From: an uncultured Sulfuricella sp.
Lineage (GTDB): Bacteria > Pseudomonadota > Gammaproteobacteria > Burkholderiales > Sulfuricellaceae
Assembly (NCBI GenBank): GCA_964559825.1
Contig: CAZLJK010000003.1
Coordinates: forward strand, 74,858-138,857
Length of the DNA: 64,000 nucleotides
Reading direction: 5' to 3'
Part shown: piece after piece, positions 1-64,000 of the stretch
Numbering within the stretch: the first letter of the stretch is position 1
Layout of the letters: the number at the start of each line of letters is the position of its first letter
The notes under the pieces: generated by a model
The model's input: only the letters and a program-made list of their open reading frames with translations
What the model was told of the DNA's origin: nothing
Database searches by the model: none
Made by a program: the position numbers and the translations under genes

Positions 1-741
1 GAGAACGCCAAGCAGGCCAACCAGCTGGCGATCGGTTCCAGCGATGTCGCCGGCAAGGGCGGCGCGGTGGTCAGCAAGGTGGTGGACACCATGGCTTCGA
101 TCAACGAGTCTTCGCGCAAAATCGTGGACATCATCTCGGTGATCGACGGCATCGCTTTCCAGACCAACATCCTGGCCTTGAACGCCGCGGTGGAAGCGGC
201 CCGTGCCGGCGAGCAGGGTCGCGGCTTCGCGGTGGTCGCCGCCGAGGTGCGCAACCTGGCGCAGCGTTCCGCTGCCGCCGCGAAGGAGATCAAGACCTTG
301 ATCGGCGATTCGGTGGACAAGGTGGAGAACGGTTCCAAGCTGGTGGCGCAAGCCGGCAATACGATGGAGGAGATCGTCACCAGCATCAAGCGCGTCACCG
401 ATATCATGGCCGAGATTTCCGCCGCGTCGGCGGAGCAAAGCGCGGGGATCATGCAGGTGAATCAGGCCATCACCCAGATGGACGAGGTGACCCAGCAGAA
501 CGCGGCGCTGGTCGAGGAGGCCGCTGCCGCCGCCGAGTCGCTGGAGGAGCAGGCGCAGAACCTGTCCGCTTCGGTTTCGGTGTTCAAGCTGGATAATGCC
601 GGCGGTCGCACCCCGGCGGCCCGCCAGATTGCCGCTTCGACCAAAATGGCCGTGGCGCCGCGCCGCGCCGCAGCGTCGGCGAAGGCTGCGCCAAAGCCGG
701 CCAAGCCCGCCAGCGATGAGGATGAGTGGCAGGAATTCTAA
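1..741 (+). CDS. Methyl-accepting chemotaxis protein, C-terminal part (5' end outside window)
   Basis: MCP signalling hairpin [30 protein letters not shown]; C-terminal pentapeptide EWQEF; frame open from base 1. Confidence 0.95.
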
Positions 742-785
742 TAAAAGCAAAGAACTTAAAGTCTAAAAGTTAACGGAGAAATCAT

Positions 786-1277
786 ATGGCACAGAACGGC
801 ACAGAAAACAGCGGCAGCAGCGCGGTCGGCAACGAGTTCCTCACCTTCACCCTGGGCAACGAGGAATATGGCATCGACATCCTCAAGGTACAGGAGATCC
901 GTGGTTACGATGCGGTCACCGCGATCGCCAACACGCCGGAGTTCATCAAGGGCGTGATCAACCTGCGCGGCATCATCGTGCCGATTGTCGATATGCGCAT
1001 CAAGTTCCACCTCGGCAAGGTCGAATACGACCAGTTCACCGTGGTCATCATCCTCAACGTCGCCAACCGCGTAGTCGGCATGGTGGTGGATGGCGTTTCA
1101 GATGTGATTACGCTCACACCCGATCAGGTCAAGGCAGCGCCAGAATTCGGTTCCGCTATCGATACCCAGTACGTGATGGGGCTGGGCACGGTGGACGAGC
1201 GCATGCTGATCCTGGTGGATATCGAAAGACTGATGACCAGCAGCGACATGGAATTGATGGAAAAAGTAGCGGCATAG
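786..1277 (+). CDS. cheW: Chemotaxis coupling protein CheW
   Basis: [25 protein letters not shown] and [16 protein letters not shown] motifs; GGAG RBS upstream. Confidence 0.97.
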
Positions 1278-1325
1278 CCATTTAAATATTCAAGCCATTA
1301 CCAGATAGACCCCAAAGGAATTGCA

Positions 1326-3599
1326 ATGTTAAACAACCTCACCATCAAATCACGCCTGATCCTGTTGATCGCCCTCCTCTCGGTCATGCTCATCGTGATC
1401 GGTTTCCTCGGCCTGCGCGGCATGGGCGAAACGAATGCCGGACTGAAAACGGTCTACGAAGACCGGCTGGTTCCCTCCAATCAGATTGCCGTCATCAACA
1501 ACCTGATGGCGGAGAACGTGCGACAAATGCACCTGGCGTCGATGCACGACCCGCGCATCCCCGAAAGCAAGCTGCACGATCACCCGATCACCAACCATAC
1601 CGGCAAGGTCAATGAAAACATCCAGAAAATCGGCGAAGTCTGGAAGGAATACATGGCAACCACCCTCACCCCGGAAGAAAAGATACTGGCCGAGGACTAT
1701 GCCGAGAAACGCAAAAAATTCGTCCAGGAGGGATTGCGGGGCGCCGGCGAGCTATTTGTCAACGGGGATTTCCCCGCTGGCAATGCCCATCTGATCAAGT
1801 TAACAGGGCCGACTTACGTCACCGCCAAGGACATGGCCGAAAAGCTGCTCGATCTTCAGTTGCGCGTAGGCAAGGAAGAATTCAACAAATCCAGCGCCAA
1901 CTATGCCACCACTCGCAACATCACCATCGGTTCCATTGTCGTGAGCGTGGCGCTCGCGGCACTGATCGGCTTCCTCCTGATCCGTGCCATTGGGGAATCA
2001 CTGCGCACGGCAGGCCAGATCGCAAGCCGCATCGCCGCCGGCGATCTGGGCAGCGAGATCGTCATTCGCAATCACGATGAAATCGGGGTCGTGTTGGAAT
2101 CCATGCAAACCATGCAGAACAGCCTGCGCAAGATCGTTGCCGAAATCCAGGAGATCGTTGAAGCCGCCGCCATTCGCGGCGATTTCAGTGTCAAGATGGA
2201 CATGGCCGGCAAGCAGGGCTACACCAAGACCCTGGCGGAACTGCTGAACAACCTTTCCAACGTCACCGAAACCGGCCTCAACGATGTCACCCGCGTCGCC
2301 CAGGCGCTGGCCGCCGGCGACTTGAGCCAGAAGATCACCGCCGAATATCCCGGTGTGTTCGGCCAGACCAAGGCCGGCGTCAACAGCACCGTGGACGCGC
2401 TGATCAAGGTCGTCGCCGAAATCCAGCAGATCGTCGAAGCCGCTGCGGTACGGGGCGACTTTAGCGTCAAGATGGATCTGAACGGCAAGCAGGGCTACAC
2501 CAAGACCCTGTCCGAACTCCTGATTCAACTCTCCGACGTTACCGAAACCGGCCTGAAGGACATTACACGCGTTGCCAACGCCCTGGCGGAGGGCGACCTG
2601 ACCCAAACCATTACCAAGGACTACCCCGGCCTGTTCGATCAGACCAAGCAGGGCGTCAATGGTACCGTGGAAAACCTGAAAAAGCTGGTGGATGAAATCA
2701 AGGTCGCGGTGGAAGGCATCAACACCGGCTCCAAGGAAATCGCCCAGGGCAACCAGGATCTGTCGCAGCGCACCGAGGAACAAGCCTCTTCCCTGGAGGA
2801 AACCGCTTCCAGCATGGAAGAACTCACCTCCACCGTGAAGCAGAACGCGGAGAACGCCAAGCAGGCCAATCAGCTCGCCATCGGCGCCAGCAGCGTCGCC
2901 GGCAAGGGCGGCGCGGTGGTCAATGAGGTGGTCGGCACCATGGCTTCGATCAACGAGTCATCGCGCAAGATCGTGGACATCATTTCGGTCATCGACGGCA
3001 TCGCCTTCCAGACCAACATCCTGGCCTTGAACGCAGCCGTGGAAGCGGCCCGTGCCGGCGAGCAGGGCCGCGGCTTCGCCGTGGTCGCCGCCGAGGTGCG
3101 CAACCTGGCGCAGCGTTCCGCCGCCGCCGCGAAGGAGATCAAGACCCTGATCGGCGATTCGGTGGACAAGGTCGAAAACGGCACCAAGCTGGTCGGCGAA
3201 GCCGGTCAGACCATGGAGGAGATCGTCACCAGCATCAAGCGCGTCACCGACATCATGGCGGAAATCTCCGCCGCGTCGGCGGAACAAAGCGCGGGCATCG
3301 AACAGGTGAACCAGGCCATCACCCAGATGGACGAGGTCACCCAGCAGAATGCGGCGCTGGTCGAGGAAGCCGCCGCCGCCGCCGAGTCGCTGGAGGAACA
3401 GGCACAGAACCTGTCCGCTTCGGTTTCGGTGTTCAAGCTGGATAGCAGGGCCGGCGGGATGATGGTGGCGCATTCCGCGCCGGCCAAGCTGGCCGCAGCA
3501 CGCTCCGCCGCGCCAAAACAGACCGCCAGAATCGCATCCAAGGCCGCGCCAAAACCCGCCAAGCCCGCCAGCGATGGGGATGAATGGCAGGAGTTTTAA
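1326..3599 (+). CDS. Methyl-accepting chemotaxis protein (4-helix-bundle sensor, multiple HAMP, pentapeptide tail)
   Basis: Two TM segments flank a periplasmic domain; HAMP repeats; MCP signalling domain; ends EWQEF. Confidence 0.96.
2130..2681 (+). repeat. Internal tandem duplication (2 x 276 nt / 92 aa HAMP-containing unit) in the MCP
   Basis: [24 protein letters not shown]... (2130) is repeated as [24 protein letters not shown]... (2406). Confidence 0.9.
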
Positions 3600-3607
3600 T
3601 TACAACA

Positions 3608-3698
3608 GAGGCTAGGGGCTAGAGGCTAGGGGCTAGAAAAGACCTGGCGCGTAGCGCCAGACAAAACCGCTAGCCTCTAGTCTCTAACCTCTAGCCTC
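3608..3698. repeat. Heptamer-armed palindromic intergenic element (copy A)
   Basis: Left arm (GGCTAGA/GGCTAGG)n, central hairpin CTGGCGC-GTA-GCGCCAG, right arm (CTAGCCT)n. Confidence 0.85.
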
Positions 3699-3708
3699 AG
3701 GAAAAACC

Positions 3709-4572
3709 ATGGCAGAATCACCCATTAACGACGCACGCGAATTTCATTTCACTGCGCAAGATTTCGAGCGCATCCGCAAGCTGATCTATGATAGGGCTGG
3801 CATTTCCCTGTCACCCGCCAAACAGGACATGGTCTACAGCCGCCTCGCTCGTCGTTTGCGTGCGACGCGGATACCCAGCTTTAACGAATACCTGGCTCGT
3901 TTGGAGCGTGGCGACGTTGTGGAAATGGAAGCGTTCACCAACTCCCTCACCACCAACCTCACCTCCTTTTTCCGCGAGCAGCATCATTTCCCGCTCTTGG
4001 CCGAGCACATCAAAAAACGCGGCATGAAACAGCCGATCTCGCTCTGGTGCTCTGCCGCCTCTACCGGCGAAGAACCCTATTCCATGGCCATGACCATGGT
4101 TGATCTGTTCAACACATTCACGCCGCCGGTGCATATCCTGGCAACGGACCTGGACACCACGGTATTGCTAAAGGCCCAGGAAGGCGTCTATCCGCTGGAG
4201 CGACTGGAAAAGATGCCGGAGGAAATGGTGAAACGGTTTTTTCTCAAAGGCACCGGGATCCATGAAGGCCAGGCCCGGGTGCGCAAGGAATTACGCGACA
4301 TGATCACCTTCCGGCAAATCAACCTGCTCGATGAATCCTGGCCGATGCGCGGACCATTCGATGCAATTTTCTGCCGCAATGTCATGATCTATTTCGACAA
4401 GAAGACCCAATACGATGTATTGAAGAAGTTCGTCCCGCTGCTGCACAAGGACGGCTTGCTGTTTGCCGGCCACTCGGAAAGCTTTTATCATGCCGCCGAT
4501 TTGTTCAAGTCGGTGGGCAAGACCGTCTATGAGCTATCGCCCCAGGCCAAGCACCTCGCTGGCCATGGATAG
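3709..4572 (+). CDS. cheR: Chemotaxis methyltransferase CheR
   Basis: TTNLTSFFRE, WCSAASTGEEPYS, FDAIFCRNVMIYF motifs. Confidence 0.97.
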   Translation: MAESPINDAREFHFTAQDFERIRKLIYDRAGISLSPAKQDMVYSRLARRLRATRIPSFNEYLARLERGDVVEMEAFTNSLTTNLTSFFREQHHFPLLAEHIKKRGMKQPISLWCSAASTGEEPYSMAMTMVDLFNTFTPPVHILATDLDTTVLLKAQEGVYPLERLEKMPEEMVKRFFLKGTGIHEGQARVRKELRDMITFRQINLLDESWPMRGPFDAIFCRNVMIYFDKKTQYDVLKKFVPLLHKDGLLFAGHSESFYHAADLFKSVGKTVYELSPQAKHLAGHG

Positions 4573-4587
4573 CTGGGGGCGCACTCC

Positions 4588-5199
4588 ATGAACTCGCCGG
4601 ATTATCATGAAGTCCTCTCTCCCAACCTCTACTACGACCGTCACTTCAGCATGGAAGCGGCCAAGATAATGCCGGGAGAATATTACGCCACCACGCGCGA
4701 CATGCTGGTGGTCACCGTACTCGGCTCCTGCGTTTCCGCCTGCCTGCGCGACAAGACCAGCGGCATCGGCGGCATGAACCATTTCATGCTGCCCCACAGC
4801 GACAACGATCCGCACAATCCTGTCAGCACCTCGGCGCGCTACGGCACCTATGCGATGGAAATGCTGATCAACCACCTCATCAAGCTGGGTGCCAAACGTA
4901 GCAATTTCGAAGCCAAGGTGTTCGGCGGGGGGAACGTCCTGCGCGGCTTCACCGTGGCCAATGTCGGTGCGCGCAATGCCGATTTTGTCCAGGAGTTCCT
5001 GCACGCCGAAAAAATCAAGATCGTCGCCGAGGACCTGCTCGACATCTATCCGCGCAAGGTCTATTACTTTCCAAAGAGCGGACGGGCGCTGGTTAAAAAA
5101 CTGAAAAGCGTACACAACAACACCATCGTGGAACGTGAAAAGGATTACGAGTCTCGACTGGATTATGCCAAGATGGAAGGCGAAGTGGAGTTATTTTGA
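4588..5199 (+). CDS. cheD: Chemoreceptor glutamine deamidase CheD
   Basis: TVLGSCVSACL...GGMNHFMLP and AKVFGGG motifs. Confidence 0.96.
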   Translation: MNSPDYHEVLSPNLYYDRHFSMEAAKIMPGEYYATTRDMLVVTVLGSCVSACLRDKTSGIGGMNHFMLPHSDNDPHNPVSTSARYGTYAMEMLINHLIKLGAKRSNFEAKVFGGGNVLRGFTVANVGARNADFVQEFLHAEKIKIVAEDLLDIYPRKVYYFPKSGRALVKKLKSVHNNTIVEREKDYESRLDYAKMEGEVELF

Positions 5200-5204
5200 A
5201 ACAC

Positions 5205-5298
5205 AGGGGCTAGGGACTAGAGGCTAGGGGCTAGTGGTTTTGTCCGGCGCATTGCGCCGGGTTATTCCTAGCCTCTAGACTCTAGCCTCTAGCCTCTA
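5205..5298. repeat. Heptamer-armed palindromic intergenic element (copy B, inverted relative to A)
   Basis: (GGCTAGR)n left arm, CCGGCGC-ATT-GCGCCGG hairpin, (CTAGCCT)n right arm. Confidence 0.85.
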
Positions 5299-5312
5299 AA
5301 AAGAGGATTCAA

Positions 5313-6389
5313 ATGCCGATCAAAGTTCTCATCGTCGATGACTCCGCGCTCATCCGCAGCGTGCTCAGGGAGATCATCGAAAGCCACAAGGATTTGAAGG
5401 TAGTCGGCGCCGCGCCAGACCCCATCATCGCCAGAGAAATGATCAAGGCGCTGGATCCCGACGTGATCACGCTCGATGTCGAAATGCCGCGCATGGACGG
5501 CCTGGATTTCCTGGAAAAACTGATGCGCCTCAGGCCCATGCCGGTGGTGATGATTTCCTCCCTCACCGAAAAAGGCTCAGATATCACCTTCCGCGCGCTG
5601 GAACTGGGTGCGGTCGATTTCATCTCCAAACCCAAACTCGATATCAGCCGCGGCTTGCAGGAGTACAGCGATGAAATCGCCGACAAAATCCGCGCCGCTG
5701 CCAAGGCGCGTCCGCGGAAGACTCCGGCCGTGATGGTCCAGAAGAGCTTGTCGGCCGATGCCGTGCTGCCATCCCTTTCCAATCGCATTGCCTCGACTGA
5801 AAAATTGATTATCGTTGGCGCCTCCACCGGCGGAACGGAGGCGATCAAGGACTTCCTCATCAAGCTGCCACCGGACTGCCCCGGCATCGCCATCACTCAG
5901 CACATGCCGGAAGCCTTCACCAAATCTTTTGCGCAGCGCCTTGACACGCTATGCAAGATTTCCGTGAAGGAAGCCGAGCACGGCGACCGCATCCTGCCTG
6001 GCCACGCTTTTATAGCACCGGGGCATTCCCACCTGCTGGTAAAGCGCAGCGGCGCCAATTACATCTGCGAGCTGTCCGATGGACCGCCGGTCAATCGCCA
6101 CCGTCCCTCGGTGGACGTCCTGTTCCGCTCCGCTGCGAACCACGTGGGCAAGAATGCCATCGGCGTGATTCTTACCGGCATGGGCAAGGATGGCGCCAAG
6201 GGAATGCTGGAGATGAAGCAGGCCGGCGCCTTCAACTTCGCTCAGGATGAAGCCAGCTGCGTGGTATTCGGCATGCCCAAGGAAGCCATTCTCACCGGCG
6301 GCGTCGATGAAGTCGTGCCCCTGCAGGACATGGCCTCACGCGTTATGGCATACTTGGGCACCTTGGGAGCACGGGCATTTAGGGTTTGA
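5313..6389 (+). CDS. cheB: Chemotaxis response regulator methylesterase CheB
   Basis: N-terminal REC domain; [14 protein letters not shown] and [12 protein letters not shown] catalytic motifs. Confidence 0.97.
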
Positions 6390-6392
6390 ATT

Positions 6393-6506
6393 AGGCTAGA
6401 GGCCAGGGGCGAGGGGCTAGAGGGGTTGTGCCGCGCAAGCGCGGCGTATAAACATTCCGGCGAAGCCGGACACCCACCTCTTGCCCCTAGCCACTCGCCT
6501 CTAGCC
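6393..6506. repeat. Heptamer-armed palindromic intergenic element (copy C)
   Basis: GGCTAGA/GGCGAGG arms around two small hairpins (GCCGCGC-AA-GCGCGGC; TCCGGC-GAA-GCCGGA). Confidence 0.75.
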
Positions 6507-6530
6507 GCATTTTTACTGAAAGGAAAAAAC

Positions 6531-6836
6531 ATGCAGATAACTGTAGAAAAAAAGGGCGAAACCGCCCGACTGATCCTCAATGGCCGTTTTGACTTCAGTT
6601 CGCACCGCGAATTTCGCAGTGCCTGCGACGAGGTTTTGCAAGCGCCCGAGATCAAGGAAATCGAAGCCGATTTCAGCCGAGTGGATTACCTCGACAGTTC
6701 AGCCTTGGGCATGCTGCTGCTGTTGCGCGAGAAAGCCCAGAACGCGAACCTGAAGGTCGCGCTGACGAACTGCACCGGCCTCGTCCAGCAGGTCCTCGAT
6801 GTGGCAAACTTCCAAAGACTGTTCGCCATCAGCTAG
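6531..6836 (+). CDS. STAS-domain anti-sigma-factor antagonist (CrsA/HsbA-like)
   Basis: DFSRVDYLDSSALGMLL STAS phosphorylation motif. The ATG at 6531 follows AAGGA; the ORF-track start at 6426 runs through a repeat. Confidence 0.9.
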   Translation: MQITVEKKGETARLILNGRFDFSSHREFRSACDEVLQAPEIKEIEADFSRVDYLDSSALGMLLLLREKAQNANLKVALTNCTGLVQQVLDVANFQRLFAIS

Positions 6837-6855
6837 GTCGGTCGCACTGAAACAC

Positions 6856-8553
6856 ATGGACAAGCCACTCAATATTCTCGTCGTTGACGATACCGAACTG
6901 AATCTGGCGCTGATCAGCACTTTCATCTCCAGGCTTGGCCATACCGCGATGCTGGCGAGAAATGGCCAGGAAGCCGTCGATTTGTATCTCGAATCATCGC
7001 CGGACATGATCTTGATGGATGTCATGATGCCGGTCATGGATGGCTACCAGGCAACGGCCGAAATCAGAAAGCTGGCCGGAAACAAATGGGTGCCGGTAAT
7101 CTTCCTCAGCGCAAAAGCCCAGGACAGCGATCTGGTCAAGGGACTGCAAGCCGGGGGCGACGATTACCTGACCAAACCCATCAACCTGCAGATTCTGCAA
7201 GCCAAGATCAAGGCCATGCAACGCATCGCGGTGATGCAGCGCGAACTCGCTGAAAAGGCCGAACAACTGGCGCGCTACCACGAAGAAAACGAACGCGAGC
7301 AAAACCTGGCCAAACACCTGCTGGAAAGGATCATTCAAGCCCACAAGCCGAATGACCCGATGGTTGAGCGCCTGGTTCTTCCGGCCACTCGCTTCAGCGG
7401 CGACATCATCGCCACCGAGTTCACGCCCGACCACATATTGCACGTCATCCTGGCCGATAGCGCCGGCCACGGCCTGTCCGCCGCGCTGAATGTGCTGCCG
7501 GTGGTCGAGGTGTTTTACGGCATGACGAAAAAGGGCTACAGCCTTTCCACCATCGTCAGGGAACTCAACAGCAAGATCAAACAGCTCATGCCGACGGAAC
7601 GCTTTGTCGCCGCCGCGCTGGCCGCCATCAATTTTTCAGAACGCACCATCGAGATCTGGAACGGCGGCATGCCGACCGCCTATTTTGTTGACGATCAGGG
7701 CGAAATCAAGCGGGAATGGCGGGCGTCGCACCCGCCGATGGGGATCATGAGCGACACGGACTTCCTTTCAAAAACGGAGACTTTTCACTGGAATGAACCA
7801 GGACGTTTATTTCTTTACTCGGATGGGCTGGTCGAGGCCGAAAATGAGGTCGGCGAACGCTTCGGCAGCGACCGCGTCCGGCAGGCGCTCAAGGAAAAGT
7901 GCGACCAGGGACAATTCTGGTATCTGATCGCTGAAGCGAACAAATTCATGGGCCTGGATAGCGCGACGGATGACATCTCCATTGCCGCCATCCGCTGCCC
8001 GATGGCGCCTGTAGGCGAAGGCGTCATTCATGCCGAGCCGGCATTGGTGCCCCCGGTCGAACCCAGCGAATCCAGGCTGACCGTCAAGCTCAGCCCACCG
8101 GAACTCAAGTCCTTCGATGTGCTGCCATGGCTGGTCAACTGGCTGAATCAGTTGCGCTTTAGCCAGAGGCAGTGTCAGGAAATGTTCCTGATTCTTTCCG
8201 AGCTTTACAACAATGCACTGGATCATGGCGTGTTGGCCCTGGATTCCAGGCTGAAACATCAAGCAGACGGTTTCGGCCACTACCTCGACATGCGCGAGGA
8301 ACGCCTGGTCGGACTGCAACATGGATCCATCGAAATCGAACTGGAACGAGTGCAGGAAAGCCAGGTTCCCTACCTGAAGTTGCGGGTCATGGACAGCGGC
8401 AAAGGATTTCCCGTCGATTCAATACTGAGCGCGGATATCTCATCCAGCACCAGACCCGCTGGGCGCGGCATCGTGCTGGTCAAAACAATGTGTGCCGAGG
8501 TGAAATATCAGGGTTGCGGCAATGAAGTGACCGCGCTATACCGTCTGCAATAA
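6856..8553 (+). CDS. REC + PP2C (SpoIIE) + GHKL kinase fusion (CrsR/HsbR-like)
   Basis: REC (ILVVDD...DMILMDVMMP...KP), PP2C (LADSAGHG, YSDGL, DDIS), C-terminal HATPase (ELYNNALDHG, DSGKGF, GRGIVL). Confidence 0.9.
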   Translation: MDKPLNILVVDDTELNLALISTFISRLGHTAMLARNGQEAVDLYLESSPDMILMDVMMPVMDGYQATAEIRKLAGNKWVPVIFLSAKAQDSDLVKGLQAGGDDYLTKPINLQILQAKIKAMQRIAVMQRELAEKAEQLARYHEENEREQNLAKHLLERIIQAHKPNDPMVERLVLPATRFSGDIIATEFTPDHILHVILADSAGHGLSAALNVLPVVEVFYGMTKKGYSLSTIVRELNSKIKQLMPTERFVAAALAAINFSERTIEIWNGGMPTAYFVDDQGEIKREWRASHPPMGIMSDTDFLSKTETFHWNEPGRLFLYSDGLVEAENEVGERFGSDRVRQALKEKCDQGQFWYLIAEANKFMGLDSATDDISIAAIRCPMAPVGEGVIHAEPALVPPVEPSESRLTVKLSPPELKSFDVLPWLVNWLNQLRFSQRQCQEMFLILSELYNNALDHGVLALDSRLKHQADGFGHYLDMREERLVGLQHGSIEIELERVQESQVPYLKLRVMDSGKGFPVDSILSADISSSTRPAGRGIVLVKTMCAEVKYQGCGNEVTALYRLQ

Positions 8554-8559
8554 AGCAGC

Positions 8560-9501
8560 TCAAAGGATATCGTCTCGCGATATCCCCTTGCGCTTCAGGC
8601 TGCGGCGCAAAAGCTTCAAGACCTCCACCTGAATCTGGCGCACCCGCTCTCGGGTAATAGCCATGGTTTCAGCCACTTCCTCCAAAGTGTGAATGGCATG
8701 CCCGTTCAAGCCAAAACGCCGCTCAATCACACAGCGCTGCTTGTCTCCCAGCTCCTCCAGCCACTGACGCACGAGTGCCTCAAGCTCGGCGTGCTGCAGC
8801 TGCAGTTCGGGCGAGAGGGCATTCTCGTCAGGAAGCGCATCACTCAGGGAGAGGCTAGGATCGATGTCCAGCGGCGTATCCAGGGAAGCGATGCGCTCAT
8901 TCAGGTTCAGCACGTAACGCACATCAGCCACCGGCTTACCCAGCAAGTGCGACACTTCTTCCACGTGGGGCTCGCTGCCCTTGAGAGCCTCAAGGTGACG
9001 AAACGCCTGCAGGCAGGTGTTCATCTCCCGGATCACATGTACCGGAATACGGATGGTGCGCGACTGGTTCATGATGGCGCGTTCGATATTCTGCCGTATC
9101 CACCAGGTGGCGTAGGTGGAAAAGCGAAAACCCCGCTCCGGATCGAATTTATCCAGGGCATGCATAAGCCCCAGGTTGCCTTCCTCGATCAGGTCCAGCA
9201 AAGCCATGCCGCGACTCGCATAGTGCTTGGCGATATTCACGACCAGGCGAAGATTGCATTCGATGATCCGCTGGCGGGCATCGAAATCTCCCTGCTTCAC
9301 CCGAGAAGCGAGAGCGTACTCCTCAGTAGCGCTCAGCAACTCATTCTGACCGATTTCCTGAAAGTAGATCAGCAAGGGATCGGATGAATGCTCGTTGGCG
9401 GGCTCATTCAGCTCCGGCACTACATCGGCCCTCTCTTCTTCAAAAGGAGCCGGTTCCATATCCGGAAATTTCTCTTCATCGCCAAAAACATCTTCGCTCA
9501 T
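8560..9501 (-). CDS. rpoS: RNA polymerase sigma factor RpoS
   Basis: Sigma70 regions (NLRLVVNIAKHY, FDPERGFRFSTYATWWIRQ); lies downstream of surE-pcm-nlpD. Confidence 0.93.
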   Translation of the reverse strand: MSEDVFGDEEKFPDMEPAPFEEERADVVPELNEPANEHSSDPLLIYFQEIGQNELLSATEEYALASRVKQGDFDARQRIIECNLRLVVNIAKHYASRGMALLDLIEEGNLGLMHALDKFDPERGFRFSTYATWWIRQNIERAIMNQSRTIRIPVHVIREMNTCLQAFRHLEALKGSEPHVEEVSHLLGKPVADVRYVLNLNERIASLDTPLDIDPSLSLSDALPDENALSPELQLQHAELEALVRQWLEELGDKQRCVIERRFGLNGHAIHTLEEVAETMAITRERVRQIQVEVLKLLRRSLKRKGISRDDIL

Positions 9502-10373
9502 GAGGGGCTGCCATTTCCTGGAGGACCTTCATCGGGCCGAGAACCTTGGGAGGCCGTTTGCGGCAGATACTTCATCGGGTCGACCGGCTTGCCAAACCGC
9601 CGTATTTCGAAATGCAGCTTGACCTGATCGGCATCGGAATCGCCCATTTCTGCAATTTTCTGGCCATTGGCCACCTTCTGCCCTTCTTTGACCAGAATCT
9701 TGTGATTGTGCGCGTAGGCGCTCAAATAGGTCTTGTTGTGCTTGATAATCACCAGTTTTCCATAACCGCGCAGTCCGTTGCCGCTATAAACCACTTTGCC
9801 CGGTCCCGCGGCAAGAACCGGCTGACCGCTCTTCCCGCCGATGTCCAGTCCCTTGCCGGAGCTGGAAGCTTCATTGAACGGCGCGATCACCTTGCCTGCG
9901 GTAGGCCATTTCCATTCTACCCGCTCATCATCCTCGGCCGGGACACCCTCTTTTTTCTCTGCCTGCAATTCAACCGGCACGGGCTTGTCCTGCTTGACCG
10001 CCTTGGGCTCGGTCTTCATCAGCGAGCCCTCTTGCCGAGGACTAGCCACGGCTTTCAACGGGGTGACCACTACCGCCTGTGGAACGGTATTAAATTTCAG
10101 TTGCTGGCCGATATGGATAGTATAGGGTGACGCGATGCCGTTCCACTCCGCCACCTCCTTGTAGTCAAAACCATGCTCCAGCGCGATGCCATACAATGTG
10201 TCGCCCTTTTGCACGGTATAGGCTTGGGGAGGCCCGTCAATTTCCTTGCTGATGGTAGCGGGTGTCTTTTGGGCCACGGAGGCACGCTCGACCACAGGCG
10301 CACTCGACTTTGTCGATGCGCAACCGCTGATCAGCAAAACCAATGCCGCAGCGGCCAGAACAGCGCCAATCAA
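9498..10373 (-). CDS. nlpD: LysM/M23 peptidoglycan hydrolase activator lipoprotein NlpD
   Basis: Lipobox LISGC, LysM (YTVQKGDTLYGIA), M23 (YLSAYAHN, LHFEIR); exact start uncertain. Confidence 0.92.
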   Translation of the reverse strand: MIGAVLAAAALVLLISGCASTKSSAPVVERASVAQKTPATISKEIDGPPQAYTVQKGDTLYGIALEHGFDYKEVAEWNGIASPYTIHIGQQLKFNTVPQAVVVTPLKAVASPRQEGSLMKTEPKAVKQDKPVPVELQAEKKEGVPAEDDERVEWKWPTAGKVIAPFNEASSSGKGLDIGGKSGQPVLAAGPGKVVYSGNGLRGYGKLVIIKHNKTYLSAYAHNHKILVKEGQKVANGQKIAEMGDSDADQVKLHFEIRRFGKPVDPMKYLPQTASQGSRPDEGPPGNGSPS

Positions 10374-10396
10374 AACAAGCGCCCTTCACCATTGCC

Positions 10397-10432
10397 TCCT
10401 CTCCCGCGAGCGGGAGAGGATTGAGGTGAGGG
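10397..10432. repeat. REP-like palindrome
   Basis: 11-bp perfect inverted repeat TCCTCTCCCGC-GA-GCGGGAGAGGA followed by TTGAGGTGAGGG. Confidence 0.7.
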
Positions 10433-10482
10433 AGCCCCCTTGGGGTAAGGTTGCGCCCTATGTGAAACAATGTTTCCCAGGA

Positions 10483-11145
10483 TCATGCCAATCCCGGTAA
10501 TAGCGGCACGAATTTCACCGCTTCCAGCGTCGTCTGACGATATTCATCAGCCGTATGTTCTATCAGACAGAGACGCTGCTCACCAGTTCCGATCGGGAAC
10601 ACCATCCGCCCGCCCTCGGCCAACTGCGGCAGCAGCGCCTCCGGCACATGGGTGGCGGCTGCGGTCATGATGATGCCGTCGAACGGACCCAGTTCCACCA
10701 GCCCGATAGAACCGTCTGCATGCTTGACCTTGATGTTGGCGGCGCGAATTTCACGCAGATGCCCGCGCGCCTTCATCAACAGCGGCGCGATTCGTTCAAC
10801 GGAATACACTTCCTTCGCCAGGCGTGCCAGCACGGCAGTCTGATAGCCGCAGCCCGTGCCGATTTCCAGCACTTTACCAAGCGTTCTGCCGCCGCGCAGC
10901 AACTCGGTCATGCGCGCAACGGTTTGGGGGTTGGAAATGGTCTGACCGAAACCGATCGGCAGCGAGCAATCTTCGTAGGCGCGGGTGGCCAATGCCTCAT
11001 CCACGAAAATATGGCGCGGCACGGAAGCCATCGCATCGAGCACCACCTCGTCCTTGATGCCCTGACTGCGCAAACGCTCCACCATGCGCACCCGGGTGCG
11101 CTGCGATGTCATGCCGATGCCACTGAGTTTCGCGCTCATAACCAC
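10483..11145 (-). CDS. pcm: Protein-L-isoaspartate O-methyltransferase
   Basis: [26 protein letters not shown] motifs; synteny with surE/nlpD. Confidence 0.96.
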
Positions 11146-11873
11146 CCTTTGATCACTTCCATCTGCCCATAATGAGTCAAGTCGATCTGCAACGGCGTTA
11201 CAGAAACCATGCCGCGCGCCACGGCACCGAAATCCGTACCGGCTCCGGCATCCTGCGCAGCGCCGGCCGCACCTATCCAGTATACCGTTTCGCCACGCGG
11301 GTTCACCGATTTCACCACCGGTTCCGCCTTGTGGCGCCGGCCCAGCCGTGTGACTTCCCGGCCCAGAATCTGCTCGTAGGCTACATCCGGGACATTGACG
11401 TTCAACAGCACCGGACTGGTGAAGGGCTGATCCTGGTGGCGCTTGACAATCTCGGCTACCACGCGCGCTGCCGTCACATAGTTACCAGCCCCCTTGCTCA
11501 CCAAGGACACGGCAATTGAAGGGACACCCAGCAGGTAACCTTCGGTTGCCGCCGCCACCGTACCGGAATAAATCGTGTCGTCGCCCATGTTGGCGCCGTG
11601 ATTGATGCCCGAAATCACCATGTCCGGCAGATGATCCAGCATGCCGGTCACGGCTAGATGGACGCAGTCGGTGGGAGTGCCGTTAACATAATAGAAACCA
11701 CTATGGGCTTTGCGCAAGCTTAGCGGGCGATCCAGCGTGAGCGAATTGCTGGCGCCGCTGCGGTCGCGCTCGGGGGCGACTACAGTGATATCGGCAAGGG
11801 AGGAAAGTGTTTCGGCAAGGCAGGCCAAGCCAGGAGCGAAATAACCGTCATCGTTACTCAACAGAATACGCAT
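11136..11873 (-). CDS. surE: 5'/3'-nucleotidase SurE
   Basis: [27 protein letters not shown] motifs. Confidence 0.97.
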
Positions 11874-11945
11874 CGTTGATTTTTACGGTTGGCCAGTGAG
11901 ATCCCGAAGCGGCATACCCCTTCGGGCTCCCACTTCAGTTATTAG

Positions 11946-12023
<78 letters not shown>

Positions 12024-12069
12024 AGAGAAGGCATTATAGCCGAAACCTGCGGACTCGGCTAGCTTCAGT

Positions 12070-12453
12070 CTAGATATGAAGCAGTTCCAGCACGCTTTTA
12101 ATTTCCCGTCTTAGCAAGGCCATATCCACGGCATGGCCCGCTTCAGGCGCGGTGTCTGCTGCCAAGGATGGCGCCTCCCGCTCCCCGGCTTCTTCCAGGC
12201 GATGGCGCGCGCCGCTGATGGTAAAACCCTGTTCGTACAACAGGTCGCGGATGCGGCGCACCAGCAGCACCTCGTGGTGCTGGTAGTAGCGTCGGTTGCC
12301 ACGCCTCTTCACCGGCTTGAGCTGGGTGAACTCCTGTTCCCAGTAGCGCAGCACATGGGGCTTGACTCCGCACAACTCGCTCACTTCACCGATCGTGAAA
12401 TAGCGCTTTGCCGGAATCGGCGGCAAATCAGGCTTGCTTGCGAGTTCCGCCAT
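12070..12453 (-). CDS. MerR-family transcriptional regulator (ihfA-associated type)
   Basis: [30 protein letters not shown]; conserved position between ihfA and tRNA-Pro. Confidence 0.93.
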
Positions 12454-12754
12454 TTGCGGCCTCTAATTGATAGGATTCTTCCACCAAGCCCTTCAGCTTC
12501 TGGCTGGCATGGAAAGTCACCACGCGCCGCGCGGTGATCGGAATTTCTTCCCCGGTTTTGGGATTGCGCCCAGGACGCTCAGGCTTGTCGCGCAGTTCGA
12601 AGTTGCCGAACCCGGACAGCTTGACGCCTTCCCCTTTTTCCAGGGACACGCGGATCTCTTCAAAGAAGGATTCCACCATGTCCTTGGCTTCCCGTTTGTT
12701 CAACCCCACTTTTTCGAACAGCATGTCTGCAAGTTCAGCTTTTGTTAATGTCAT
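12428..12754 (-). CDS. ihfA: Integration host factor alpha
   Basis: TLTKAEL...VKLSGFGNF...[22 protein letters not shown]. Confidence 0.97.
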
Positions 12755-12763
12755 GTCCGTTCC

Positions 12764-15121
12764 TCAATTACGTAACTTCGCGCCGTAGCGAGAAGTCAAA
12801 ACTTCAGCAAGTTGCGCGGTCACCGCGTCTACTTCTTCATCGGTCAGAGTTCGACGAGTATCTTGCATCAACACCCGGAATGCAAGACTTTTTTTACCTA
12901 AATCAATGCCTTTGCCGCGATAGACATCAAACAACGCGAGCTCTGAGACGACCTCCGGCAAGTGCTCACTCATGCCGTCAAGCAAGGCCTGCACGCTGAC
13001 TCCTTCGTCCACGACCACCGCGATATCACGGCGCACCGCCTGAAACTTCGAGATCTCGGCAAACACGGGAACCCTGCCAAGCAGCAGTGCGGCCATCTCC
13101 AGCTCGAACAAGACCGGCGCGGCCGGCAGTTCGTATTTCTGCTGCCACTTCGGATGCAGTGCGCCGATCCAGCCGAGAAACTCCCCCTCCAGCCACACCT
13201 TTGCCGCCTGGCCGGGGTGTAAGGCCGGATGAGAGGCGGCCTCGAAGCGGGGCGCCGCAGGCCAGAAGAGGGCTTCCACATCCGCCTTGACGTCGTAAAA
13301 ATCCACTGCGCGCGCGCGCTCGCCCCACTGCTCGTGCCGGGCGTTGCCGTAGCACAGACCGGCGATTCTTTCCGGTTGGCTGAAGCCATCTGCCGATCGG
13401 GTAAAACAGCACCCGGTTTCAAACAGGCGCACGCGTTCCTGCTTGCGGTTGAGATTGAAGCGCAGGTTATCGATCAAACCGCCAAACAGGGTCGAACGCA
13501 TCACCCCCATCTGGCTGGCGATGGGGTTCTTTAGCGGCAACGGGCTGTCGTTGCCGGCGATATCGCGCTCCCACGCCGCATCGACAAAGCTGTAATTGAT
13601 CACTTCCTGGAAATCGCGCGCGGTCAGCAGATCCCGCAACGTATCCCGCCCCCGTGCCGTCTCGGACTGGGCCAACATGTTCAGACTGCCTCTGGGTGGC
13701 AATGCGGGGATATTGTCGTAACCGTAGAGTCGCGCCACTTCCTCGATCAGATCGGCCTCGATGGCCAGGTCGAAACGATAGCTCGGCGGCGTGACCTGGA
13801 ATGCCTCGTCGTCTGCGGCAAAATCGAATTGCAGGCGGGACAGCAGCGCCGCTATTTGGGCTGCGCTCAAAGCGATGCCCAGCACCCGATTGACGCGCGC
13901 CACCCGCAGCCGGATCGGGGCGCGTTGCGGCAATTCAGCCATTACTTCGGTGATCTCGCCTGCCGCACCGCCGCAGATTTCCAGCAGCAGTTGCGTTGCC
14001 CGTTCCAGCGCGGCACGCGTTGCAGCGAAATCCACTCCGCGTTCAAAACGATAGGAAGAATCGGTAGAAAGCGTCAGCCTGCGCGCCTTGCCGGCGATGG
14101 TATCCGGGCCGAAGAATGCGCTTTCCAGAAAGACATCAACGGTCGCATCGGATACCGCGCTGAACTGACCGCCCATCACGCCAGCCAAGGCCAGAGGCTG
14201 CGCTTCGTCCGCAATCACCAGCATGTCGGAATCCAGTGCAACCGTCTGCTGGTTGAGCAGTTCCAGTTGCTCGCCGGAACGGGCGAAACGCACGCAAATG
14301 CCGCCCTGAACTTTCGCCAGGTCAAACGCATGCAGCGGTTGTCCCTGCTCCAGCAGAACGTAATTGGTCACGTCCACGACCGCACTGATCGGACGCAGCC
14401 CGCTTCTTTTCAGCCGGCGGGCCATCCATTCCGGAGTCGCTGCTGCCGCATTCAGGCCTTTCAGCACCCGTCCGCAGTAACGTGGACAAGCCACGGGTTC
14501 ATCCACAGTGACAGCGATCCGGTCAGGAATGGAGGCCGGCACGACCACCGCATTCGGCAGGCTCAACGCTGCGCCCGTCACCGCCGCCACCTCGCGTGCA
14601 ACGCCGGCCACGCTCAGGCAGTCGCTGCGGTTGGGCGTGAGTTTAAGGGTGTACAGCTTGTCGTCGAGACCGAGATAGTCGCGGATCGACTGCCCGACCA
14701 TCGCATCCGACGGCAGCAGCAACAGACCACTGCTCTCGTCGGCCAAGCCCAGTTCCGACTCGGAACACAGCATGCCGGAGGATTCGACGCCGCGCACCTT
14801 GGCCTGCTTGATCGCCATCTTCGGCAGTTGCGCGCCGACCAGGGCACACGGCACCTTCGCTCCGGCACGGGCATTGGCCGCACCGCACACGATCTGCAGC
14901 GGCTCACCGGCACCGATATCGACCCGGCAGACATTCAGCCGGTCGGCATCGGGATGCTTCTCCAGCGAAAGCACCTCTCCCACCACCACCTTGTCGAAGG
15001 GAGGCGCGACCGATTCCAGCGCCTCCACCTCCAGCCCTGCCATGGTCAGGGCATGGGCGAGCCGGTCGCTGTCAAGATCGGGATTGACGTAGGCGCGTAG
15101 CCAGTTTTCGGAAAATTTCAT
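12764..15121 (-). CDS. pheT: Phenylalanyl-tRNA synthetase beta subunit
   Basis: MKFSENWLR, LKLTPNRSDCLS, SSYRFERGVD, C-terminal FDX-ACB (KKSLAFRV). Confidence 0.98.
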   Translation of the reverse strand: MKFSENWLRAYVNPDLDSDRLAHALTMAGLEVEALESVAPPFDKVVVGEVLSLEKHPDADRLNVCRVDIGAGEPLQIVCGAANARAGAKVPCALVGAQLPKMAIKQAKVRGVESSGMLCSESELGLADESSGLLLLPSDAMVGQSIRDYLGLDDKLYTLKLTPNRSDCLSVAGVAREVAAVTGAALSLPNAVVVPASIPDRIAVTVDEPVACPRYCGRVLKGLNAAAATPEWMARRLKRSGLRPISAVVDVTNYVLLEQGQPLHAFDLAKVQGGICVRFARSGEQLELLNQQTVALDSDMLVIADEAQPLALAGVMGGQFSAVSDATVDVFLESAFFGPDTIAGKARRLTLSTDSSYRFERGVDFAATRAALERATQLLLEICGGAAGEITEVMAELPQRAPIRLRVARVNRVLGIALSAAQIAALLSRLQFDFAADDEAFQVTPPSYRFDLAIEADLIEEVARLYGYDNIPALPPRGSLNMLAQSETARGRDTLRDLLTARDFQEVINYSFVDAAWERDIAGNDSPLPLKNPIASQMGVMRSTLFGGLIDNLRFNLNRKQERVRLFETGCCFTRSADGFSQPERIAGLCYGNARHEQWGERARAVDFYDVKADVEALFWPAAPRFEAASHPALHPGQAAKVWLEGEFLGWIGALHPKWQQKYELPAAPVLFELEMAALLLGRVPVFAEISKFQAVRRDIAVVVDEGVSVQALLDGMSEHLPEVVSELALFDVYRGKGIDLGKKSLAFRVLMQDTRRTLTDEEVDAVTAQLAEVLTSRYGAKLRN

Positions 15122-16126
<1,005 letters not shown>

Positions 16127-16139
16127 CTAAAAACAGCGA

Positions 16140-16275
16140 TTCACCGCAGAGGACGCGGTGGACGCGGAGGAAAAACAAGATATTGCCAAGTTATGCTGAG
16201 TCGCCCATTAGTGAGAGCGTTTCTTTACATCAAGCATTTGAACTCCTCAGCGTCCACCGCGTCCTCTGCGGTTAA
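16140..16275. repeat. Long inverted repeat (33-bp arms built of 9-nt units, 70-nt spacer)
   Basis: TTCACCGCAGAGGACGCGGTGGACGCGGAGGAA (16140-16172) matches the reverse complement of 16243-16275 at 30/33 positions. Confidence 0.85.
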
Positions 16276-16291
16276 ATAGCTTTTATAGGAT

Positions 16292-16321
16292 AAAAAAAGG
16301 AGGCCTCTCAGCCTCCTTTTT
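16292..16321 (-). terminator. Intrinsic terminator after rplT (bidirectional shape)
   Basis: AAAAAAAGGAGGC-CTCTCA-GCCTCCTTTTT. Confidence 0.85.
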
Positions 16322-16333
16322 CTTTACTGCAAA

Positions 16334-16693
16334 TTAGGCAGCGAGGCGGGCTTTTACCTGATTCACAATGTGTGCAAAAGCGGGCTTGTCGAACACCGCC
16401 AGATCGGCCAGAACCTTACGGTCCACTTCGATTGCGGCTTTCTTCATGCCATTCATGAACACGCTGTAGGTCAGTCCCAGTTCGCGGGCTGCCGCATTGA
16501 TACGGACAATCCACAGTGCGCGGAATTGACGCTTCTTCTGGCGGCGGTCGCGATAGGCATACTGACCGGCTTTCATCACCGCCTGCTTGGCGATGCGGTA
16601 TACGTTCTTGCGGCGGCCGCGGAAACCCTTGGCCTGTTCCAGAACTTTCTTGTGGCGCGCGCGCGCCGTTACACCCCGTTTAACTCTTGGCAT
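16334..16693 (-). CDS. rplT: 50S ribosomal protein L20
   Basis: [18 protein letters not shown]. Confidence 0.99.
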
Positions 16694-16705
16694 TTTTCAG
16701 TCTCC

Positions 16706-16903
16706 TTACGCGTAGGGCAACATGGAGCGAACCGACTTCATGTCGCTCGCACAAACCATCGAAGTACCGCGCAGCTGACGCTTGCGCTTGGTCGTTTTCT
16801 TGGTCAGGATGTGGCGCAGGTGGGAACTGGAGCGCTTGATGCCGCCGCCTCCCAGAGACTTGAAGCGCTTGGCAGCGCCGCTTTTGGTTTTCATCTTAGG
16901 CAT
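16706..16903 (-). CDS. rpmI: 50S ribosomal protein L35
   Basis: [14 protein letters not shown]...HILTKK. Confidence 0.99.
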
Positions 16904-17007
16904 GTTCAACTCCTACATTTTAGCTTGATGCCAGGCGCTCCCCTGCGGGGAAACTTGGTAGCCTGAACACCACTTCTTTTTAGCGGCCAACGGCCACTAG
17001 GTTCCTA

Positions 17008-17526
17008 CTACTTCTTCTTCGGCGACAACACCATCACCATCTGACGGCCTTCCATTTTCGGAAACTGCTCGACCGTGCCGTGCTCCAACAGATCAGCCTC
17101 AACGCGCTTGAGGAGTCGCAAGCCGATTTCCTGGTGCGCCATCTCCCGACCCCGGAAACGCAGGGTGATTTTGCACTTGTCGCCCTCTTCCAGAAAACGA
17201 ATCAGGTTGCGCAACTTGATCAAGTAGTCGCCCTCGTCCGTTCCCGGACGAAACTTCACTTCCTTGACCTTGATCTGGATCTGCTTCAGCTTGGCTTCGT
17301 GCTGCTTCTTGCTTTCGCGGTATTTGAACTTGCCGTAATCCATCAAACGGCACACCGGCGGCTGGGCTTGCGGAGCGATCTCGACCAGGTCGATCTCGGC
17401 CTCTTCCGCCATTTTCATGGCCTCGGCCAGGCTAACTATGCCAAGCGGCTCACCTTCCACACCGACCAAACGAATCTCGGGCGCAGTAATCTCGCCATTG
17501 ATTCGTGATTCTTTTTCCTGAGCGAT
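17008..17526 (-). CDS. infC: Translation initiation factor IF-3, non-AUG (AUC) start
   Basis: GGAGG RBS then ATC GCT CAG GAA AAA GAA TCA CGA ATC AAT GGC GAG ATT, in frame with the IF-3 body ([14 protein letters not shown]). Confidence 0.95.
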
Positions 17527-17551
17527 AGCAAAACCTCCAAAATCAAAAAAA

Positions 17552-19468
17552 TTAAACCGTGCCTACCCTCTCGGCAACCTCGCCCTTGAAACGCTCGATC
17601 AACGCTTCGAGCGGCATCTGGCCTAGGTCTTCGCCCTTACGGGTACGCACGGCAACCTGTTTCGAAGCCACCTCTTTATCCCCCACGATCAGGAGGTAAG
17701 GCAGCCTTTGCAAACTATGTTCCCGTATTTTATAGGTTATTTTCTCATTTCTCAAGTCCGCCTCGACGCGCAGACCGTTCTTCCTGAGCTCGGCCACCAC
17801 TTCACGCGCATAATCCGCCTGGGCATCGGTGATGTTCATGACCACCATCTGCTGCGGCGCCAGCCACATCGGGAAAGCGCCGGCGTAATGTTCGATCAGG
17901 ATGCCGATGAAGCGCTCCAGCGAGCCGAGTATGGCGCGGTGCAGCATCACCGGCGTCTGCTTGGAACTGTCTTCGTTAATATAGGTTGCGTCCAGCCGGC
18001 CCGGCATGGAAAAGTCCACCTGGATGGTGCCGCACTGCCAGACGCGATTCAGGCAGTCGCGCAGCGAAAACTCGATCTTCGGCCCGTAGAATGCGCCCTC
18101 GCCCGGCTGCAGCTCGAATTCCAGGCCCTTGCGCTTGAGCGCCATCTCCAGAGCCGCCTCGGCCTTGTCCCACACCTCGTCGGCGCCGACGCGCTGCTCC
18201 GGCCGGGTGGAAAGCTTGACGACAATGTCGTCGAAGCCGAATTCGGCATAGACCTTTTGCAGCAGATCGATGAAAGTCGCCACTTCATCCTGGATCTGCG
18301 CTTCGGTGCAGAAAATATGGGCGTCGTCCTGGGTGAAATTGCGCACCCTCATGATGCCGGCGAGCGTGCCGGAAGGCTCGTTCCTGTGGCAAGAGCCGAA
18401 TTCCGCCAGCCGAAGGGGCAGGTCGCGGTAGCTCTTCAAGCCTTGGTTGAACACCTGGATATGGCACGGGCAGTTCATCGGCTTGACCGCGTAGTCGCGG
18501 GTTTCCGAATGGGTAGTGAACATCATCGCCTGGAACTTGTCCCAGTGACCGGACTTTTCCCACAGGGAGCGATCCACCACCTGTGGCGTGCGGATTTCCT
18601 GGTAGCCGTTGTCGCGGAACACGCCGCGCATGTATTGCTCGACGATCTGGTACAGCGTCCAGCCCCTGGGATGCCAGAATACCATGCCCGGCGCTTCTTC
18701 CTGGGTATGGAACAGGTCCAGCAGCTTGCCGATCTTGCGGTGGTCGCGCTTCTCGGCCTCTTCCAGACGGTGCAGATAGGCTTCCTGGTCTTCCTTCTTC
18801 GCCCAAGCCGTGCCATAGATACGCGTCAGCATTTCGTTCTTCGAGTCGCCGCGCCAGTAGGCGCCGGCCACCTTCATCAGCTTGAACACCTTGAGCTTGG
18901 CCGTCGAGGGCACATGCGGGCCGCGGCACAGGTCGGTGAAGTCGCCCTGGGCGTACAGCGACACATCCTCGTCGCTGGGGATGGATTCGATGATTTGCGC
19001 CTTGTAGTACTCGCCCAAGCCCTTGAAGAAGGCAATGGCGTCGGAACGCGGCAGCACCTTGCGCTCGACTTTCAGGTCGGCTTTGACAAGCTCCGCCATT
19101 TTCTTTTCGATGGCCAGGAGGTCATCGGGCGTGAACGGGCGCTTGTAGGAGAAATCGTAGAAAAATCCATCCTCGATCACCGGTCCGATCGTGACCTGAG
19201 CATCCGGGAAGAGGGATTTTACGGCTTGCGCAAGGAGATGCGCGGTGGAATGGCGGATCACTTCCAGGCCTTCGGCGTCGCGATCAGTAATGATAGCCAG
19301 ATCGCTATCGACCTCGATACAGTGCGAAGTATCCACCAGCTTGCCGTCGACCTTGCCGGCCAGTGCCGCGCGGGCCAGGCCCGCGCCGATGCTGGCGGCC
19401 ACTTCGGCTACCGTTACTGGCTGATCGAATTTGCGCTCGGAGCCATCAGGCAAGCGAATAACAGGCAT
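17552..19468 (-). CDS. thrS: Threonyl-tRNA synthetase
   Basis: [13 protein letters not shown] domain, [25 protein letters not shown]. The ORF-track extension upstream overlaps the tRNA. Confidence 0.98.
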
Positions 19469-19485
19469 TTGAATCCTACCAAAAC

Positions 19486-19510
19486 AAAAGTGCGGCAAAG
19501 CCGCACTTTT
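19486..19510 (-). terminator. Hairpin/terminator between tRNA-Val and thrS
   Basis: Perfect 11-bp inverted repeat AAAAGTGCGGC-AAA-GCCGCACTTTT. Confidence 0.75.
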
Positions 19511-19518
19511 TAAGAATT

Positions 19519-19595
19519 TGGTAGGCGCGATTGGACTCGAACCAACGACCCCCACCATGTCAAGGTGGTGCTCTAACCAGCTGAGCTACGCGCCT
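19519..19595 (-). tRNA. tRNA-Val (GAC)
   Basis: AGGCGCGTAGCTCAGCTGGTTAGAGCACCACCTTGACATGGTGGGGGTCGTTGGTTCGAGTCCAATCGCGCCTACCA. Confidence 0.96.
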
Positions 19596-19618
19596 AAAAA
19601 ACGAAACGGCATTCTATC

Positions 19619-20467
19619 TTAGTTTGCCCGCCGTTTCAAATCGAGTTTTTCTGCACCTCCCACGTGCCTGTCCAGGAACTCGCCCAAAGCCTGAACCCAG
19701 GAATCGCGCGCGAATATAAATCCCTCGTTGTGGCCGCCGCTGAGTTCGAGGAACTGCTTGGGTGCATTCGCAGCTTCGTACAGCGCGCGCCCGTGCTGAA
19801 AGGGGATAATTTCATCATCTGGGCTGTGGGCGATGAATACCGGTGCCTCGACCGCGCGCAAATACGAGCGCGTATCGTAATCGAAGCGGGACAACCGCCG
19901 GACCGGAAGAAAGGGATAGAACTTCGCCGCAAGATCGGGCACCGAAGTGAAGCCCGAGGCGATCACCAGCGCGCCTGGCCGGTGACGAGTAGCCAGCCAG
20001 GCGGCGACGGCCCCACCCAGCGATTCGCCGAACAGTACGATGGTATCGGAAGGAATTTTCCGGGTTTCGGTCAGATGGCGCCAGGCCGCCTCGGCATCCT
20101 GATAGGTGCCCTGTTCCGAAGGCTTGCCGGCGTTGTTGCCGTAACCGCGGTAATCGATGATCAGGGTGCTGTAGCCGAGGCGGTGGAACATCTGCAGGAA
20201 ATCGAGGCGATGGGAAATATTGCCGGCGTTGCCGTGCAGGAACAGCACCGTGCCGCGGGATTCAACGCTGGGGACAAACCAGCCATGCAGGGCGACGCCG
20301 TCTGCCGTGACCAGCTTCACATCTTCGTAATCGAGGCCGACCTGACGCGGCGTGGACATCATTTCGCGCCCGATCTCAGGATAATAAACCATGCTCGACT
20401 GGGAAAAATACAGCAGCCCCGCGAGCCCGGCATAAGCCGCGGTCAGCATGCCCAGAATCTGCCACAT
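19619..20467 (-). CDS. Alpha/beta hydrolase (ABHD13/Bem46-like)
   Basis: N-terminal TM segment, FLHGNAGN, GESLGGAVA nucleophile elbow, HSPDDE, GGHN. Confidence 0.9.
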   Translation of the reverse strand: MWQILGMLTAAYAGLAGLLYFSQSSMVYYPEIGREMMSTPRQVGLDYEDVKLVTADGVALHGWFVPSVESRGTVLFLHGNAGNISHRLDFLQMFHRLGYSTLIIDYRGYGNNAGKPSEQGTYQDAEAAWRHLTETRKIPSDTIVLFGESLGGAVAAWLATRHRPGALVIASGFTSVPDLAAKFYPFLPVRRLSRFDYDTRSYLRAVEAPVFIAHSPDDEIIPFQHGRALYEAANAPKQFLELSGGHNEGFIFARDSWVQALGEFLDRHVGGAEKLDLKRRAN

Positions 20468-21252
20468 CAGGCGCACCCCGCTTCCTCACCCATCCGCGCC
20501 GCGGGATCCTGGCGGTAGAATGCCGCCAGCTGCCGGTACACCTCGGGATATTCCCGCCGCAAGACATGCGGAATTTCAAAAAAAGCCTCGCTCGCCACGG
20601 CAAAAAACTCCGCCGGGCTCTCCGCCGCATAGGGGTCGATCAGCGTTTCCGTGCCGGATTCGACTTTGGCGCCAAAATCTTCAAATGCCACGGTGAATGC
20701 CTGTGTCCAAGCGCCCCGCTCCATTTCGCGATGCAGCGGCGGAAAGCCGTCCGGCACGCCATTCAGCATATCCAGCTTATGGGCGAACTCGTGGATCACC
20801 ACATTGACGCCGTCGTGCTCGCCGGAACGTTCCACGTCGGCGGCGGACAGGATCACCGGCCCGCGCTCCCAGGATTCGCCAATCATCGGTTCACGCACCA
20901 GATGCACCACCCCGTCTTCATCCATGAACTCGTGTTCCGGCACGAATTCGTCCGGATAGACGATGACCGACACCCAGCCCGCGTAATAATCCAGGCCCAG
21001 GTTGAGTATCGGCAAGCACGCCTGTGCCGCAATCTTCAACCTCATGTCGCCGCTCAAGCCATATCCGACCGCCGCGACCAGTTCCTTTTCGCGCAAAAAC
21101 ACCGTCACCAGTTCGCGCAGGCGATTGAGCTCTTCATCCGACAGGCCGCCCAGCAACGGCAAGGACGCAACCACATCCCGCCATGCCGTTTCGGGCAGGG
21201 TATCGTGTTGCTGGATGCGCCTCCTGCGCCAGTTCCTGTAACTCCACACCAT
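20467..21252 (-). CDS. mtfA: MtfA-like zinc-dependent peptidase (M90)
   Basis: NVVIHEFAHKLD HEXXH motif; DPYAAESPAEFFAVASEAFFE. Confidence 0.88.
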   Translation of the reverse strand: MVWSYRNWRRRRIQQHDTLPETAWRDVVASLPLLGGLSDEELNRLRELVTVFLREKELVAAVGYGLSGDMRLKIAAQACLPILNLGLDYYAGWVSVIVYPDEFVPEHEFMDEDGVVHLVREPMIGESWERGPVILSAADVERSGEHDGVNVVIHEFAHKLDMLNGVPDGFPPLHREMERGAWTQAFTVAFEDFGAKVESGTETLIDPYAAESPAEFFAVASEAFFEIPHVLRREYPEVYRQLAAFYRQDPAARMGEEAGCA

Positions 21253-21417
21253 GGCATCCTAAAAAACACAACAACCTGATTTTAGATATTTTTTCGTCAG
21301 ATTAAAAATATCTTGAAATCACTGTTTCATTCTCTATAGTTAAATAATGTATGGAAGGCGCTCACCTTCCATGCAAAAAATTCCCTTCAACGAGAAAACG
21401 CGATACGGAGGAGCAAA

Positions 21418-21618
21418 ATGCACCGTTTGGTCATTCAAACCGAAGCAATGCTGTATGAATTCCGCAAGCACATTCCCACCGACTGCAAGACCGCGAAATC
21501 CATCGACCGCAATGACTCCTGGGACAGGGTTGCAACCATCGCCAAGGATGACGGCTTCCTGGAACTTGCCGAACAACTGAAAAAATCGAAGTGTCAATTG
21601 CTGACGCAAGCTCACTGA
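21418..21618 (+). CDS. Small hypothetical protein (66 aa)
   Basis: GGAG RBS; sits in the gap between mtfA and relA; protein-like composition. Confidence 0.65.
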   Translation: MHRLVIQTEAMLYEFRKHIPTDCKTAKSIDRNDSWDRVATIAKDDGFLELAEQLKKSKCQLLTQAH

Positions 21619-21625
21619 GCGCCGA

Positions 21626-23815
21626 TCAGCTGCGCCGCGCCCAAGCCACGCCGGGCACTTCCCGGATCAGGGTGAGGATGCGCGCAAGCTGATCGAGATC
21701 GGCGATCTGCACGGTAAAACGCATTCCCGCCTGAAGTCCCCGACTTAGCGTGCTTACCGCCGTGACGTTGATTTTCTCGCGCGTCATCACCTCGGAAACG
21801 TCGCGCAGCAGCCCCTGACGATCGTTCGCCTCGATCTCGATATCCACCTCGTAATAACCACCGCTCTTCGTCCCCCAACTGGCGGCGAGCAGCCGGGCGC
21901 GCTGGTTCTCATCGAAATGCAATACATTCGGGCAATCCTGGCGATGAATCGCCACCCCTCGACCGTGCGTTACGAAACCCACGATGGCATCCGGCGGCAC
22001 CGGCTTGCAGCATTTGGCAATGGTGGTGAGCAGTCCGCCTTCTCCATAGATCAGCACCCCGGATGAGGATGGCCCAAGTCCAGCCCGCGGCGCCGGCAGA
22101 TGCCATTCCTCTTCCTTCTCCTTCAACTCAACTTCTTCCTGCGCTGCAGCAGCCACCTGACGGGCGGTGATGTCGCCGCGCCCGATGGCGGCAAGCAAAT
22201 CCTCCGGCCTGGCAAAGCGGTTTTTCTGCGCCAGTGTTTCCAGATTGGGCAGGGGCAAGCCGAGGCGGTGGGTTTCCTTCTCCAGCGCCTCGCGTCCCTG
22301 AGCGACATTCTCCTCGTAGTGCTGGTGCTTGAACCAGTGGCGGATTTTCGCCTTGGCGCGCGAGGTCCTGACGTAGCCCAGGTTGGCGTTGAGCCAGTCG
22401 CGCGAAGGCCCGCCCTGCTTCACGGTGATGATCTCGACCCGCTGGCCGTTCTGCAACGGGTAGGTGAGCGGGACGATATTGCCGTCCACCTTGGCGCCGC
22501 GGCAGCGGTCACCCAGATCGGTGTGGACATGGTAGGCGAAGTCGATCGGGGTCGCGCCCTTGGGCAGCGCCACCACCTTGCCCTGCGGAGTAAGGATGTA
22601 AACCGTATCCTGGAACAGCCCGGTCTTGAACTGCTCCATCAGCTCGCCGGCATCGTGGACGTCCTCCTTCCACTCCATGATCTGGCGCAGCCAGGCGATC
22701 TTTTCCTCGAAGCCGGCATCTTGCCTGCCGCCTTCCTTGTAACGCCAGTGCGCAGCCACGCCCAATTCGGCGTGGTTGTGCATGTCGTGGGTGCGGATCT
22801 GCACCTCCAGCGCCTTGTCTTCCGGCCCGACCACGGCGGTATGCAGCGAGCGGTAGTCGTTGCCCTTGGGATGGGCGATATAATCGTCGAACTCGCCCGG
22901 AATCGGCTGCCACAGGCTGTGAACCACGCCCAATGCGGTGTAGCAGTCCTTGAGGTCGTTCACCAGCACCCGCACCGCGCGCACGTCGTAGACTTCGGAG
23001 AAGTCCACGCCCTTGCGCTTCATCTTCTTGTAAATGCTGTAGATGTGCTTGGGACGGCCGGACACCTCGGCAACCACACCGTTCTTGAGCAGCTCCTGCC
23101 GCAACTGCTCGCGCACGTCCGCAATATACTGCTCGCGGCCGAGGCGCTTCTCGTCCAGCAGCCGGGCGATTTTCTTGTAGAGATCGGGCTCGAGGTAGCG
23201 GAACGACAGGTCTTCCAGTTCCCACTTCACCTGCCACACGCCGAGGCGGTTCGCCAGCGGCGCAAAAATATCCTGCACCTCGCGCGCCACGAGGCGGCGC
23301 GTATCGTCGTCGGCATGCGCAAGCTCGCGCATGGCCTGGGTGCGCTCGGCCAGCTTGATCAGCACCACCCGGATATCCTCCACCATCGCCAGCAGCATTT
23401 TGCGCAGCGACTCGATATGCGCGCCCTGCTCGCGCTTGTCGCCACCTGCCGGCGCAGTGTATTCGCTGATCTGGCCCATGCGGGCGACGCCGTCGACCAA
23501 CTGGGCGATCCCATGACCGAAGATTGCCGCCACTTCGGCTAACTCATCCGGGCCGCGCTCTGCCGCTCCTTGCAGGATCGCGGCAATAATGCTTTCCTGG
23601 TCCAGGTTCTGATGCGCCAGGATAGCCGCCGTGCCCAGCGCATGACGCATGGATTCCGGATCTTCGACGGAAAGTCGCTGAGCAAACTCGCAGGCGTGCA
23701 GGAGGGTTTCCCGCTCTTGGGGGCCGAACTCTATGCCCAGTAAATCCAGCCAGGAACAAAAATCGGGTTGATCGCCGCCGGTCGGCAGCGCGTGAGAAGT
23801 GTGGACGGAAACCAT
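21626..23815 (-). CDS. relA: (p)ppGpp synthetase RelA
   Basis: Degenerate HD domain, GRPKHIYSIYKKM, YRSLHT, EVQIRT, TGS and ACT domains. Confidence 0.95.
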   Translation of the reverse strand: MVSVHTSHALPTGGDQPDFCSWLDLLGIEFGPQERETLLHACEFAQRLSVEDPESMRHALGTAAILAHQNLDQESIIAAILQGAAERGPDELAEVAAIFGHGIAQLVDGVARMGQISEYTAPAGGDKREQGAHIESLRKMLLAMVEDIRVVLIKLAERTQAMRELAHADDDTRRLVAREVQDIFAPLANRLGVWQVKWELEDLSFRYLEPDLYKKIARLLDEKRLGREQYIADVREQLRQELLKNGVVAEVSGRPKHIYSIYKKMKRKGVDFSEVYDVRAVRVLVNDLKDCYTALGVVHSLWQPIPGEFDDYIAHPKGNDYRSLHTAVVGPEDKALEVQIRTHDMHNHAELGVAAHWRYKEGGRQDAGFEEKIAWLRQIMEWKEDVHDAGELMEQFKTGLFQDTVYILTPQGKVVALPKGATPIDFAYHVHTDLGDRCRGAKVDGNIVPLTYPLQNGQRVEIITVKQGGPSRDWLNANLGYVRTSRAKAKIRHWFKHQHYEENVAQGREALEKETHRLGLPLPNLETLAQKNRFARPEDLLAAIGRGDITARQVAAAAQEEVELKEKEEEWHLPAPRAGLGPSSSGVLIYGEGGLLTTIAKCCKPVPPDAIVGFVTHGRGVAIHRQDCPNVLHFDENQRARLLAASWGTKSGGYYEVDIEIEANDRQGLLRDVSEVMTREKINVTAVSTLSRGLQAGMRFTVQIADLDQLARILTLIREVPGVAWARRS

Positions 23816-23895
23816 GGCGAAATAATAGCAGACTTGGCCAGAAATGCCGGGTTCTTATCCCCCCGCATCTTTACCTTCACCCCACGAAAAATCCG

Positions 23896-24300
23896 CTAAC
23901 CTTTCAGCGCCCGCCGTGTCTGTGCGATCACCTCCTCGGCCGTAGCCGAATCCATGACAAAGGGGTTCTTGCGCGCAACCGAACGAAGACGGGTCACTCT
24001 AGGGCTGATCACTTCCAGTTCAAGTTCGATGGAACGCCCAGAACTTTTGGCATTAATCGTTTCAAAAATTCCGTTTTTCTCTGTCGATTCGACCTTGATC
24101 GACATCCGGTTCAGCGCCACCAATGCGGCCTGTTTGACGCGCGGCAAGGTTTCTGAAAAAGTGTGGTACGTGTAGCCATTCACGGTGTGGTTGAGGCCGG
24201 CACCGGCACCGACCCCCAATGCAGTCAATGACAAGGGATCGCAACCGGTCAAGGTTGTCAGCGAAGCAAACAATAAAGCACTGCAGACTGGCCTCATCAT
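23896..24300 (-). CDS. Lipoprotein, DUF3568-like
   Basis: Lipobox LTGC followed by ALGVGAGAG; family assignment from memory of the sequence pattern. Confidence 0.6.
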   Translation of the reverse strand: MMRPVCSALLFASLTTLTGCDPLSLTALGVGAGAGLNHTVNGYTYHTFSETLPRVKQAALVALNRMSIKVESTEKNGIFETINAKSSGRSIELELEVISPRVTRLRSVARKNPFVMDSATAEEVIAQTRRALKG

Positions 24301-24395
24301 TACTCCAATTCAAAATACGGGGATTTGATGGTAGCCCGCAATCCGATGACCGACCAGTTAACGATAGTTAACCTGAAGCTCATTCGCGGAATCAC

Positions 24396-26741
24396 TCAAT
24401 TGCCGCTTTGCCAGTAACGCCGTCGTTCCTGGCGCCAGGTTTGCAGCCTGACTCCTTCCTCCTTCGCAAAGCGCAGCAGTATGGCACCATCGATATCCGA
24501 GCGGTACAACCGGCTACCCAGCGTCCGATAGCGCTCCACCACCTCCGGCTTGGGATGGCCGAAAGAATTGCGGTAACCGGCGGTGAAAACCACGATGGAC
24601 GGATTCACCTGGCGAATGAACGCCTCGGTGGAAGAAGTCTTGCTGCCGTGGTGCGGCGCCACCAAAAGTGTCGCGGCCAAGGCATCGGCGGAGCGCGCGA
24701 GGATTTCCGCTTCCGATTCGCGCTCGATGTCGGCAGGCAACAGTACGCTGCCGTAGGGCGAGGTGATTTTCAGCGTGCAGCTGCGGGCGTTTTTCCTGAG
24801 GCGCTGGTCGGCATAGCTTTCCCAGACCGGGTGCAGCATCTCGAAGCGCACCCCGTCCCATTCCCAGGACTGGCCGGCGAAGCAGGGCAGCGACTTTCGA
24901 GCATGGGGCAGGATAGCGCTATCGGCTGGCAATGACGAAGCAAGCCAGCCGACTGGAACCGCATCCAGCACCGACGCCGCCCCGCCGCTGTGGTCGCTGT
25001 CGTCGTGGGTCACGATCAGCCCGTCGAGCCGCTTGATGCCGGCGGCGCGCAGATAGGGCACCACGATGCGGCTGCCGCTGTCGGCATCGGCGGTATAGCG
25101 CGGTCCGGTATCGTAGAGCAGCGCATGGTTTTGGGTCTGCACCACGACCGCCAGTCCCTGTCCGACATCCAGCACACTAAGCCACAAATCGCCCTGCGCG
25201 GGCTGTGGCGGCAGCACCAGGAACATCGGCAAAAATCCCGCCGCACCCAGCCAGCGCGCCGGGAAACCGCGCGGCAGCAGCAGCCAGAGGATGCCCAGCG
25301 CCGCCGCCAGCACTGTCCACACTGGCGGCGCGTGCTGCTGCCACACCGCGTCCGGCATCTGACTCAGCCATTCCAGTGCGGCCATGCACCACGCCATCAC
25401 CTGATGCGCCAGCAGAAGCGGAAAATCGAGCGGCAGAATCGCTCCCGCCAAGGTCAGCGGCACCACCACCAGGCTGATCACCGGGATGGCGAAGGCATTG
25501 GCCAGCGGCGAAACGATGGAGACCTGCTGGAACATCAGCAGCAAAGCCGGAATCAAACCGAGCGTCACCGCCCACTGCACGCGAGCCCACTGGTGCAACC
25601 AGTGCGGTCTGCCGATGCGGCCCACGCCCACATAGAGAATCACCGCCACGGCGCCGAAAGACAGCCAGAAACCCGGCGCCAACACTGCCCACGGGTCAGG
25701 CACGACTACCACCAGCAAGGCCAGCGCCAGCACCGACGAAGCCGAGCTGGCGCGCCCCAGCCACAGCGCCACGGCCACCACGGACAACATGTAAAGGGTG
25801 CGCTGGGTCGGCACGCCGAAACCCGACAGCAGCGCATAGAGCAAGGCCGCCAAGGCACCCGCCACGGCCGCCGCCTTGCGCGCCGGCAGGCGCAGGGTGA
25901 GCCTCTGGCTGCGCCGCCACAGGCCATACGCCAATGCGAAGACCAGGCTAGAGATCAGGGTGACGTGCAGCCCGGAGATGCTCATCAGATGGTTGACCCC
26001 GGTGCGCAGGAACACCTTCCATAGCGCCGGGGAAATTGCGCTCTGTTCGCCCACCGCCAGCGCCTTGAGCACACCGGCGTAGGGCCGCTCGCCCAGCACC
26101 GCCTGGAACCGCCGGGCCACCCGCTCGCGCAGCATTTCGACGATATAGCCGGGACGATAGACCTGCTCTGCCAGGCGGCGGTTGCCCTCCTCCTGGCGCA
26201 CGTAGCCGGAGGCGCGGATGTTGCGCTCCAGCAGCCACGCCTCGAAATCGAAACCATTCGGATTGGCGTTGCCGTGCGGGCGCTTGAGACGCACCGTCAG
26301 TTGCCAGCGCTCGCCGGCATGAAAAACGGGCGGCGCGACGCCGGATGATTTCTGGCGGAAACCCTCGCTATAGGCCGTGAGCTGGATGCGCTGGGGCACC
26401 GCCGCTTCCCGGGTTTTCACGCGCTCGACGTCGAACGTAAAGCGCAGCCCGCGTTCGGTTTCCACCGGCAGGCTCGCCACCACGCCGATCACCTGGATGT
26501 CGCGCCCTTCCCAGACGGAAGGCAGCGCATCGGCCAGCCGCGCATGGGCCATGAAGGCGGCCCAGAAGAAACCGAGCCCGAGAAAAAACACCTTGGCCAG
26601 CAGCTCACGCGGCGTCGCCGGAAAGAAACGTCCTGCCAGCCACATAGGCAGCAACAGACCAAGCCACGCCAAGCCCGGCAACGCCGCCTGCTGCTGCAGC
26701 AGCCAGATACCCAGGATAAAGGCGAGAATATGGGTGCGCAT
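24396..26741 (-). CDS. comEC: DNA internalization competence protein ComEC/Rec2
   Basis: GVNHLMSISGLHV, GFWLSF, LDVGQGLA, THDDSDHSGG, PHHGSKTSS. Confidence 0.95.
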   Translation of the reverse strand: MRTHILAFILGIWLLQQQAALPGLAWLGLLLPMWLAGRFFPATPRELLAKVFFLGLGFFWAAFMAHARLADALPSVWEGRDIQVIGVVASLPVETERGLRFTFDVERVKTREAAVPQRIQLTAYSEGFRQKSSGVAPPVFHAGERWQLTVRLKRPHGNANPNGFDFEAWLLERNIRASGYVRQEEGNRRLAEQVYRPGYIVEMLRERVARRFQAVLGERPYAGVLKALAVGEQSAISPALWKVFLRTGVNHLMSISGLHVTLISSLVFALAYGLWRRSQRLTLRLPARKAAAVAGALAALLYALLSGFGVPTQRTLYMLSVVAVALWLGRASSASSVLALALLVVVVPDPWAVLAPGFWLSFGAVAVILYVGVGRIGRPHWLHQWARVQWAVTLGLIPALLLMFQQVSIVSPLANAFAIPVISLVVVPLTLAGAILPLDFPLLLAHQVMAWCMAALEWLSQMPDAVWQQHAPPVWTVLAAALGILWLLLPRGFPARWLGAAGFLPMFLVLPPQPAQGDLWLSVLDVGQGLAVVVQTQNHALLYDTGPRYTADADSGSRIVVPYLRAAGIKRLDGLIVTHDDSDHSGGAASVLDAVPVGWLASSLPADSAILPHARKSLPCFAGQSWEWDGVRFEMLHPVWESYADQRLRKNARSCTLKITSPYGSVLLPADIERESEAEILARSADALAATLLVAPHHGSKTSSTEAFIRQVNPSIVVFTAGYRNSFGHPKPEVVERYRTLGSRLYRSDIDGAILLRFAKEEGVRLQTWRQERRRYWQSGN

Positions 26742-26752
26742 GATCTAAAGCC

Positions 26753-26835
26753 AGGCGAGGGGCAATCGGCCAGAGGCTAGGGGCGTTGCCGCTGCGCGGT
26801 TTTTCCTATAGCCCATCGCCTATTACCTCTCGCCT
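26753..26835. repeat. Degenerate heptamer-armed palindromic element (copy D)
   Basis: AGGCGAGGGGCAA...GAGGCTAGGGGC left arm; TAGCCCATCGCCTATTACCTCTCGCCT right arm; small central CCGC-TGC-GCGG hairpin. Confidence 0.6.
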
Positions 26836-26848
26836 GCTATCATTTACC

Positions 26849-27394
26849 ATGCCGCGAAAAATCCTGAGGAAGTTTCTGCCCAGCGCCCACAGCATGAGGG
26901 AGCACAGGCACCTGCGCCACTTTGGTCCGCTGCTGCGCCATCCCAACCTGTGGCACCTGAACCGCCACTCTGTCGCTGGCGGCGTGGCGGTAGGGCTATT
27001 CACCGGGCTGATTCCGGGGCCGGTGCAGATGTTGTTCGCGGCAATTTTCGCTGTCGTGTTCCGCGTCAACCTGCCGGTGGCGGTGTTCACCACTTTCTAC
27101 ACCAATCCGCTCACCTTCGTCCCGCTCTATCTGCTCGCTTACAAAATCGGCGTAGTCGTGACCGGTCGGAGCGACGGCACGCACAACCTCTATACTGAAT
27201 TCCAGGCAGAAAGCCTGGCTGACTGGCCGCTCGCCTTCTTCAACTGGCTGGGCTCGCTCGGCTTACCGCTACTGGTTGGGGTTCCCATCCTCGGTGCGAT
27301 CTTTTCGGTAAGCGGTTATTTCCTGGTGCGCGGGCTGTGGCGGCTGCATGTCGTGATCAGTTGGCGACGACGGCAAAGGCAAAAGAAGAACTGA
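26849..27394 (+). CDS. DUF2062-family membrane protein
   Basis: LWHLNRHSVAGGVAVGLF, RVNLPVA, TNPLT; typical neighbour of comEC/lolD. Confidence 0.85.
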   Translation: MPRKILRKFLPSAHSMREHRHLRHFGPLLRHPNLWHLNRHSVAGGVAVGLFTGLIPGPVQMLFAAIFAVVFRVNLPVAVFTTFYTNPLTFVPLYLLAYKIGVVVTGRSDGTHNLYTEFQAESLADWPLAFFNWLGSLGLPLLVGVPILGAIFSVSGYFLVRGLWRLHVVISWRRRQRQKKN

Positions 27395-27406
27395 GTAAAA
27401 CCACGC

Positions 27407-28087
27407 TCAGGACTCCGCACTCAGCACTCCGTCAACCAGACGGAGTACACGCTGCGTCCGCGCTGCCAGTTCCGGATCATGGGTGACGATGATGAAGCTG
27501 GTGCCCAGCTCTCGATTCAGTTCCAGCATCAGGTCGAACACCCCTTCCGCGGTATGCCGGTCCAGATTCCCGGTCGGCTCGTCCGCCAGCACGCAAGCCG
27601 GACGCGTCACCAAGGCACGGGCCACGGCGGCGCGCTGGCGTTCGCCGCCGGAAAGCTCGCCGGGGGTGTGGCCGAGGCGATGTCCCAAACCCACCTGCTT
27701 GAGCATCTCGGCCGCTTGCGCATAGGCGGCCTCCGGCTTCATGCGCCGGATCAAAAGCGGCATGGCGACGTTTTCCAGCGCGGAAAACTCCGGCAGCAGA
27801 TGATGGAACTGGTAGATGAAGCCGAGGGACCGGTTGCGCAGGCTGCTGCGTTCGGACTCGCCCAGCTTATGGACGTTTCGCCCCATGATGGCAATCTCGC
27901 CCGAGGTAGCATCGTCCAGACCGCCCAGCAAATGCAGTAGCGTGCTTTTGCCGGAGCCTGACGTACCGACAATCGCCACCCGCTCACCCCGTGCGATTTC
28001 CAGGTTCACGCCGAGCAGCACCGGCACTTCGACCTTGCCCTGATAGAAAACCTTGTGCAGATTGGAACAGGAAAGCACGCTACTCAT
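27407..28087 (-). CDS. lolD: Lipoprotein-releasing ABC ATPase LolD
   Basis: [40 protein letters not shown]. Confidence 0.96.
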
Positions 28088-29324
28088 ATCTCAACGCCTC
28101 CGCCGGGTTGGTCTTGGAAGCACGCCAGCTGGGGTAGAGCGTCGCCAGCAGGGTGAGCACGAACGACACGGCGGCGATCACTCCGACATCGCGGCTTTGC
28201 AGGTCGGAAGGCAGTTCGCTGATGTAATACACATCCTTGGCGAGAAAATGCACGCCGAACAGCCGCTCAATGGCCGGCACCACCACGTCGATGTTCAAGG
28301 CCAGCACCACACCACCAGCCACGCCGATCAGCGTCCCGATCACCCCGATCAGGGTGCCCTGGACGATAAATATTTTCATGATGCTCGCGGGCGAGGCGCC
28401 GAGAGTGCGCAGGATGGCGATGTCGGCCTGCTTGTCGGTGACCGCCATCACCAGGGTGGAGACGATGTTGAATGCCGCCACCGCCACGATCAGCAGCAGG
28501 ATGATGAACATCACGTTCTTTTCGATCTGGATGGCGCGGAAGAAATTGGCGTGCTGCCGCGTCCAGTCGCTGATATAGATGTCGTCGCCGAAGCGGGCGG
28601 ACAATTCCCGCGCCACCTGCGGCGCCTGGTTCATGTCCGCGAGTTTGAGCCGCACGCCGGAAATGCGGTTGCCCATGCTGTACAGCCGGGCTGCGTCATC
28701 CATGTGAACCAGCGCCAGCCCAGCATCGAATTCGTACATGCCGGCCTCGAAAATCCCGACCACGCTGAACTGCTTCACCCGTGGCATGATGCCGGCCGGC
28801 GTGACTCGCCCCTGCGGCGCAATCAGCACCACCTTGTCGCCGGTCGAGACCGACAAGGTTCGCGCCAGTTCTGCCCCTAGCACAATGCCGAACTCGCCGG
28901 AGCGCAAGGCATCCAGACGGCCCACTTTCATCTTGTCTGCCAGCTCGGACACCTGCGCCTCGCGGTCAGGCAGAATGCCGCGCACCACCGCCCCCTGCAC
29001 GGTCTGATCGTAGGACAGCAGCCCCTGCGCCATGACGTAGGGCGCCGTGCCGACCACCTCGGGGTGCTGCGCCGCCACCCCGGCAACGCTTTGCCAATCG
29101 GCCAGGGTATTGTTCGCGCCGCTGATCTGGGCATGCGCCGCCACGCCCAGAATGCGGGTGCGCAGCTCCTTCTGGAAGCCGTTCATCACGGAAAGCACCA
29201 CGATCAGCGCCGCCACGCCGAGCGCGATGCCCAGCATGGAAACCAGGGAAATGAAGGAAATGAAGTGGTTGCGCCGCTTGGCGCGGGTGTAACGCAGGCC
29301 GACGAAGAGTTCGAAAGGTTGCAC
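28080..29324 (-). CDS. lolC: Lipoprotein-releasing permease LolC/E
   Basis: [43 protein letters not shown]. Confidence 0.95.
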
Positions 29325-29402
29325 AGGAAGTAATCAGCCGGAAAAAAACGCTAGTTTGACAGTTAAGCGTTCATCTGTCAGCTGTGGGCATGCGCATGAC
29401 GG

Positions 29403-30695
29403 CTATCTCTCCGCCATGTGGAAACTGTTCCGCCCCTTTTGCTTGGCCAGATACATGGCCTCGTCCGCTTTCTTGATCAGAGCCTGGGCTTCGTCGCCGT
29501 CCTTGGGGTACAGGCTGATGCCGATGCTGGCCTTGACGTCCAGCTCGTGCCCGGCCACCAGCGAGGGTAACGCGAAAGCCTGAACGACTTTCTGGGCAAA
29601 CAGCTGGGCATTGTGCGCCGACTTGATCTTGAGCAGGATCAAAACGAACTCGTCGCCGCCAAAACGGGAAAGGGTATCGCCTTGGCGAATGCATTTCTGA
29701 AGGCGTGCGGCGACATCCTGCAACAACTGGTCCCCGACGTCGTGGCCCAAGGTGTCGTTGACATCCTTGAAGTGATCGAGATCGAGGAACATCACCGCCA
29801 GAACTTCGCCCTCACGCCGCGCCTGGAGCAATGCCATGGCAAGCCGGTCATGGAACAGGCGCCGGTTGGGGAGGCAGGTCAGGGTATCGTGATAGGCCTG
29901 ATAGCGGATCTCGTCTTCATGCCGCTTGCGTTCGGTGATATCGAAAAACACCGAGACGAAATGGGATATCCGCCCCTCCTCATTCTTCACCGCGGAAATG
30001 GTCTGCCACATCATGAAGGCATTGCCGGACTTGGCGGCATTCCAGATTTCCCCCTTCCACTGGCCGGACGTCAGCAGCTCATCCCACATGTTCCGGTAAA
30101 AATCCGGATTATGGAAAGTTGAGCGCAGGATGTTGGGTTTCTTGCCCAACACTTCTTCTTCGCTGTAGCCGGTGATGGCGGTGAACGCCGGGTTGATGGA
30201 CAGGATGCACGCATCGGCGTCAGTCACCATCACGCCTTCGAGCACGTTGTCGAACACCTTGGCGGCGAGGCGCTGCTTTTCTTCCGCCAGCTGCGCCTCG
30301 CGCTCCAGCGCACCGATGCGCATGGCGTTGCGTAGCGCCTGGCCGAGGCTTTCAGGCGACATCCGCGCCTTGCTCAGGTAGTCGGTTGCGCCCGCCCGCA
30401 TCAGCTCGACAGCCAAGTGTTCATCGCCCTGGCCGGTCAGCATCACCACCGGCGTAATGTTTCCCGCCTCGCGCAGCTGGCGCAGCACCTCCAGCCCGTT
30501 GGTCTTGCCCAGCATGTAATCGAGCAGAATGACATCCACCACTTCGGTATCCACGCGTTCAAGCAATTGACCCGGCTGGGACAGCGACACCAGTTCGACC
30601 CGGTATTGGGTCAGCATTTCGAGTAGTCGTCTCAACAGCTCGATATCGACCTCGTCATCGTCCAGGGCCATCACGCGCAAACAGGGAATACCCAT
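29403..30695 (-). CDS. REC-PAS-GGDEF diguanylate cyclase
   Basis: REC (LDDDE, DVILLDY), PAS (GKKPNILRS...WKGEIWN), intact GGDEF with RQGD I-site. Confidence 0.92.
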   Translation of the reverse strand: MGIPCLRVMALDDDEVDIELLRRLLEMLTQYRVELVSLSQPGQLLERVDTEVVDVILLDYMLGKTNGLEVLRQLREAGNITPVVMLTGQGDEHLAVELMRAGATDYLSKARMSPESLGQALRNAMRIGALEREAQLAEEKQRLAAKVFDNVLEGVMVTDADACILSINPAFTAITGYSEEEVLGKKPNILRSTFHNPDFYRNMWDELLTSGQWKGEIWNAAKSGNAFMMWQTISAVKNEEGRISHFVSVFFDITERKRHEDEIRYQAYHDTLTCLPNRRLFHDRLAMALLQARREGEVLAVMFLDLDHFKDVNDTLGHDVGDQLLQDVAARLQKCIRQGDTLSRFGGDEFVLILLKIKSAHNAQLFAQKVVQAFALPSLVAGHELDVKASIGISLYPKDGDEAQALIKKADEAMYLAKQKGRNSFHMAER

Positions 30696-30696
30696 T

Positions 30697-31149
30697 TCAG
30701 TTCTCCAGCGGGGGGAGTTCGACCACGTTGAACCAGTAGTTTTCCAGCGCATGTACCAATTTCATGATCTGCTCGACCGACGCCGGCTTGACCACGTAGG
30801 AATTGGCCCCTGCGTCGTAGCACTGCGCGATGTCGTTATCCTGCCGCGAGGTGGTCAGCACCACCACCGGAATGCGGCGCAATTTCGGGTCGGCCTTGAT
30901 GCGGGCCAGAAACTCACGTCCGTCGAGCCGCGGCAGGTTCAGGTCGAGCAGGATCAGGTCGGGGAGGGGAAACCCCTTGCCTTCGGCGTAGCGTCCGCGG
31001 CGATAGAGATAATCCAGCGCATCCTCGCCGTCTTTTACCACGTAGAGTTCTTTCTTGATGTTCCCGCTCGACAGCGCGCGGCGGATGAGTTCCTGATCCC
31101 CCGCCTCGTCCTCCACCAGCAAAATCGCTGCCGTCCGTTCTGTTTTCAT
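30697..31149 (-). CDS. Single-domain response regulator (Rcp1-like)
   Basis: ILLVEDE...LPDLILLDLNLPRLDG...IPVVVLTTS...GANSYVVKP. Confidence 0.92.
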   Translation of the reverse strand: MKTERTAAILLVEDEAGDQELIRRALSSGNIKKELYVVKDGEDALDYLYRRGRYAEGKGFPLPDLILLDLNLPRLDGREFLARIKADPKLRRIPVVVLTTSRQDNDIAQCYDAGANSYVVKPASVEQIMKLVHALENYWFNVVELPPLEN

Positions 31150-31275
31150 TGTATCCCGCCCATTATTCCAACAAATCTGTGGGTACGGCTTGAATCGCCC
31201 AGGATAATGCCCGACCCACGACAACCGCTCTATCCGCTCGGATAATATTGCCAGCTTATCAAAAAAAACCCACTG

Positions 31276-34200
31276 TCAGGGCTGGTTTGCCCTGGCCTGC
31301 ACGACAAACTTGAAGTGCGCCCCCTGCCCCTCTTCCGATTCGACCCAGATGCGCCCACGGTGCCGGTCGATCACCTTGCGGCAAACTGCCAGGCCGATCC
31401 CCGAGCCTTCATATTCGCCGCGTCCGTGTAAACGCTTGAAGGGCTGGAAAATCTGACCGGCGTATTCCGGCTTGATGCCGATGCCGTTGTCCTTGACACC
31501 GAATATCCATTCTCCATTCAAATGTTCGACGGTCAATTGAATATGCGGTTTTACATGGTCCACGAACTTGATCGCATTGCCGATCAGGTTCTGGTAAAGC
31601 TGCGCCAGCAGGGTGGGATCGCCCCGAACTTGGGGCAGCGGAACGCGCACGATCTGCGTCCCGGTTTCCTGGATGCGCAAGGCGAGCGCATCGAGCGCGC
31701 GATCGACCATGTCGTCCAGGTCGAGCCATTCCCGCACCATCGAGGTTTTGCCGGTGCGGGACAGCTTCAGCAGGTCCTGCACCAGCGATTGCATCCGGTT
31801 GGCCGCGTCGGTAATGAATTCGACATCCTTGGCCGCGCGCGGCGGCAAATCATCGCCCAGGTCGCGCTTCAGCCAGTCGCTGAAGGCGATCAGCTTGCGC
31901 AACGGCTCCTGCAAGTCGTGACTGGCTACATAGGTGAACTCGTCCAGTTCGGCATTGATGCGCGCCAATTCGGCCGCATGGCGTTTCAGCTCCTCCTCGG
32001 CCTGCTTACGGGTGGAGATGTCCCGCGCCGTGCCTACCGTGCCGACCACCTCGCCGTGCTCGTCGTAGATCGGCGACTTGATGGTTTCGATCCAGATGCG
32101 TACTCCGTTTTTGCCTTCGAGCGGTTCCTCGACGCGCTTGCGTTTGCCGCTAGTCATGATTTCCCGGTCATCGGCGCGATACATTTCGGCGATTTCATAT
32201 GGAAACAAGTCCAGATCGGTCATGCCGACGATCTTGTCCGGCTCGACGCCGCAAATCTTGCCGACCGTTTCGTTCACCATGATGTAACGACTGTCCTTGT
32301 CCTTGAACCAGGCCAGTTCGGGCAGATTGTCGAGGAATGCCTTCTGCTGGCGCTCCGCCATGACCAGCGCCGCTTCAGTCTGTTTACGCAAGGTAATGTC
32401 CTGGAACGACAGCACCGAACCAGTAACATAGCCGTTGTCGAAAATGGGCGAAAGCAGCACGCTGGCCGGAAAACGCTCGCCATTGGCCCGTTCTAAAGAC
32501 CAGTCATCCGTCTGAAAAAGGCACCCTTTGGCGATTTCTTCCCATGCCGGACAAGTGGCGTCGATCAGAGAATCGCCCTCCGCCGTGACCGCGCGCACGA
32601 CTTCGTCCAGCTTCCTGCCCAGGATTTCCGCCTCACCGACGCCCAGAAGCTCCTGAGCCCGTGGGTTGGCAAAAACCACCTGATGCCATAAATCCACCCC
32701 GATCAACCCCTCACCCACTGCGTCGGTCAGTGCGCGGCTGAGCTGGTTGGCATGGGCCTTGGCCGCCTCGCGTTCCAGCCGCAGACGCTCGGTGATATCG
32801 GTTGAAATCCCGCATACGGCATAAATCTCGCCGATGGCGTCGTGCAAGGGGAACTTCACGGAAACGTAACTGTGCAGCCTATCGTTCTGTTGCACATGTT
32901 CCTCGAACTCGATGGCCTTGCCGCTGGCCAGCACCTGCCGATCGTTTTCGCGATAGGTGTCGGCCAAATCCATCGGGAAGCAATCGTAGTCGGTCTTGCC
33001 GGCGATCTCCGCGCTGTCGATCCCGACCTGCCTGGCATGCTCGCGGTTGGACAGCAGGTAACGGCCTTCCAGATCCTTGACGAAGATCACCGCCGTCGAG
33101 TTGTCGATGATGCCGCGCAGTCGCTCCTCGCTGTCGCGCAAAGCCTTTTCCGCGTTCTTGCGCTCGGTGATGTCGATGGAGAACCCCAACAACAGGGGCT
33201 GCTCACCGTTGGGCGGGGCGATCATGCCCTTCCCGGCGAAAGTGAACATTTCCCGGCCCTCGCTGACTAGGCGCTCCTCGCGAATCACCAGGCCGCTTGC
33301 CGCGTGCACGTCCTCATCGTAGGCGCGCAGGCCGCGGGCGATTTCCGGCGGGAACAAGTCGAAATCGCTTTTGCCGATGGCCGTCTCCTTGGAAACCCCC
33401 AACAGGCGGGCGCAATGCTCATTGATCAGGACAAAGCGGCCGTCCATATCCTTGAGAAAGATATTGATCGGCAGGGCATCCAGCACCTGGGAAGTGAGCG
33501 TTTTCTGTTTCCCTACCTCATTCTTGACGCGCTTGTGCTCGGCGGAAAAAATCAGCACTACCATGAAAAGGGCGAAACTGAGCATGGTGCCGCTCGCCAG
33601 GATCATCGTTTGCGTGGGTTCCGGCGTCCCCAGCGGGGAGCCGGATCGTGTGGAAAAATAAATAATCCATTCGCGCCCGGCCACTTCCATCCGCGATAAC
33701 CCGCTAAAGCGCGGCTGGAAATCCGCCCTCAACGCATGTGGGACGGACTCGCCGTCTTCATCGTAAAACAGGCGTTCGATCTGCGGGGCCGCCAGCCCGG
33801 CGCCCTTGAGCCCGCCGTCGTAAACTTCGAAATGCAGCTCCTGCAACAGAGTGGCGCCGAGCGTGTGGTTGAGCAGCTCGTCCATTCTGAAGCGGGCATA
33901 AATAAAGCCGAGCAGCGCACTGCGCCGCTCGGGCACGGTGGCGTGCGGCTGGCCATTGCGATAAACCGGCAGCACGATCATGAAGCGCGGCTTGCCCGTA
34001 TGATCCACCACACTTTCCAAGCGCGCCGAAGCGATGGGGAGCCCGGTATCGCGCGCGCGCTCCAGCGCCTCGCGCCCGACCGAATAGGCGCCGTGATCCA
34101 GTCCGAGGACTTTCAGGCCCGGCTCCAGCGATTCGAAATAGGTCACCGGATAATAATCGTCCCGCTCGCCTTGCGGAAAAATCGCAAAACCAGGATAGCC

Positions 34201-34590
34201 TCCCGGTTCCACGCTGTTGTCGCCGCGCACCATACGCTCGAAACTTCTCCTTTCCGGCCCGGTCACGTAACGGATGAAACCCATTCCCTGTATGCCGGGG
34301 TAACGCCGCAAATCGAGCGCTTCGACAAAGCGCGCCCATTCGGAACGGGTGATATGCTCGGAGGCGGCGAACAAACCATGGGCGCCGCGCAGGATTTCGA
34401 TATGGGTATTGATGCGCTGAAGAATTTCAGCCTTGGCATCGTCGGAATGCAGCAGAAACTGCTGGTGCGCGACCTGATCAACCTTGGCGGCGGCATATTG
34501 CCAGCCCGCGAGGGTCAGGCCGAGTCCCAGAATCAGTACGACAATAGCAAGCGGGGATCGACGCAGGACAGCAAGGATTTTCTGTATCAT
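31276..34590 (-). CDS. CHASE + multi-PAS sensor histidine kinase
   Basis: TM-CHASE-TM, four PAS/PAC repeats, VASHDLQEPLRK H-box, NLIGNAIKF, GSGIGLA. Confidence 0.93.
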   Translation of the reverse strand: MIQKILAVLRRSPLAIVVLILGLGLTLAGWQYAAAKVDQVAHQQFLLHSDDAKAEILQRINTHIEILRGAHGLFAASEHITRSEWARFVEALDLRRYPGIQGMGFIRYVTGPERRSFERMVRGDNSVEPGGYPGFAIFPQGERDDYYPVTYFESLEPGLKVLGLDHGAYSVGREALERARDTGLPIASARLESVVDHTGKPRFMIVLPVYRNGQPHATVPERRSALLGFIYARFRMDELLNHTLGATLLQELHFEVYDGGLKGAGLAAPQIERLFYDEDGESVPHALRADFQPRFSGLSRMEVAGREWIIYFSTRSGSPLGTPEPTQTMILASGTMLSFALFMVVLIFSAEHKRVKNEVGKQKTLTSQVLDALPINIFLKDMDGRFVLINEHCARLLGVSKETAIGKSDFDLFPPEIARGLRAYDEDVHAASGLVIREERLVSEGREMFTFAGKGMIAPPNGEQPLLLGFSIDITERKNAEKALRDSEERLRGIIDNSTAVIFVKDLEGRYLLSNREHARQVGIDSAEIAGKTDYDCFPMDLADTYRENDRQVLASGKAIEFEEHVQQNDRLHSYVSVKFPLHDAIGEIYAVCGISTDITERLRLEREAAKAHANQLSRALTDAVGEGLIGVDLWHQVVFANPRAQELLGVGEAEILGRKLDEVVRAVTAEGDSLIDATCPAWEEIAKGCLFQTDDWSLERANGERFPASVLLSPIFDNGYVTGSVLSFQDITLRKQTEAALVMAERQQKAFLDNLPELAWFKDKDSRYIMVNETVGKICGVEPDKIVGMTDLDLFPYEIAEMYRADDREIMTSGKRKRVEEPLEGKNGVRIWIETIKSPIYDEHGEVVGTVGTARDISTRKQAEEELKRHAAELARINAELDEFTYVASHDLQEPLRKLIAFSDWLKRDLGDDLPPRAAKDVEFITDAANRMQSLVQDLLKLSRTGKTSMVREWLDLDDMVDRALDALALRIQETGTQIVRVPLPQVRGDPTLLAQLYQNLIGNAIKFVDHVKPHIQLTVEHLNGEWIFGVKDNGIGIKPEYAGQIFQPFKRLHGRGEYEGSGIGLAVCRKVIDRHRGRIWVESEEGQGAHFKFVVQARANQP

Positions 34591-34751
34591 TACGGTCCGC
34601 CTTTCATCCGCTCAAATACGAAGCTGTCAGACACTATAACCCCGCATTGCGCGGAGTGACAATTTTTTGAAACAGCACCCGGACTTGCCCGGCAAAATAG
34701 TTTGGCATCGTCCAGGCCGGTGATAAACTCGTTTATTTAGCGATTTCACCG

Positions 34752-35783
34752 ATGCACTGCCAGCTCCTGATTCCCGGTTTACCGACGACCGTTCCATCCG
34801 CAGCCGATGGGCGGGAACACCTACGCTTGCCCGCCCTGGAGACCTTGCTGGCGCGCGCTGGACAGCACGATGCCCAGGAGGGGGACATGACGGCCTGGCT
34901 ATGCCGGCAGTTCGGCGTGGAAAAACAGCGGGATTGGCCGGCGGCCCCCTTCACCTTGCTGGCGCGAGGCGGGGAGCCGGGCAGCGGTTACTGGCTACAG
35001 GCCGAACCGGTGCATCTGCAATTGCTGGGCAACCGCATCGTGCTGCGAAACAGCCTGGACCTTGCCGACGGCGAGGCTGCCAACCTGACCGATGCGCTCA
35101 ATCTTCATTTCGCCCAAGAGGGCCTGACTTTCCTGCCGACCCGGCCCGGCCACTGGCATGTGCGCCTCCCGGAGCCGCCCCGGCTGGAAACGCATCCGCT
35201 GGAAGCGGCGATCGGTCGCGACATCCGCTACTTTCTTCCGCATGGGCCGGACAGCACGCGCTGGCATCGGCTGCTCAATGAAATCCAGATGCTGCTGCAC
35301 GAGCATCCGGTTAATAAAGACCGGGAGCAACGCGGAGACTGGCCGGTCAACAGCATCTGGCCCTGGGGCGGGGGAACGCTGCCGCAGCGAGCGACCGCCG
35401 CCTACGGGCGGATCTGGGCGCATGACGACCTGACGACCGGCCTGGCGATTGCAGCCGGAATTGCGCGCGCCGCCCTGCCGGAGTCCGCAGCCAGCTGGCT
35501 GCGCCAAGCCACTCCCGGAACCCACCTGATCGTGCTCGATGCCTTGTGCGCCGCCACTTCGAGCGGCGATGCGGCAGGCCGGCACGCCGGCCTGCCGCAA
35601 CTCGAAAAAGACTGGTTCGCGCCGCTACGCCAGGCTCTGGCGCAAGGCAAGCTGCGCCGGCTGACGCTGCATATTCCAGGCGATACCGAGACGCGGACTT
35701 TCACGGTGGGTCGTAGCGATCTGTGGAAATTCTGGCGCGCCAGAAAACCCTATCAAACTTTCGTTGGAGACGCTAAATCATGA
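34752..35783 (+). CDS. Phosphoglycerate-mutase-like conserved protein (type usually adjacent to recJ in Betaproteobacteria)
   Basis: WLQAEPVHL, RWHRLLNEIQMLLHEHPVN...PVNSIWPWGGG pattern. Confidence 0.6.
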   Translation: MHCQLLIPGLPTTVPSAADGREHLRLPALETLLARAGQHDAQEGDMTAWLCRQFGVEKQRDWPAAPFTLLARGGEPGSGYWLQAEPVHLQLLGNRIVLRNSLDLADGEAANLTDALNLHFAQEGLTFLPTRPGHWHVRLPEPPRLETHPLEAAIGRDIRYFLPHGPDSTRWHRLLNEIQMLLHEHPVNKDREQRGDWPVNSIWPWGGGTLPQRATAAYGRIWAHDDLTTGLAIAAGIARAALPESAASWLRQATPGTHLIVLDALCAATSSGDAAGRHAGLPQLEKDWFAPLRQALAQGKLRRLTLHIPGDTETRTFTVGRSDLWKFWRARKPYQTFVGDAKS

Positions 35784-36397
35784 TGCACACCCCCGATTTT
35801 TTCCGGGAAACCCCCACCATCACCCTTTACGATCCGCTGGCCGAATTTCTGGGCGCGGCAGAAAAAGGAATCGTCGAATACCGCTACCTCGACGCGGTCA
35901 AACTGGCCGGACACTCTTGCCCCACGGTGGCAGGCGCCTGGCTGACGACGCGCAAGGCACTGGCAAGCCTGTATGGCGACGAACTGCCGGTGCGTGGCGC
36001 AATCCAGGTTTCATTCCGTGACGGCCAGGCTGACGGCGTGACCGGGGTGATCGCCAATGTCGTCGGCCTGATCACCGGCGCTGCGCAGACCGGCGGCTTC
36101 AAGGGAATCGGCGGGAAATTCGAGCGCAGAAACCTGCTGCATTTCAGCGCCGGCATCACCGGCGAGATTCGCTACACCCGGATGGATACCGGAATCAGCG
36201 TGGAGACCACCTATCATCCGGAGTGCGTCAGCCCCTCCCCCGACATGAAAGAGCTGATGCAAAAAGCCATGATGGGCGTTGCCAATGCGGAAGAGATAAG
36301 CCGATTCGGCGTGCTCTGGCAGGATAGAGTCAAGCGTATCCTGATCGACCATGCCGACGATGCCGAGCTGATCTCGGTCGTCATCGGCGGGAGGTAA
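35780..36397 (+). CDS. FmdE-like domain protein
   Basis: AVKLAGHSCPTVAGA (H-x-C-P) motif; ATGA overlap with the previous gene. Confidence 0.7.
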   Translation: MMHTPDFFRETPTITLYDPLAEFLGAAEKGIVEYRYLDAVKLAGHSCPTVAGAWLTTRKALASLYGDELPVRGAIQVSFRDGQADGVTGVIANVVGLITGAAQTGGFKGIGGKFERRNLLHFSAGITGEIRYTRMDTGISVETTYHPECVSPSPDMKELMQKAMMGVANAEEISRFGVLWQDRVKRILIDHADDAELISVVIGGR

Positions 36398-36402
36398 GGC
36401 GT

Positions 36403-36942
36403 ATGGCCGAACACCACGAAATTTCCCTGCTGCTCACGCCGGATGTTGTAGAAACCCAATGCCTGGAAACCATCAAACAAGCACGCAACGCCAGCCACGC
36501 CCTGGCGGCGCTGATCGCCCTGCAGGCCTTTGTTTCAGCCACTGCCCGCCCGACAGATTGCCACACCCCGGCTTATGAGTTGGTCAAGGCGGTCATCGAA
36601 AAGCATGCCATCGCAACCCGGGCAAAAATTCTCGCCGAAAATGCGGCCGACCTGGCCAAGGCGATCCGACAGAGGAACCGGCCGGAAATTGCGCATATCC
36701 ATTCCGCACTATCCCGCAACGGTTTCTGGCAGGCGGCGCAGCAGGCCATCGGCCAACTCAGGCCGGACGATCTGGCTAGCGCTGCCGCGTGGGCAAAAGA
36801 CTGGTGTAGCGAAGCCAAGAAGCAAGCCCAAGCTGCCAGTGGCTACCCGGATGCGCTGGATTTCGGCAAGGCCGGAATTGCCGCAACCGAATATGCCGCC
36901 ATGACGGAAATCAATCTTTATTTCACCGATATCATCAGTTAA
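36403..36942 (+). CDS. Hypothetical alpha-helical protein
   Basis: GGAGG RBS, 179 aa, no recognised motif. Confidence 0.65.
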   Translation: MAEHHEISLLLTPDVVETQCLETIKQARNASHALAALIALQAFVSATARPTDCHTPAYELVKAVIEKHAIATRAKILAENAADLAKAIRQRNRPEIAHIHSALSRNGFWQAAQQAIGQLRPDDLASAAAWAKDWCSEAKKQAQAASGYPDALDFGKAGIAATEYAAMTEINLYFTDIIS

Positions 36943-36978
36943 ATGACATTTTAGGGGAAATCCTTATTGACAATTGAA

Positions 36979-37117
36979 TCTTCCACATAAGCTGTGGATA
37001 AGTTTGTGTATAAACTGTATAGATGTGTCGCAAGTCCATTACACACAAGGAAGAACAACAATTTGACTAAAATCTACACTTATGCTCTTATTGTTTACAA
37101 TCAATATGTTATACATA
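36979..37117. promoter_or_regulatory. Cluster of DnaA-box-like 9-mers in an AT-rich intergenic region
   Basis: TGTGGATAA (36993-37001) and TGTGTATAA (37005-37013) match TTATNCACA on the minus strand; weaker TCTTCCACA (36979) and TTATACATA (37109). Confidence 0.5.
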
Positions 37118-37279
37118 AGCCCATGGTTTATCATGAGGTTATGATCATAATTCCTCGCCACAGCCTGAATTGTGGATGAATCAGTCATCCGAGGCTTTGT
37201 CAAGTAACGGATCGCGCATTAAAGGTCCGGGAGCAACCTCGTCGCACCCAGCATTCGCTGGGCGCCCGATTAAAGTCGA

Positions 37280-40200
37280 TCAATCCAGCCAAGGCCGCAA
37301 AATCTCCCGCGCCTCATTCAGCCGCACAAACTCTGTGACTATGCTGTCGATTGCTTCCTGCGCCAACGCACTGTCCGTGTTTCCGGCCCGTATTTCGTAG
37401 TTCAACTGACGGGCGGCATCGAACAGTGTGCTGGCGCCGACCATGGAGGCAACCGCCATCAGGTCGTGGGTAATTCCTGCCGCCGCTTCAATATCGCCAG
37501 CGATGATGTGTTGCGAAAGCCTCACCGGGTCGTCTCCGCAATGAACGAGCATATGGTCAAGCAGCTTCGCCAGGCCACGGGCGCTGTCGGAAAAAGCCAA
37601 AGCTTTGGCCCGATCTATCCCGGGCAACTCATCGGGCAGGAGATCAGCCCGGTCTTCGACCGCCAGCGCCGTCCTGGCCGGGACGGATGACCCTTCGCCC
37701 AAAATCCAGTACATGAGCGTACGCAGCATGATTTCCGGTTCAACCGGCTTGGTCAGGTGGCCATTCATGCCGGCGGCGAGACACTTTTCCCCGGTCGTCG
37801 TCAGCGCATTGGCGGTATAGGTGATAATCGGCACCTGAGCGCCTTCAGGCAGTGCGCGGATGGCCCGCGTGCAGTCGAATCCATCCAGGCCGGGGAGGTG
37901 CAGATCCATGAGAATCGCGTCATAGGGGCCGCCGGCCTTGAAGCGCTCAACCCCGTCGTAACCATCGATAGCCTCATCGACTTCGATGCCAAAACGCTGA
38001 AGCATCCCTTCCAGCACCACGCGGTTGAACCGATTATCCTCGACCATCAACACCCGTCGCCCCGCAAGCGGATAACGGGAGGATGGAAAATCGTCGCATT
38101 CGATCCGCTGTCCGGCCAACCCGGCCTGCAGGGACGCGACTTCCGCAGCGGGCGGCAACTGGAAATCCACCGTAAACGCAAAGCGACTGCCCTGCCCCGG
38201 GGCGCTTTCGACTTCGATAGTACCGCCCATCAGTTCCACCAGTCGGCGGCTGATGGCGAGGCCAAGACCGGTGCCGCCATGCGTGCGGGTAATGGCGCTT
38301 TCGGCCTGTACAAAAGGTTCAAAGATGGCGCCGAGCTTGTCGGAGGAAATGCCGACGCCGGTATCGGAAAGTGCAAAGAGTAGCCGGACACTCTTCGCGC
38401 CTTCGGAAATCTTCTGCACGCGCAGGGTGATTTCACCCTGCGCCGTGAACTTGATCGCGTTGGTCAGCAAATTGTTGAGTACCTGTTCGAGACGGTAGGC
38501 ATCGCCCATCAATCGCGGCGGCAAATCAGGCGCCAGGTCGAACCTGAAGGCGATCTCCTTGTCTTGCGCCAAAGCGGCAGCGACACCGGTCAGCCCGTCG
38601 ATGATCTGGACGAGGTCAAACGTCTCGATATCGAGTTCGATGCCGGCCTCGATTTTCGACAAATCGAGAATGTTGTGAATGAGCGTTAGCAGCAAGCGGC
38701 TGGAGCGCTGCATGATCTGGGCATAGCCCATCTGTCGCGGCGACAGGCTCTCGCTTTCCATCAGTCGGGCAGCGCCGATGATGGCGTTCATCGGCGTGCG
38801 GATTTCGTGGCTCATGTGGGCGAGGAATTCGCTTTTCGCGTGATTGGCCCACTCGGCTTCGTTTTTTGCCTCGCGCAAAGCCGCCTCGGACTGCTTGCGC
38901 TCTGAAATGTCGCGCGCCACCCCCAGGATGGCATCCCTGCCTCCCAAGGTGAACAAGTGCACGTTGACCTCCACCAAGATATGCCGCCCATCCTTGGCGA
39001 CATGCACCCTTTCGATGATGGCTTGCCCGTTTTCCTGAAGTTTCCGCAAAAAATCGGGATCGCTGGCCGTGCCGTATTCGGGCGCATCGACGTCATCAGG
39101 ACTCATCCGCATCAATTCCTCGCGGGTATAACCCAGGCGCTGGCAGGCGATCTCGTTGACTTCGACAAAATTGCCGGGGCGTCCGCCGGGGAGGACTTCA
39201 GACACAAAAATGGCGTCGCTGCCAGAGTTGAACAACTGGCGGAAACGCAGCTCGGAAGCACGCAACAACTCGGCGGACTCCGCCCGCTCCCATTCGCGTT
39301 TGTCGATGGCGGTCGCAAACACCTCCATGGCGTCGGCCACCTCGGAGATTTCGTCCTTCTGCTCCTGCCGGGCGCTGGCGAGCATGGTCGCCATGGCTTT
39401 GGTGGCGTGCTGAGAGGTGGCATATTCGCCGACCGCTCGGCCCAGATGGGTGACCCTTCCCGTCTGGCGCGTCAGCCACAGCCCGATGGTGAGCCAAAGC
39501 ACGAGGCCGTCGACGAGCGGAATCATGCTCATGCCCACGCCCAGTTCGGCTGTCGAAAACAACGTCGTCACCGGCGCCTCGATGAGCAGGCGGAGGGGGT
39601 CGCCGACCTTCCCGGTCCAAGGCAATTCGCGGATTTCCTTGTCCGCCGCGGGCAGGGATTGACCACTGCGCAGACGGTCGAGCGCCGCCTGGCCGCCGGA
39701 GCTGGCCAACGGTTTGCCCTCATGCAGGGCACTGAGCGTCAGGCCCGGCGTGCTCAACTGCCTGAGCAGCGCATTGTCGATGCGGAAAAAGATGGCGAAG
39801 CGTCCCATGCCATGCTGCTCCCCCAACCAGATCGGGTGCTCGAAGATGCGATAGATTTGGCCGCTCTTCGGGTCCAGGTAGTGCCCCAGCCCCGCCTCGG
39901 CGCTTGCGGGAATCGACGGCAGAACGATATCACTGCCGAAGTCGAATAACTTATTTCCGTCCTCGGTCTGGATCAGCAGGTACTGGAATGGCCGGTCCGC
40001 TCCCTGAATGGTCATGAATGCCTGGAGATTCGCCGCCGCGTTTGCCGGATCCTCCAGTGCGCGCGTGATTTCGATGCGCACCTTGAAATCGCGGCTGCGA
40101 ATTTCCCACTCCTGCTCGACTTGGTCGAGACGCGCGGAGTAGAAGCCGACCAGTTCCTCAGCCCGCTTGTGGGCGGCCTTTTCCAGCGCAACCTGATAAA

Positions 40201-40297
40201 TGCCGACCGAGCCGGCCGCGATCAGCGCCACGAGCAGGCCGAGACTAACAAAAATCCGGATCGCCGCCTGGCGTCCGATGGAGTCGCGCCGGATCAT
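37280..40297 (-). CDS. Hybrid sensor kinase (TM, PAS, HisKA, HATPase, REC, Hpt)
   Basis: EFLAHMSHEIRTPMNAIIG, NLLTNAIKFT, GGTGLGLAIS, REC (DAILMDL), Hpt (ITHDLMAVASMVGA); start overlaps the upstream stop (ATGA). Confidence 0.93.
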   Translation of the reverse strand: MIRRDSIGRQAAIRIFVSLGLLVALIAAGSVGIYQVALEKAAHKRAEELVGFYSARLDQVEQEWEIRSRDFKVRIEITRALEDPANAAANLQAFMTIQGADRPFQYLLIQTEDGNKLFDFGSDIVLPSIPASAEAGLGHYLDPKSGQIYRIFEHPIWLGEQHGMGRFAIFFRIDNALLRQLSTPGLTLSALHEGKPLASSGGQAALDRLRSGQSLPAADKEIRELPWTGKVGDPLRLLIEAPVTTLFSTAELGVGMSMIPLVDGLVLWLTIGLWLTRQTGRVTHLGRAVGEYATSQHATKAMATMLASARQEQKDEISEVADAMEVFATAIDKREWERAESAELLRASELRFRQLFNSGSDAIFVSEVLPGGRPGNFVEVNEIACQRLGYTREELMRMSPDDVDAPEYGTASDPDFLRKLQENGQAIIERVHVAKDGRHILVEVNVHLFTLGGRDAILGVARDISERKQSEAALREAKNEAEWANHAKSEFLAHMSHEIRTPMNAIIGAARLMESESLSPRQMGYAQIMQRSSRLLLTLIHNILDLSKIEAGIELDIETFDLVQIIDGLTGVAAALAQDKEIAFRFDLAPDLPPRLMGDAYRLEQVLNNLLTNAIKFTAQGEITLRVQKISEGAKSVRLLFALSDTGVGISSDKLGAIFEPFVQAESAITRTHGGTGLGLAISRRLVELMGGTIEVESAPGQGSRFAFTVDFQLPPAAEVASLQAGLAGQRIECDDFPSSRYPLAGRRVLMVEDNRFNRVVLEGMLQRFGIEVDEAIDGYDGVERFKAGGPYDAILMDLHLPGLDGFDCTRAIRALPEGAQVPIITYTANALTTTGEKCLAAGMNGHLTKPVEPEIMLRTLMYWILGEGSSVPARTALAVEDRADLLPDELPGIDRAKALAFSDSARGLAKLLDHMLVHCGDDPVRLSQHIIAGDIEAAAGITHDLMAVASMVGASTLFDAARQLNYEIRAGNTDSALAQEAIDSIVTEFVRLNEAREILRPWLD

Positions 40298-41313
40298 TTC
40301 ACACGCCCAGCCCAACGGTCGTCCAGCATCTGCTCGATGCTCAGAGACTGGCCGGCATCCCCCTTCTCCAGGCTACTGTGGAAAAATACGTCGGTTTCCT
40401 TGAGCTGCGCGGAGGAGAACTTGCCGTCGAGGCTGAAGGTTTTGGGGTACTTGCGCAGCGACAGCAGCAAGGCCGCGCGCTCCTCCGTGTTTTTTACGCC
40501 GAGGGCATCGGCCACCTGTTCCGGCGTGTGGCTGGCGATCCAGGCGAGGCTCTTCTTGACCATGCGCACCATCTTCGCGACTTTCGCCGGATCGTTGGCG
40601 ATCATGTCGCTGCGGGTTTCCAGCGCGGCATGCAGAAAGTTGGCTCCCTCAATGCCCCTGACGGTTTCGGGCTGCGCCAGGTGGGCGAGAAAAAATACGC
40701 GGTCATCCGCCAGCAGACGCGAAGCGAATGGCTCGTCGCCGACCACGGCATCCGCCTGGCCGGAAATCATCAGGGAGGATTGCTCGACCCAGCTTTGCCC
40801 CGCCGGGACGATGCGGACGGATTTGAGCGATACACCATCGGATTTGAGCAGCAATTCGGCCAGCTGCTGGGAGGTGGTCTTGCTGCTCTTGGTGCTGGTA
40901 TTGACGCCGATCACCTTCCCCTTCAGATCGGCGATGCGCTTGACCTTGTCCTTGAGTCCCGTGCGCACCATGAGCACGAACAGCGGCGCATCGTCGACCG
41001 GCGCGATCACCACCACGTCGCCGCCGCCGGCCTTGAGCGACATTGCCGCCGGCACGCCGGCCACGGCAAAGTCGGCATTGCGCATGATCATGTTGTTCAG
41101 CGCTACCGCACCGCCGCCGGTGTGGAGAATTCGCAGGCTGACGCCCTCCTGTCTGTCGGCGCCGATGGCCGGGATCAGGTCAACAGGGAGGTAGGAAATA
41201 TTGCGCGGCCCAGGGGCGCTGACAACAATGCGTTGCAGATCGGCGGCCGAAGCCACGGAGGGTGCCAGGATGGATAGCGCCAGCGATATCCACGCCAGAG
41301 AAAATCTTTTCAT
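40294..41313 (-). CDS. Periplasmic substrate-binding protein (NMT1/SsuA-like)
   Basis: Signal peptide; GGGAVALN, IADLKGKVIG, ADAVVGDEP class II SBP pattern. Confidence 0.85.
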   Translation of the reverse strand: MKRFSLAWISLALSILAPSVASAADLQRIVVSAPGPRNISYLPVDLIPAIGADRQEGVSLRILHTGGGAVALNNMIMRNADFAVAGVPAAMSLKAGGGDVVVIAPVDDAPLFVLMVRTGLKDKVKRIADLKGKVIGVNTSTKSSKTTSQQLAELLLKSDGVSLKSVRIVPAGQSWVEQSSLMISGQADAVVGDEPFASRLLADDRVFFLAHLAQPETVRGIEGANFLHAALETRSDMIANDPAKVAKMVRMVKKSLAWIASHTPEQVADALGVKNTEERAALLLSLRKYPKTFSLDGKFSSAQLKETDVFFHSSLEKGDAGQSLSIEQMLDDRWAGRVK

Positions 41314-41468
41314 TGCCACCCACCTAATGATTGTTGTTACCATTTTATCCGGATTTGTCACATGGCAACAGCATACCGAAGAGGAGTCGGCTTGAAATAC
41401 TTCAAAGGGTGACCGGCCAAGCTAGATTCAGGCAACGGGTGGACATATTTTATCGCGCGATCCTGAGA

Positions 41469-41491
41469 TATAATCAAAGTTATATTTGAAT
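41469..41491. promoter_or_regulatory. Putative ArsR operator 1, overlapping a TATAAT -10 box
   Basis: AATCAAA-N6-TTTGAAT; the reverse complement matches the site at 42266 at 20/23 nt. Confidence 0.7.
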
Positions 41492-41506
41492 TTATAAATT
41501 ATTTCT

Positions 41507-42166
41507 ATGGCTGCCGTCACCCCCAAAAAGAAACTCTTCGAGAACTTCGCCCTGGTCGCGAAAGCGCTTGCCAGTGCCAATCGGCTTGAATTGCTGGAGG
41601 CTCTTGCACAAGGCGAGCGTGGCGTGGATGGGTTGGCGCAAGCCAGCGGCATGTCGGTAGCCAATACTTCCCACCACCTGCAAATCCTTCGCGGAGGCGG
41701 ACTGGTCCAGTCGCGCAAGGAGGGCACTCAGGTTATCTACAGTTTGACCGACGAAAAGGTGCTTGCACTGTTGGCGGGTATCCGCAATGTGGCTGAACAA
41801 CACTTGGCTGAAGTGGAGCGCATCGTCCGCGAGAACTTTGAGAGCCGTGACAACTTGACTCCCGTCCGTCGAGATGAGCTTCTAGGGTTGGTGAAATCCG
41901 GGGAGGCGATGGTGATTGATGTTCGTCCCTCCGCTGAATATGATGCCGGCCATATTGCAGGGGCGGTCAATATCCCGATTGAATCCCTGCCGGACCGGCT
42001 AAGCCAATTGCCTCACGATCAGGAGATTGTTGCCTACTGCCGCGGCCCTTATTGCATGCTGGCCTTCGATGCGGTTGAACAGCTGCGCCAGCTCGGCTAC
42101 CGTGCCCGCCGACTGGAAGACGGCTTCCCAGAGTGGAAGGTCGATCACCTTCCTGTCGGCCGCTAA
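41507..42166 (+). CDS. ArsR/SmtB transcription factor fused to a rhodanese domain
   Basis: KALASANRLELLEAL...ANTSHHLQIL HTH; rhodanese IDVRP..EYDAGHIAGA and YCRGPYC. Confidence 0.93.
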   Translation: MAAVTPKKKLFENFALVAKALASANRLELLEALAQGERGVDGLAQASGMSVANTSHHLQILRGGGLVQSRKEGTQVIYSLTDEKVLALLAGIRNVAEQHLAEVERIVRENFESRDNLTPVRRDELLGLVKSGEAMVIDVRPSAEYDAGHIAGAVNIPIESLPDRLSQLPHDQEIVAYCRGPYCMLAFDAVEQLRQLGYRARRLEDGFPEWKVDHLPVGR

Positions 42167-42233
42167 TTCCCCTTACAAAAATCGTTCCAACTAGCGTCGA
42201 TCTCCAGGTCGTCTAGCTATCCAGAAAATTAGC

Positions 42234-42288
42234 TTGACGACTTTGCGGTTATTGCCGAATAATATATTCAAATATTCATTTGATTATA
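42234..42288 (+). promoter_or_regulatory. Putative sigma70 promoter plus ArsR operator 2 upstream of the persulfide dioxygenase operon
   Basis: TTGACG (42234)...AATAAT (42258), then ATTCAAA-N6-TTTGATT (42266-42285). Confidence 0.68.
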
Positions 42289-42317
42289 TTATTAACCCGT
42301 AACGCGGAGGAGATAAG

Positions 42318-43055
42318 ATGTTTTTCAGGCAACGTTTAGCCAAGGAAGCCACCCTGTCCTATCTGCTCGGCTGCGGATCATGTGGTGTTTCGGTGGCGGT
42401 GGACCCGGTTGCGGGTGACGAGGATTGGTTTACCGAAGAGGCCGCCAGGCAAAACGTCAAGATCACCCATGTCTTTGACACCCACGTTCATGCCGATCAC
42501 TACTCGGGCGGGCGAGCGCTGGCCGAGAAGTCAGGCGCCCAATACTGCCTGCATGAAGCCAACCAGGGGCGGGTGCAGTTCCCTTTCCATGCGCTTTCGG
42601 ACGGGGAAACCATAGCGGTGGGCAACGTCGCAGTGAAGGTGATGCATACGCCCGGCCATACCCCTGACAGCCTATGCCTGACCGTCACCGACAAGCGCCG
42701 CAGCGCCGAACCCTGGTTCGTGCTCACCGGCGACACCCTGTTCGTGGGCAGCATCGGCCGCCCCGATCTGGCGGGCAAGGGCAGGGAATGGGCGGAGCAG
42801 CTGTTCGACAGCCTGCATGCGCAGCTGATGTCCCTGCCTGATGAAGTGGAGGTTTTTCCCGGCCATACCTCCGGCAGCGTTTGCGGTGCGGGAATTTCCG
42901 GCAAACCTTCCTCCACGGTTGGATTTGAAAAGCGTTTCAATACCGGCCTGAAAATGACCAGCAAGGACGAGTTCGTCAGTTACATTCTGTCCGACATCCC
43001 TCCCCGCCCGGCGGAAATGGAACGCATCGTGGCTGTCAATCTGGGGGCGGCATGA
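42318..43055 (+). CDS. Persulfide dioxygenase-like MBL-fold protein
   Basis: FDTHVHADH, HTPGHTP, LTGDTLFVGSIGRPDL, PGHTSGSVCG. Confidence 0.88.
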   Translation: MFFRQRLAKEATLSYLLGCGSCGVSVAVDPVAGDEDWFTEEAARQNVKITHVFDTHVHADHYSGGRALAEKSGAQYCLHEANQGRVQFPFHALSDGETIAVGNVAVKVMHTPGHTPDSLCLTVTDKRRSAEPWFVLTGDTLFVGSIGRPDLAGKGREWAEQLFDSLHAQLMSLPDEVEVFPGHTSGSVCGAGISGKPSSTVGFEKRFNTGLKMTSKDEFVSYILSDIPPRPAEMERIVAVNLGAA

Positions 43056-44371
43056 GCCACACTTTGCGCAATGGATACCAGGAGTACCGCCATGGTATTC
43101 GCGAAAACTTTGCGCAATTTTCCCACCAGCTGCTTCAGGTATTTCTGGTCGGAATGACCATCGGCATGATGCGTACCGTAGTGCCGGCTCTGGGCGAGAC
43201 CGAATTCGGCGTGCCCAAGGGCTCCTTCATGTTGCTGACCACCTTCGTGGTGGCTTTCGGCTTCGTCAAGGGCACGCTTAATTTCGTTGCCGGACGCCTG
43301 TCCGAGCGCATCGGGCGGCAAAAGGTGTTGCTGCTGGGCTGGGCAGCGGCATTGCCGATCCCGTTCATGATTCTTTATGCGCCCAACTGGAACTGGATTG
43401 TCGCCGCAACCGTGCTGCTGGGCGTGAATCAGGGCCTGACCTGGTCCATGACCCAAACCGCCAAGCTGGACATCACCCGGCCCGATCAAAGAGGCTTTGT
43501 GATCGGACTGAATGAATTCTCCGGCTATGTCGGTCTGGCAGTTGCAGGCATCATCACCGGTTACATGGCGACTGCCTATGGGCCGCGCCATGGGCTGCTG
43601 ATATTTGGCGTTGCGGTGATTATTCTGGCCGCGCTACTCACCATCCTGTGGGTCAAGGACACCTTGCCCTGGGCCAAGGCGGAAGGCGCCAAGCATGCCG
43701 CCGGGCAGTCCACCGGACCGAAACCGCGCTATCCCGCCAACATCGCCGACCAACCCACCACCTGGGAGGTATTCTCCCTCATGTCGTGGCGCGACAAGCG
43801 CATGGCTTCCATCAGCCAGGCAGGCCTGGTGGAGAAATTCGTGGATGCCCTGGTCTGGGTGTTTTATCCGGTTTTTCTTTACGGCCATGGACTATCCCTG
43901 GCCAGCATTGGCTGGGTGATCGGCGTATACGGCTTCGTCTGGGGCGGTTCCCAGTTCTTCACCGGCAAACTCTCCGACCATATCGGCAGGCAGAAGCCCA
44001 TCGTATGGGGCATGTGGTTATGCGGTGCAGGAGTGGCGATGATGCTCCTGGGCCAAGGCGTCGCCTGGTGGTCCTTGTCGGCAGCCGTGTCCGGCCTCGG
44101 CATGGCGCTGCTGTACCCCAACCTGTCAGCAGCCGTATCCGATATCGCCCACCCCAACTGGCGCGGCTCGGCCATCGGCATCTACCGCTTCTGGCGCGAC
44201 CTTGGCTATGGCATTGGGGCCTTGGCGCTAGGGATCGTGGCGAGCTTTAGCGGTGCCATCGAGGAAGCTTTCTGGTTCGTCGCTGTCTGCATGTTCCTCT
44301 CAGGTCTGGTCGTCCGGATTTGGGGAGAAGAAACTCATCCGCGGCTCAACCCCGCGCCCGCAATTAACTAA
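43052..44371 (+). CDS. MFS transporter
   Basis: About 12 hydrophobic segments; GRLSERIGRQK and GKLSDHIGRQK MFS motif A. Confidence 0.93.
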   Translation: MSHTLRNGYQEYRHGIRENFAQFSHQLLQVFLVGMTIGMMRTVVPALGETEFGVPKGSFMLLTTFVVAFGFVKGTLNFVAGRLSERIGRQKVLLLGWAAALPIPFMILYAPNWNWIVAATVLLGVNQGLTWSMTQTAKLDITRPDQRGFVIGLNEFSGYVGLAVAGIITGYMATAYGPRHGLLIFGVAVIILAALLTILWVKDTLPWAKAEGAKHAAGQSTGPKPRYPANIADQPTTWEVFSLMSWRDKRMASISQAGLVEKFVDALVWVFYPVFLYGHGLSLASIGWVIGVYGFVWGGSQFFTGKLSDHIGRQKPIVWGMWLCGAGVAMMLLGQGVAWWSLSAAVSGLGMALLYPNLSAAVSDIAHPNWRGSAIGIYRFWRDLGYGIGALALGIVASFSGAIEEAFWFVAVCMFLSGLVVRIWGEETHPRLNPAPAIN

Positions 44372-44383
44372 CAGGATCCCCTC

Positions 44384-44854
44384 ATGAAACCGGCTCAACT
44401 CATTTCCTCATTACTCCTCGTGGCATGCTCATCCCTGATGCTGCCGACAGTCTCCCTCGCCGCCGACAACGCGGCGGTAAAGGCCATGGGGGAGTATTTC
44501 GAATTCTCCGAATACGGCGGCGCCACCATCCTGCCCGAACAGATCCCGGCCGCAGACTGGAAAAATGTCTACGTGATCGACACCCGCGACGCCGACCAAT
44601 ACAAAAAGGCCCACATTCCCGGCGCCGTGAACATCGACTGGCGGCAAGTTCTCGGCCGCCGTGCCGAACTACCCGAAGACAGAATGGTGCTGGTGTACTG
44701 CAATTCCGGCACGCTCTCCGCTCAGGCCGGCTTGGCGCTGCGCGTGGCGGGCATGGAAAACGTGCGCATCTTGCAGGGCGGATTCAACGAGTGGAAAGCA
44801 AAGGGCGGGTTCGACGCCTACCGGCGCGCAATACGGAGTTCTGGCAAAAAGTAA
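44384..44854 (+). CDS. Exported single-domain rhodanese
   Basis: Signal peptide; IDTRD..QYKKAHIPGA; VLVYCNSGTLS active-site loop. Confidence 0.88.
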   Translation: MKPAQLISSLLLVACSSLMLPTVSLAADNAAVKAMGEYFEFSEYGGATILPEQIPAADWKNVYVIDTRDADQYKKAHIPGAVNIDWRQVLGRRAELPEDRMVLVYCNSGTLSAQAGLALRVAGMENVRILQGGFNEWKAKGGFDAYRRAIRSSGKK

Positions 44855-44899
44855 AGAGCAGGCACATCAAATCCATACCTATAAATCGAGGAGATCGAC

Positions 44900-45340
44900 A
44901 TGTTGTTAAATAAATTCAAATTTTTACTTGCGCTGCTGCTGGCATTCGCGGCGCTTCCCAATGTTTCCTACGCTGGCGGCCCCCCGGGCCAGGCGGTGTT
45001 CAACGGCCAGAAAGTGCTTACCCTGATCGGTCGCGATCCGCCCGGGGTGCGTTGCAACAACAACATGCAGATTGCCGCCGAGTTGGCCAATATTTACAAG
45101 CTGCCGGTTCAGATCATCCCGGTGACATTCGCCGGCGCCGGCGCCAAGGCGCCGGCAGTGTACTACGGCGATCAGTTGGTCGCGGTGGACGAGGGCGAGC
45201 TGAACGGCATGGTGAGCTATGCCGAAATCGCCGATATCCTGGAAATCGAGGGTGTGCCGAAACAGGAGCAGCAGGGGCGCCTGATGGAAATCAAAAAAGA
45301 TTTCGACGGCCTCAAAGCGGCGATCAAGGACGTTAAATAG
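44900..45340 (+). CDS. Exported hypothetical protein with a single Cys (possible thioredoxin-like fold)
   Basis: Signal peptide, GGAG RBS, PPGVRCNNN motif, later KAPAVYYGD; fold is inference. Confidence 0.7.
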   Translation: MLLNKFKFLLALLLAFAALPNVSYAGGPPGQAVFNGQKVLTLIGRDPPGVRCNNNMQIAAELANIYKLPVQIIPVTFAGAGAKAPAVYYGDQLVAVDEGELNGMVSYAEIADILEIEGVPKQEQQGRLMEIKKDFDGLKAAIKDVK

Positions 45341-45370
45341 CGGCCAGCACGGAGATAAGGAGTACAAATA

Positions 45371-45754
45371 ATGCTTACGAGAACGCCGGGAAGGTTTTTG
45401 TTTGTGGTCACAGCGTTTCTGGCGCTGCTGACCAGCCAGGTCTTCAGCGGGGAACTGGCACAACTGAAGGGCAGGATCGTCGGGGAGAAATGCGCGCAAC
45501 TTGGAAAAATCGGCGAGTGCTATCTCAAGTGGGCAAATCCGATGGTGTTCTGGACTGAAGAAGGGGACTACTACGCCATCGACCTGTCCGGCAAGAGTGG
45601 CGTGGCCGAGGAAAAATTCGACGAAGCATTCGGTCAGGAAGTCGAGCTCCAGGGTGAAATTCTGAAAAAAGGGGAGAAGGAGCAGATACGGGTTGCACAA
45701 CTCAAAATTCTGAAACCCGTTGCCGGCAAAGAATTTTTCAAGGGATGACTGTAA
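45371..45754 (+). CDS. Exported small protein, candidate selenoprotein ending KEFFKG-Sec-L (stop at 45748 if UGA is not recoded)
   Basis: Signal peptide; C-x8-C; TGA 45746-45748 followed by CTG TAA and a SECIS-like hairpin. The CDS itself is well supported; Sec read-through is inferred. Confidence 0.7.
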
Positions 45755-45790
45755 ACCCAGATCCCCGGGTGGGATCGAAAAGAGCAGTAA
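45746..45790 (+). promoter_or_regulatory. Putative bacterial SECIS element
   Basis: TGA + 11 nt (CTGTAAACCCA) + 17-nt hairpin GATCCC-CGGGT-GGGATC (45760-45776); lower stem ACTG(T) 45748-52 pairs with (G)CAGT 45784-88. Confidence 0.62.
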
Positions 45791-45837
45791 AAACAGAGCG
45801 TCTCGATATATTCAGCAGTTGGGTGGCAGGAGAAAAC

Positions 45838-46743
45838 ATGAGGTTTGGACATTGGCGATTCCAGCATTTTCTGCTTGCGGCCGTTCTTGCCCTGAGCGGC
45901 GCGGCAGCTTCGGCGGGGCAGAATTATGCCAGGCCCGAGCTTTTGATCGAAACCGAGGAGCTGGCGAAAATTCTCGGTCAGCCCAACGTCAGGCTAATTG
46001 ATGCCGCTGAAGGCGCTGGCTACCAGCGGGCGCATATTGCGGGCGCGGTCAATATTTACTATCTCGATCTCTCCAGGCTCGATGAGCGCAAGAAAAACGG
46101 TTTTCCCCTGAGCCAGGCTGAAGCGGAGAGGGTGTTCGGCGCTGCCGGGATCGATGCCGCCACGCAGGTCATCATCTACGATAGCGGTGAAGGAAATTCT
46201 GCATCGGGAGTGTGGTTTGTGCTCGACTTTTTCGGCCACAAAAACGTCAAGGTGCTAAATGGGGGGTTTCGCAAGTGGCTGAAGGAAAACCGCCTTGTAA
46301 CCCAGGACGTACCCGCACCCGAGAGGAAGAAATTTACCGCAAAGCCTGACGCCGGGCGCATCGTGACGCGAGCCTGGATGGAGAAAAATCTGCAAACCAA
46401 GGAAGCCATGGTGGTGGATACGCGCTCGTTCAATGAGTTTATTGGCAAGGACATGCGCCCAGGCGCCTCGCGTGGCGGACACATCCCCGGCGCGACCCAT
46501 CTCGAATGGACCCGGTTTTCAGACAAGCTGAATAGCTTCAAATCTGCCGAGCAAATCGAAAAGGCACTCAACCAGCGCGGCATCACCAGGGATACCAAGG
46601 TCGTCACCTATTGCCAGTCCGGCATTGGACGCTCTACCGATGTGGCTCTGGCGATGAAACTGATCGGCTACGACAATGTGGTCGAGTATTCAGGTTCATG
46701 GGAAGAGTGGTCGGTCGACCCGCGCTTACCTATCGAACGTTAA
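45838..46743 (+). CDS. Exported two-domain sulfurtransferase (rhodanese/MST family)
   Basis: AGGAG RBS + signal peptide; YQRAHIAGA, RGGHIPGA, VVTYCQSGIGRS, YSGSWEEW. Confidence 0.9.
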   Translation: MRFGHWRFQHFLLAAVLALSGAAASAGQNYARPELLIETEELAKILGQPNVRLIDAAEGAGYQRAHIAGAVNIYYLDLSRLDERKKNGFPLSQAEAERVFGAAGIDAATQVIIYDSGEGNSASGVWFVLDFFGHKNVKVLNGGFRKWLKENRLVTQDVPAPERKKFTAKPDAGRIVTRAWMEKNLQTKEAMVVDTRSFNEFIGKDMRPGASRGGHIPGATHLEWTRFSDKLNSFKSAEQIEKALNQRGITRDTKVVTYCQSGIGRSTDVALAMKLIGYDNVVEYSGSWEEWSVDPRLPIER

Positions 46744-46772
46744 CATGAAACTCGCGAAGCGAGCCTGCGTCC

Positions 46773-46806
46773 CTCTCTCCCTCTGGGAGAGAGTAAGGAG
46801 AGAGGG
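46773..46806. repeat. REP-like palindrome (same style as 10397)
   Basis: CTCTCTCCC-TCT-GGGAGAGAG followed by TAAGGAGAGAGGG. Confidence 0.6.
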
Positions 46807-46819
46807 CAACGGGCAAATC

Positions 46820-47344
46820 ATGAAGTATCCGGTTCACGCGTTGCTGGCGCTGTTCGTCCTGCTTATCCCGGTCATGGCTACTGCGGGAGCGCTCACGCCC
46901 GTCAAGGGTGAGATGCTGGCGAGCGACTTCGTCACGAGGGATTTGGCGGGGCGCACGGTACGCTTCAATACCTTTCAGGGCAAGGTGGTGGTACTCAATT
47001 TCTGGGCCACCTGGTGCTCGAATTGCCGCAAGGAGATGCCCTCGATGGAGGTGCTCCATCAGTCTTATAAAAACCAGGGGCTGGTGGTGCTGGCGGTGTC
47101 GCAGGATCAGGTGAGCGCGCGCACCGTGCAGGCCTATGTGGATGAACTCAAGCTGAGCTTCCCGGTGTGGCACGACCGAGACGGGCTGATCGGCAGGCAG
47201 TACGGCATCTCCGGCGTACCGGTGTCGTATCTGATCGGGGCGGACGGGCGCATCGCCTATCGTGTGACCGGCGATTACGACTGGTTCGGGGCGGAGGCGC
47301 GCGCGGCGGTAGAGACGCTGCTCGCGGCGCGCGCTTCACGTTAA
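46820..47344 (+). CDS. TlpA/ResA-like thiol-disulfide oxidoreductase
   Basis: Signal/TM segment; GKVVVLNFWATWCSNCRKEMP; GVPVSYLIG. Confidence 0.92.
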   Translation: MKYPVHALLALFVLLIPVMATAGALTPVKGEMLASDFVTRDLAGRTVRFNTFQGKVVVLNFWATWCSNCRKEMPSMEVLHQSYKNQGLVVLAVSQDQVSARTVQAYVDELKLSFPVWHDRDGLIGRQYGISGVPVSYLIGADGRIAYRVTGDYDWFGAEARAAVETLLAARASR

Positions 47345-47380
47345 ACAAACCACGTTCAATAAAAAAGGGACGCAAACGCC

Positions 47381-50134
47381 ATGGTCGACAGACGTGATTT
47401 TCTGAAACTTTCCGGCACGGGCCTGTGCGCATTCGCGCTCGGCCTGTCCGAGGAATTGCAGGCGCGGATTCTCTCGGTGGATGATCCGCTGGTCTCCTAC
47501 CCCGACCGCTCGTGGGAGGATTTCTACCGCAAGGAGTTCGTCGGGACGCGCGGCAATGCTCAGGGTTTTGCCTTTCACTGCTCCAACTGCCAGGGCAACT
47601 GCGCTTTTCGCGTGTTCGCCAAGGATGGCGTCGTGACGCGCGAGGAACAGCTTGCGCAATACCCGCAGATCAGCCCGGACATTCCCGACCCCAATCCGCG
47701 CGGCTGCAACAAGGGAACCATCCACTCCCAGGCCATGTACGAGAAGGATCGGCTGCTCTACCCGCTCAAGCGTGCGGGCGCTCGCGGAGAGGGCAAGTGG
47801 CAGCGCATTTCCTGGGATCAGGCCATGGGTGAAATTGCGGAGAAGATCGTGGACACCCTGGCGGAACACGGTCCGGGCGGACTCCTGCTTTACGCCGGCA
47901 CCGGGATCGTGTCGCAGGGCCGGCGCGCGGGGCCGTTGCGCCTGGGGTCGCTGCTCGGTTCGACTCGCCTCTACCCATCCAGCGCGGTCGGCGACATGTT
48001 TACCGGCGCCGCGCTGGCCTATGGCATTCCCAACGTGGGCACTTCGCTCGATGCCTGGTTCGAGATGGACTACATCGTGTTGTGGGGCTTCAATCCCAAC
48101 GTGACCCGCATTCCGGACGCCCATTATCTTTGGGAAGCGAAGTGGCGCGGCGCCAAAATCGTGGTGATCTCGCCGGACTATAATCCCACCGCCATCCACG
48201 CCGACTGGTGGATACCCATCACGCCCGGCTCCGACAGTTTCCTCGCCATGTCGCTGGTGCATGTAGTGCTGAAAGAAAAGCTGTACAAGGAAGACTTTAT
48301 CCGCGAGCAGACCGACCTGCCCTTCCTGGTGCGCGAGGATACGGGCATGCTCCTGCGCCTCTCCGACCTGCGCAAGGATAGCAAGAACGATGTATTTTAT
48401 TGCTGGGACGAAGTGAGCGGTGCAGCCGTCGTCATGCCCGGTTCCCAGGGGCATTTCAGGAAGACCCTGCGGCTGGGCGCGATTCGTCCGGCGCTTACCG
48501 GTCGCTACGAGGTGAAGGGCCACGACGGCAAGATGATCCCGGTCACCACCGCGTTCGAAAAAGTACGCGCCGAAGCGGAAAAATACTCACCCGAGAAAAC
48601 GCAGGCGCAGACCGGCATTTCCCCTGCGCTGGTGACCAAGCTGGCACGCGAATATGCCGCGGCGCATGACCCCGGCCTCACCATCGGCTTCTCGCTGCAT
48701 AAGTACGCCTGGGGCATACTCACCTGCTGGGCGCAAGCCCTGTTTTGCGCGCTCACCGGCCATGACGCGGTGGACACCGAGCATCAGTGGAGCCTGGGCG
48801 GCCTCGGGCCAATGACCGCGCCTAAACCCGCGCGCTTCGAATCCGGGTTTCTGGGCGAGTGGTTTTCGGGGCGCATGTGGGAGACTTTCGAGCGTCACTA
48901 CGCCGGGGAAGAATTCAAGCAGCGCACCGGCATCACACCGGACGATCTGGTGAAACTGGCCGAGCGCTCGCGCGATGACAAGTGGCACACCAATTATGTC
49001 GAACCGAAAATCCGCATCCTGTTCGGCGACAATATTTTCCGCCGTAACAAGTCCTCGGAGCATTACCGCAAGACCGTGCTGGATGCGACCGAACTTTACG
49101 TCAACGTCAACTTTCGTATGGATTCCTCGGCGGAATACGCCGACTACGTGCTGCCCGCCATCAGCCACTACGAAGGCTGGGACATACGCGGCGAGGTCGG
49201 TTATCACCGTTACGCCAATCTGACCGTGCCGCCAAAGGATTTGAAGCCGGTCGGCGAGACCAAGCCGGAGTGGGAGATATGCCGACTGCTGGCCGAACAT
49301 ATCGAGGCGAAAGCGAAGCTGCGGGGTCTCGGCCAGATCAAGGACCCGCTTTTCACCATGAAGAAGGATGGCAAGGACATCCCGATCACGCGCGATCTCG
49401 ATACGCTGGTTTTCGATTTCACCATGCAGGGCAAGGTCAACACCGACAAGGATGTGGTGAAGTGGCAGATCGAGAATGTCCCCGCTTTCCAGCCATGGAA
49501 ATTCGAGGATGCGATCGAGCGCGGCTTTCTCGTACTTAACAACAGCGCCGGTCTGACCTCGCCCCTGTATGCCGACAAGCCTTACCGTTCGTTCGAGGAG
49601 CAATTCCACCTCAAGCGCCCCTACCCGACGCTCTCCGGTCGCCAGCAGTTCTACATCGACCAGGAAACATTCGCCAAACTCGGTTGCAGCGTGCCCACGG
49701 CGCGGGAAGGACTGCACCCCTCGCGCTTCCCGCTCAAGTTTTATTCGCCGCATGCGCGCTGGGGCATTCACTCCACCTGGCGCAGCAACAAATACATGCT
49801 GCGCATGCAGCGGGGCGTGCCCCATCTCAACCTCAATCCGCAGGATGCCACCCAGCGCGGCATCCAGGATGGCGACACGGTGCGCGTTTTCAATGATATC
49901 GGCGAATTCCGGGCGATGGCCAGGATCATGCCCAGCCTGCAACCCGGCACGCTCATGATGGATCATGCCTGGGAGCCGCATCAGTTCCTCAAACGCATGG
50001 GCATGGATGCGCCGGTCGCCGGGTTGCTCTCTCCGCTCGAGCTTGCGGGCGGCTGGGGTCATCTCAAATTCGGCGCGGAATGGGACGGTAACCAGCTTGC
50101 CCACGAATCCACTGTTGACGTAGCGAAAGTCTGA
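47381..50134 (+). CDS. DMSO reductase family type II molybdoenzyme, alpha subunit (Tat-exported)
   Basis: DRRDFLK Tat motif; FS0 motif HCSNCQGNC...PRGCNKG; RLLYPLKRAGARGEGKWQRISWDQA; candidate Asp ligand in SAVGDMFTG; C-terminal SPHARWGIHSTW. Confidence 0.93.
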   Translation: MVDRRDFLKLSGTGLCAFALGLSEELQARILSVDDPLVSYPDRSWEDFYRKEFVGTRGNAQGFAFHCSNCQGNCAFRVFAKDGVVTREEQLAQYPQISPDIPDPNPRGCNKGTIHSQAMYEKDRLLYPLKRAGARGEGKWQRISWDQAMGEIAEKIVDTLAEHGPGGLLLYAGTGIVSQGRRAGPLRLGSLLGSTRLYPSSAVGDMFTGAALAYGIPNVGTSLDAWFEMDYIVLWGFNPNVTRIPDAHYLWEAKWRGAKIVVISPDYNPTAIHADWWIPITPGSDSFLAMSLVHVVLKEKLYKEDFIREQTDLPFLVREDTGMLLRLSDLRKDSKNDVFYCWDEVSGAAVVMPGSQGHFRKTLRLGAIRPALTGRYEVKGHDGKMIPVTTAFEKVRAEAEKYSPEKTQAQTGISPALVTKLAREYAAAHDPGLTIGFSLHKYAWGILTCWAQALFCALTGHDAVDTEHQWSLGGLGPMTAPKPARFESGFLGEWFSGRMWETFERHYAGEEFKQRTGITPDDLVKLAERSRDDKWHTNYVEPKIRILFGDNIFRRNKSSEHYRKTVLDATELYVNVNFRMDSSAEYADYVLPAISHYEGWDIRGEVGYHRYANLTVPPKDLKPVGETKPEWEICRLLAEHIEAKAKLRGLGQIKDPLFTMKKDGKDIPITRDLDTLVFDFTMQGKVNTDKDVVKWQIENVPAFQPWKFEDAIERGFLVLNNSAGLTSPLYADKPYRSFEEQFHLKRPYPTLSGRQQFYIDQETFAKLGCSVPTAREGLHPSRFPLKFYSPHARWGIHSTWRSNKYMLRMQRGVPHLNLNPQDATQRGIQDGDTVRVFNDIGEFRAMARIMPSLQPGTLMMDHAWEPHQFLKRMGMDAPVAGLLSPLELAGGWGHLKFGAEWDGNQLAHESTVDVAKV

Positions 50135-50144
50135 GGAAGAAGAA

Positions 50145-51305
50145 ATGTCGAAACGACAACTAGCCATGGTGATGGATCTCAACAAGTGCATCGGTTGCCA
50201 GACCTGCACCTCGGCCTGCAAGACCCAATGGACCAACCGCAACGGGCGCGAATACATGTACTGGAACAATGTCGAGACCCGTCCGGGCCAAGGCTATCCG
50301 CGCAAGTGGGAGGAAGCGGGCGGGGGTTTCGACGCCGCCGGGCACTTGAAACCCGGGCGCATCCCTGATCTGCGGCGCGACTACGGTGCGGCGTTCGACA
50401 TGAACTACCTGGAAGCGCTCAATCCTCGCGGACATGACCAGCCTCCCTCCTTCGACGGCGCGGAACACCCGCATCTGGCGCCCGTGGAGATGCCGGTGAA
50501 CGGCCCCAACTGGGACGAGGATCAGGGCGCGGGCGTATACCCTAACAGCTATCATTTTTACCTGCCGCGCATTTGCAATCACTGCACCCATCCGGCCTGC
50601 GTTGCGGCCTGTCCGCGCAAGGCGATCTACAAGCGCGAGGAGGACGGCATCGTGCTCGTCGATCAGTCGCGCTGCCGTGGTTACCAGCATTGTGTCGAGG
50701 CCTGTCCATACAAGAAGATCTATTTCAATCCGACCTTCAAGCGTTCGGAGAAGTGCATTTTCTGCTTCCCGCGCATCGAGCAGGGATTGCCGCCGGCATG
50801 CGCGCAGCAGTGCGTGGGGCGGATTCGCTTCGTCGGCTACCTCGACGACGTGGAAAGCCCGGTGTACAAACTGGTGGAAAAATGGAAAGTGGCGCTGCCG
50901 CTACACGCCGAGTTCGGCACCCAGCCGAATGTGTACTACGTCCCGCCCCTGTCGCCGTCGAGCTACGATGCCGAGGGCAATCTGACGGGCGAGCGGCGCA
51001 TCCCGGATGAAGTCCTGGTCAATTTTTTCGGGCCGCGCGTGCCGGAAGTGCTGATGCTGCTGGAGCAGGAGCGGGAAAAAAAGCGCCGGGGCGAAAAATC
51101 CGAGCTCATGGAGACGCTCATTGCCTATCGCCATGAGGAGATGTTCAAGCTCGATGCCGCGTATTACCAGAAGGCCAAGGCGGCTCCCGCGCCCAGGAGT
51201 CAACGGGGCATTCCTGTCCTGGCATGGGAAGACCGGGAGGGCTGGGAAGAATTCAGAAAAACGCGCGAAATCGCCGCTGGCAATTTTCCGGGAGAGGTGG
51301 CATGA
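50145..51305 (+). CDS. DMSO reductase family type II, iron-sulfur beta subunit (NarH/EbdB/SerB-like)
   Basis: DLNKCIGCQTCTSACK, YLPRICNHCTHPACVAACP, CRGYQHCVEACPYKK, KCIFCFPR...CAQQCVGRIR. Confidence 0.95.
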   Translation: MSKRQLAMVMDLNKCIGCQTCTSACKTQWTNRNGREYMYWNNVETRPGQGYPRKWEEAGGGFDAAGHLKPGRIPDLRRDYGAAFDMNYLEALNPRGHDQPPSFDGAEHPHLAPVEMPVNGPNWDEDQGAGVYPNSYHFYLPRICNHCTHPACVAACPRKAIYKREEDGIVLVDQSRCRGYQHCVEACPYKKIYFNPTFKRSEKCIFCFPRIEQGLPPACAQQCVGRIRFVGYLDDVESPVYKLVEKWKVALPLHAEFGTQPNVYYVPPLSPSSYDAEGNLTGERRIPDEVLVNFFGPRVPEVLMLLEQEREKKRRGEKSELMETLIAYRHEEMFKLDAAYYQKAKAAPAPRSQRGIPVLAWEDREGWEEFRKTREIAAGNFPGEVA

Positions 51306-52360
51306 AGCGGACTGCGCAACGATTCGGGTGGCTGTGGGCCGCGCTGGCCGTGGCGCTGGCGATGAATTTCCCCTTTGCGTCGGCCGGGGACGCGGCGACT
51401 TTCATCAGCGCAAAAAAGAGCGGAGCCGAGCCGCCACTTGACCCGCTGGATCCGGCCTGGGAGAAGCTTGATCCGACCCCGGTCGCGCTCTACCCGCAGG
51501 CTAGCATTGCACCGGGATCTGATCAAGATGGCGTGTTGTACGCCAGGGTGCGCGCGCTTTACAGCGGCAAAACCCTGGCCCTGCACGTCGAGTGGCCCGA
51601 TGCCAAGCCATCGGCGACCCGCTCAATCGGCGAGTTTGCCGACGGTATCGCGGTGCAATGGCCGCTACGCTATGGTTCTGGCGTGAGTTTGCCTTATGTC
51701 GGCATGGGTCATGGCGGCGTAGCGGCGGCGCTGTGGCTATGGCGCGCGGACGGTTCCGTGGAGACGCTCGCGGCGGAAGGCTTTGGCACCCTGACGGCGC
51801 AACCGTCCGGTGGCGTAAAAGCCAGCGGGGCGTGGCGTGACGGCAAGTGGCAGGTCGTCTTCACGCGCTCCACCGCTCCCTCGGCGAACGGGCAGCATGT
51901 CCGTTTCGACCCCGCGAAACAGGGGATCGTGCCCTTGGCGCTGGCGCTGTGGAGCGGAGAGGCGCAGGAACGCGACGGCAAGAAGCGCCTGTCCGCCTGG
52001 CAGGCTTTGCGTTTTGAGAAGGCTGCCGCGAACGAGGCTTATCTCAGGTCGTTTGCCGCTGTGGCAAACGGCAATGCCGAAAATGGCAAGCGGCTGATGG
52101 CGGAAAAGGGCTGCGTCGGCTGCCACAGCTTTCCGGGCAATGCCGCGCAGCCGACGGTGGGTCCGAACCTCACTTACGTCGGCGGCATTCATCATGCCGA
52201 TTACCTGCTCGAATCGATCACAAACCCGTCCCTCATCATTGTCCCTGGCAAGACCTATTCCACGGCGCAGAATGGCAAGCGGGTTTCGCTGATGCCGCCG
52301 TTTCAGGGCACGAAACAGGAAAGGCAGGATATTGCCGCGTTTCTCCAGATGCTACGGTGA
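51302..52360 (+). CDS. Type II gamma subunit (EbdC-like heme b domain) fused to a C-terminal cytochrome c
   Basis: Signal peptide; VRALYSG.TLALHVEWPD, FADGIAVQWP, YVGMG, AEGFGTL, W.DGKWQVVFTR, KKRLSAW; then GCVGCH CxxCH and SLMPPF. Confidence 0.85.
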   Translation: MKRTAQRFGWLWAALAVALAMNFPFASAGDAATFISAKKSGAEPPLDPLDPAWEKLDPTPVALYPQASIAPGSDQDGVLYARVRALYSGKTLALHVEWPDAKPSATRSIGEFADGIAVQWPLRYGSGVSLPYVGMGHGGVAAALWLWRADGSVETLAAEGFGTLTAQPSGGVKASGAWRDGKWQVVFTRSTAPSANGQHVRFDPAKQGIVPLALALWSGEAQERDGKKRLSAWQALRFEKAAANEAYLRSFAAVANGNAENGKRLMAEKGCVGCHSFPGNAAQPTVGPNLTYVGGIHHADYLLESITNPSLIIVPGKTYSTAQNGKRVSLMPPFQGTKQERQDIAAFLQMLR

Positions 52361-52407
52361 TCGGGTACTTTGTTTGACGGTGTTACATCTTGAAGGAGGG
52401 ATCAACC

Positions 52408-52638
52408 ATGTGGGGCTATTATGGCAATTATGGTTGGGGGAGCGGCGGCATGGTGCCTATGCTGCTGATGTGGACGGTGATTATTCTGGTTATCGCGGTA
52501 CTGGCGAAGTGGATATTCGGGAAGCCGACCGAAACCACGCATGGCAAGACTGCGCTCGAAATTCTCAAAGAGCGTTATGCGCGGGGTGAGATCGATCGTG
52601 AGGAATTTGATCAAAAGAGGCGGGATATTGGGGGCTGA
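52408..52638 (+). CDS. Small membrane protein with a SHOCT domain
   Basis: MWGYYG..GGM, one TM segment, ALEILKERYARGEIDREEF. Confidence 0.88.
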   Translation: MWGYYGNYGWGSGGMVPMLLMWTVIILVIAVLAKWIFGKPTETTHGKTALEILKERYARGEIDREEFDQKRRDIGG

Positions 52639-52642
52639 GCCC

Positions 52643-54036
52643 ATGGTGAATACTGAATCCTTGCGGCGCCTTGCGGCGCTGCCCGCAGTGTATGAAGTTC
52701 TCGCTCACCCGCAGATTGAGGCGCTTGCGGAAAATATCGACCACGACCTGCTGGTGACCGGGATACAGTCTAGTCTGGCGCTCCACCGCGAGGCGCTGCG
52801 GGCTGATCCACAGCATCGTTCGCCCAGCGCGGATGAACTCGCGCAGGAAGTCGCGCTGAAGGTGGCAAAATGGCATCAGCCCGGACTCGTGCCGGTCATC
52901 AATCTCACCGGTACGCTGCTGCACACCAACCTCGGACGTGCGCCGCTCTCGGCGGAGGCGGTAGCGACGCTGGTGCGCGCCGCAGGCACGGTGAATCTCG
53001 AGTATGACCTCGTTGCCGGCAAGCGCGGCGAGCGCGATACGCAAGTGGAAGCGCTGCTGACCCGCCTGACCGGCGCCGAAGCCGCGACCGTGGTCAACAA
53101 CAATGCCGCAGCTTTGTATCTCGCGCTCAATACGTTGGCCAACAAGCGCCGTGTGGTGGTGAGCCGGGGCGAACTGGTGGAAATCGGCGACAGTTTCCGC
53201 GTGCCGGACATCATCCGGGCCAGCGGTTGCCGGCTGATGGAAGTCGGCACTACCAACCGCACCCACCTCGCCGACTACCGGCAGGCACTGGATGAAGGTG
53301 GTACTTTGCTGCTCAAGGTGCATACCAGCAACTACCGCGTGGTGGGGTTCACCAGCGAAGTGCCGCTGGTCGATCTGGTGAAGCTTGGCAGGGAGAGAAA
53401 TATTCCGGTGGTGGTGGATCTGGGTAGCGGGGCGCTGGTGGATGTGAGTCGCTATGGGGTTCTTGGAGAGCCTTTGGTACAGGATGCGGTGCGCGCCGGG
53501 GCGGACCTGGTGACCTTCAGCGGCGACAAGCTGTTGGGCGGCCCGCAGGCCGGGGTGATGGTCGGGCGCACGCCTTTTATCAAGCGTGTCCGGCGTAATC
53601 CCATGAAGCGCGCGCTGCGTTGCGACAAGCTTGTTCTGGGCGCGCTCGACGCGACCCTGGCCGCCTATCTCTCGCCGCAGACGCTGGAGCGGAAACTTCC
53701 CACCTACCGCATGCTGTCGCGTAGCCTGGATGAGATCGAAGCGCTGGCGCGGCAGGTGCAACCCCATCTCGAACGCTGGGCGCAGGGACGCGCGCGAGCC
53801 GAACTGGTTCCCACGCGCGCGCAAGTGGGCAGCGGTGCTGCGCCGGATGCCACGCTCCCGTCGCTGGCTTTTGCGCTCACGCCGCTGAAGGGGGTTTCGG
53901 CAGCGCAGCTCGCGCGCGCCCTGCGCCAGCTCTCGCCGCCGGTAATCGGGCGCCTGCACGACGGCGGACTACTGCTCGACCTGCGCGCTCTGCTCGATGC
54001 CGAGCCGCTCATCCGTGCATTCAATGGGACTCTGCC

Positions 54037-54040
<4 letters not shown>
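52643..54040 (+). CDS. selA: L-seryl-tRNA(Sec) selenium transferase
   Basis: PVINLTGTLLHTNLGRAPL, VNNNAAA, SRGELVEIG, EVGTTNRTH, PLP lysine motif FSGDKLLGGPQAG. Confidence 0.96.
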
Positions 54041-55943
<1,903 letters not shown>

Positions 55944-55947
<4 letters not shown>

Positions 55948-56453
55948 ACAGGATACTCAAAGGACTGGCCGTCCTGCTGGTGTTTTTTCCGACACTGCTT
56001 CTGGCTACGCCGGCTAAGGAGTCACTCCTCGATCTGGAGGGGCAGCCCCATACGCTCGACGAATATACGGGGCGGGGGAAATGGCTGGTAGTCACGGTCT
56101 GGGCTTCCGATTGCGCGGTGTGCAACCGGGAAATCCACGAGTTGATGGTTTTTCATCAGGCGCACCGGGAAACGGATGCCAGCGTGCTCGGTATTTCAGT
56201 GGATGGGCTTGGCGGCAGGCAAAACGCGTTGGCATTCATCAAACGGCACGGGGTAAACTTCCCCAATCTGCTGGATGATGGAAGCGCATTCAAGGCGATT
56301 TATCTGCGCGCTACCGCTCGCCCCTGGTTCGGAGGGACGCCCATGAACCTGGTCTATGCGCCTTCCGGGGAACTGCTGGCGCGACGCATCGGCCCGTTGG
56401 GCAAGGCCGAACTCGAGGCGTTCATCAAGCAGGCAGGAGAACGAAAGCAATAG
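55944..56453 (+). CDS. TlpA-like exported thiol-disulfide oxidoreductase
   Basis: Signal peptide; GKWLVVTVWASDCAVCNRE; GGTPMNLVY. Confidence 0.88.
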
Positions 56454-56469
56454 CGCGTGTTTTACCCAT

Positions 56470-56566
56470 GGAGAGGATGATCGTCCGGTTGGCATCCGCG
56501 GGCTTCAAACCCGTTGGGAGGCAGGTTTCCTGTCTCTGGTAGGTTCGACTCCTACCCTCTCCACCA
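56470..56566 (+). tRNA. selC: tRNA-Sec (UCA), apparent 7/5 (12-bp) type
   Basis: Anticodon loop CTTCAAA; 9-bp variable arm; GTAGG-TTCGACT-CCTAC T-arm; GGAGAGG/CCTCTCC acceptor stem; ends ACCA; lies next to selAB. Confidence 0.92.
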
Positions 56567-56588
56567 TCAAAAGTAAAAGGAGGACAAC

Positions 56589-56939
56589 ATGAAAACTCTT
56601 TTCATACTCAACGATCCGCCCTACGGCACAGAGCGCAGCTACAACGGCTTCCGCCTGGCGCGGGCGCTGGCGAAGCACGAGGACAACGAAATCCGCGTGT
56701 TCCTGCTGGGCGATGCGGCCCTGTGTGCCAAGGCGGGGCAGAAGGTGCCGGAAGGCTATTACAACATCGAATTCTTCGCTCAGAGCATTTTGAAGCGTGG
56801 CGGCGAAATCGGCGTGTGCGGGGTATGCATGGAAGCGCGGGGTCTGAAAGACGAGGAACTCATCCCCGGTTGTCAGCACAGCACGCTGGAGCACCTGGCC
56901 GAATGGACCATGTGGGCGGAGAAAGTGCTCACTTTCTGA
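56589..56939 (+). CDS. DsrE/YchN-family sulfur relay protein
   Basis: ILNDPPYGTERSYNGFRLA, FLLGDAA, VCGVCMEARG. Confidence 0.9.
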   Translation: MKTLFILNDPPYGTERSYNGFRLARALAKHEDNEIRVFLLGDAALCAKAGQKVPEGYYNIEFFAQSILKRGGEIGVCGVCMEARGLKDEELIPGCQHSTLEHLAEWTMWAEKVLTF

Positions 56940-57255
56940 TTCTGGAAGCCGGCCCGGTATTTCATGCAAAGAAGGGTCCCCGGTTCTGGAAGTTTCCGCC
57001 ATGCGAGCCACCTGGGTTCGCAGGAGGCCTTATAGTTAGGAGCGCCGCCCTCGGCGCGAATTCGGCCACAAATCGCGGCGATGGCCAATCCATTCTCAAC
57101 CCGATTCGCCCGGTTCAGCGACCGGAGCGGCGTACCCTATCGCGCGATTTTAGTCCTGGCAAATAGTACAAATGGACGTTTTCAAGCACGCGCATGTTCA
57201 CTACACTGGCTCTACGGCAATACCCCCAGGCAAACACCAACATAAGGGAGTCAAC

Positions 57256-58212
<957 letters not shown>

Positions 58213-58214
58213 CC

Positions 58215-59180
58215 ATGCTGGAGCGCTTCATTTCCGGGGCCTTTCGCAAGACAGCCACGCAGTTGGCGAATGTTCAGGCCCCCTTGCTCGGCCCCGTCGA
58301 GATTTCGGAGCTGCAGGCCCGGGTGGATGCGCTGGGCGAGCCCAACGGGCAAGTGCCCGAGGTTCACTACCGGCACGCCGGCGATTTCCGCTCCGTTTAT
58401 CTGGGGCCGGGGCTGGATTTCGAAGAATCCAGACTGTACGAGCGGGGAGACGACCTGCGCAGCATGGACTGGCGCACCACTGCCCGCACCGGAAAGCCTT
58501 ACGTCAAGGTGTACCGCGAGGAGCATCATCCCGAGATTCATCTCGTGGTGGATCGCGGCCCGACCATGCGCTTCGGCACCGTCGAGCGGCTCAAGGCGGC
58601 GCAGGCGGCGCGGGTCGCAACGATTGCGGCGTTTGTCGCCATGCGCCGCGGGGCCTGCATCGGCGGCACGCTGGTGCAGCCGGACGGGTTATCGCTGCCG
58701 TGTGCGAGCGGGGACGTGGGAGCCTATCGGCTGGTGGAAGCCGCCGCCTCGGCGGCCCCGCCACTGCCGCATGGCGCGGGGGGATACAGCCTGTGGCAGG
58801 TTCTGGAGCAGATCGCCGTGCGGCTTCAGCGCGGCGCGCGGGTGATTGTGGCGAGCGACTTCCATGGCCTCGACGGGGATTGCGGCGGTGTACTGATGCA
58901 GCTTTCCGCGCGCCATCAACTCATTCCCATCCAGATCCTCGACCGGGTCGAAAGCGAATTGCCGGCTATGGGCCATGCCTGCTTCGAAAACCCGCTGACA
59001 GGGCGCAGCCAGTGGCTGGACACGGGGGCCGCATCCCTGCGCCGGGAATTCGCCCTTCGCGCCGGGGAGGCACGAGCCGCCGCAGACGGCCTGTTTGCCG
59101 CCATGGGGGTAAGACTCGCGCACATCCATGCCGACGATGACCCCTTCCATGTCGTGTTGAAGGCGCTTGGCCATGGCTGA
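58215..59180 (+). CDS. DUF58 family protein
   Basis: GLDFEESRLYERGDDLRSMDWRTTAR...VKVYREE, VVDRGPTMRFG. Confidence 0.93.
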   Translation: MLERFISGAFRKTATQLANVQAPLLGPVEISELQARVDALGEPNGQVPEVHYRHAGDFRSVYLGPGLDFEESRLYERGDDLRSMDWRTTARTGKPYVKVYREEHHPEIHLVVDRGPTMRFGTVERLKAAQAARVATIAAFVAMRRGACIGGTLVQPDGLSLPCASGDVGAYRLVEAAASAAPPLPHGAGGYSLWQVLEQIAVRLQRGARVIVASDFHGLDGDCGGVLMQLSARHQLIPIQILDRVESELPAMGHACFENPLTGRSQWLDTGAASLRREFALRAGEARAAADGLFAAMGVRLAHIHADDDPFHVVLKALGHG

Positions 59181-59595
59181 CGCCGTGCTTGTCGATATTG
59201 TCGAACCGGCGGCGTCTCCCCTTGCGGGGGGCGCGAACTATCCTCTGATTGCTGCCGCCGTCGTCTTGACGATTGTCGTTGCGCTTGTGCTTGTCCGCTA
59301 TGTCCGTCGCCGCCGCGCCACGGCCTGGGTCGCACGCCTGCGCACGGAGCATGAACGGGGCCGGCGCGATGCGCGGGAAACCGCATTTTTGCTGGCGGCC
59401 GGCTTGCGGAGAAAGCTGGGCATGTCCGGGATTAACGCAGGGATTCCGCCCAAGGGAATTGAAGCGGCTGCATGGCGCATGTTCGCCGACCGGCTGTCCG
59501 CACTGCGCTATGAGGCGGGTGCAACCGCGACGCCCGGCGAAATGGCATCCCTGTTCGACTGTACGGAACGCTGGATTGCGGAGGCGCGATGCTGA
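59173..59595 (+). CDS. Small TM protein of MoxR-Bat operons (DUF4381-like)
   Basis: DIVEP + TM segment; position between DUF58 and vWA genes. Confidence 0.65.
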   Translation: MADAVLVDIVEPAASPLAGGANYPLIAAAVVLTIVVALVLVRYVRRRRATAWVARLRTEHERGRRDARETAFLLAAGLRRKLGMSGINAGIPPKGIEAAAWRMFADRLSALRYEAGATATPGEMASLFDCTERWIAEARC

Positions 59596-60563
59596 CCCTG
59601 GCGCAGCCTTTCTGGCTGGCGGCAATCCCGGTGGCCCTATTGGCTTGGTGGCTGGGCCGCCGCACGGCAACGGACGAAAGTGGATTGCCCGCGCTGCGCC
59701 TGGTGCACCCGTCACTCGCGGAAGCGCCGTCCGCAGGGACGGCGCGACAAAAATCCCGGTTTGATCGCATCAGCCACGCCGGCGCAATGGTACTGCTGAT
59801 CCTGGCGCTGGCGCGGCCGCAGTGGGACGGCCCATGGATTCCGCCCCAGCCCGAGGGCAGGGAAATGGTGTTGCTGCTGGATGGCTCCCGCAGCATGAGC
59901 ATCACCGACTTTCAGGTGGACGGCCAGCCGGTGGAACGCTTTTCGGTATTGAAGGGACTGGTCACCCGTTTCGCCCAGGGGCGGCAGGGCGACAGGTTCG
60001 GTGTCATCGTGTTCGGCGAGCGCGCCTATACGCTGCTGCCCCCCACCTTCGACCGCGATCTGGTTTCCTCCATGGTGCAGCGCCTGCCGGTGGGCATCGC
60101 CGGCCAGGACACCGCCATCGGCGAGGCGCTGGCCCTCGCCCTCAAGCAGCTCCGGCAAAACCCCAGGCACCGGCCTGCGCTCATGCTGTTCACCGATGGC
60201 GACAGCACGGCGGGCGCGATTTCACCCGCCGAGGCGGTGGAGGTGGCCGCGCGCATGAAAGTACCCGTCTACGCCATCGACATCGGCACCGATTTGTTCG
60301 GCCACGGAACGCGGCCGGAGGTGGCGGGGAAAGACGCGGTCACACTACCGCAGATAGCTGCTTCAACGGGCGGGCGCTATTACCGCGCCACGTCACCCGA
60401 GGCGCTGAAGTCGGTGGTCGAAGACATCGGCCGGCTCGAAAAAACCGTGACTCCGCCCACGAATCGGCGCGAGCGCCACGAATGGTTCTGGTTGCCGGCG
60501 CTGCTGGCTGCGGCCATGCTGACGGCAGCGCGTCTGGGAAAGATATGGGAGCGGATCGTTTGA
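59589..60563 (+). CDS. vWA domain protein (BatA-like)
   Basis: LILALARPQW, MIDAS LLDGSRSM, GDRFGVIVFG, TAIGEAL, LFTDG. Confidence 0.93.
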   Translation: MLTLAQPFWLAAIPVALLAWWLGRRTATDESGLPALRLVHPSLAEAPSAGTARQKSRFDRISHAGAMVLLILALARPQWDGPWIPPQPEGREMVLLLDGSRSMSITDFQVDGQPVERFSVLKGLVTRFAQGRQGDRFGVIVFGERAYTLLPPTFDRDLVSSMVQRLPVGIAGQDTAIGEALALALKQLRQNPRHRPALMLFTDGDSTAGAISPAEAVEVAARMKVPVYAIDIGTDLFGHGTRPEVAGKDAVTLPQIAASTGGRYYRATSPEALKSVVEDIGRLEKTVTPPTNRRERHEWFWLPALLAAAMLTAARLGKIWERIV

Positions 60564-62257
60564 GCGCTTTCTTCACCCAGCTCGACTGGCAATATCCCTG
60601 GGCGCTGCTGCTGGTATTGCAGCCGGCGGCCATGCGCCTCCTGTTGCGTTTGAAGCGCGGCAGGATGCTCTCCTACGCGAGCCCCGTCTTGCGCCCCTGG
60701 GCCATCGTGACGGATGAAACGGCGGCGAAGAGCCGACGCGGGCGGCTCGACATCCTGTTCTGGCTGCTGCTTTCCCTGGCGCTGGCCGGCCCCCGGCTGC
60801 CTGCCCAGCCCGCTGCCAGCCAGGGTCCACCGCCGCGGCAGGATGTCTCGATGGTGGTGGTGCTCAATGTCGGCGATTCCATGTCCGCTGCCGACGTTGC
60901 GCCGGACCGGCTCAACCGCGCACGGCTCGAACTGCTAGACCTGCTGCGCAAGCTGCGCGGCGAGCGGGTGGGGCTCGTCGTATTTGCCGGCACACCCGGC
61001 CTCGTGATTCCCCCGACGAACGATTATGCCGTTTTCCAGGAATTTCTCTCCCTTTCAGACGGCAAGCTGATCGAGGCCAGGGGAAGCCAGGCCGGCAGCG
61101 CGCTGGCGCTTGCCGCACAATTGTTGAAGGGCGACCAGGCGGTGTCCAGGGGCGTACTGCTGGTGAGCGACGCGGATGAAAGCTTGTTCGGCGGCGAAAC
61201 GGGGGCGGAGGCCCTGGCAGGCGCGAAGGCGGTCAAGGATGCCGGGATTGCCCTGTTCGTGCTCGGGGTGGTTGCGGACGGAACGTCGGATGCGCGCCTG
61301 CGGGAGCTCGCGGCGGCAGGTAAGGGCGCCTATGCGCCGGTGCGCGATGGCGACGGCGAGTGGCGCACGCTGTACGACGACGGCATCGGCGCACTGGCGT
61401 CCCGCTTCCGTCCGCCCCCCTCCCCGGACAACTGGCGGCTTCTCTATCCATGGCTGCTCATTCCCGCGCTTCTCATCCTGGCATTGCGGAATTTCAGGGT
61501 GAGGAAACTGGCACTGCTGGCTGTACCGTTGCTTGCGTTCACTCTGGCGATGCCGGATTCAGCACGTGCGGCGGACAAGCCTGAACAGCTCGCCTGGCAG
61601 GCGTACCGGTCCCGCGACTATGTGCGCGCGCAGTTGCTGTATGCCCAGGTGCCGGGGGTAGCCGGGCGCATGGGCGAGGGAGCGAGCGCCTACCGGCGCA
61701 AGGACTTCGCCTATGCGTCGCAGCAGTTCACCGCGGCGTTGCTGGAAGCGCGCAAGCCTTCCGAAACGGCGGACGCCCTCTTCAACCTGGGCAACGCCCA
61801 GTTCATGGTGGGCCGCTTCGAGACGGCCGTGGAGGCATTCCGGGACGTCCTCCGCTACCGGCCTGATGATCCGGGGGTGCGCGCCAACCTCGAACTGGCC
61901 GTCGCGAAACAGCCAACCAAGGCGCCGCCCGGAGCCGAGGGTATACCGGGACGCCGCGGCCGGGGGGTGGGAGGCGCGACAGGGGAAGAGATCGCGGACA
62001 AGCCGGTCACGATGGAAGAAGAAAAAGACAAAGGGCCGTTGCTGACCCTCGACGAATCCGAATTGGCGCGCAAGGCAGTCGAAGGCAAGAGCCAGGCGTC
62101 AGAGGCGATCAGGCAGGCGGCCGGAAGGCTGAGCGGGGAAATCGCCTACCGGGCCGCAGCAAAAAAACTGGAGCTGGTGGAAGACCAGCCATCGAAACTG
62201 CTGTCCGCTTTGCTCAAATTCGAGCAGGAACGGCGTACCGATAGGAGCACGCAGTAG
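60560..62257 (+). CDS. vWA + TPR protein (BatB/C-like)
   Basis: TTG start overlapping the batA stop; ALAGP, degenerate MIDAS LNVGDSM, TPR (ALFNLGNAQF...ANLELA). Confidence 0.85.
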   Translation: MSAFFTQLDWQYPWALLLVLQPAAMRLLLRLKRGRMLSYASPVLRPWAIVTDETAAKSRRGRLDILFWLLLSLALAGPRLPAQPAASQGPPPRQDVSMVVVLNVGDSMSAADVAPDRLNRARLELLDLLRKLRGERVGLVVFAGTPGLVIPPTNDYAVFQEFLSLSDGKLIEARGSQAGSALALAAQLLKGDQAVSRGVLLVSDADESLFGGETGAEALAGAKAVKDAGIALFVLGVVADGTSDARLRELAAAGKGAYAPVRDGDGEWRTLYDDGIGALASRFRPPPSPDNWRLLYPWLLIPALLILALRNFRVRKLALLAVPLLAFTLAMPDSARAADKPEQLAWQAYRSRDYVRAQLLYAQVPGVAGRMGEGASAYRRKDFAYASQQFTAALLEARKPSETADALFNLGNAQFMVGRFETAVEAFRDVLRYRPDDPGVRANLELAVAKQPTKAPPGAEGIPGRRGRGVGGATGEEIADKPVTMEEEKDKGPLLTLDESELARKAVEGKSQASEAIRQAAGRLSGEIAYRAAAKKLELVEDQPSKLLSALLKFEQERRTDRSTQ

Positions 62258-63777
62258 TGGTCGCGCGAGCCTTCGGCATTCTTTGCCTCGCGCTGATGGC
62301 GCAAATCGCTTGCGCCGCGGGCCTCCGTGTCGAGGCCGACCGTACCGAAATCGCCTTCGGCCAGATGCTAACCGTGACGATCCAGGCCGATGATATCCGG
62401 GACTCCATTCAAAAACTCCCGACGGAAGCCATCGGCCGCGATTTCGAAGTGTTCAGCGTTTCCTACAGCCGCGGCAGCCAAACACGAAGAGGCCGGGAGG
62501 TTGTTCAGCAGCGCTTGGAATTGCAGCTATTCCCACGGCATCTCGGCGTATCCACCATTCCCATCATTGAGGCAGGTGGCAAGAGGACACGCCCTTTGCC
62601 GATCCGGGTAAGCGAATCCGGCTTTGGCGTGCCGAAGGTGATGATACGAAGCGGCGTCGAAGGCGACACTGTGCAACACCGGGAGTCATTACTGTTCGTG
62701 GATGTATACCACGACGGAGGGCCGCTTTTTCGGACGCCGAAGGCGGAGGGCGCGGGGTTCCAGTTGCGGCCGCTACGGGATTCCCAGCGGCAGGAAACCG
62801 TGGCAGGCGAGCGCTATACCGTCACCCGTTTTGCCTGGGGAATGACGCCATTGCGGCCGGGATCCGCCGGCGTCCGCTTTTCACCTCTTGATGCAAGCAA
62901 GTTCGGGGCGCGCCTGCGCTACCCCGTACCGGCTCTCTATGTGCATGCAGCCCCCGTGCCCGGCTATCTGCCGGTCCATGTTCCCGTGGGCCCTCTCGAT
63001 GTGGAGAGCAACGCGCCCATGCATGCCAAAGTCGGGCGCCCTGAGCAATGGACATTGAAAATCAGTGGTCGCGGGCTGAGCCCGGAGGGATTGCGAAAGC
63101 AACTGGGGCGGTTCCAGGATACGCCCCAGTTGCATTTCTATCCGCTGCGGATGGAACTGGTTTCCAATGCCGGGGAAATTCCGCTTGGCCAGACCTTGGT
63201 GGTCACCATTCCTTTCCGGGCACAGAAACAAGGCTCCTTGAAATTGCCTGAAGTACATATTCCGTATTATGACCCAGAGACCGGACTAATCCGGGTTGCC
63301 AGTACGCCTTCCCTTGCAGTGGACGCAGTAGACCCCGTCATGACTTGGGTGTGGCGTGGCGCAGGCGGTGGATTGGTTTTAGTCCTTGCGGTGTGGGCTG
63401 GGCACCTGGTCCGGCCACGCTATCTTGCCTGGCATGCTCGACGCCTACGGCTACGACAATTGGCGTCGAGCAAAACGCCGTGTGCGCTGCTGCGTGCATG
63501 GCGGGCGGGGAAATATGAAACCGAAGGCAGCGAAATCGTCGCAATGATTGAGCGCGCGTGCTACGGCCCGGCTTCTGAGATTGATTTCGAGTGGTTTCGC
63601 CATCAAGCGATGGCATTGGCGCAACAGCGAAAATCGTGTGGCAAGCCGCAGAAAATGCAAGATGAACTACGACGAATCCTGGAGCCCTTCGATACGGGCA
63701 ATTTCACTATTTGCCAACTTTTGCGCCGATGGTTGTCTGCTTTCATCTTCCGATTTCATGACTGGCGTTCGAGTTGA
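62257..63777 (+). CDS. BatD-like protein
   Basis: Signal peptide, beta-rich repeats (VEADRTEIA.GQMLTVTI; VPVGPL; LKLPEVHIPYYDP), TM segment near the C-terminus. Confidence 0.8.
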   Translation: MVARAFGILCLALMAQIACAAGLRVEADRTEIAFGQMLTVTIQADDIRDSIQKLPTEAIGRDFEVFSVSYSRGSQTRRGREVVQQRLELQLFPRHLGVSTIPIIEAGGKRTRPLPIRVSESGFGVPKVMIRSGVEGDTVQHRESLLFVDVYHDGGPLFRTPKAEGAGFQLRPLRDSQRQETVAGERYTVTRFAWGMTPLRPGSAGVRFSPLDASKFGARLRYPVPALYVHAAPVPGYLPVHVPVGPLDVESNAPMHAKVGRPEQWTLKISGRGLSPEGLRKQLGRFQDTPQLHFYPLRMELVSNAGEIPLGQTLVVTIPFRAQKQGSLKLPEVHIPYYDPETGLIRVASTPSLAVDAVDPVMTWVWRGAGGGLVLVLAVWAGHLVRPRYLAWHARRLRLRQLASSKTPCALLRAWRAGKYETEGSEIVAMIERACYGPASEIDFEWFRHQAMALAQQRKSCGKPQKMQDELRRILEPFDTGNFTICQLLRRWLSAFIFRFHDWRSS

Positions 63778-63862
63778 TCGGGTGCGTAATTGAACAGGGT
63801 ATTCGCCCTGAAAAATCCACCCCGGCAAACTTAGGGCTCGTAAATGAATAAGTTGGACTTAC

Positions 63863-63963
63863 GCTGGGGCTGGTTGGGGCGCAGTCCTAGGCGCGAGACA
63901 CGCCGTTGTGTCATTCACAACAAGCGGCTCGCAACACCGGAATGCACCCCAACCAGCCCCAGC
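63863..63963. repeat. Long nested hairpin (possible MITE/IS-end-like element; may extend past window)
   Basis: 25-bp inverted repeat (63863-63887 vs 63939-63963, 23/25 match) enclosing GCGAG/CTCGC and GTTGTG/CACAAC inner stems. Confidence 0.6.
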
Positions 63964-64000
63964 CCGAAGGGTTGCTGCGTATTCGGGCGTCTGCGGCGTT

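Follow-up and report, generated by a model that had tools for sequence, protein, structure and literature searches.

[quoted passage not shown] One gene of the module encodes a small exported protein, SecP. As judged from comparative sequence analysis, SecP is a selenoprotein of an undescribed family and the UGA at position 45746 is read as selenocysteine. The Mo enzyme and this selenoprotein with its Gly-Sec-Leu end always travel together, and in the window they have their own Sec genes. The arrangement suggests a carrier-arm route, so far undescribed, for the redox chemistry of sulfur (or selenium).

Genes of the locus

The original prediction described a system of about 22 kb. All genes named therein were found by sequence inspection and profile searches, all of them co-oriented on the plus strand, and the genes for tRNA-Sec, SelA and SelB indeed lie downstream of those of a type II DMSO-reductase-family enzyme. 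The features are:

41507-42166, +, ArsR/SmtB-family regulator-rhodanese fusion, BigR/TsoR-like (PF01022, PF00581)
42318-43055, +, cytoplasmic metallo-beta-lactamase-fold protein, persulfide-dioxygenase (PDO)/GloB-like (PF00753)
43052-44371, +, MFS transporter (PF07690, 164 bits)
44384-44854, +, exported single-domain rhodanese Rhd1 (PF00581, 75 bits; signal peptide from the translation)
44900-45340, +, exported monothiol thioredoxin-fold protein TrxL146 (AF2 model, motif conservation)
45371-45754, +, SecP, predicted selenoprotein with signal peptide (TGA-CTN-stop in 18/18 loci; Cys homologues; SECIS)
45760-45776, +, putative SECIS hairpin GAUCCC-CGGGU-GGGAUC, 11 nt past the UGA, beyond the true stop codon
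45838-46743, +, exported two-domain rhodanese Rhd2 (PF00581 twice, 131 bits)
46817-47344, +, periplasmic TlpA/ResA-like thiol-disulfide oxidoreductase (AhpC-TSA/Redoxin; ResA 118 bits)
47381-50134, +, Mo-bisPGD catalytic alpha subunit (MoA), type II DMSO reductase family (TIGR03479, 988.8 bits)
50145-51305, +, four-cluster Fe-S beta subunit (MoB; TIGR03478, 527.7 bits vs a cut-off of 480.7)
51299-52360, +, gamma subunit (MoC), EB_dh haem-b domain and c-type cytochrome domain (PF09459, 90.5 bits; PF00034)
52390-52638, +, small membrane protein with SHOCT domain (PF09851, 42 bits)
52643-54040, +, SelA, selenocysteine synthase of the module-linked lineage (PF03841, 486 bits)
54037-55947, +, SelB, Sec-specific elongation factor (GTP_EFTU, SelB beta-barrel, SelB wing 2 and wing 3)
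55944-56453, +, second exported TlpA-like protein (AhpC-TSA/Redoxin)
56470-56566, +, selC, tRNA-Sec with anticodon UCA (ARAGORN; Rfam RF01852, 54.8 bits vs a gathering score of 47)
56589-56939, +, cytoplasmic DsrE/YchN-like protein (PF02635, 90 bits)
57172-63777, +, Bat/MoxR-type cluster of MoxR, DUF58, DUF4381, VWA, VWA-TPR and BatD (profile matches)

Two gene starts were revised. The listed open reading frame 45745-46743 was rejected as over-extended, the start of the rhodanese being the signal peptide at 45838; what had been read as an ATGA overlap at 45745 is instead the Sec codon of the preceding gene together with its 3' SECIS region. SelA more likely starts at 52643 than at the listed position 52541. 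Promoter and terminator scans gave matches no commoner than chance.

The alpha subunit has a Tat signal and the FS0 motif H66-x3-C-x3-C, and its Asp205 takes the place of the Mo-ligand Asp in the alignment with PcrA. Where PcrA has the gate residues F164, Y165 and W167, the alpha subunit has P, S and A, as seen in the pairwise alignment only. As originally noted, the gene 47381-50134 is free of in-frame UGA; it has no other in-frame stop codon either. The gamma subunit carries a Sec signal peptide and a CVGCH motif and matches TIGR03477 with 129.8 bits, below the cut-off of 169.85; its cytochrome c domain fits either direction of the reaction. [quoted passage not shown]

Upstream, the regulator-rhodanese fusion matches NF033788 with 80 bits, and BigR (46 bits) and TsoR (55 bits) both below the family cut-offs; about half of 18 related loci have a homologue no more than 10 kb away. 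The metallo-beta-lactamase-fold protein has weak GloB and Blh matches below their cut-offs. This protein and the MFS transporter have counterparts in locus L017 with 67% and 77% identity, respectively. In L017-L022 and L028, the surroundings of the module include homologues of the DsrE-like protein (58-64% identity).

Of the predicted 22 kb system, the conserved module comprises 44900-56939, and the MoxR-BatD genes (about 6.6 kb) fall outside it. They adjoin the module only in the Sulfuricellaceae loci, that is, in the window, in genome G018 and, inverted, in L013, and are absent from its vicinity elsewhere. A gap of 232 nt lies between, together with a terminator-like site at 56912-56932 from a scan that performed no better than chance. 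In these comparisons of gene order the Bat/MoxR-type cluster is a neighbour of the module. Two further observations concern the surroundings: in G018, a chlorate-reductase-like operon close to ClrA is inserted beside the module, and the chlorate reductase (clr) genes of Ideonella are also flanked by an ArsR gene and a SHOCT gene, of which the SHOCT gene follows them.

SecP and the companion proteins

A UGA with a SECIS element had been predicted in the small exported reading frame, and its conservation is far beyond chance. In the window, the UGA at 45746-45748 (Sec126) is followed by Leu127 (45749-45751) and TAA (45752-45754), and the predicted tail is KEFFKG-Sec126-Leu127. The codon after KEFFKG is TGA in all 18 SecP loci. 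The following Leu codon is CTG in 13, CTA in three, CTC in one and CTT in one of them, and the second stop is TAA in seven, TAG in two and TGA in nine. Among the matches listed, 119 of 120 SecP homologues are cut at FFK(G/A). A minority of SecP relatives end with Gly-Cys-Leu and not with Gly-Sec-Leu; the distant homologues have Cys for Sec, with the ends FFKGCL, SKSCL and SKACL.

Across the SecP loci the hairpin starts 11-13 nt past the UGA. In its stem 96.2% of the cells are paired and five of the six pairs have compensatory changes. The covariation score is 0.546 vs 0.218 in shuffles, and none of 500 shuffles reached the observed value. These alignments show the hairpin beyond the true stop as the putative signal that directs Sec insertion at UGA 45746. 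Taken together, the invariant UGA, the translated Leu codon with synonymous changes, the covarying SECIS and the Cys homologues ending in GCL argue that SecP is a real selenoprotein.

The AF2 model of SecP is a small OB-like beta-barrel with a disordered C-terminal tail; two internal cysteines, C41 and C50, are conserved in the OB domain. Profile searches of Pfam and NCBIfam gave zero matches for SecP and for TrxL146, and a SecP-like family is absent from Pfam, NCBIfam r20 and the 119-family table of a 2026 review.

TrxL146 is modelled by AF2 with a pLDDT of 81 and its top structural matches are thioredoxins. Its match to TsoC is weak (16.4 bits, below the cut-off of 45). Within the invariant motif PPxxR-C52-NxN, the alignment has TGA (Sec) at the position of Cys52 in L027 and L029, and the module usually includes such a monothiol thioredoxin-fold protein, with either Cys or Sec. 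The active-site cysteines of the rhodaneses are located in CNSGTLS (Rhd1) and CQSGIGR (Rhd2). The first TlpA, with the motif WATWCSNC, keeps its position directly upstream of the alpha subunit; the second has WASDCAVC and the same position in G018. Related loci encode a membrane-anchored rhodanese, unrelated to SecP, which also has a Gly-Sec-Leu end (Rhd-GUL). Seven loci carry this rhodanese as a second G-U-L protein, and a YeeE/TsuA-like transporter.

Conservation of the module and lineage of the Sec genes

The module is found in Beta-, Gamma- and Alphaproteobacteria and in Nitrospirota, and the order SecP, Rhd2, (YeeE, Rhd-GUL), TlpA, MoA, MoB, MoC is kept across lineages. Every sufficiently long locus has SecP in synteny with the rhodanese, TlpA and the Mo alpha, beta and gamma genes, and Rhd2 is the next gene after SecP or CysP. 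Locus L058, a Cys form, keeps this order without sel genes nearby. When 151 genomes were sampled for orthologues with at least 77% identity, SecP and MoA occurred in the identical three genomes, in line with the proposed co-occurrence of the alpha clade and the small-protein family. On gene order, SecP, the two-domain rhodanese and TlpA are shown as obligate companions of the Mo enzyme. A phylogeny of the alpha subunit had been proposed as a check; in it the module-linked MoAs form one clade (100/99), which has a stem of 1.11 and is separate from ClrA. The predicted linkage of the alpha subunit extends to rhodaneses in every sufficiently long locus; sel genes lie behind the Mo genes in only about four of nine Sec-type loci.

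The SelA tree unites the sequences from the window, from G018 (contig C42) and from the alphaproteobacterial locus L024 in one clade (100/100), which has a long branch and excludes 17 native SelAs of the order. This phylogeny shows selA-selB-selC as an apparently separate lineage which travels with the module. G018 carries both Sec systems and its native selA adjoins an FdhA gene with one TGA; G000 has only the sel copy of the module and no Sec-FdhA. SelD of the window's genome is the Cys form. In this 203-contig assembly no Sec-formate dehydrogenase was detected, nor any other selenoprotein by a heuristic scan that is nearly blind to C-terminal Sec proteins without G-U-L. No other client of the sel genes was detected in the genome.

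Proposed mechanism and alternatives

The central idea of the original prediction, that the Sec machinery serves a small periplasmic selenoprotein acting with the Mo enzyme and rhodaneses, is supported by the evidence on SecP, by synteny and co-occurrence and by the SelA lineage. The chemistry of the module, that is, sulfur or selenium and oxidation or reduction, we infer. By analogy, the Sec tail is probably an arm which presents sulfane sulfur to the Mo enzyme, similar to the GGCGG arm of SoxY or the C-terminal Cys arm of DsrC, although neither protein is related to SecP in sequence or fold. We suggest the following steps. A rhodanese would put sulfane sulfur, for example from thiosulfate, on the SecP arm as a selenopersulfide. 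The loaded arm could then enter the substrate funnel of the Mo enzyme, where small residues replace the aromatic gate of PcrA, and oxygen-atom transfer would oxidise the bound sulfur. Electrons could leave through the Fe-S beta subunit and haem b to the fused cytochrome c. A reset of the arm, with resolution of Se-S and S-S dead ends, might fall to TlpA and the monothiol thioredoxin-fold protein, and the ArsR-rhodanese, the PDO-like enzyme and the DsrE-like protein might link sulfane sulfur to expression and to the cytoplasmic side. The operon has a sulfur context (three rhodaneses, the BigR-like regulator, the PDO-like enzyme and the DsrE-like protein), and the hosts bear names of sulfur oxidisers (Sulfuricella, Sulfurimicrobium, Sulfuritalea, Acidiferrobacterales). 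A SoxB-like hydrolase for release of the oxidised product is not present in the module. This reading as a whole, a module with a Sec-arm sulfur-carrier route through the Mo enzyme, we believe and doubt in about equal measure.

The Mo enzyme could instead be a periplasmic reductase of a chalcogen or halogen oxyanion (selenate, selenite, tellurite, chlorate), with SecP, the thioredoxin-fold protein, the rhodaneses and the TlpAs handling the product. A reactive product would be trapped and further reduced, for example selenite as Se-Se/Se-S adduct, and YeeE/YedE-like and DsrE-like proteins would hand selenium or sulfur inward; in a variant, the SecP set scavenges oxidants, as do the methionine-rich peptides of perchlorate reducers. 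The closest characterised relatives of the alpha subunit are indeed oxyanion reductases (ClrA 40% identity, PcrA 475 bits), but the linked MoA clade stands well apart from ClrA and the PcrA gate residues are not conserved. Rhd2 weakly resembles ExtH, a rhodanese of selenite/tellurite operons (55.8 bits vs a cut-off of 200), and the YeeE-like gene weakly matches YedE/FdhT; every ExtH and YedE match, however, is far below the family cut-offs. The near-ClrA operon of G018 and the ArsR and SHOCT genes shared with the Ideonella clr flanks would suit a reductase, whereas chlorite dismutase is absent, regulators and accessory genes of the persulfide/thiosulfate type accompany the enzyme and most hosts are sulfur oxidisers. 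We regard a reductive role as rather unlikely.

SecP could also be an electron shuttle or redox activator, the Mo enzyme acting in the same pathway on a free small molecule. As in animal thioredoxin reductase with its GCUG tail, the Sec arm would relay reducing equivalents between the TlpA/thioredoxin-fold proteins and a small disulfide, polysulfide or thiosulfate. The Sec residue beside the C-terminus on a disordered tail, the two conserved cysteines of the OB domain and the presence of two TlpAs and a monothiol protein with Sec/Cys variation all agree with a shuttle. Such a role leaves unexplained why SecP and the Mo-enzyme clade never separate and why a second, unrelated protein of the same loci has the G-U-L end, which points to a shared docking site. 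In our view the chance that SecP is only a shuttle is small.

Finally, it is very improbable, and close to refuted, that translation simply stops at the UGA, that the hairpin is there for termination or for stabilising the mRNA, and that the sel genes are meant for selenoproteins elsewhere: hairpins after stop codons are common, the promoter and terminator scans did not exceed chance and a client gene could be missing since the genome is a draft, yet the hairpin has no T-run, Sec-FdhA is missing here while relatives have it beside their native selA, all 25 first stops (SecP and Rhd-GUL pooled) are TGA with a variable second stop, the SecP Leu codon changes only synonymously, the Cys homologues of both SecP and Rhd-GUL are longer by exactly Cys-Leu, and the SelA lineage follows the module.

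Gene layout and the protein encoded at 45371

We derived the gene layout of the window from an ORF listing with translation and from Pfam and NCBIfam scans.

Genes of the window between 41507 and 63777
41507-42166, + strand, ArsR-rhodanese
42318-43055, + strand, PDO-like protein of the MBL fold
43052-44371, + strand, MFS transporter
44384-44854, + strand, exported rhodanese (Rhd1)
44900-45340, + strand, small exported protein without family match (TrxL146)
45371-45748, + strand, small exported protein without family match (SecP)
true start 45838, + strand, two-domain rhodanese (Rhd2)
46817-47344, + strand, TlpA
47381-50134, + strand, alpha subunit (MoA) of type II DMSO-reductase family, TIGR03479, 988.8 bits
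50145-51305, + strand, beta subunit (MoB), TIGR03478, 527.7 bits
51299-52360, + strand, gamma subunit (MoC), EB_dh and cytochrome c
52390-52638, + strand, SHOCT protein
3′ of the SHOCT gene, + strand, SelA, SelB, second TlpA and DsrE-like protein
56470-56566, + strand, tRNA-Sec (ARAGORN and Rfam)
57172-63777, + strand, MoxR, DUF58, DUF4381, VWA, VWA-TPR and BatD, full Bat/MoxR domain set

This is the gene content first predicted, and all of it lies on the plus strand. We refer to the genes for TrxL146, SecP, Rhd2, TlpA and MoABC, here accompanied by selA, selB and selC, as the module. The MoxR-BatD genes had also been counted as members of the system. We dropped them because they have the domain set of the known Bat/MoxR aerotolerance-type operon (MoxR, DUF58, BatA, BatB-TPR, BatD), adjoin the module solely in Sulfuricellaceae loci and are inverted in the related locus L013. 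A terminator-like site and a gap of 232 nt set them apart from the DsrE gene. The promoter and terminator matches found by scanning did not exceed chance, and a composition profile found no island signal. Directly upstream of 41507, on the minus strand (37280-41361), lie genes for a hybrid histidine kinase (PAS, HisKA, HATPase, receiver; 1011 aa) and an NMT1/THI5-like periplasmic binding protein; their linkage to the module was not seen in other loci.

Read with UGA as selenocysteine (Sec), the frame at 45371 ends ...KEFFKG-U-L-stop. A search of 5.8 billion proteins returned 140 relatives of SecP, and among the matches listed 119 of 120 end exactly at ...FFK[G/A], so that the best-conserved motif of the family is found at its apparent C-terminus. 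We surveyed the codons at 17 genome loci and in the window, all 18 being MAGs, with no cultured host among them. The codon 3′ of Gly is TGA in 18 of 18. It is followed in every case by a Leu codon that varies synonymously (CTG 13, CTA 3, CTC 1, CTT 1) and then by a variable true stop (TAA 7, TAG 2, TGA 9). A 6-bp hairpin begins 11-13 nt 3′ of the UGA, and its sequence varies with the pairing kept (GAUCCC/GGGAUC, GGCCCC/GGGGCC, AACCCC/GGGGUU). In a model-based alignment 96.2% of the cells are paired, five of the six pairs show double (compensatory) changes, and covariation scores 0.546 where shuffles give 0.218, with none of 500 shuffles reaching the observed score; these statistics lean towards structure because the alignment was fitted to the structure model. 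A profile search of 1.84 billion representatives further found distant relatives ending ...FFKGCL (P0124, P0133, P0135, P0138, P0139) or ...SKSCL/...SKACL (P0134, P0142), in which Cys is aligned with the UGA position and Leu is the last residue. In locus L058, which encodes such a Cys form (CysP), the codons at the tail are TGC CTT TGA. The genes selA, selB, selC and selD are all found in the window's genome. Judged from its sequence, SecP is a bacterial selenoprotein by the standard criteria, and the original prediction of a UGA and a SECIS element at this gene is borne out by the conserved TGA, the covarying hairpin and the Cys homologues ending GCL.

No Pfam or NCBIfam (release 20, U read as Cys for NCBIfam) model was found for SecP, the family is absent from the 119-family table of a May 2026 review (PMC13188914), and none of the public gene calls examined reaches beyond the UGA. 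AF2 predicts a small beta-barrel (pLDDT 75.9), in which C41 and C50 are invariant, and leaves the last 12 residues unstructured. The Foldseek matches were weak and of the OB fold (YgiW, RPA), and no PDB sequence matched the SecP profile. SecP resembles the 'star' selenoproteins (animal thioredoxin reductase with GCUG, UXX-star, KCU-star) in having Sec one to three residues from the C-terminus, a position which places the bacterial SECIS outside the reading frame. UXX-star and KCU-star are among the bacterial families listed in the review, and the NCBIfam library includes the models it cites (PMC13188914). SecP differs from both in matching no NCBIfam model, in its domain, in its motif (G-U-L) and in being periplasmic. 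One homologue from a metagenome (P0059) ends ...QEFFKGGM without a stop after KG, which may reflect a TGA to GGA change or a sequencing error.

Conservation of the module and further Sec/Cys proteins

When the related loci were searched with the window's proteins (tblastn), the order TrxL146, SecP, Rhd2, (YeeE-like, Rhd-GUL), TlpA, MoA, MoB, MoC was found, where Rhd-GUL is a rhodanese-like protein described below. The hosts are by name Sulfurimicrobium, Sulfuricella, Sulfuricellaceae, Hydrogenophilales and Burkholderiales, and further Acidiferrobacterales, Rhodospirillaceae, Hyphomicrobiales, Nitrospirota and Thermodesulfovibrionales. The rhodanese and TlpA genes always lie between SecP/CysP and the Mo enzyme genes. 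The Cys form of the module in L058 comprises TrxL146 (50% identity), CysP, TlpA, rhodanese, alpha (56%), beta and gamma (EB_dh and cytochrome c), and no sel genes were found near it. A rhodanese adjoins CysP on two short Cys-form contigs; the contigs of P0124, P0134 and P0139 are too short for the full context. In an even sample of the order SecP is present in 3 of 151 genomes, and the same three genomes, with no others, have alpha orthologues (identity at least 77%), so the co-occurrence expected of the alpha clade and the 45371 family holds in this sample. In the Thermodesulfovibrionales locus L027 the alpha gene (11311-14074) matches as two pieces in different frames with a junction near 12807-12821, a frameshift that reflects either an assembly error or a pseudogene.

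In seven loci a SECIS covariance model also detected a site between a YeeE/TsuA-like gene (PF04143) and TlpA. This second site belongs to Rhd-GUL (L013:12685-13134; also L017, L019, L021, L022, L024 and L029), which follows the YeeE/TsuA-like gene between Rhd2 and TlpA. Rhd-GUL is membrane-anchored, has a rhodanese-like domain without catalytic Cys and ends ...RRGR[A/P]G-UGA-Leu-stop, with a hairpin of its own (CCCUCC-GGCG-GGAGGG). Its 63 homologues include 59 that are truncated at ...RRGR[PA]G or a similar end and two that finish with ...GCL. Rhd-GUL and YeeE genes are absent from the window. On these features Rhd-GUL appears to be a second undescribed selenoprotein, and comparison of its tail with that of SecP shows that a Gly-Sec/Cys-Leu C-terminus is common to two unrelated proteins of the system.

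TrxL146 is predicted to have a thioredoxin fold (AF2, pLDDT 81.2), with Cys52 opening the helix 50-66; in Foldseek thioredoxins lead with a probability of about 1.0 yet an E of about 2e-3. Its one invariant Cys lies in the motif PPxxR-C-NxN. In L027 (9748-9750) and L029 (1594-1596) TGA replaces this Cys codon (window 45053-45055, Cys52), and these two distant loci share the same 23 nt from the TGA onward (TGAAACAAGAACATGGCCATGGC). We regard the two proteins as candidate Sec forms. Up to three unannotated selenoprotein families would be added in this way, an OB-fold G-U-L protein, a G-U-L rhodanese and a Sec-form monothiol thioredoxin-fold protein; the public gene calls examined end at UGA for all three.

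The Tso neighbourhood (TsoA/B/C/R; Haft & Tolstoy 2025, as listed in PMC13188914) has a similar theme, combining a regulator of the ArsR type with rhodanese and thiol-disulfide domains and with a small selenoprotein that bears the motif NEPxGxxU (TsoC). TrxL146 has the same spacing, [N/R][E/D]PPxxR[C/U]. The Tso models score far under their cut-offs (TsoC 16.4 against 45 for TrxL146, TsoR 54.8 against 115, TsoB at most 35 against 805), and the NCBIfam scan found neither TsoA nor TsoB in the window.

The molybdoenzyme and its Sec machinery

The alpha subunit exceeds the cut-off of TIGR03479 (988.8 against 984.75 bits) and has a TAT_signal match, the FS0 motif H66CSNCQGNC and an Asp205 that aligns with the Asp Mo ligand of PcrA. 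As originally predicted it lacks an in-frame UGA, no internal stop being present in 47381-50134. The beta subunit scores 527.7 bits with the four-cluster model TIGR03478 (cut-off 480.7), and gamma scores 90.5 bits with PF09459 (cut-off 33.3) and 129.8 bits with TIGR03477, below the cut-off of 169.85. The enzyme is therefore like ClrABC, SerABC, DdhABC and PcrAB in its Tat-exported alpha with an H-x3-C-x3-C FS0 motif and Asp ligand, its four-cluster beta and its EB_dh haem-b gamma. It differs in falling into a clade apart from ClrA, in the fusion of cytochrome c to gamma and in not keeping the PcrA gate, whose aromatic residues align with Pro, Ser and Ala in a pairwise alignment. PcrA is the best solved relative (475 bits); Ideonella ClrA is 40% identical and lies in a separate clade. 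The alphas linked to SecP or CysP form one clade (100/99) with a long stem, apart from Ideonella ClrA and haloarchaeal NarG, in a small tree without SerA, DdhA and EbdA. A reading as nitrite oxidoreductase was dropped since anammox NxrA gave only 125 bits and Nitrotoga NXR falls in another lineage. Domain scans of the window genes found no assembly chaperone of the NarJ/SerD/ClrD type, whereas ClrD is present in the Ideonella operon. The constant linkage to SecP/CysP, rhodanese and TlpA is seen in none of the characterised operons of the ClrABC/SerABC/DdhABC/PcrAB group. A new clade of type II DMSO reductases is thereby defined, common in sulfur oxidisers of groundwater and sediment, and MAG surveys probably mislabel it as chlorate, selenate or DMS enzymes.

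On the Ideonella dechloratans plasmid (L062, 12558-13180), genes for a separate c-type cytochrome, MobB, an ArsR/SmtB regulator and a SHOCT-domain protein come after the chlorate reductase cluster; these flanking genes echo the fused cytochrome c, ArsR-rhodanese and SHOCT gene (52390-52638) of the window. Genome G018, of the same genus as the window, carries the module on contig C31 (Sulfuricella sp. MAG_156). There, at 6325-11294 of L039, between Rhd1 and ArsR-rhodanese, a second type II Mo operon replaces the PDO-MFS genes, of which a 21-residue PDO fragment is left. Its alpha is nearly identical to Ideonella ClrA in the tree, which suggests that a chlorate-reduction element was inserted beside the module.

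SelA is present in 40 of the 151 genomes, and the window's SelA has the lowest score of the full-length copies. In three genomes a native selA has a formate dehydrogenase alpha gene (FdhA) with one in-frame TGA at a distance of 3-25 kb.

Native selA and 1-TGA FdhA
G018, contig C21, 66393-73318
G076, contig C70, 157249-174595
G145, contig C1, 384188-410289

G018 also has a module copy and thus two selA genes; its module order MoB, MoC, SelA, SelB, TlpA2, tRNA-Sec, DsrE, MoxR... is that of the window. In a SelA tree the copies of the window, of the G018 module and of L024, an alphaproteobacterial MAG with SelA 3′ of MoC, group together as one clade (100/100; branch of 0.86). The 17 native SelAs of the order in the tree, among them the second copy of G018 and that of G076, also of the same genus, fall outside this clade. 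The window, G018, L024 and L021 (SelB) have sel genes directly 3′ of the Mo genes, but L017, L022, L028, L029 and G145 do not. Genome G125 lacks selA, Sec-FdhA and SecP altogether.

The window's genome has the module sel genes only, with a Cys-type SelD. No FdhA above the cut-off or with an internal stop was found in its 203 contigs. This genome either lost or never had the native sel set. Across the whole genome the SECIS covariance model found the SecP site alone, the next match (C154, E = 0.43) being a non-coding hairpin, and only SecP matched a pattern of TGA-CTN-stop with hairpin. A hexamer scan, which scored how coding-like the two flanks of every TGA are, gave 33 strict and 80 Cys-motif candidates, which are gene junctions, transposase and REP-like sequence; five were read through and then rejected. 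False read-through candidates also came from ...AEDAEDAEE... repeats after several genes (C74:5561, C9:49072, C64:10861), probably REP-like intergenic repeats. The module-linked SelA lineage, the absence of Sec-FdhA and the lack of other clients in these heuristic scans of a 203-contig assembly argue for the original prediction that the sel genes serve the small selenoprotein. As in selABC-Sec-formate dehydrogenase clusters the Sec machinery is encoded beside its client, but the client here is a 100-residue accessory protein and not the Mo catalytic subunit, and the machinery belongs to a second, horizontally moving lineage, unlike the native selA beside FdhA. A Sec-insertion apparatus thus appears to be kept for a small accessory protein; it would move between classes together with its client and can coexist with the native Sec system of the host.

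A possible carrier-arm mechanism

In SoxY a C-terminal arm, GGCGG, carries sulfur for SoxAX, for SoxB and for SoxCD, a molybdoenzyme, and DsrC puts into DsrAB a C-terminal arm with a next-to-last Cys. In the module a type II Mo enzyme of a distinct clade is likewise in strict partnership with a small protein whose invariant reactive group is on a flexible tail, next to the C-terminus. The likeness to SoxY/SoxCD and DsrC/DsrAB, a small protein presenting a reactive chalcogen on a flexible arm to a redox enzyme, is by analogy only. We found no relation in sequence or fold between SecP, which is OB-like (AF2) and without Pfam or NCBIfam match, and SoxY or DsrC. The reactive residue is Sec instead of Cys, the partner is a bis-PGD type II DMSO reductase instead of a sulfite-oxidase-fold or sirohaem enzyme, and the module is without the SoxB-like hydrolase of Sox.

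By this analogy we suggest a scheme of four steps. A rhodanese would charge the Sec arm with sulfane sulfur. The arm would then go into the Mo funnel, where Asp205 would be the Mo ligand. The arm-bound sulfur could be oxidised there, with the electrons leaving via beta and then the haem b/cytochrome c gamma subunit. Finally, TlpA and the monothiol thioredoxin-fold protein might reset the arm. The nearest characterised relatives of the Mo enzyme are reductases, and it might instead act in a selenate/selenite-type pathway. We consider this unlikely, since three rhodaneses, a BigR-like regulator, a PDO-like enzyme and a DsrE-like protein, together with YeeE in the relatives and the sulfur-oxidiser hosts, favour sulfur over oxyanion respiration. 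A more far-reaching reading, which we rate as less likely than not, is a previously unknown periplasmic pathway of sulfur (or selenium) oxidation, in which Sec on the swinging Gly-Sec-Leu arm of a small OB-fold protein would be the covalent substrate carrier for a bis-PGD molybdoenzyme, the cassette being mobile together with its own SelA, SelB and tRNA-Sec. In many organisms a membrane-anchored protein resembling rhodaneses would bear such a Sec as well, and the pathway would be the Sec counterpart of SoxY/SoxCD or DsrC/DsrAB. Selenium carrier-arm chemistry at a molybdenum site is a testable hypothesis.

Type II DMSO reductases, selenoproteins and the linkage of sel genes to a client are known kinds of things. 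The families of selenoproteins and the clade of the enzyme are new. So are the obligatory pairing between a bis-PGD enzyme and proteins carrying a C-terminal Sec/Cys arm, and a second, mobile lineage of Sec machinery that is dedicated to an accessory protein.

Several loci have, downstream of the Mo genes, genes for a rubrerythrin/ferritin-like protein, an Fe-S carrier ATPase of the Mrp/ApbC type and another DsrE-like protein (L017:18467-20225; L022:18547-20203; L021:18708-19532).

Follow-up and report, generated by a model that had tools for sequence, protein, structure and literature searches.

In Wolinella succinogenes, Sud, a periplasmic rhodanese-type polysulfide-sulfur transferase, serves the molybdenum polysulfide reductase Psr. 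In the Sox system of Paracoccus pantotrophus, sulfur is held on a residue near the end of the conserved C-terminal arm of a periplasmic carrier (SoxYZ), and a thioredoxin-type periplasmic protein, SoxS (part of the SoxS/SoxV reactivation pair), keeps SoxY reduced by resolving mixed adducts. SoxCD is a cytochrome c-coupled molybdoenzyme that oxidizes protein-bound sulfane sulfur (as cited in PMC6397845). In the type II enzymes DdhABC, SerABC, ClrABC, PcrAB and EbdABC, the alpha subunit is exported by Tat, has Asp as its Mo ligand and contains an FS0 motif of the form H/C-x3-C-x3-C; the beta subunit holds four clusters, and the gamma subunit is of the EB_dh type with heme b. Finally, the C-terminal Sec arm of thioredoxin reductase and the bacterial 'UXX-star' and 'KCU-star' selenoprotein families place Sec one to three residues short of the C-terminus, on a flexible tail that ferries ligands or redox equivalents (PMC13188914).

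Here we describe a locus in a 64,000-nucleotide stretch of DNA (the window) from an uncultured Sulfuricella sp. that resembles each of these systems in part. As in Sox, a putative periplasmic carrier, SecP, would bear sulfur on a near-terminal residue of its conserved C-terminal arm, a thioredoxin-type periplasmic protein would keep it reduced, and the role proposed for the molybdoenzyme, MoABC, parallels that of SoxCD on protein-bound sulfane sulfur. However, the SecP barrel is OB-like, without the SoxY fold, and its arm ends in G-U-L (Sec) rather than GGCGG; MoABC is a bis-MGD ABC complex of the type II DMSO reductase family, whereas SoxC is of the sulfite oxidase family; loading is proposed to be by a rhodanese and not by SoxXA; and the operon encodes no SoxB-like hydrolase. 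By analogy with Sud-Psr, a periplasmic rhodanese-fold binder of sulfane sulfur may serve a membrane- or periplasm-facing molybdopterin enzyme, although Sud is a single-domain homodimer with a Psr/Phs-clade reductase, whereas here the rhodanese is of the tandem TST type, the enzyme is of the type II clade with a cytochrome c, and a Sec carrier, a predicted Trx-fold protein and a TlpA are additional. MoABC shares the subunit features of the type II enzymes listed above, but it reaches no equivalog model, has its gamma subunit fused to a cytochrome c, comes without a delta chaperone gene in the operon and is always accompanied by a rhodanese and a Sec/Cys carrier, a pair that, to our knowledge, no characterized type II member needs. 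SecP resembles the Sec-arm proteins in its near-terminal Sec on a flexible tail, but differs from them in being exported, in its OB-like body and in having its SECIS beyond the true stop codon.

Operon layout, regulation and export

The features of the locus are as follows (positions are those of the window).

41469-41491, no strand: 23-nt site resembling an operator, upstream of the gene for the ArsR-rhodanese protein
41507-42166, +: cytoplasmic fusion of an ArsR/SmtB-type regulator and a rhodanese domain (HTH_5 1.3e-10, Rhodanese 1.4e-18)
42234-42288, +: promoter-like site (42234-42263, 10/12) with a second operator-like site (42266-42288) directly after it; consensus matches only
42318-43055, +: MBL-fold protein of the glyoxalase II / persulfide dioxygenase (PDO) type, HVHADH motif, cytoplasmic (Lactamase_B 2.4e-14)
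43052-44371, +: MFS transporter (MFS_1 4e-48)
44384-44854, +: Rhd1, predicted exported single-domain rhodanese, PspE/GlpE-like (Rhodanese 6e-21, signal peptide SLA/AD)
44900-45340, +: P146, predicted exported protein of 146 aa with RDPPGVRCNNN (Cys52 at 45053-45055)
45371-45754, +: SecP, predicted exported OB-like barrel protein (TGA 45746-45748 read as Sec)
45760-45776, +: SECIS-type hairpin (6-bp stem, CGGGU loop) 11 nt downstream of the UGA
45838-46743, +: Rhd2, predicted exported tandem-domain rhodanese of the thiosulfate sulfurtransferase type (two Rhodanese domains, 3.3e-38)
46820-47344, +: TlpA/ResA-type thiol:disulfide oxidoreductase, predicted exported or membrane-anchored (AhpC-TSA 1e-26, Redoxin 1e-20)
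47381-52360, +: MoABC, predicted periplasmic enzyme of the type II DMSO reductase family (alpha TIGR03479, beta TIGR03478)
47381-50134, +: MoA, alpha subunit, Tat signal (TAT_signal 19.1, cut-off 16.7)
50145-51305, +: MoB, beta subunit (TIGR03478 527.7, cut-off 480.7)
51302-52360, +: MoC, gamma subunit, heme b domain EB_dh (2.8e-25) fused to a cytochrome c (Cytochrom_C)
52643-54040, +: selA (TIGR00474, 551 bits)
54037-55947, +: selB, contiguous with the operon
55944-56453, +: second TlpA-like gene, between selB and tRNA-Sec
56470-56566, +: tRNA-Sec, selC (ARAGORN and Rfam)

All genes from the MBL gene through selC are separated by gaps of 83 nt or less, and no terminator-like sites were found between them. 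The reverse complement of the operator-like site at 41469-41491 recurs at 42266-42288 (20/23 positions), and these paired sites may tie the operon to the ArsR-rhodanese regulator. This protein, a candidate persulfide sensor, scores 80 bits against NCBIfam HTH_metalloreg (cut-off 55), and its homologues adjoin the cluster in L003, L005, L006, L008, L011, L017 and L018. The MBL protein has the MBL domain but falls below the curated cut-offs for GloB (75.8 bits against 200.8) and Blh (68 against 625), and no signal peptide was found on it. Genes for Sec decoding (selA-selB-selC) often trail the operon, with selA/selB also following MoC in L010 and L013; selD lies elsewhere in the window's genome, on contig C110, and the full set of selA, selB, selC and selD is present.

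Between the MFS gene and MoA, five consecutive plus-strand ORFs span 44384-47344. Their products all begin with a basic n-region and a hydrophobic core of mean Kyte-Doolittle value 2.7-3.4 (cytoplasmic controls, 1.9 or less), followed by AXA-type cleavage sites, which are, in gene order and with the cut at the slash, SLA/AD, SYA/GG, VFS/GE, ASA/GQ and ATA/G. The N-terminal segments of homologues differ in sequence yet remain hydrophobic, as in signal peptides, and we infer that all five proteins carry Sec-type signal peptides that are cleaved. The preliminary description had read N-terminal signal peptides in all five ORFs, and this reading holds, with an n-region, core and AXA-type site in each; the motifs that it quoted (CNSG, GVRCNNN, CQSG and CSNC) are likewise all present and are conserved in homologues. 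Furthermore, the predicted signals would bring the exported thiol/selenol proteins and the Tat-exported molybdoenzyme together in the periplasm, as had also been proposed.

The selenoprotein SecP and its partner proteins

SecP contains Cys41, Cys50 and a C-terminal arm, KEFFKG-Sec-Leu, and had been singled out earlier as a Cys2/Sec candidate. On comparative sequence evidence it is a bona fide selenoprotein. The TGA, a Leu codon with synonymous variation (CTG, CTA, CTC or CTT) and the true stop are kept in 17 of 17 loci, distant Cys-type homologues end in GCL, and the SECIS-type hairpin covaries: in the consensus over 17 sequences, three of six pairs stay paired via double (compensatory) changes. 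The single-sequence fold of this hairpin alone is not significant (z = -1.27), and no Rfam family matched it. Nor was there a Pfam or NCBIfam match for SecP itself, selenoprotein models included. The structural model shows a barrel of five strands followed by a tail of 13 disordered residues (pLDDT below 50-73), and among all homologues the sequence of this tail hardly varies. Fold matches are weak (E about 0.01-0.04 for P146 and SecP) and include OB-folds such as YgiW. Identity as a SoxY carrier was rejected on the lack of a family match, the OB-like barrel model and a tail that reads KEFFKGUL and not GGCGG; the window's genome has its true SoxY at another locus.

P146 also matches no Pfam or NCBIfam family. 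We found 279 homologues of it. Cys52 (R-C-N-N-N), the sole Cys of the protein, is invariant save for two lineages where Sec replaces it (L016 and L018), and this Sec/Cys exchange marks the residue as a reactive centre. The AlphaFold model (pLDDT 85) has a beta-alpha-beta-beta-beta-alpha topology with Cys52 in the first turn of helix 50-65. Its top PDB fold matches are thioredoxins (probability 0.98-0.99) but with a weak E of about 0.01, and the top 50 are mostly thioredoxins, again weak (E about 0.01-0.05, TM 0.35-0.55). With one Cys, P146 has no CxxC, but the model topology fits the thioredoxin fold, and P146 is probably thioredoxin-like.

Rhd1 and Rhd2 both have a rhodanese domain (PF00581) with a Cys opening the active-site loop, and both are candidate sulfane-sulfur transferases. 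In Rhd1 the loop is CNSGTL (Cys codon 44699-44701), kept as CN[SA]GTLS in L001-L003 and L005. A lipoprotein was ruled out for Rhd1, because its homologues do not keep Cys15 of the signal peptide. Rhd2 most likely starts at ATG 45838, behind AGGAG, rather than at the 45745 of the ORF finder, and only its C-terminal domain carries the motif CQSGIGRS (Cys at 46612-46614), a catalytic loop kept as C-Q-[ST]-G-I-G-R-S in 16 loci. Its best PDB relatives, RhdA of A. vinelandii and the T. thermophilus rhodanese, are of the TST type; the match to ExtH, the rhodanese of selenite/tellurite operons, is weak (55 bits, cut-off 200).

TlpA, whose true start is most likely 46820, has a hydrophobic N-terminus, the motif WCSNC and an additional match to Thioredoxin_8, and FWATWCxxCR[KR]E is kept in 12 loci. 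It lies under the curated cut-offs for both ResA (117.1 bits against 170) and TlpA (74.9 against 230), scores that make it a family relative of TlpA/ResA and not an equivalog. In 11 of 13 loci the gene immediately precedes MoA, and it is absent from both Nitrospirota-type loci (L012 and L016). DsbD-type proteins and other TlpA/DsbE paralogues are also encoded in the window's genome.

MoA just exceeds the cut-off of TIGR03479 (988.8 bits against 984.75), and MoC is under that of the gamma model TIGR03477 (129.6 against 169.85). The solved proteins closest to MoA are PcrA, at 475 bits, and EbdA, at 395 bits; aligned with the latter, MoA has Asp205 at the position of the Mo-ligand Asp. Judged by these matches, MoABC belongs to the type II DMSO reductase family.

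Conservation across loci and hosts

SecP is directly followed by Rhd2 in all 16 loci with enough sequence, and MoA comes after this pair in 13 of 13. P146, SecP, Rhd2 and TlpA travel with MoABC in Beta-, Gamma- and Alphaproteobacteria and in Nitrospirota, and the association persists despite differing gene order and Sec/Cys status; for example, a distant locus of the Cys type (L030) reads P146-carrier-TlpA-Rhd2-MoABC, with a MoA identity of 56%. P146 was found in 14 of the 18 genomes and not in the other 4. The comparison shows that the core partners of MoABC are SecP and Rhd2, usually with TlpA and usually with P146.

The preliminary description had proposed a periplasmic hand-off between the five proteins and the molybdoenzyme, with the MFS transporter and PDO handling the cytoplasmic side. 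The periplasmic part of this proposal gains from the export signals and from the joint conservation of SecP-Rhd2 (16/16) and MoA (13/13), so that the outcome named there as refuting it, a lack of shared conservation of the genes, did not occur. The five proteins are not an invariant unit, however, as Rhd1 is confined to the Sulfuricellaceae loci and L005, and the MFS and PDO-like genes do not form a conserved cytoplasmic side, both occurring in only 2 of 18 loci (the window and L005, with a remnant of the PDO-like gene in L003). These two proteins, like Rhd1, are lineage-specific extras.

In nine loci a YeeE/TsuA-like transporter with Sec in a conserved motif lies between Rhd2 and TlpA; it matches YedE/FdhT weakly and is missing from the window genome and six other loci. 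Many loci also add a membrane-anchored rhodanese domain without the catalytic Cys. The operon has one to three selenoprotein genes of its own, at the SecP, P146 and YeeE-like transporter positions. SQR and DsrE-like genes occur near the loci, the latter in eight of them.

The hosts are named sulfur oxidizers. SoxC is absent from 17 of the 18 host genomes and true SoxY is present in 10, but since absence of SoxCD is usual in these lineages anyway, its correlation with the operon is weak. Sec-formate dehydrogenase is absent from 15 of the 18.

A putative relay and its alternatives

Our leading reading, to which we give a probability of roughly 45%, is a Sox-like relay in which a rhodanese loads the Sec arm of the carrier with sulfane sulfur for MoABC, and TlpA and P146 reset it. 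When reactive sulfur appears, the ArsR-rhodanese regulator would turn the operon on. With assistance from the PspE-like Rhd1 in this lineage, Rhd2 would strip thiosulfate or polysulfide of sulfane sulfur, hold it as a cysteine persulfide and pass it to the selenolate at the tip of the SecP arm. The KEFFKG-U-L arm would then reach into the MoA substrate funnel and present its Se-bound sulfur for oxidation by oxygen-atom transfer, with the Fe-S subunit, heme b and the fused cytochrome c as the exit route for electrons, while TlpA (CxxC, reduced via DsbD-type proteins) and P146 would resolve Se-S and S-S adducts and keep the arm reduced. The MFS transporter and PDO-like protein would be additions of this lineage on the cytoplasmic side. 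In favour of the relay are the export signals, the Sec of SecP with its structured barrel and nearly unvarying tail, the Sec/Cys exchange in P146, the synteny (L030 included), the conserved catalytic loops, the sulfur-related neighbours and sulfur-oxidizing hosts, the DsbD-type proteins and the paired operator-like sites. A bolder version, which we regard as doubtful, makes the Sec swinging-arm carrier the true substrate of MoABC, its selenium-bound sulfur being oxidized in the periplasm, and sees in the carrier and its Sec/Cys Trx-fold and Sec-YeeE partners a SoxCD-independent and selenium-dependent pathway of sulfur oxidation, self-contained, horizontally mobile and widespread in sulfur oxidizers of groundwater and sediment. 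Against a carrier relay, the nearest solved relatives of MoA (perchlorate reductase and ethylbenzene dehydrogenase) use free small molecules, and we know of no type II DMSO-reductase enzyme with a protein-bound substrate. The two loci without TlpA, the 4 of 18 genomes in which P146 was not found and the weak fold matches of P146 and SecP also count against it. The cytochrome c coupling leaves the direction of MoABC catalysis unfixed.

The free substrates of the characterized MoA relatives also fit a draining role, in which MoABC would turn over a free small sulfur compound (e.g. organosulfur, or thiosulfate/polythionate) and the selenol/thiol proteins would capture the reactive product, the sulfur then passing through a transporter (Sec-YeeE mostly, MFS here) to PDO-like and DsrE-type proteins in the cytoplasm. 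The Sec-YeeE/TsuA-like transporter between Rhd2 and TlpA in nine loci, the co-located MFS and PDO-like genes of the window and L005, and the nearby DsrE-like genes in eight loci are consistent with this; nevertheless, the carrier, rhodanese and enzyme persist in the window genome and the six loci where that transporter is missing, and the extreme conservation of the carrier tail suits enzyme docking better than simple scavenging. We consider draining unlikely, and a role in selenium handling somewhat more so. In the latter, MoABC would be a Ser-like periplasmic selenate reductase, and the rhodaneses, TlpA, P146 and SecP would reduce and bind the resulting selenite or selenide, either to detoxify it or to supply a YedE/YeeE-type importer and the neighbouring Sec machinery. 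Rhodaneses are able to carry selenium in vitro, the subfamily of MoA (TIGR03479) includes selenate reductase, selA-selB-selC adjoin the operon, and there are the weak matches of Rhd2 to ExtH (55 bits against 200) and of the transporter to YedE/FdhT. However, the sel adjacency is more simply due to the operon's own one to three selenoprotein genes, and selenium uptake with itself as the main client would be circular, as 15 of the 18 genomes have no Sec-formate dehydrogenase. That the operon is confined to sulfur oxidizers, and has this regulator and SQR, DsrE and PDO-like genes beside it, points to sulfur, and the genomic context as a whole favours sulfur over selenium as the cargo.

It is about equally improbable that nothing is handed off at all and that the proteins are maturation or protection factors, TlpA reducing the CxxCH cysteines of the cytochrome c domain of gamma, and the rhodaneses, P146 and SecP guarding the enzyme as periplasmic antioxidant or thiol-repair proteins. 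PspE-like rhodaneses do act in periplasmic thiol redox, TlpA scores best, at 117 bits, against the family model of ResA, which is a reductase of cytochrome c maturation, and L016, which is without TlpA, is also without a fused gamma-cytochrome c gene after MoB. Many bacterial selenoproteins are, moreover, redox-protective (PMC13188914). Such roles would leave unexplained both the tandem TST-type rhodanese and invariant-arm carrier beside the enzyme in every locus and the Sec at up to three positions of the module, and general cytochrome maturation is served by the other TlpA/DsbE paralogues of the genome.

In summary, this operon bears on how sulfur oxidizers without SoxCD handle periplasmic sulfane sulfur. 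It unites a molybdoenzyme clade, two families without models (P146 and SecP), up to three selenoproteins and its own Sec machinery, and the accessory set points to a selenium-dependent handling of sulfur outside the cytoplasm that has not been described before. If the carrier model is true, SecP would be the first protein-bound substrate for an enzyme of the type II DMSO reductase family, and would found a new family of selenoproteins for which the chemical logic is clear, because selenolate is the better nucleophile and leaving group in sulfur transfer. The same model would explain why Sec decoding is kept in many sulfur oxidizers that have no formate dehydrogenase, and would correct the routine annotation of such enzymes in metagenomes as selenate, chlorate or DMS enzymes.

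The gene string at 44384-47344 and its predicted export

The preliminary description had placed five consecutive genes for exported thiol or persulfide proteins at 44384-47344, and these genes are present as described, all on the plus strand.

Genes of the string (coordinates, strand, product)
44384-44854, plus strand: Rhd1, a rhodanese with one PF00581 domain
44900-45340, plus strand: P146, a 146-residue protein; no Pfam or NCBIfam model matched
45371-45754, plus strand: SecP, a putative carrier, with TGA read as selenocysteine (Sec); no Pfam or NCBIfam model matched
start ATG 45838, plus strand: Rhd2, a tandem rhodanese with two PF00581 domains
start ATG 46820, plus strand: TlpA, an AhpC-TSA/Redoxin-type thioredoxin-fold protein with the motif WCSNC

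The starts of the longest open reading frames for Rhd2 (45745) and TlpA (46676) are too early, as homology to the orthologues begins at the listed ATG codons and the signal peptide follows next. All five proteins are predicted to carry signal peptides, as had been claimed, each with a basic n-region, an AXA-type site and a hydrophobic core whose hydropathy averages 2.7-3.4. This was judged by a hand-made scoring of n-, h- and c-regions, in which the cytoplasmic neighbours used as controls (the ArsR-rhodanese regulator, the PDO-like MBL protein, SelA, and the molybdoenzyme beta subunit MoB) scored 1.9 or less for hydropathy. Furthermore, the N-terminal 20-30 residues are freely variable yet constantly hydrophobic in alignments of homologues. 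Rhd1 is not a lipoprotein: the Cys of its LVAC box is not kept in orthologues, while AXA|AD is. The alpha subunit of the molybdoenzyme, MoA, has a twin-arginine signal and the gamma subunit, MoC, a signal of the Sec secretion type; since these subunits and the relay proteins all carry export signals, a common periplasmic location is predicted.

Selenocysteine in SecP and, probably, in some P146 orthologues and a YeeE-like transporter

SecP had been proposed as a candidate selenoprotein, and we conclude that it is a real one. With TGA read as Sec, its C-terminus is KEFFKG-U-L-stop. Among the matches listed, all 120 database calls of SecP homologues stop exactly at ...FFKG, and the next codon is TGA in 17 genome loci, drawn from Sulfuricellaceae, Hydrogenophilales, Acidiferrobacterales, Hyphomicrobiales, Rhodospirillaceae, Burkholderiales, Nitrospirota and Thermodesulfovibrionales. 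In these 17 loci the TGA is followed by a synonymously varying Leu codon (CTG/CTA/CTC/CTT), a true stop and then a G+C hairpin, and in the alignment of loci double substitutions that preserve pairing occur at three of the stem's six pairs. Folded as a single sequence, the SECIS region gave no significant result (z = -1.27), and no family in Rfam matched it; for this hairpin only the comparison between loci was informative. Finally, when 1.8 billion representatives were searched with a profile, distant homologues ending in FFKGCL, SKSCL or SKACL were recovered, and the Sec- and Cys-ending forms make a classical Sec/Cys pair. The AlphaFold model of SecP is a five-stranded OB-like barrel whose tail is disordered from about residue 114; its fold matches are weak and are OB folds, periplasmic YgiW among them.

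Selenoprotein features (coordinates, strand where given, feature)
45760-45776, plus strand: SECIS-type hairpin of SecP; the stem begins 11 nt after the UGA
L011:11390-12496, in a related carrier-gene locus: YeeE/TsuA-family transporter gene with an in-frame TGA in the motif GGF-U-PGTC

The P146 family has at least 279 members, every one annotated as hypothetical, and its alignment gives a near-invariant pattern (RDPPGVRCNNN..., KAPAVYYG, DGG). The model (pLDDT 85) resembles thioredoxin in topology, helix 1 carrying Cys52 in its first turn, and thioredoxins are the model's top, though weak, fold matches in the PDB. In two orthologues, L016:9640-9960 (Thermodesulfovibrionales) and L018:~1540-1851, an in-frame TGA stands exactly at the invariant Cys (R-U-N-K-N), which marks this position as a reactive centre and bears out a side remark of the preliminary description.

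Nine of the related loci (L002, L005, L007, L008, L010, L011, L013, L017 and L018) carry two extra genes between Rhd2 and TlpA. One encodes the YeeE/TsuA-family transporter (PF04143), whose TGA within a conserved motif makes it probably a second selenoprotein of the system; the other encodes a rhodanese domain that has a membrane anchor but no catalytic Cys. Both were sought in the window's own genome and are absent. L018 would then have three selenoproteins within one operon. YeeE-family selenoproteins with a GUxSG motif are already in the literature (PMC13188914); SecP and P146 are absent from the selenoproteins listed there, and our literature searches found no account of a selenoprotein ending G-U-L.

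Conservation and genomic setting

Conservation of the genes as a group holds for a core of SecP, Rhd2, MoA and, mostly, TlpA and P146, and fails for Rhd1 and for the MBL and MFS transporter genes. Rhd2 directly follows SecP in all 16 loci with enough downstream sequence, and MoA lies downstream in 13/13. TlpA is immediately 5' of MoA in 11 of 13 loci and is absent from both Nitrospirota-type loci; in 12 loci P146 is a neighbour of either SecP or the divergently oriented ArsR-rhodanese gene, and it is present in 14/18 genomes. Rhd1 is limited to Sulfuricellaceae loci and L005, and the MBL and MFS genes to the window and L005. The catalytic loops are kept throughout the compared loci. L030 is a distant locus whose carrier is of the Cys type. 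It encodes this carrier together with MoABC, TlpA, Rhd2 (41% identity) and P146 (49%), but in another gene order; its MoA is 56% identical to that of the window, and its gamma subunit is the same EB_dh-cytochrome c fusion. The association is therefore maintained by selection and not by inherited order alone. Literature searches found no paper on the cluster. Some cluster genes are frameshifted into 2-3 pieces in different frames (ArsR-rhodanese, YeeE, TlpA and MoA in L017:8607-16160; MoA in L016:11311-14074), which is either assembly error or gene decay.

From MBL to selC, gaps are at most 83 nt with no intergenic terminator-like site. A promoter-like site lies 5' of MBL, and just past its -10 is a 23-nt site (42266-42288), an inverted copy of which (41469-41491; 20/23 positions match) precedes the ArsR-rhodanese gene. 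The string ends with selA, selB and tRNA-Sec; selD is on another contig. Among the related genomes, selA occurs in 14 of 18, the remainder being fragmented MAGs. Formate dehydrogenase does not account for this machinery: the window genome has no Sec-FdhA, and because just 3/18 related genomes have one, the Sec machinery in most hosts seems to serve the operon. Two genomes, G003 and G014 (those of loci L003 and L014), have two selA copies each; in G003 one copy neighbours a formate dehydrogenase that contains Sec and the second is at another site, an arrangement suggesting that the relay operon came with Sec machinery of its own. Nearby are a SHOCT-domain small membrane protein between MoC and selA (52390-52638) and a second TlpA-like CxxC protein (WASDCAVC; 55944-56453), whose gene overlaps the last part of selB and immediately precedes tRNA-Sec. 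Further upstream, three consecutive plus-strand ORFs (343, 205 and 179 aa; 34752-36942), the second with an AGHSCP motif, precede a sensor kinase and have no Pfam match.

Related loci also carry SQR and DsrE-like genes, and in eight (the window, L005, L006, L008-L011 and L017) a DsrE/YchN-like gene lies no more than a few kb from the carrier gene.

Window copy of the DsrE/YchN-like gene
56505-57011, minus strand: long ORF with no Pfam match at E < 0.001

SoxC is absent from 17 of 18 genomes and true SoxY is found in 10/18. Four DsbD-type membrane proteins in the window genome could supply reductant to TlpA.

The molybdoenzyme and the proposed relay

MoA and MoB exceed the type II DMSO-reductase subfamily cut-offs, and no equivalog model was reached for MoABC. 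Among solved structures, MoA is closest to perchlorate reductase PcrA and ethylbenzene dehydrogenase. MoA retains the Mo-ligand Asp (Asp205, aligned with EbdA), which removes the carrier Sec as an in-trans ligand of Mo. A second, divergent ABC operon of this family (MoA 41% identical) lies in a Sulfuricella MAG at L003:3515-8484 (minus strand), head-to-head with the relay operon and flanked by two ArsR-rhodanese regulator genes.

A type II molybdoenzyme and four partners thus form a conserved module, which is predicted to be periplasmic; the partners are a Sec- or Cys-armed carrier, a Sec/Cys thioredoxin-fold protein, a reductase of the TlpA type and a tandem rhodanese. Several functions may be considered. 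The module might drain a product toward a transporter, which we think unlikely. It is quite improbable that it handles selenium, with the Mo enzyme acting as a Ser-like selenate reductase, and we are just as doubtful that it serves maturation and protection only.

Our tentative preference, at a probability of about 45%, is by analogy for a sulfane-sulfur relay like SoxYZ/SoxCD/SoxS. In such a relay the rhodanese would load the carrier arm with sulfane sulfur, the Mo enzyme would oxidise the carrier-bound sulfur, with cytochrome c receiving the electrons, and the arm would then be reset by TlpA and P146.

Follow-up and report, generated by a model that had tools for sequence, protein, structure and literature searches.

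The question raised by this locus is which substrate is handled by a molybdenum enzyme whose genes lie among genes for rhodaneses, thiol oxidoreductases, and the use of selenocysteine (Sec). The alpha (catalytic) subunit is encoded at positions 47381..50134 of the window (viz. the whole stretch of 64,000 nucleotides from an uncultured Sulfuricella sp. that was analysed), on the forward strand, as are all other features described below, and its reading frame, which runs from ATG to TGA, specifies a protein of 917 aa with the Tat signal RRDFLK. Its FS0 motif, HCSNCQGNC, comprises residues 66-74, the fourth Cys of FS0 being supplied by C109 of the sequence NPRGCNKG, giving a spacing of H66-x3-C70-x3-C74-x34-C109 with C67 as an extra Cys. 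In HMMER alignments H66, C70, and C74 coincide with the known FS0 ligands of PcrA (4ydd), EbdA (2ivf), and NarG, and the FS0 His is conserved throughout the type II subfamily (PMC8840923). D205, located in SAVGDMFTG, coincides in the same manner with D170 of PcrA, D223 of EbdA, and the Asp of NarG, and it is the predicted Mo-ligand Asp of the protein. The context of this residue (AVGDMFTG) resembles DIGDTYMG of EbdA, DVGDLNTG of DdhA, and MTGDLYTG of ClrA, and is unlike the YDWY[GS]D of PcrA and pNarG; where PcrA and NarG have YDWYGD the alpha subunit has SSAVGD, and the PcrA gate residues F164, Y165, W167, and Y168 are aligned with P199, S200, A202, and V203.

The two patterns HC[SVA]NC[QKR]GNC and A[VI]GDMF[TSP]G are present in all 111 of the 111 homologues with an N-terminus (50-93% identity), which indicates that this combination of motifs is more than chance, and H66, C67, C70, C74, C109, and D205 are invariant in an alignment of 27 sequences. 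The alpha subunit matches TIGR03479 over residues 4-914 with 988.8 bits, exceeding the cut-off of 984.75 by a narrow margin. An AF2 model of the protein has a mean pLDDT of 71.7, with values <50 in the cofactor loops (residues 63-75, 90-120, and 198-208), too low for any argument on the substrate funnel or docking, and the top Foldseek matches of this model are PcrA (TM 0.75) and EbdA (TM 0.70). The first-pass annotation of this DNA had correctly reported the FS0 motif with its extra Cys and an Asp context nearer to that of EbdA than to YDWYxD. It had also described the FS0 motif as unusual, but the motif is not unique: DdhA, the dimethylsulfide dehydrogenase of Rhodovulum sulfidophilum, has HCINCLGNC, the extra Cys is common to its entire clade, and the pattern HC..C.GNC is carried by 70 of the 120 matches of a ClrA search, which belong to the DdhA-like clade. 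C67 may be either an alternative FS0 ligand or a residue of the second sphere, and this extra Cys beside the FS0 His, a marker of the DdhA superclade, merits spectroscopy because in DMS dehydrogenase FS0 has so far escaped detection by EPR (PMC8840923).

The closest characterised enzyme to the alpha subunit is DdhA of R. sulfidophilum (50.2% identical along its entire length); the identities to ClrA, PcrA, and pNarG are 40, 34, and 33%, respectively. In a maximum likelihood (ML) tree the alpha family is monophyletic (support 100/99) and is the sister of the DdhA clade (100/100), outside that clade, with a support of 100/99 for the joint node; the ClrA clade is separate from the alpha family (100/100), and the NarG/PcrA clade forms the outgroup, the alpha subunit belonging elsewhere. 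The placement of SerA, which groups with the ClrA of Ideonella, rests on a published study (PMC3735179). The HC-x-N/D-C-x-GNC FS0 motif of the DdhA clade is likewise present in the alpha subunit. Judged by its sequence, the protein is a catalytic subunit and belongs to a periplasmic type II DMSO-reductase-family enzyme from a sister clade of DdhA. The earlier view that it is neither a nitrate nor a perchlorate reductase is borne out by the low identities (33-34%), the separate clade, and the missing YDWYxD; the HxVNCTG[SA]C motif of NarG and PcrA is absent as well. The clade, which had been called unassigned, is indeed uncharacterised and outside the characterised clades, but it can be placed as a well-supported sister of DdhA; a position inside the SerA or DdhA clade at high identity, which the annotation had named as the result that would speak against it, was not found. 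A Nitrotoga-type NXR was ruled out by size and motif criteria (PMC6050957) as well as by the tree, and an arsenite-enzyme candidate from Thioalkalivibrio proved to be SoeABC, which is unrelated to the alpha subunit. Full-text searches of the literature yielded no paper describing the alpha clade or its tail proteins (see below). Many members of the family bear the JGI name 'dimethylsulfide dehydrogenase subunit alpha', and with such automatic naming (KEGG/JGI style) surveys of DMS oxidation that use ddhA as a marker may miscount these genes of sulfur oxidisers.

That the enzyme truly dehydrogenates dimethylsulfide (or another thioether or organosulfur compound), and that its sulfur-relay neighbours are functionally unrelated to it, is improbable in our view. 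DdhA as the nearest characterised relative, the common FS0 motif, the automatic names, and the TIGR03479 score above cut-off are all in keeping with such a function; however, the family is not part of the DdhA clade, and at the positions adjoining the Mo Asp there are consistent differences from DdhA (S201/M206 vs. T/L), with DMF in the family and DLN in the R. sulfidophilum protein. Enzymes of the DdhA clade also differ in substrate, acting on DMS or, in group-2 ClrA, on chlorate (PMC3735179), so that homology alone predicts little.

The genes that follow the alpha gene encode the remaining subunits of the enzyme. The beta subunit (50145..51305), with four Fe-S clusters, matches TIGR03478 with 527.7 bits (cut-off 480.7) and Pfam Fer4_11. 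The gamma subunit (51302..52360), its start codon and CVGCH having been checked, carries a Sec signal and a heme b domain of the EbdC type, with a cytochrome c domain (CVGCH ... SLMPP) at its C-terminus; it scores 90.2 bits for Pfam EB_dh (cut-off 33.3), 39 bits for Cytochrom_C, and 129.6 bits for TIGR03477, under the cut-off of 169.85. Of the 58 complete gamma ORFs in the family, 48 have the fusion to a cytochrome c, which DdhC and ClrC lack. The predicted alpha-beta-gamma complex is a soluble periplasmic Mo-bisPGD oxidoreductase with Asp-ligated Mo, in which electrons would travel through FS0-FS4 and heme b to the enzyme's own cytochrome c domain, which would hand them on to the respiratory chain. 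The heme b potentials of its relatives are high, viz. +256 mV in EbDH and +324 mV in DMS dehydrogenase (PMC8840923), which suggests, as regards the direction of the reaction, that reduction of low-potential sulfur compounds would be unfavourable. A NarJ/TorD-type delta chaperone is present neither in the operon nor elsewhere within the 64-kb window; three PF02613 genes occur in other parts of the genome, and two of these share their contigs with other Mo-enzyme matches. When the loci were searched by tblastn with delta/TorD-type queries, ClrD matched 9, DdhD 4, and the TorD-type protein of Haloferax 1, these matches including L084, a locus of the DdhA clade.

Upstream of the alpha gene, and beyond the gamma gene, are a number of genes whose products are related to sulfur transfer. 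A tandem two-domain rhodanese sulfurtransferase of the periplasm (45838..46743; two Pfam Rhodanese domains) is encoded in nearly all of the 84 family loci, from Betaproteobacteria to Aquificota, and the retention of this linkage across phyla argues for functional coupling with the alpha subunit. The gene directly upstream of alpha, which is conserved in this position among proteobacterial loci, encodes a TlpA/ResA-like periplasmic thiol:disulfide oxidoreductase (46820..47344) with the sequence WATWCSNC. An exported single-domain rhodanese (44384..44854), recognised by its sequence and signal peptide, and an ArsR-type HTH fused to a rhodanese domain (41507..42166), recognised by sequence, are also kept across loci; HTH_5 plus Rhodanese orthologues of the latter occur in loci L001 and L004, and it is likely the sulfane-sulfur-responsive regulator of the island. 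The exported 146-aa protein encoded at 44900..45340 has no Pfam or NCBIfam match, and its orthologues in most proteobacterial loci are 54-95% identical. A second exported thioredoxin-fold protein (55944..56453; WASDCAVC; Pfam AhpC-TSA and Redoxin) has orthologues in L001, L006, and L009, and a DsrE/DsrF-like sulfur-relay protein (56589..56939; Pfam DsrE, 90 bits) recurs in related loci. Genes for a YeeE/TsuA-like transporter, a TlpA-like protein, and the ArsR-rhodanese are frequent among the 84 loci, and in Aquificota a Phs/Psr/Ttr-type enzyme adjoins. These surroundings tell further against a dimethylsulfide dehydrogenase: the operon is unlike ddhABDC in its lack of a delta gene, its gamma-cytochrome c fusion, its rhodanese, and its tail proteins, regulation appears to be of a persulfide-type ArsR kind instead of by two-component regulators, the rhodanese linkage is conserved across phyla, and the hosts live in groundwater and hot springs as chemolithoautotrophic sulfur oxidisers.

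The small exported protein encoded at 45371..45754 has a Sec-containing tail, in which the UGA is read through to give ...FFKG-Sec-Leu-stop (GGA TGA CTG TAA). Its orthologues end in FFKG-U-L or FFKG-C-L with the two residues at the same position, by which the reading of the UGA at 45746 as part of a plain ATGA stop/start overlap is ruled out. This protein has no Pfam match, and no similarity of the tail proteins to SoxY or SoxZ was detectable. A small ORF ending in CL or UL is present in 67 of the 84 family loci, and 'CL' is the commonest C-terminal dipeptide among 1620 small ORFs. In Aquificota the tail-protein genes directly flank alpha and gamma, and the arm of their products, attached to a rhodanese domain, is rich in Gly (GGGGGCL). 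Such an arm is reminiscent of the tails of SoxY (GGCGG) and DsrC (G-C-V), and the Sec-tailed small protein is a putative swinging-arm sulfur carrier.

The window also encodes SelA and SelB (selA + selB, 52643..55947; TIGR00474 551 bits, TIGR00475 370 bits), the ORF of selA opening at 52541 with a likely start near 52643, and a tRNA-Sec with the anticodon TCA (56470..56566; ARAGORN). In related loci selA, selB, and selD recur beside the enzyme genes. The sel genes adjoin the family locus in 7 of the 21 loci with the Sec form and in 0 of the 48 with the Cys form; this distribution, together with the alternation of Sec and Cys in the tail, indicates that selA, selB, and the tRNA-Sec serve the Sec-tailed partner. 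A Cys/Sec carrier would account for the small 'private' sel gene sets of these islands. Selenium as the substrate (in a selenate or selenite reductase, or in assimilation) was ruled out as the main reading by the Sec/Cys-tailed partner and by the occurrence of sel genes beside Sec forms only. Where the first-pass annotation had seen in the neighbouring genes a sign of S/Se chemistry rather than hydrocarbon hydroxylation, its sulfur part is upheld and its selenium part is not, the sel genes having been assigned to the tailed partner.

The same distribution bears upon the possibility that the enzyme reduces, in respiration, an oxyanion of high potential (chlorate, selenate, or similar), supplied with electrons through the cytochrome c domain in the manner of Ser and Clr, which receive them from soluble cytochromes c. 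Some Sulfurihydrogenibium species respire selenate, selenium-related genes adjoin the locus, and ClrA is 40% identical to the alpha subunit. Group-2 chlorate reductases, moreover, sit in the sister DdhA clade (PMC3735179). We nevertheless hold this function to be very unlikely, since the Sec-tailed partner accounts for the sel genes, no chlorite dismutase was seen among the called genes of the loci inspected, the regulator appears to be of a sulfane-sulfur type (ArsR-rhodanese), and a reductase of this kind leaves the rhodaneses and the tail carriers without a role.

We tentatively propose, with somewhat less than even confidence and by analogy to SoxCD acting on SoxY, that the enzyme is a periplasmic sulfur dehydrogenase which passes electrons to cytochrome c and whose likeliest substrate is sulfane sulfur bound to a Cys/Sec tail. 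DdhA adds an oxygen from water to divalent sulfur, and the alpha subunit would by analogy carry out an oxo-transfer to a reduced sulfur atom. This atom would be the sulfane sulfur that the small exported tail proteins (-G-C/U-L-COOH) carry in covalent linkage to their penultimate Cys or Sec. The periplasmic rhodaneses encoded alongside would load these carriers, and the TlpA-like thiol oxidoreductase would reset them. The function would then parallel that of SoxCD on SoxY-Cys-S-S-, by means of an unrelated molybdoenzyme. The tail proteins could, on the other hand, dock on the rhodaneses or the transporter and not on the Mo enzyme. An unlikely alternative is that the enzyme is a periplasmic dehydrogenase for a free small sulfur oxyanion, which would, for instance, oxidise sulfite to sulfate, or act on thiosulfate. 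In that case sulfite and protein-bound sulfane sulfur would arise from the cleavage of thiosulfate by the rhodaneses; the former would be oxidised by the Mo enzyme, and the latter would be channelled by the tail carriers and YeeE to the Dsr/Hdr system of the cytoplasm. Type II enzymes typically act on small oxyanions, among them nitrite/nitrate, selenate, and chlorate (PMC10100899), no neighbours are conserved more widely than the rhodanese and the TsuA-like thiosulfate transporter, a Phs/Psr/Ttr-type enzyme adjoins in Aquificota, and the electron exit to cytochrome c suits an oxidation. However, the tail-protein genes that flank alpha and gamma in Aquificota are left unexplained by this scheme, SorA-like matches (under the SoxC cut-off) are already present in several host genomes, and SoeABC is the conserved sulfite oxidase of SoxCD-less oxidisers (PMC6397845).

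The proposed oxidation of carrier-bound sulfur by the alpha enzyme was also considered in relation to the Sox genes of its hosts. In a profile search limited to family-bearing genomes, and with their kinship ignored, SoxB exceeded the cut-off in 36 of 51 genomes and SoxC in 1 of 50; the window's own genome has no match to the SoxC family (TIGR04555), and in several host genomes there are matches of the SorA-like sulfite-oxidase family under the SoxC cut-off. Members of the Sulfuricellaceae use Sox without SoxCD (PMC6397845). Since oxidisers of the Dsr/Hdr type are without SoxCD in any case (PMC6397845), phylogeny is a confounder of the absence of SoxC. The module is patchy, being present in 5 of the 401 genomes of an order sample and missing from 3 of the 6 listed genomes of the same genus, which makes it accessory and not a core pathway; with only 5 of 401 order genomes bearing the family, a test for anti-correlation with SoxC has no power. 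A broader proposition, which we regard as possible but rather doubtful, is that these loci encode an unrecognised periplasmic pathway of sulfur oxidation, in which a DdhA-like enzyme oxygenates sulfane sulfur bound as a persulfide or selenosulfide on a swinging C-terminal arm, as a non-homologous replacement of SoxCD/SoxYZ in organisms with truncated Sox from Proteobacteria to Aquificota, Sec being the superior sulfur-carrying nucleophile. The module provides a concrete and testable candidate for the handling of periplasmic sulfane sulfur by SoxCD-less oxidisers, and a carrier with either Cys or Sec, in alternation, as its reactive residue would represent a new use of selenocysteine.

Among known systems, DdhABC of R. 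sulfidophilum, whose cluster holds BAQ67645.1, is likewise a periplasmic type II Mo-bisPGD enzyme, and it resembles the alpha enzyme in its xVGDxxTG Asp context, its four-cluster beta subunit, its EbdC-type heme b gamma subunit, and the transfer of electrons to a c-type cytochrome (PMC3735179). The ddh operon (L092) alone, however, has a NarJ-type delta chaperone, two-component regulators, MipZ/ParA genes, and a gamma subunit without cytochrome c, whereas the rhodanese, TlpA, YeeE, and tail proteins of the alpha operon are absent from it. ClrABC of Ideonella dechloratans and, by the literature, SerABC of Thauera selenatis have the same architecture, being periplasmic, Asp-ligated, and of the TIGR03479 family. 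The clr locus has ArsR and SHOCT genes nearby; it differs in its delta chaperone, cld, and separate cytochrome c, and the FS0 motif of ClrA (HSNGCVAGC) is without the extra Cys of the alpha subunit. PsrABC and Sud of Wolinella provide an example of a periplasmic rhodanese-type carrier paired with a molybdoenzyme of the DMSO-reductase superfamily, although Psr belongs to another subfamily and is a quinol-linked reductase with Cys-ligated Mo and an NrfD-type membrane anchor. SoxC is a member of the sulfite-oxidase family (TIGR04555) that is not homologous to the alpha subunit, and the likeness to it is one of mechanism only. The proposed parallel with SoxCD/SoxYZ consists in a periplasmic Mo enzyme with a c-type cytochrome, which would act on sulfane sulfur carried by a near-C-terminal Cys in a flexible, Gly-containing tail (PMC6397845, PMC5336275).

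Our analyses have identified the ORF at 47381-50134 (+; intact from ATG to TGA, 917 aa) as the catalytic alpha subunit of a type II DMSO-reductase family enzyme, whose clade is uncharacterised yet placeable on sequence grounds. The protein begins with a twin-arginine signal (MVDRRDFLK) and is matched end to end by TIGR03479, the type II DMSO-reductase alpha model (988.8 bits; curated cut-off 984.75), and by the Pfam families Molybdopterin, Molydop_binding and, weakly, Molybdop_Fe4S4. The motif HCSNCQGNC, noted in the first-pass annotation, occupies residues 66-74, and the fourth Cys is residue 109 in NPRGCNKG (pattern H-x3-C-x3-C-x34-C). In HMMER alignments with solved structures, H66, C70 and C74 align with the FS0 ligands of PcrA, EbdA and NarG, and D205 of SAVGDMFTG, the Asp already singled out as the candidate Mo ligand, aligns with the ligand Asp of PcrA (D170) and EbdA (D223). 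Both the His ligand and the Asp are described as universal in the type II subfamily (PMC8840923). The surroundings of this Asp are, as had been suggested, nearer to those of EbdA (DIGDTYMG) than to those of PcrA and pNarG (YDWY[GS]D), and F164, Y165, W167 and Y168 of PcrA correspond to P199, S200, A202 and V203 of alpha. Every one of the 111 homologues with a complete N-terminus (50-93% identity) has the forms HC[SVA]NC[QKR]GNC and A[VI]GDMF[TSP]G, and alignment A1 shows no variation at the ligand residues; these motifs are conserved rather than accidental. An AF2 model (mean pLDDT 71.7) has its best structural matches in PcrA (TM 0.75), EbdA (0.70), NarG and Nxr; its cofactor loops are modelled unreliably, hence no conclusion on the substrate funnel was drawn from it.

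In full-length comparisons alpha is 50.2% identical (877 bits) to DdhA, the dimethylsulfide (DMS) dehydrogenase of Rhodovulum sulfidophilum (anchor P0217, whose 90% cluster contains BAQ67645.1, "dimethylsulfide dehydrogenase subunit alpha"), 40% to Ideonella dechloratans ClrA (from an annotated plasmid), 34% to PcrA and 33% to Haloferax pNarG. Two segments of EbdA show 37% and 28% identity; of the anchors, those for PcrA and EbdA were reconstructed out of PDB alignments, and EbdA lacks residues 470-598. An IQ-TREE phylogeny (64 sequences, 931 columns; ultrafast bootstrap/SH-aLRT), with which a quick tree agreed, recovers alpha within a monophyletic family (100/99) consisting of subfamily A (at least 67% identity to alpha), subfamily B (~57%) and the Nitrospinota/Nitrospirota (~50%) and Aquificota/Myxococcota (~44%) groups. 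This family is sister (100/99) to the DdhA clade (100/100), and the ClrA clade lies outside both (100/100). Thauera selenatis SerA is not in the tree, and its placement with Ideonella ClrA rests on published work (PMC3735179). Alpha is a member of none of the DdhA, ClrA/SerA, PcrA, NarG or EbdA clades, and the earlier view that it is neither of NarG nor of PcrA type holds. The proposal of an unassigned clade with an unusual FS0 is sustained only as to its uncharacterised state. The extra Cys (C67) is not new, being already present in the characterised DdhA (HCINCLGNC), and the motif is a trait common to the DdhA superclade. A search with ClrA returned 120 proteins, of which 70 carry it; these constitute a DdhA-like clade that also includes group-2 chlorate reductases (PMC3735179). 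The extra Cys is missing from Ideonella ClrA (HSNGCVAGC), PcrA, pNarG and EbdA. Many family members are named "dimethylsulfide dehydrogenase subunit alpha" in JGI/KEGG-style annotation. As the family lies outside the DdhA clade, metagenomic counts of ddhA may take in genes of sulfur oxidisers and so be too high.

The operon opens with an ArsR-rhodanese fusion regulator (41507-42166), an MBL-fold protein (persulfide-dioxygenase-like) and an MFS transporter (both within 42318-44371), followed by four exported proteins, viz. a single rhodanese, a 146-aa protein of unknown family (44900-45340), a 125-aa Sec-tailed protein (45371-45754) and a tandem rhodanese. A TlpA-like protein directly precedes alpha, after which come beta (TIGR03478, 527.7 bits), gamma (with an EbdC-type heme b domain and a CVGCH-bearing cytochrome c domain), a small membrane SHOCT protein (52408-52638), selA, selB, a thioredoxin-fold protein, tRNA-Sec (56470-56566; ARAGORN) and a DsrE-like protein. 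The selA ORF, listed from 52541, overlaps the SHOCT gene; since TIGR00474 matches it from ORF residue 45 onwards, the true start is probably near 52643. The SHOCT protein also follows gamma in L001, a homologous locus, and SHOCT (L086:11983-12180) and ArsR genes also lie beside the Ideonella clr operon. All tested features of the type II family were found in alpha or its operon except an operon-encoded chaperone; no NarJ/TorD-type delta gene is present in the operon, and three such genes occur elsewhere in the 3.35-Mb genome.

The neighbourhood was compared by tblastn in 3 loci found by exact protein look-up and 80 named genome loci. Where the flank is long enough, a tandem rhodanese nearly always goes with alpha, also in Hydrogenothermaceae (Sulfurihydrogenibium, Persephonella). 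YeeE-family genes are common; for the Persephonella copy the best model is the thiosulfate transporter TsuA, at a score under cut-off. The TlpA-like protein, the ArsR-rhodanese and the 146-aa protein are typical of proteobacterial loci; the last has no Pfam or NCBIfam match, and its orthologues in most of these loci are 54-95% identical. The MBL and MFS pair was found besides only in L058, and is therefore not a fixed part of the module. In Aquificota and one Myxococcaceae MAG (L072:15844-20656; also L071, L077, L080), another molybdoenzyme operon with Tat export comes after the module (FeS, TtrB-like; NrfD-like; a 1090-aa Phs/Psr/Ttr-type catalytic subunit), reaching no family cut-off.

The 125-aa protein ends FFKG-UGA-CUG-UAA. 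The FFKG-U-L end is shared by Thioalkalivibrio denitrificans and the subfamily A loci carrying an orthologue, subfamily B orthologues end FFKG-C-L, and the Nitrospinota and Thermodesulfovibrio tails end SK[AS]CL. When every small ORF on the same strand as alpha was scanned, 67 of 84 loci proved to have one ending CL or UL, CL being the commonest C-terminal dipeptide among the 1620 ORFs scanned. A second class of tail protein consists of one rhodanese domain and a Cys/Sec-Leu tail: GGGGGCL in Aquificota, directly upstream of alpha, and RRGR[PA]G-U-L in several subfamily A loci. Ends of RRGR[PA]G-Sec-Leu or ARGPAG-(Sec/Cys)-Leu were seen at L001:8980-9423, in L008, L009, L010, L022 and L027 (~1 kb upstream of alpha), and in L018, L019 and L066; the window has no tailed rhodanese. 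Of 21 Sec-form loci, 7 include genes for selenium incorporation (sel) in the stretch fetched, vs. none of 48 Cys-only loci (Fisher p = 1e-4, kinship among loci ignored). Since the sel genes accompany Sec forms only, they serve the operon's own Sec-containing partner and are not evidence of selenium handling by the molybdoenzyme. Of the sulfur/selenium chemistry earlier read from the gene neighbours, the sulfur part is supported by the conserved sulfurtransferases and the selenium part falls away.

Sulfur oxidisers supply the great majority of the named loci (viz. Sulfuricella, Sulfurimicrobium, Sulfuritalea, Sulfurisoma, Thiobacillus, Thiohalomonas, Thioalkalivibrio denitrificans and Hydrogenothermaceae), and the window organism is itself a member of the Sulfuricellaceae, its alpha sharing 98% identity with a partial copy from Sulfurimicrobium and 94% with Sulfuricella copies. 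One Sulfurimicrobium MAG (L026, L028) carries both subfamily A (98%) and B (58%) paralogues, and a same-genus genome (G018, contig C31) has a 94% copy and, a few kb away, a type II enzyme of 43% identity. The module is single-copy in the window genome. A sample of 401 genomes from the order has it in 5, and of the 6 same-genus genomes listed 3 lack it; it is thus accessory. SoxB exceeds its curated cut-off in 36 of 51 family-bearing genomes and SoxC in only 1 of 50 (counts ignore kinship); the window genome has SoxB, and no SoxC was found in it. This agrees with the Sox pathway without SoxCD known from these lineages (PMC6397845).

Our literature search found no published description of alpha's clade or its tail proteins; the enzyme architecture is known, the partner set is new, and the substrate is probably new. 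The exported electron-transfer chain is predicted to be complete (Mo-bisPGD ligand, FS0, four Fe-S clusters, heme b, heme c), and a conserved set of putative periplasmic sulfurtransferases accompanies the enzyme, together with predicted carriers bearing a reactive penultimate Cys or Sec in a C-terminal tail. Among characterised reactions the closest is that of DMS dehydrogenase, which turns DMS into DMSO by transferring an oxygen atom from water to a divalent sulfur. In relatives the heme b potential is high (+256 mV in EbDH, +324 mV in DMS dehydrogenase; PMC8840923). Given such a heme, and a fused cytochrome c through which electrons would probably pass into the respiratory chain, we expect the enzyme to act as a dehydrogenase, oxidising a reduced sulfur compound; that it is instead an oxyanion reductase, as are the chlorate reductases of the neighbouring clade, seems very improbable. 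The GGCGG end of SoxY and the penultimate Cys of DsrC are substrate-carrying arms, which the GGGGGCL and FFKGCL tails resemble. By this analogy, the most economical model, which we hold tentatively and at somewhat less than even chance, is that sulfane sulfur would be loaded onto the tail by rhodaneses and oxygenated there by the Mo enzyme, and that TlpA-like proteins would reset the carrier. The same rhodaneses might instead release free sulfite or thiosulfate for oxidation by the enzyme, an unlikely course that would leave the tails out of the oxidation itself. The remainder of our confidence lies with something outside the readings named here.

A true DMS or thioether dehydrogenase, as kinship with DdhA might suggest, is less likely than oxidation of free sulfite or thiosulfate. 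The R. sulfidophilum ddh locus consists of ddhA-B-D-C, two-component regulators and MipZ/ParA genes, and has none of the family's sulfur-relay genes. Gamma is fused to cytochrome c in 48 of the 58 complete gamma ORFs of the family, unlike DdhC and ClrC, which lack this fusion. The carrier-bound oxidation favoured here may work in the manner of SoxCD, which is nevertheless unrelated to alpha.

Follow-up and report, generated by a model that had tools for sequence, protein, structure and literature searches.

Selenocysteine tRNAs (tRNA-Sec) with a 12-bp helix were described in Epsilonproteobacteria (Cravedi et al. 2015, PMC4607533), and a Cloacimonetes-type 12-bp tRNA-Sec (Mukai et al. 2016) as well as 47 further cases with a 7/5 acceptor/T arrangement, from Gammaproteobacteria, Alphaproteobacteria, Clostridiales and others, have been reported since (Santesmasses et al. 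2017, PMC5330540). These 7/5 tRNA-Secs are usually found in selABC operons and carry a bulge at position 43a and sometimes at 13a; one genome, that of Photobacterium profundum 3TCK, has two Sec operons (PMC5330540). The discriminator base G73 was stressed as conserved (PMC5330540), and the supplement lists five bacterial exceptions without explanation. Two of the five are Sulfurimonas tRNA-Secs with discriminator A followed by CCA, in genomes where selA and selB are present (Secmarker S1 Text, PMC5330540).

The stretch of DNA analysed here (the window, 64,000 nucleotides) comes from an uncultured Sulfuricella sp. and contains a genuine tRNA-Sec gene (selC) with a UCA anticodon and, as an earlier note had read from the letters, a 7/5 acceptor/T helix, A73 and an encoded CCA (Table 1). 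ARAGORN called a tRNA-SeC (tca) at these positions, and the covariance-model alignment that the note had proposed gave a score of 54.8 bits for Rfam RF01852, above the gathering score of 47. The 3' half consists, in order, of the T-loop UUCGACU, CCUAC, CCUCUCC, A and CCA. The T-stem GUAGG/CCUAC and the acceptor GGAGAGG/CCUCUCC add up to 12 bp with no nucleotide between the two helices, and an eighth acceptor pair would be a mismatch of A8 with C. The D-arm had been described as imperfect, and its stem does carry a bulged C; the anticodon stem gains a sixth pair, C:G, if one U is bulged. Compared with canonical tRNA-Sec (E. coli selC; the Sulfuricella loci L014-L017), the gene is alike in its UCA anticodon, 6-bp D-stem, long variable arm, encoded CCA and linkage to selA and selB, both of which lie directly upstream. 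The canonical molecule differs in having an 8-bp acceptor (13-bp helix) and G73, neither of which is present here, and in this genus its gene adjoins a Sec-containing fdnG (U198). The selD gene is intact and lies elsewhere in the genome; in relatives it is inside the locus.

Table 1. Features of the sel island (window coordinates) and of the Sec YedE-like gene in relatives (coordinates in the loci named)
Feature	Position	Strand	Remarks
Double-rhodanese protein	45745-46743	+	precedes molybdoenzyme, as in related loci
TlpA-like thioredoxin protein	46676-47344	+	motif WCSNC; precedes molybdoenzyme, as in related loci
Type II DMSO-reductase-family molybdoenzyme	47381-52360	+	alpha 47381-50134, beta 50145-51305, gamma ~51224-52360
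Small SHOCT-domain membrane protein	52408-52638	+	immediately upstream of selA
selA	52643-54040	+	465 aa, divergent; TIGR00474 at 551 bits
selB	54037-55947	+	636 aa, distinct SelB clade; TIGR00475, SelB-wing_3, tree placement
Secreted AhpC/TSA-type thioredoxin-like protein	55944-56453	+	motif CAVC; conserved between selB and selC
tRNA-Sec (selC)	56470-56566	+	97 nt; ARAGORN, Rfam RF01852, fold by alignment
selC acceptor, 5' strand	56470-56476	+	
selC linker AU			between acceptor 5' strand and D-arm
selC D-arm	56479-56496	+	6 bp, bulged C, 5-nt loop
selC anticodon arm	56497-56516	+	anticodon TCA 56505-56507, bulged U
selC variable arm	56517-56537	+	hairpin of 9 bp
selC T-arm	56539-56555	+	5 bp
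selC acceptor, 3' strand	56556-56562	+	
selC discriminator A73	56563	+	
selC encoded CCA	56564-56566	+	
DsrE-family protein	56589-56939	+	start 22 nt past tRNA, own ribosome-binding site
Sec YedE-like gene	L257:566-1675		
Sec YedE-like gene	L252:1772-2875		
Sec YedE-like gene	L260 (G050:C47:3281-4213)	-	

The fold was tested on 10 distinct tRNA-Sec sequences of the clade to which the locus belongs (see below). The 7/5 cloverleaf was found to be 96.8% paired across these sequences, against 46-52% with slid partners, and compensatory changes occurred at 15 pairs in four helices, with changes on both sides. All seven acceptor pairs and all five T-stem pairs form in 10/10 sequences. The D-stem and variable-stem pairing is supported by compensatory changes, and the acceptor stem is invariant across the clade and gives no covariation signal either way. 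The C:G closing pair of the anticodon stem, with the U bulged, is present in all ten, and the D-stem bulge in nine.

With respect to described systems, the locus is alike to the 7/5 class in its 12-bp geometry, its bulges and its selA-selB-selC operon, and the two Sec operons of P. profundum 3TCK have a parallel in a related Sulfuricella genome (G015). However, the reported class has a conserved G73 in place of A73, and its literature (PMC5330540, PMC4607533) describes no link to a distinct SelB clade or to a molybdoenzyme/sulfur-relay island. The tRNA-Secs of Sulfurimonas denitrificans and S. gotlandica share discriminator A, the encoded CCA, the presence of selA and selB and sulfur-oxidising hosts, but they have 13 nt from the T-loop to A73 (12 here) and a different acceptor sequence, and they belong to Campylobacterota. 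The selC* tRNA-Cys/tRNAReC, which occur with SelB* (Mukai et al. 2017, PMC5389517), are similar in their tRNA-Sec shape, the 12-bp helix, the changed discriminator and the possession of an own SelB copy; they are, however, 8/4 molecules with U73, Cys identity and no dedicated SelA, and the window tRNA, with 7/5, A73 and a co-encoded dedicated SelA, does not belong among them. Nor is it an allo-tRNA (8/4 or 9/3, with sense or other anticodons), being 7/5 with UCA.

The SelA and SelB encoded with the tRNA are 48% and 42% identical, respectively, to the canonical proteins of the genus. Over the first 80 residues, variant and canonical SelA are ~21% identical, as against ~33% between canonical SelAs, and a search of the variant SelA for PF12390, the Pfam N-terminal tRNA-binding domain, gave no match. 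SelB keeps the SECIS-binding winged helix (SelB-wing_3), and in a SelB tree it branched, with a long stem, outside the SelB clade of the Pseudomonadota, in which the canonical SelB of the genus lies. On searching a large protein collection, a compact clade of ~100 SelBs was found that are 52-65% identical to the window SelB, beyond which identity drops to 44% or less; a peptide-pattern locus search had put the nearest SelB relatives outside Sulfuricellaceae at 41%, which was an artefact of the patterns. Clade members carry the source names Sulfuritalea, Sulfuricaulis, Thiobacillus, Thioalkalivibrio denitrificans and 'Muproteobacteria'. Eight loci of the clade were fetched (L250-L257; among them loci of Sulfuritalea, Sulfuricaulis and T. 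denitrificans and metagenome contigs), and the molybdoenzyme adjoins the sel genes in seven of them within the fetched stretch. The neighbourhood shared by 7/8 loci comprises an ArsR-rhodanese regulator, rhodaneses, a thioredoxin-like protein, the molybdoenzyme, DsrE/TusA/SHOCT proteins, selA, selB, often selD, and selC. The 7/5 tRNA-Sec characterises a coherent SelB/SelA/tRNA lineage of sulfur-oxidising Proteobacteria, and this 12-bp form is not a scattered oddity. The lineage includes a sequenced strain, T. denitrificans.

Within the island, the true start of selA is the ATG at 52643 and not 52541, the longer ORF (from 52541) overlapping the SHOCT-domain gene with its good ribosome-binding site. 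The gap between the thioredoxin-like gene and the tRNA is 16 nt. The gamma subunit of the molybdoenzyme combines heme b and cytochrome c, and the nearest solved structure is that of the perchlorate reductase PcrA; a role of this enzyme in selenium or sulfur oxyanion handling would be a guess.

The tRNA-Secs of the clade share with the window tRNA the acceptor GGAGAGG/CCUCUCC, the 5-bp T-stem and the 12-nt 3' strand. At five of the more distant loci (L250, L251, L253, L255 and L256, with SelBs 52-65% identical) the tRNA ends in G73-CCA, and in the SelB clade A73 is restricted to loci whose SelB is at least 81% identical. Since the distant clade tRNAs are 7/5 with G73 and A73 occurs only among these close relatives, it was concluded that the 7/5 fold is ancestral to the SelB clade and that A73 is a single, recently derived G-to-A transition on the Sulfuricellaceae-type branch. 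The derived A73, in place of a near-universal G, is thus the sole rare element of the window tRNA-Sec, the 7/5 fold having been described already in 2015-2017. The view of the earlier note, a non-canonical and possibly orthogonal system, is supported in part: the co-encoded SelA and SelB are divergent, but the 7/5 geometry is an established class and ancestral in the clade, and A73 had been seen before in Sulfurimonas.

A scan of metagenomes for tRNAs with a UCA anticodon and an A-CCA end yielded at least 10 tRNA-Sec genes. Among them are an 8/5-A73 tRNA-Sec after selA-selB (L164) and a 7/5-A73 tRNA-Sec with the same acceptor and T-stem that adjoins only distantly related selA and selB (L166). 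On the basis of these genes, A73 is rare but recurrent and arose several times. In six of the metagenome loci (L164, L132, L140, L168, L185 and L195) the T-loop of the A73-CCA tRNA-Sec is 13 nt away from A73; several of these six are mismatched at the eighth acceptor pair, and L140 comes from a human-gut assembly. A literature search for experimental G73A tRNA-Sec returned nothing relevant. The SelB/tRNA lineage of the sulfur oxidisers represents a natural experiment on G73, regarded as the key serylation mark of tRNA-Sec, and on the 13-bp helix, regarded as the SelB mark.

The same 97 nt are present unchanged in two other species-level Sulfuricella genomes, G007 and G015, and slightly diverged copies were found in G050, a Sulfuricellaceae MAG of another genus (L028/L120), and on a metagenome contig (L254). 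In all, A73 occurs in five identical or near-identical sister copies from five other assemblies; the A-CCA end is retained, and the sequence diverges directly past CCA. The surrounding 10-17 kb are 84-94% identical to G007 and G015 at the nucleotide level, and the neighbouring genes have a dS of 0.36-0.46. Because not one of the 97 nt of the tRNA has changed at this level of divergence, it is under strong constraint, A73 and CCA included, and it can be neither a chance match nor an assembly error.

Given its fold, conservation, linkage to selA and selB, clade membership and the polarity of the G73-to-A73 change, we consider it probable that the gene specifies a working 7/5-A73 selenocysteine tRNA, in which case serylation, conversion to Sec and delivery would be expected to proceed as follows. 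The selC gene would be transcribed inside an operon selA-selB-trx-selC-dsrE; RNase P would cut at G1, and the encoded A73-CCA would form the 3' end. The single SerRS would charge the tRNA with serine by way of the long variable arm and the acceptor stem identical to that of tRNA-Ser, the co-encoded SelA would convert Ser to Sec, and the co-encoded SelB would deliver the product to UGA codons with a SECIS hairpin downstream. A73 itself is a derived substitution that became fixed in the Sulfuricellaceae-type branch and is tolerated by the system.

A tRNA-Sec is present in 14 of the 40 genomes of the family, four of which have the variant. Both forms occur in G015, the variant and a canonical 8/5-G73 tRNA-Sec lying on separate contigs. 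The canonical selA-selB-selC of G015 (L025, G015:C21:54400-74300) adjoins fdnG, which has one in-frame TGA (U198, motif NQARVUHGP), and the Sec-type fdnG was found in 3/3 canonical-bearing genomes tested and in 0/3 variant-only genomes. Together with the SelA comparison and the retained winged helix of SelB, this distribution fits the view that the variant SelA/SelB/tRNA and the canonical set are separate, co-evolved and possibly non-cross-reacting systems. A more far-reaching reading is that A73, the 7/5 helix and the co-evolved SelA/SelB would make up an insulated second Sec channel, which in G015 would run without cross-talk to the 8/5-G73 system; the canonical set would serve formate dehydrogenase and the variant a sulfur/selenium-trafficking island, with a YedE-type selenoprotein as its product or, in genomes that like this one show no known target, a selenoprotein of a so far unrecognised family. 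We regard this as unlikely. The co-occurrence in G015 makes cross-reactivity directly testable, and the variant set might supply parts for engineering selenoprotein expression.

Regarding the target, five different screens did not find a selenoprotein gene in this genome (G000). Negative results were obtained here by the FDH-N family search together with tblastn using the Sec-FdnG of G015, by the search for UGA read-through ORFs with coding-frame filters and redox motifs, and by the search for Cys-to-TGA pairs with self-tblastn. A scan of this genome for TGA codons followed by a SECIS-like hairpin gave no selenoprotein gene, and family searches for AhpC/TSA, rhodanese and Sulf_transp that read through stops gave no Sec form in it. 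A search for in-frame TGA in the island genes of this genome and of the sister genomes was likewise negative. The screens are blind to selenoprotein families that have neither a Cys paralogue nor a clade-type SECIS.

In relatives, the island includes a YedE/YeeE-like transporter gene in which an in-frame TGA takes the place of a conserved Cys, in the motif ALGGF-U-PGTCAAR. A GC-rich, SECIS-like hairpin (GCGGCC, a 5-nt loop, GGCCGC) starts ~12 nt past the UGA in L257, L252 and G050. The YeeE/YedE family is already listed among predicted prokaryotic selenoproteins (PMC13188914), and the Sec YedE-like transporter is likely to be the target of the system in the relatives. The sole tRNA-Sec of G050 is the A73 form and this genome has the Sec YedE-like gene, which makes the YedE UGA a plausible codon for the A73 tRNA in at least one genome. 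The Sec YedE-like gene is either split or missed by gene-calling programs. In two of the loci that carry it, L252 and L257 (a Sulfuritalea locus and a metagenome contig), selB follows the molybdoenzyme or SHOCT genes immediately, without an intervening selA, and a tRNA-Sec was not found within the fetched flanks of either. The Sec-YedE gene is absent from the genome of the window, where the Sulf_transp genes on contig C14 are Cys forms.

It was considered whether the Sec system of this genome might be a relic that has outlived its target gene, or might serve some use other than known selenoproteins. The missing selenoprotein gene, the absence of the clade's Sec-YedE and the absence of Sec-type FDH-N from all three variant-only genomes agree with such a loss. 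However, selA and selB have a dN/dS of 0.21 and no frameshifts, the tRNA is invariant in three genomes, and selD is intact, and we judge either possibility to be improbable.

The discriminator has to be weighed next. In E. coli, G73 is only a moderate determinant for tRNA-Ser, but it is the strongest serylation element of tRNA-Sec; it is also an antideterminant against LeuRS and TyrRS, for both of which A73 is a determinant (PMC9976931). Because of these roles of G73, its replacement by A73 is not obviously neutral, and it might lower or alter charging. In an extreme form, A73 would switch the identity of the tRNA, with charging by LeuRS or TyrRS or poor charging with Ser, and a residue other than Sec would be inserted, similar to selC* tRNA-Cys, where U73 goes with Cys. 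In line with this, LeuRS and TyrRS both use A73 on long-arm tRNAs, the antideterminant role of G73 applies to E. coli tRNA-Ser, and the acceptor is, but for a single pair, that of this genome's tRNA-Tyr. On the other hand, a dedicated SelA, an enzyme that requires Ser-tRNA as its substrate, is encoded alongside and evolves under purifying selection, the D-arm is of the Sec type and not of the Leu or Tyr type, the UCA anticodon lacks the G34/U35 used by TyrRS, and A73 tRNA-Sec genes recur beside selA and selB in unrelated lineages. Furthermore, two tRNA-Ser genes of this genome, tRNA-Ser(CGA) and tRNA-Ser(GGA), have exactly the acceptor GGAGAGG/CCUCUCC. An identity switch is very unlikely on this evidence. 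SerRS is encoded by one gene per genome, whatever the tRNA-Sec type, and a search for an extra or dedicated SerRS found none. That the window tRNA is still of the Ser/Sec kind is supported by the acceptor it shares with two tRNA-Ser genes, by the single SerRS of each genome and by the dedicated SelA encoded beside it.

The length of the acceptor was reconsidered in the same manner. The mature tRNA could retain nucleotide -1 paired with base 73, either without an encoded CCA or in the manner of tRNA-His with base 73 paired; an 8-bp stem of the first kind, starting at T56469 (U1-A72), had been thought the less likely fold in the earlier note. A U:A pair is possible where -1 is T, as in the window, G015 and L166, a C stands opposite G73 in L251 and L253, and the Rfam model favours an alignment beginning at -1 for L166. 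However, the -1:73 pair is possible in just 4/10 clade sequences. The base at -1 is T, T, C, C and C in the A73 copies and C, C, A, A and A in the G73 relatives, and the position evidently drifts, because the close relatives G007 and G015 have C and T, respectively. In addition, CCA directly follows the discriminator in every one of the 36 genuine tRNA genes of the genome. The 8-bp acceptor is rejected on the basis of the 4/10 count and the 36/36 encoded CCA, and retention of -1 in the mature tRNA is left as highly improbable, in agreement with the preference of the note for the 7-bp acceptor. An ordinary 8/5 tRNA-Sec that lost one base through an assembly or sequencing error, which the note had named as an outcome that would overturn its reading, has nothing in its favour except the unusual length and is practically out of the question, as the identical 12-nt 3' strand was found in ten independent assemblies and metagenome contigs.

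Some variation was also observed at the edges of the 7/5-A73 module. The SHOCT-domain gene occupies the same place in L253, L256 and L257. In G007 and G015, the corresponding position (window 52408-52640) holds a 141-aa gene with no in-frame TGA, and in L254 and L256 a 138-139-aa gene with a weak DrsE_2 match is found at the SHOCT position. Past dsrE, a GC-rich element of ~45 nt (window 57037-57085) is present, which is single-copy in this genome. In G015 it forms a direct repeat on both sides of the sel module (L024:2408-2449 and ~7520-7570), and it was also found at L023:6495-6539 and at L028:2372-2416, inverted in G050. A cassette boundary and a terminator-like element are possible readings of it.
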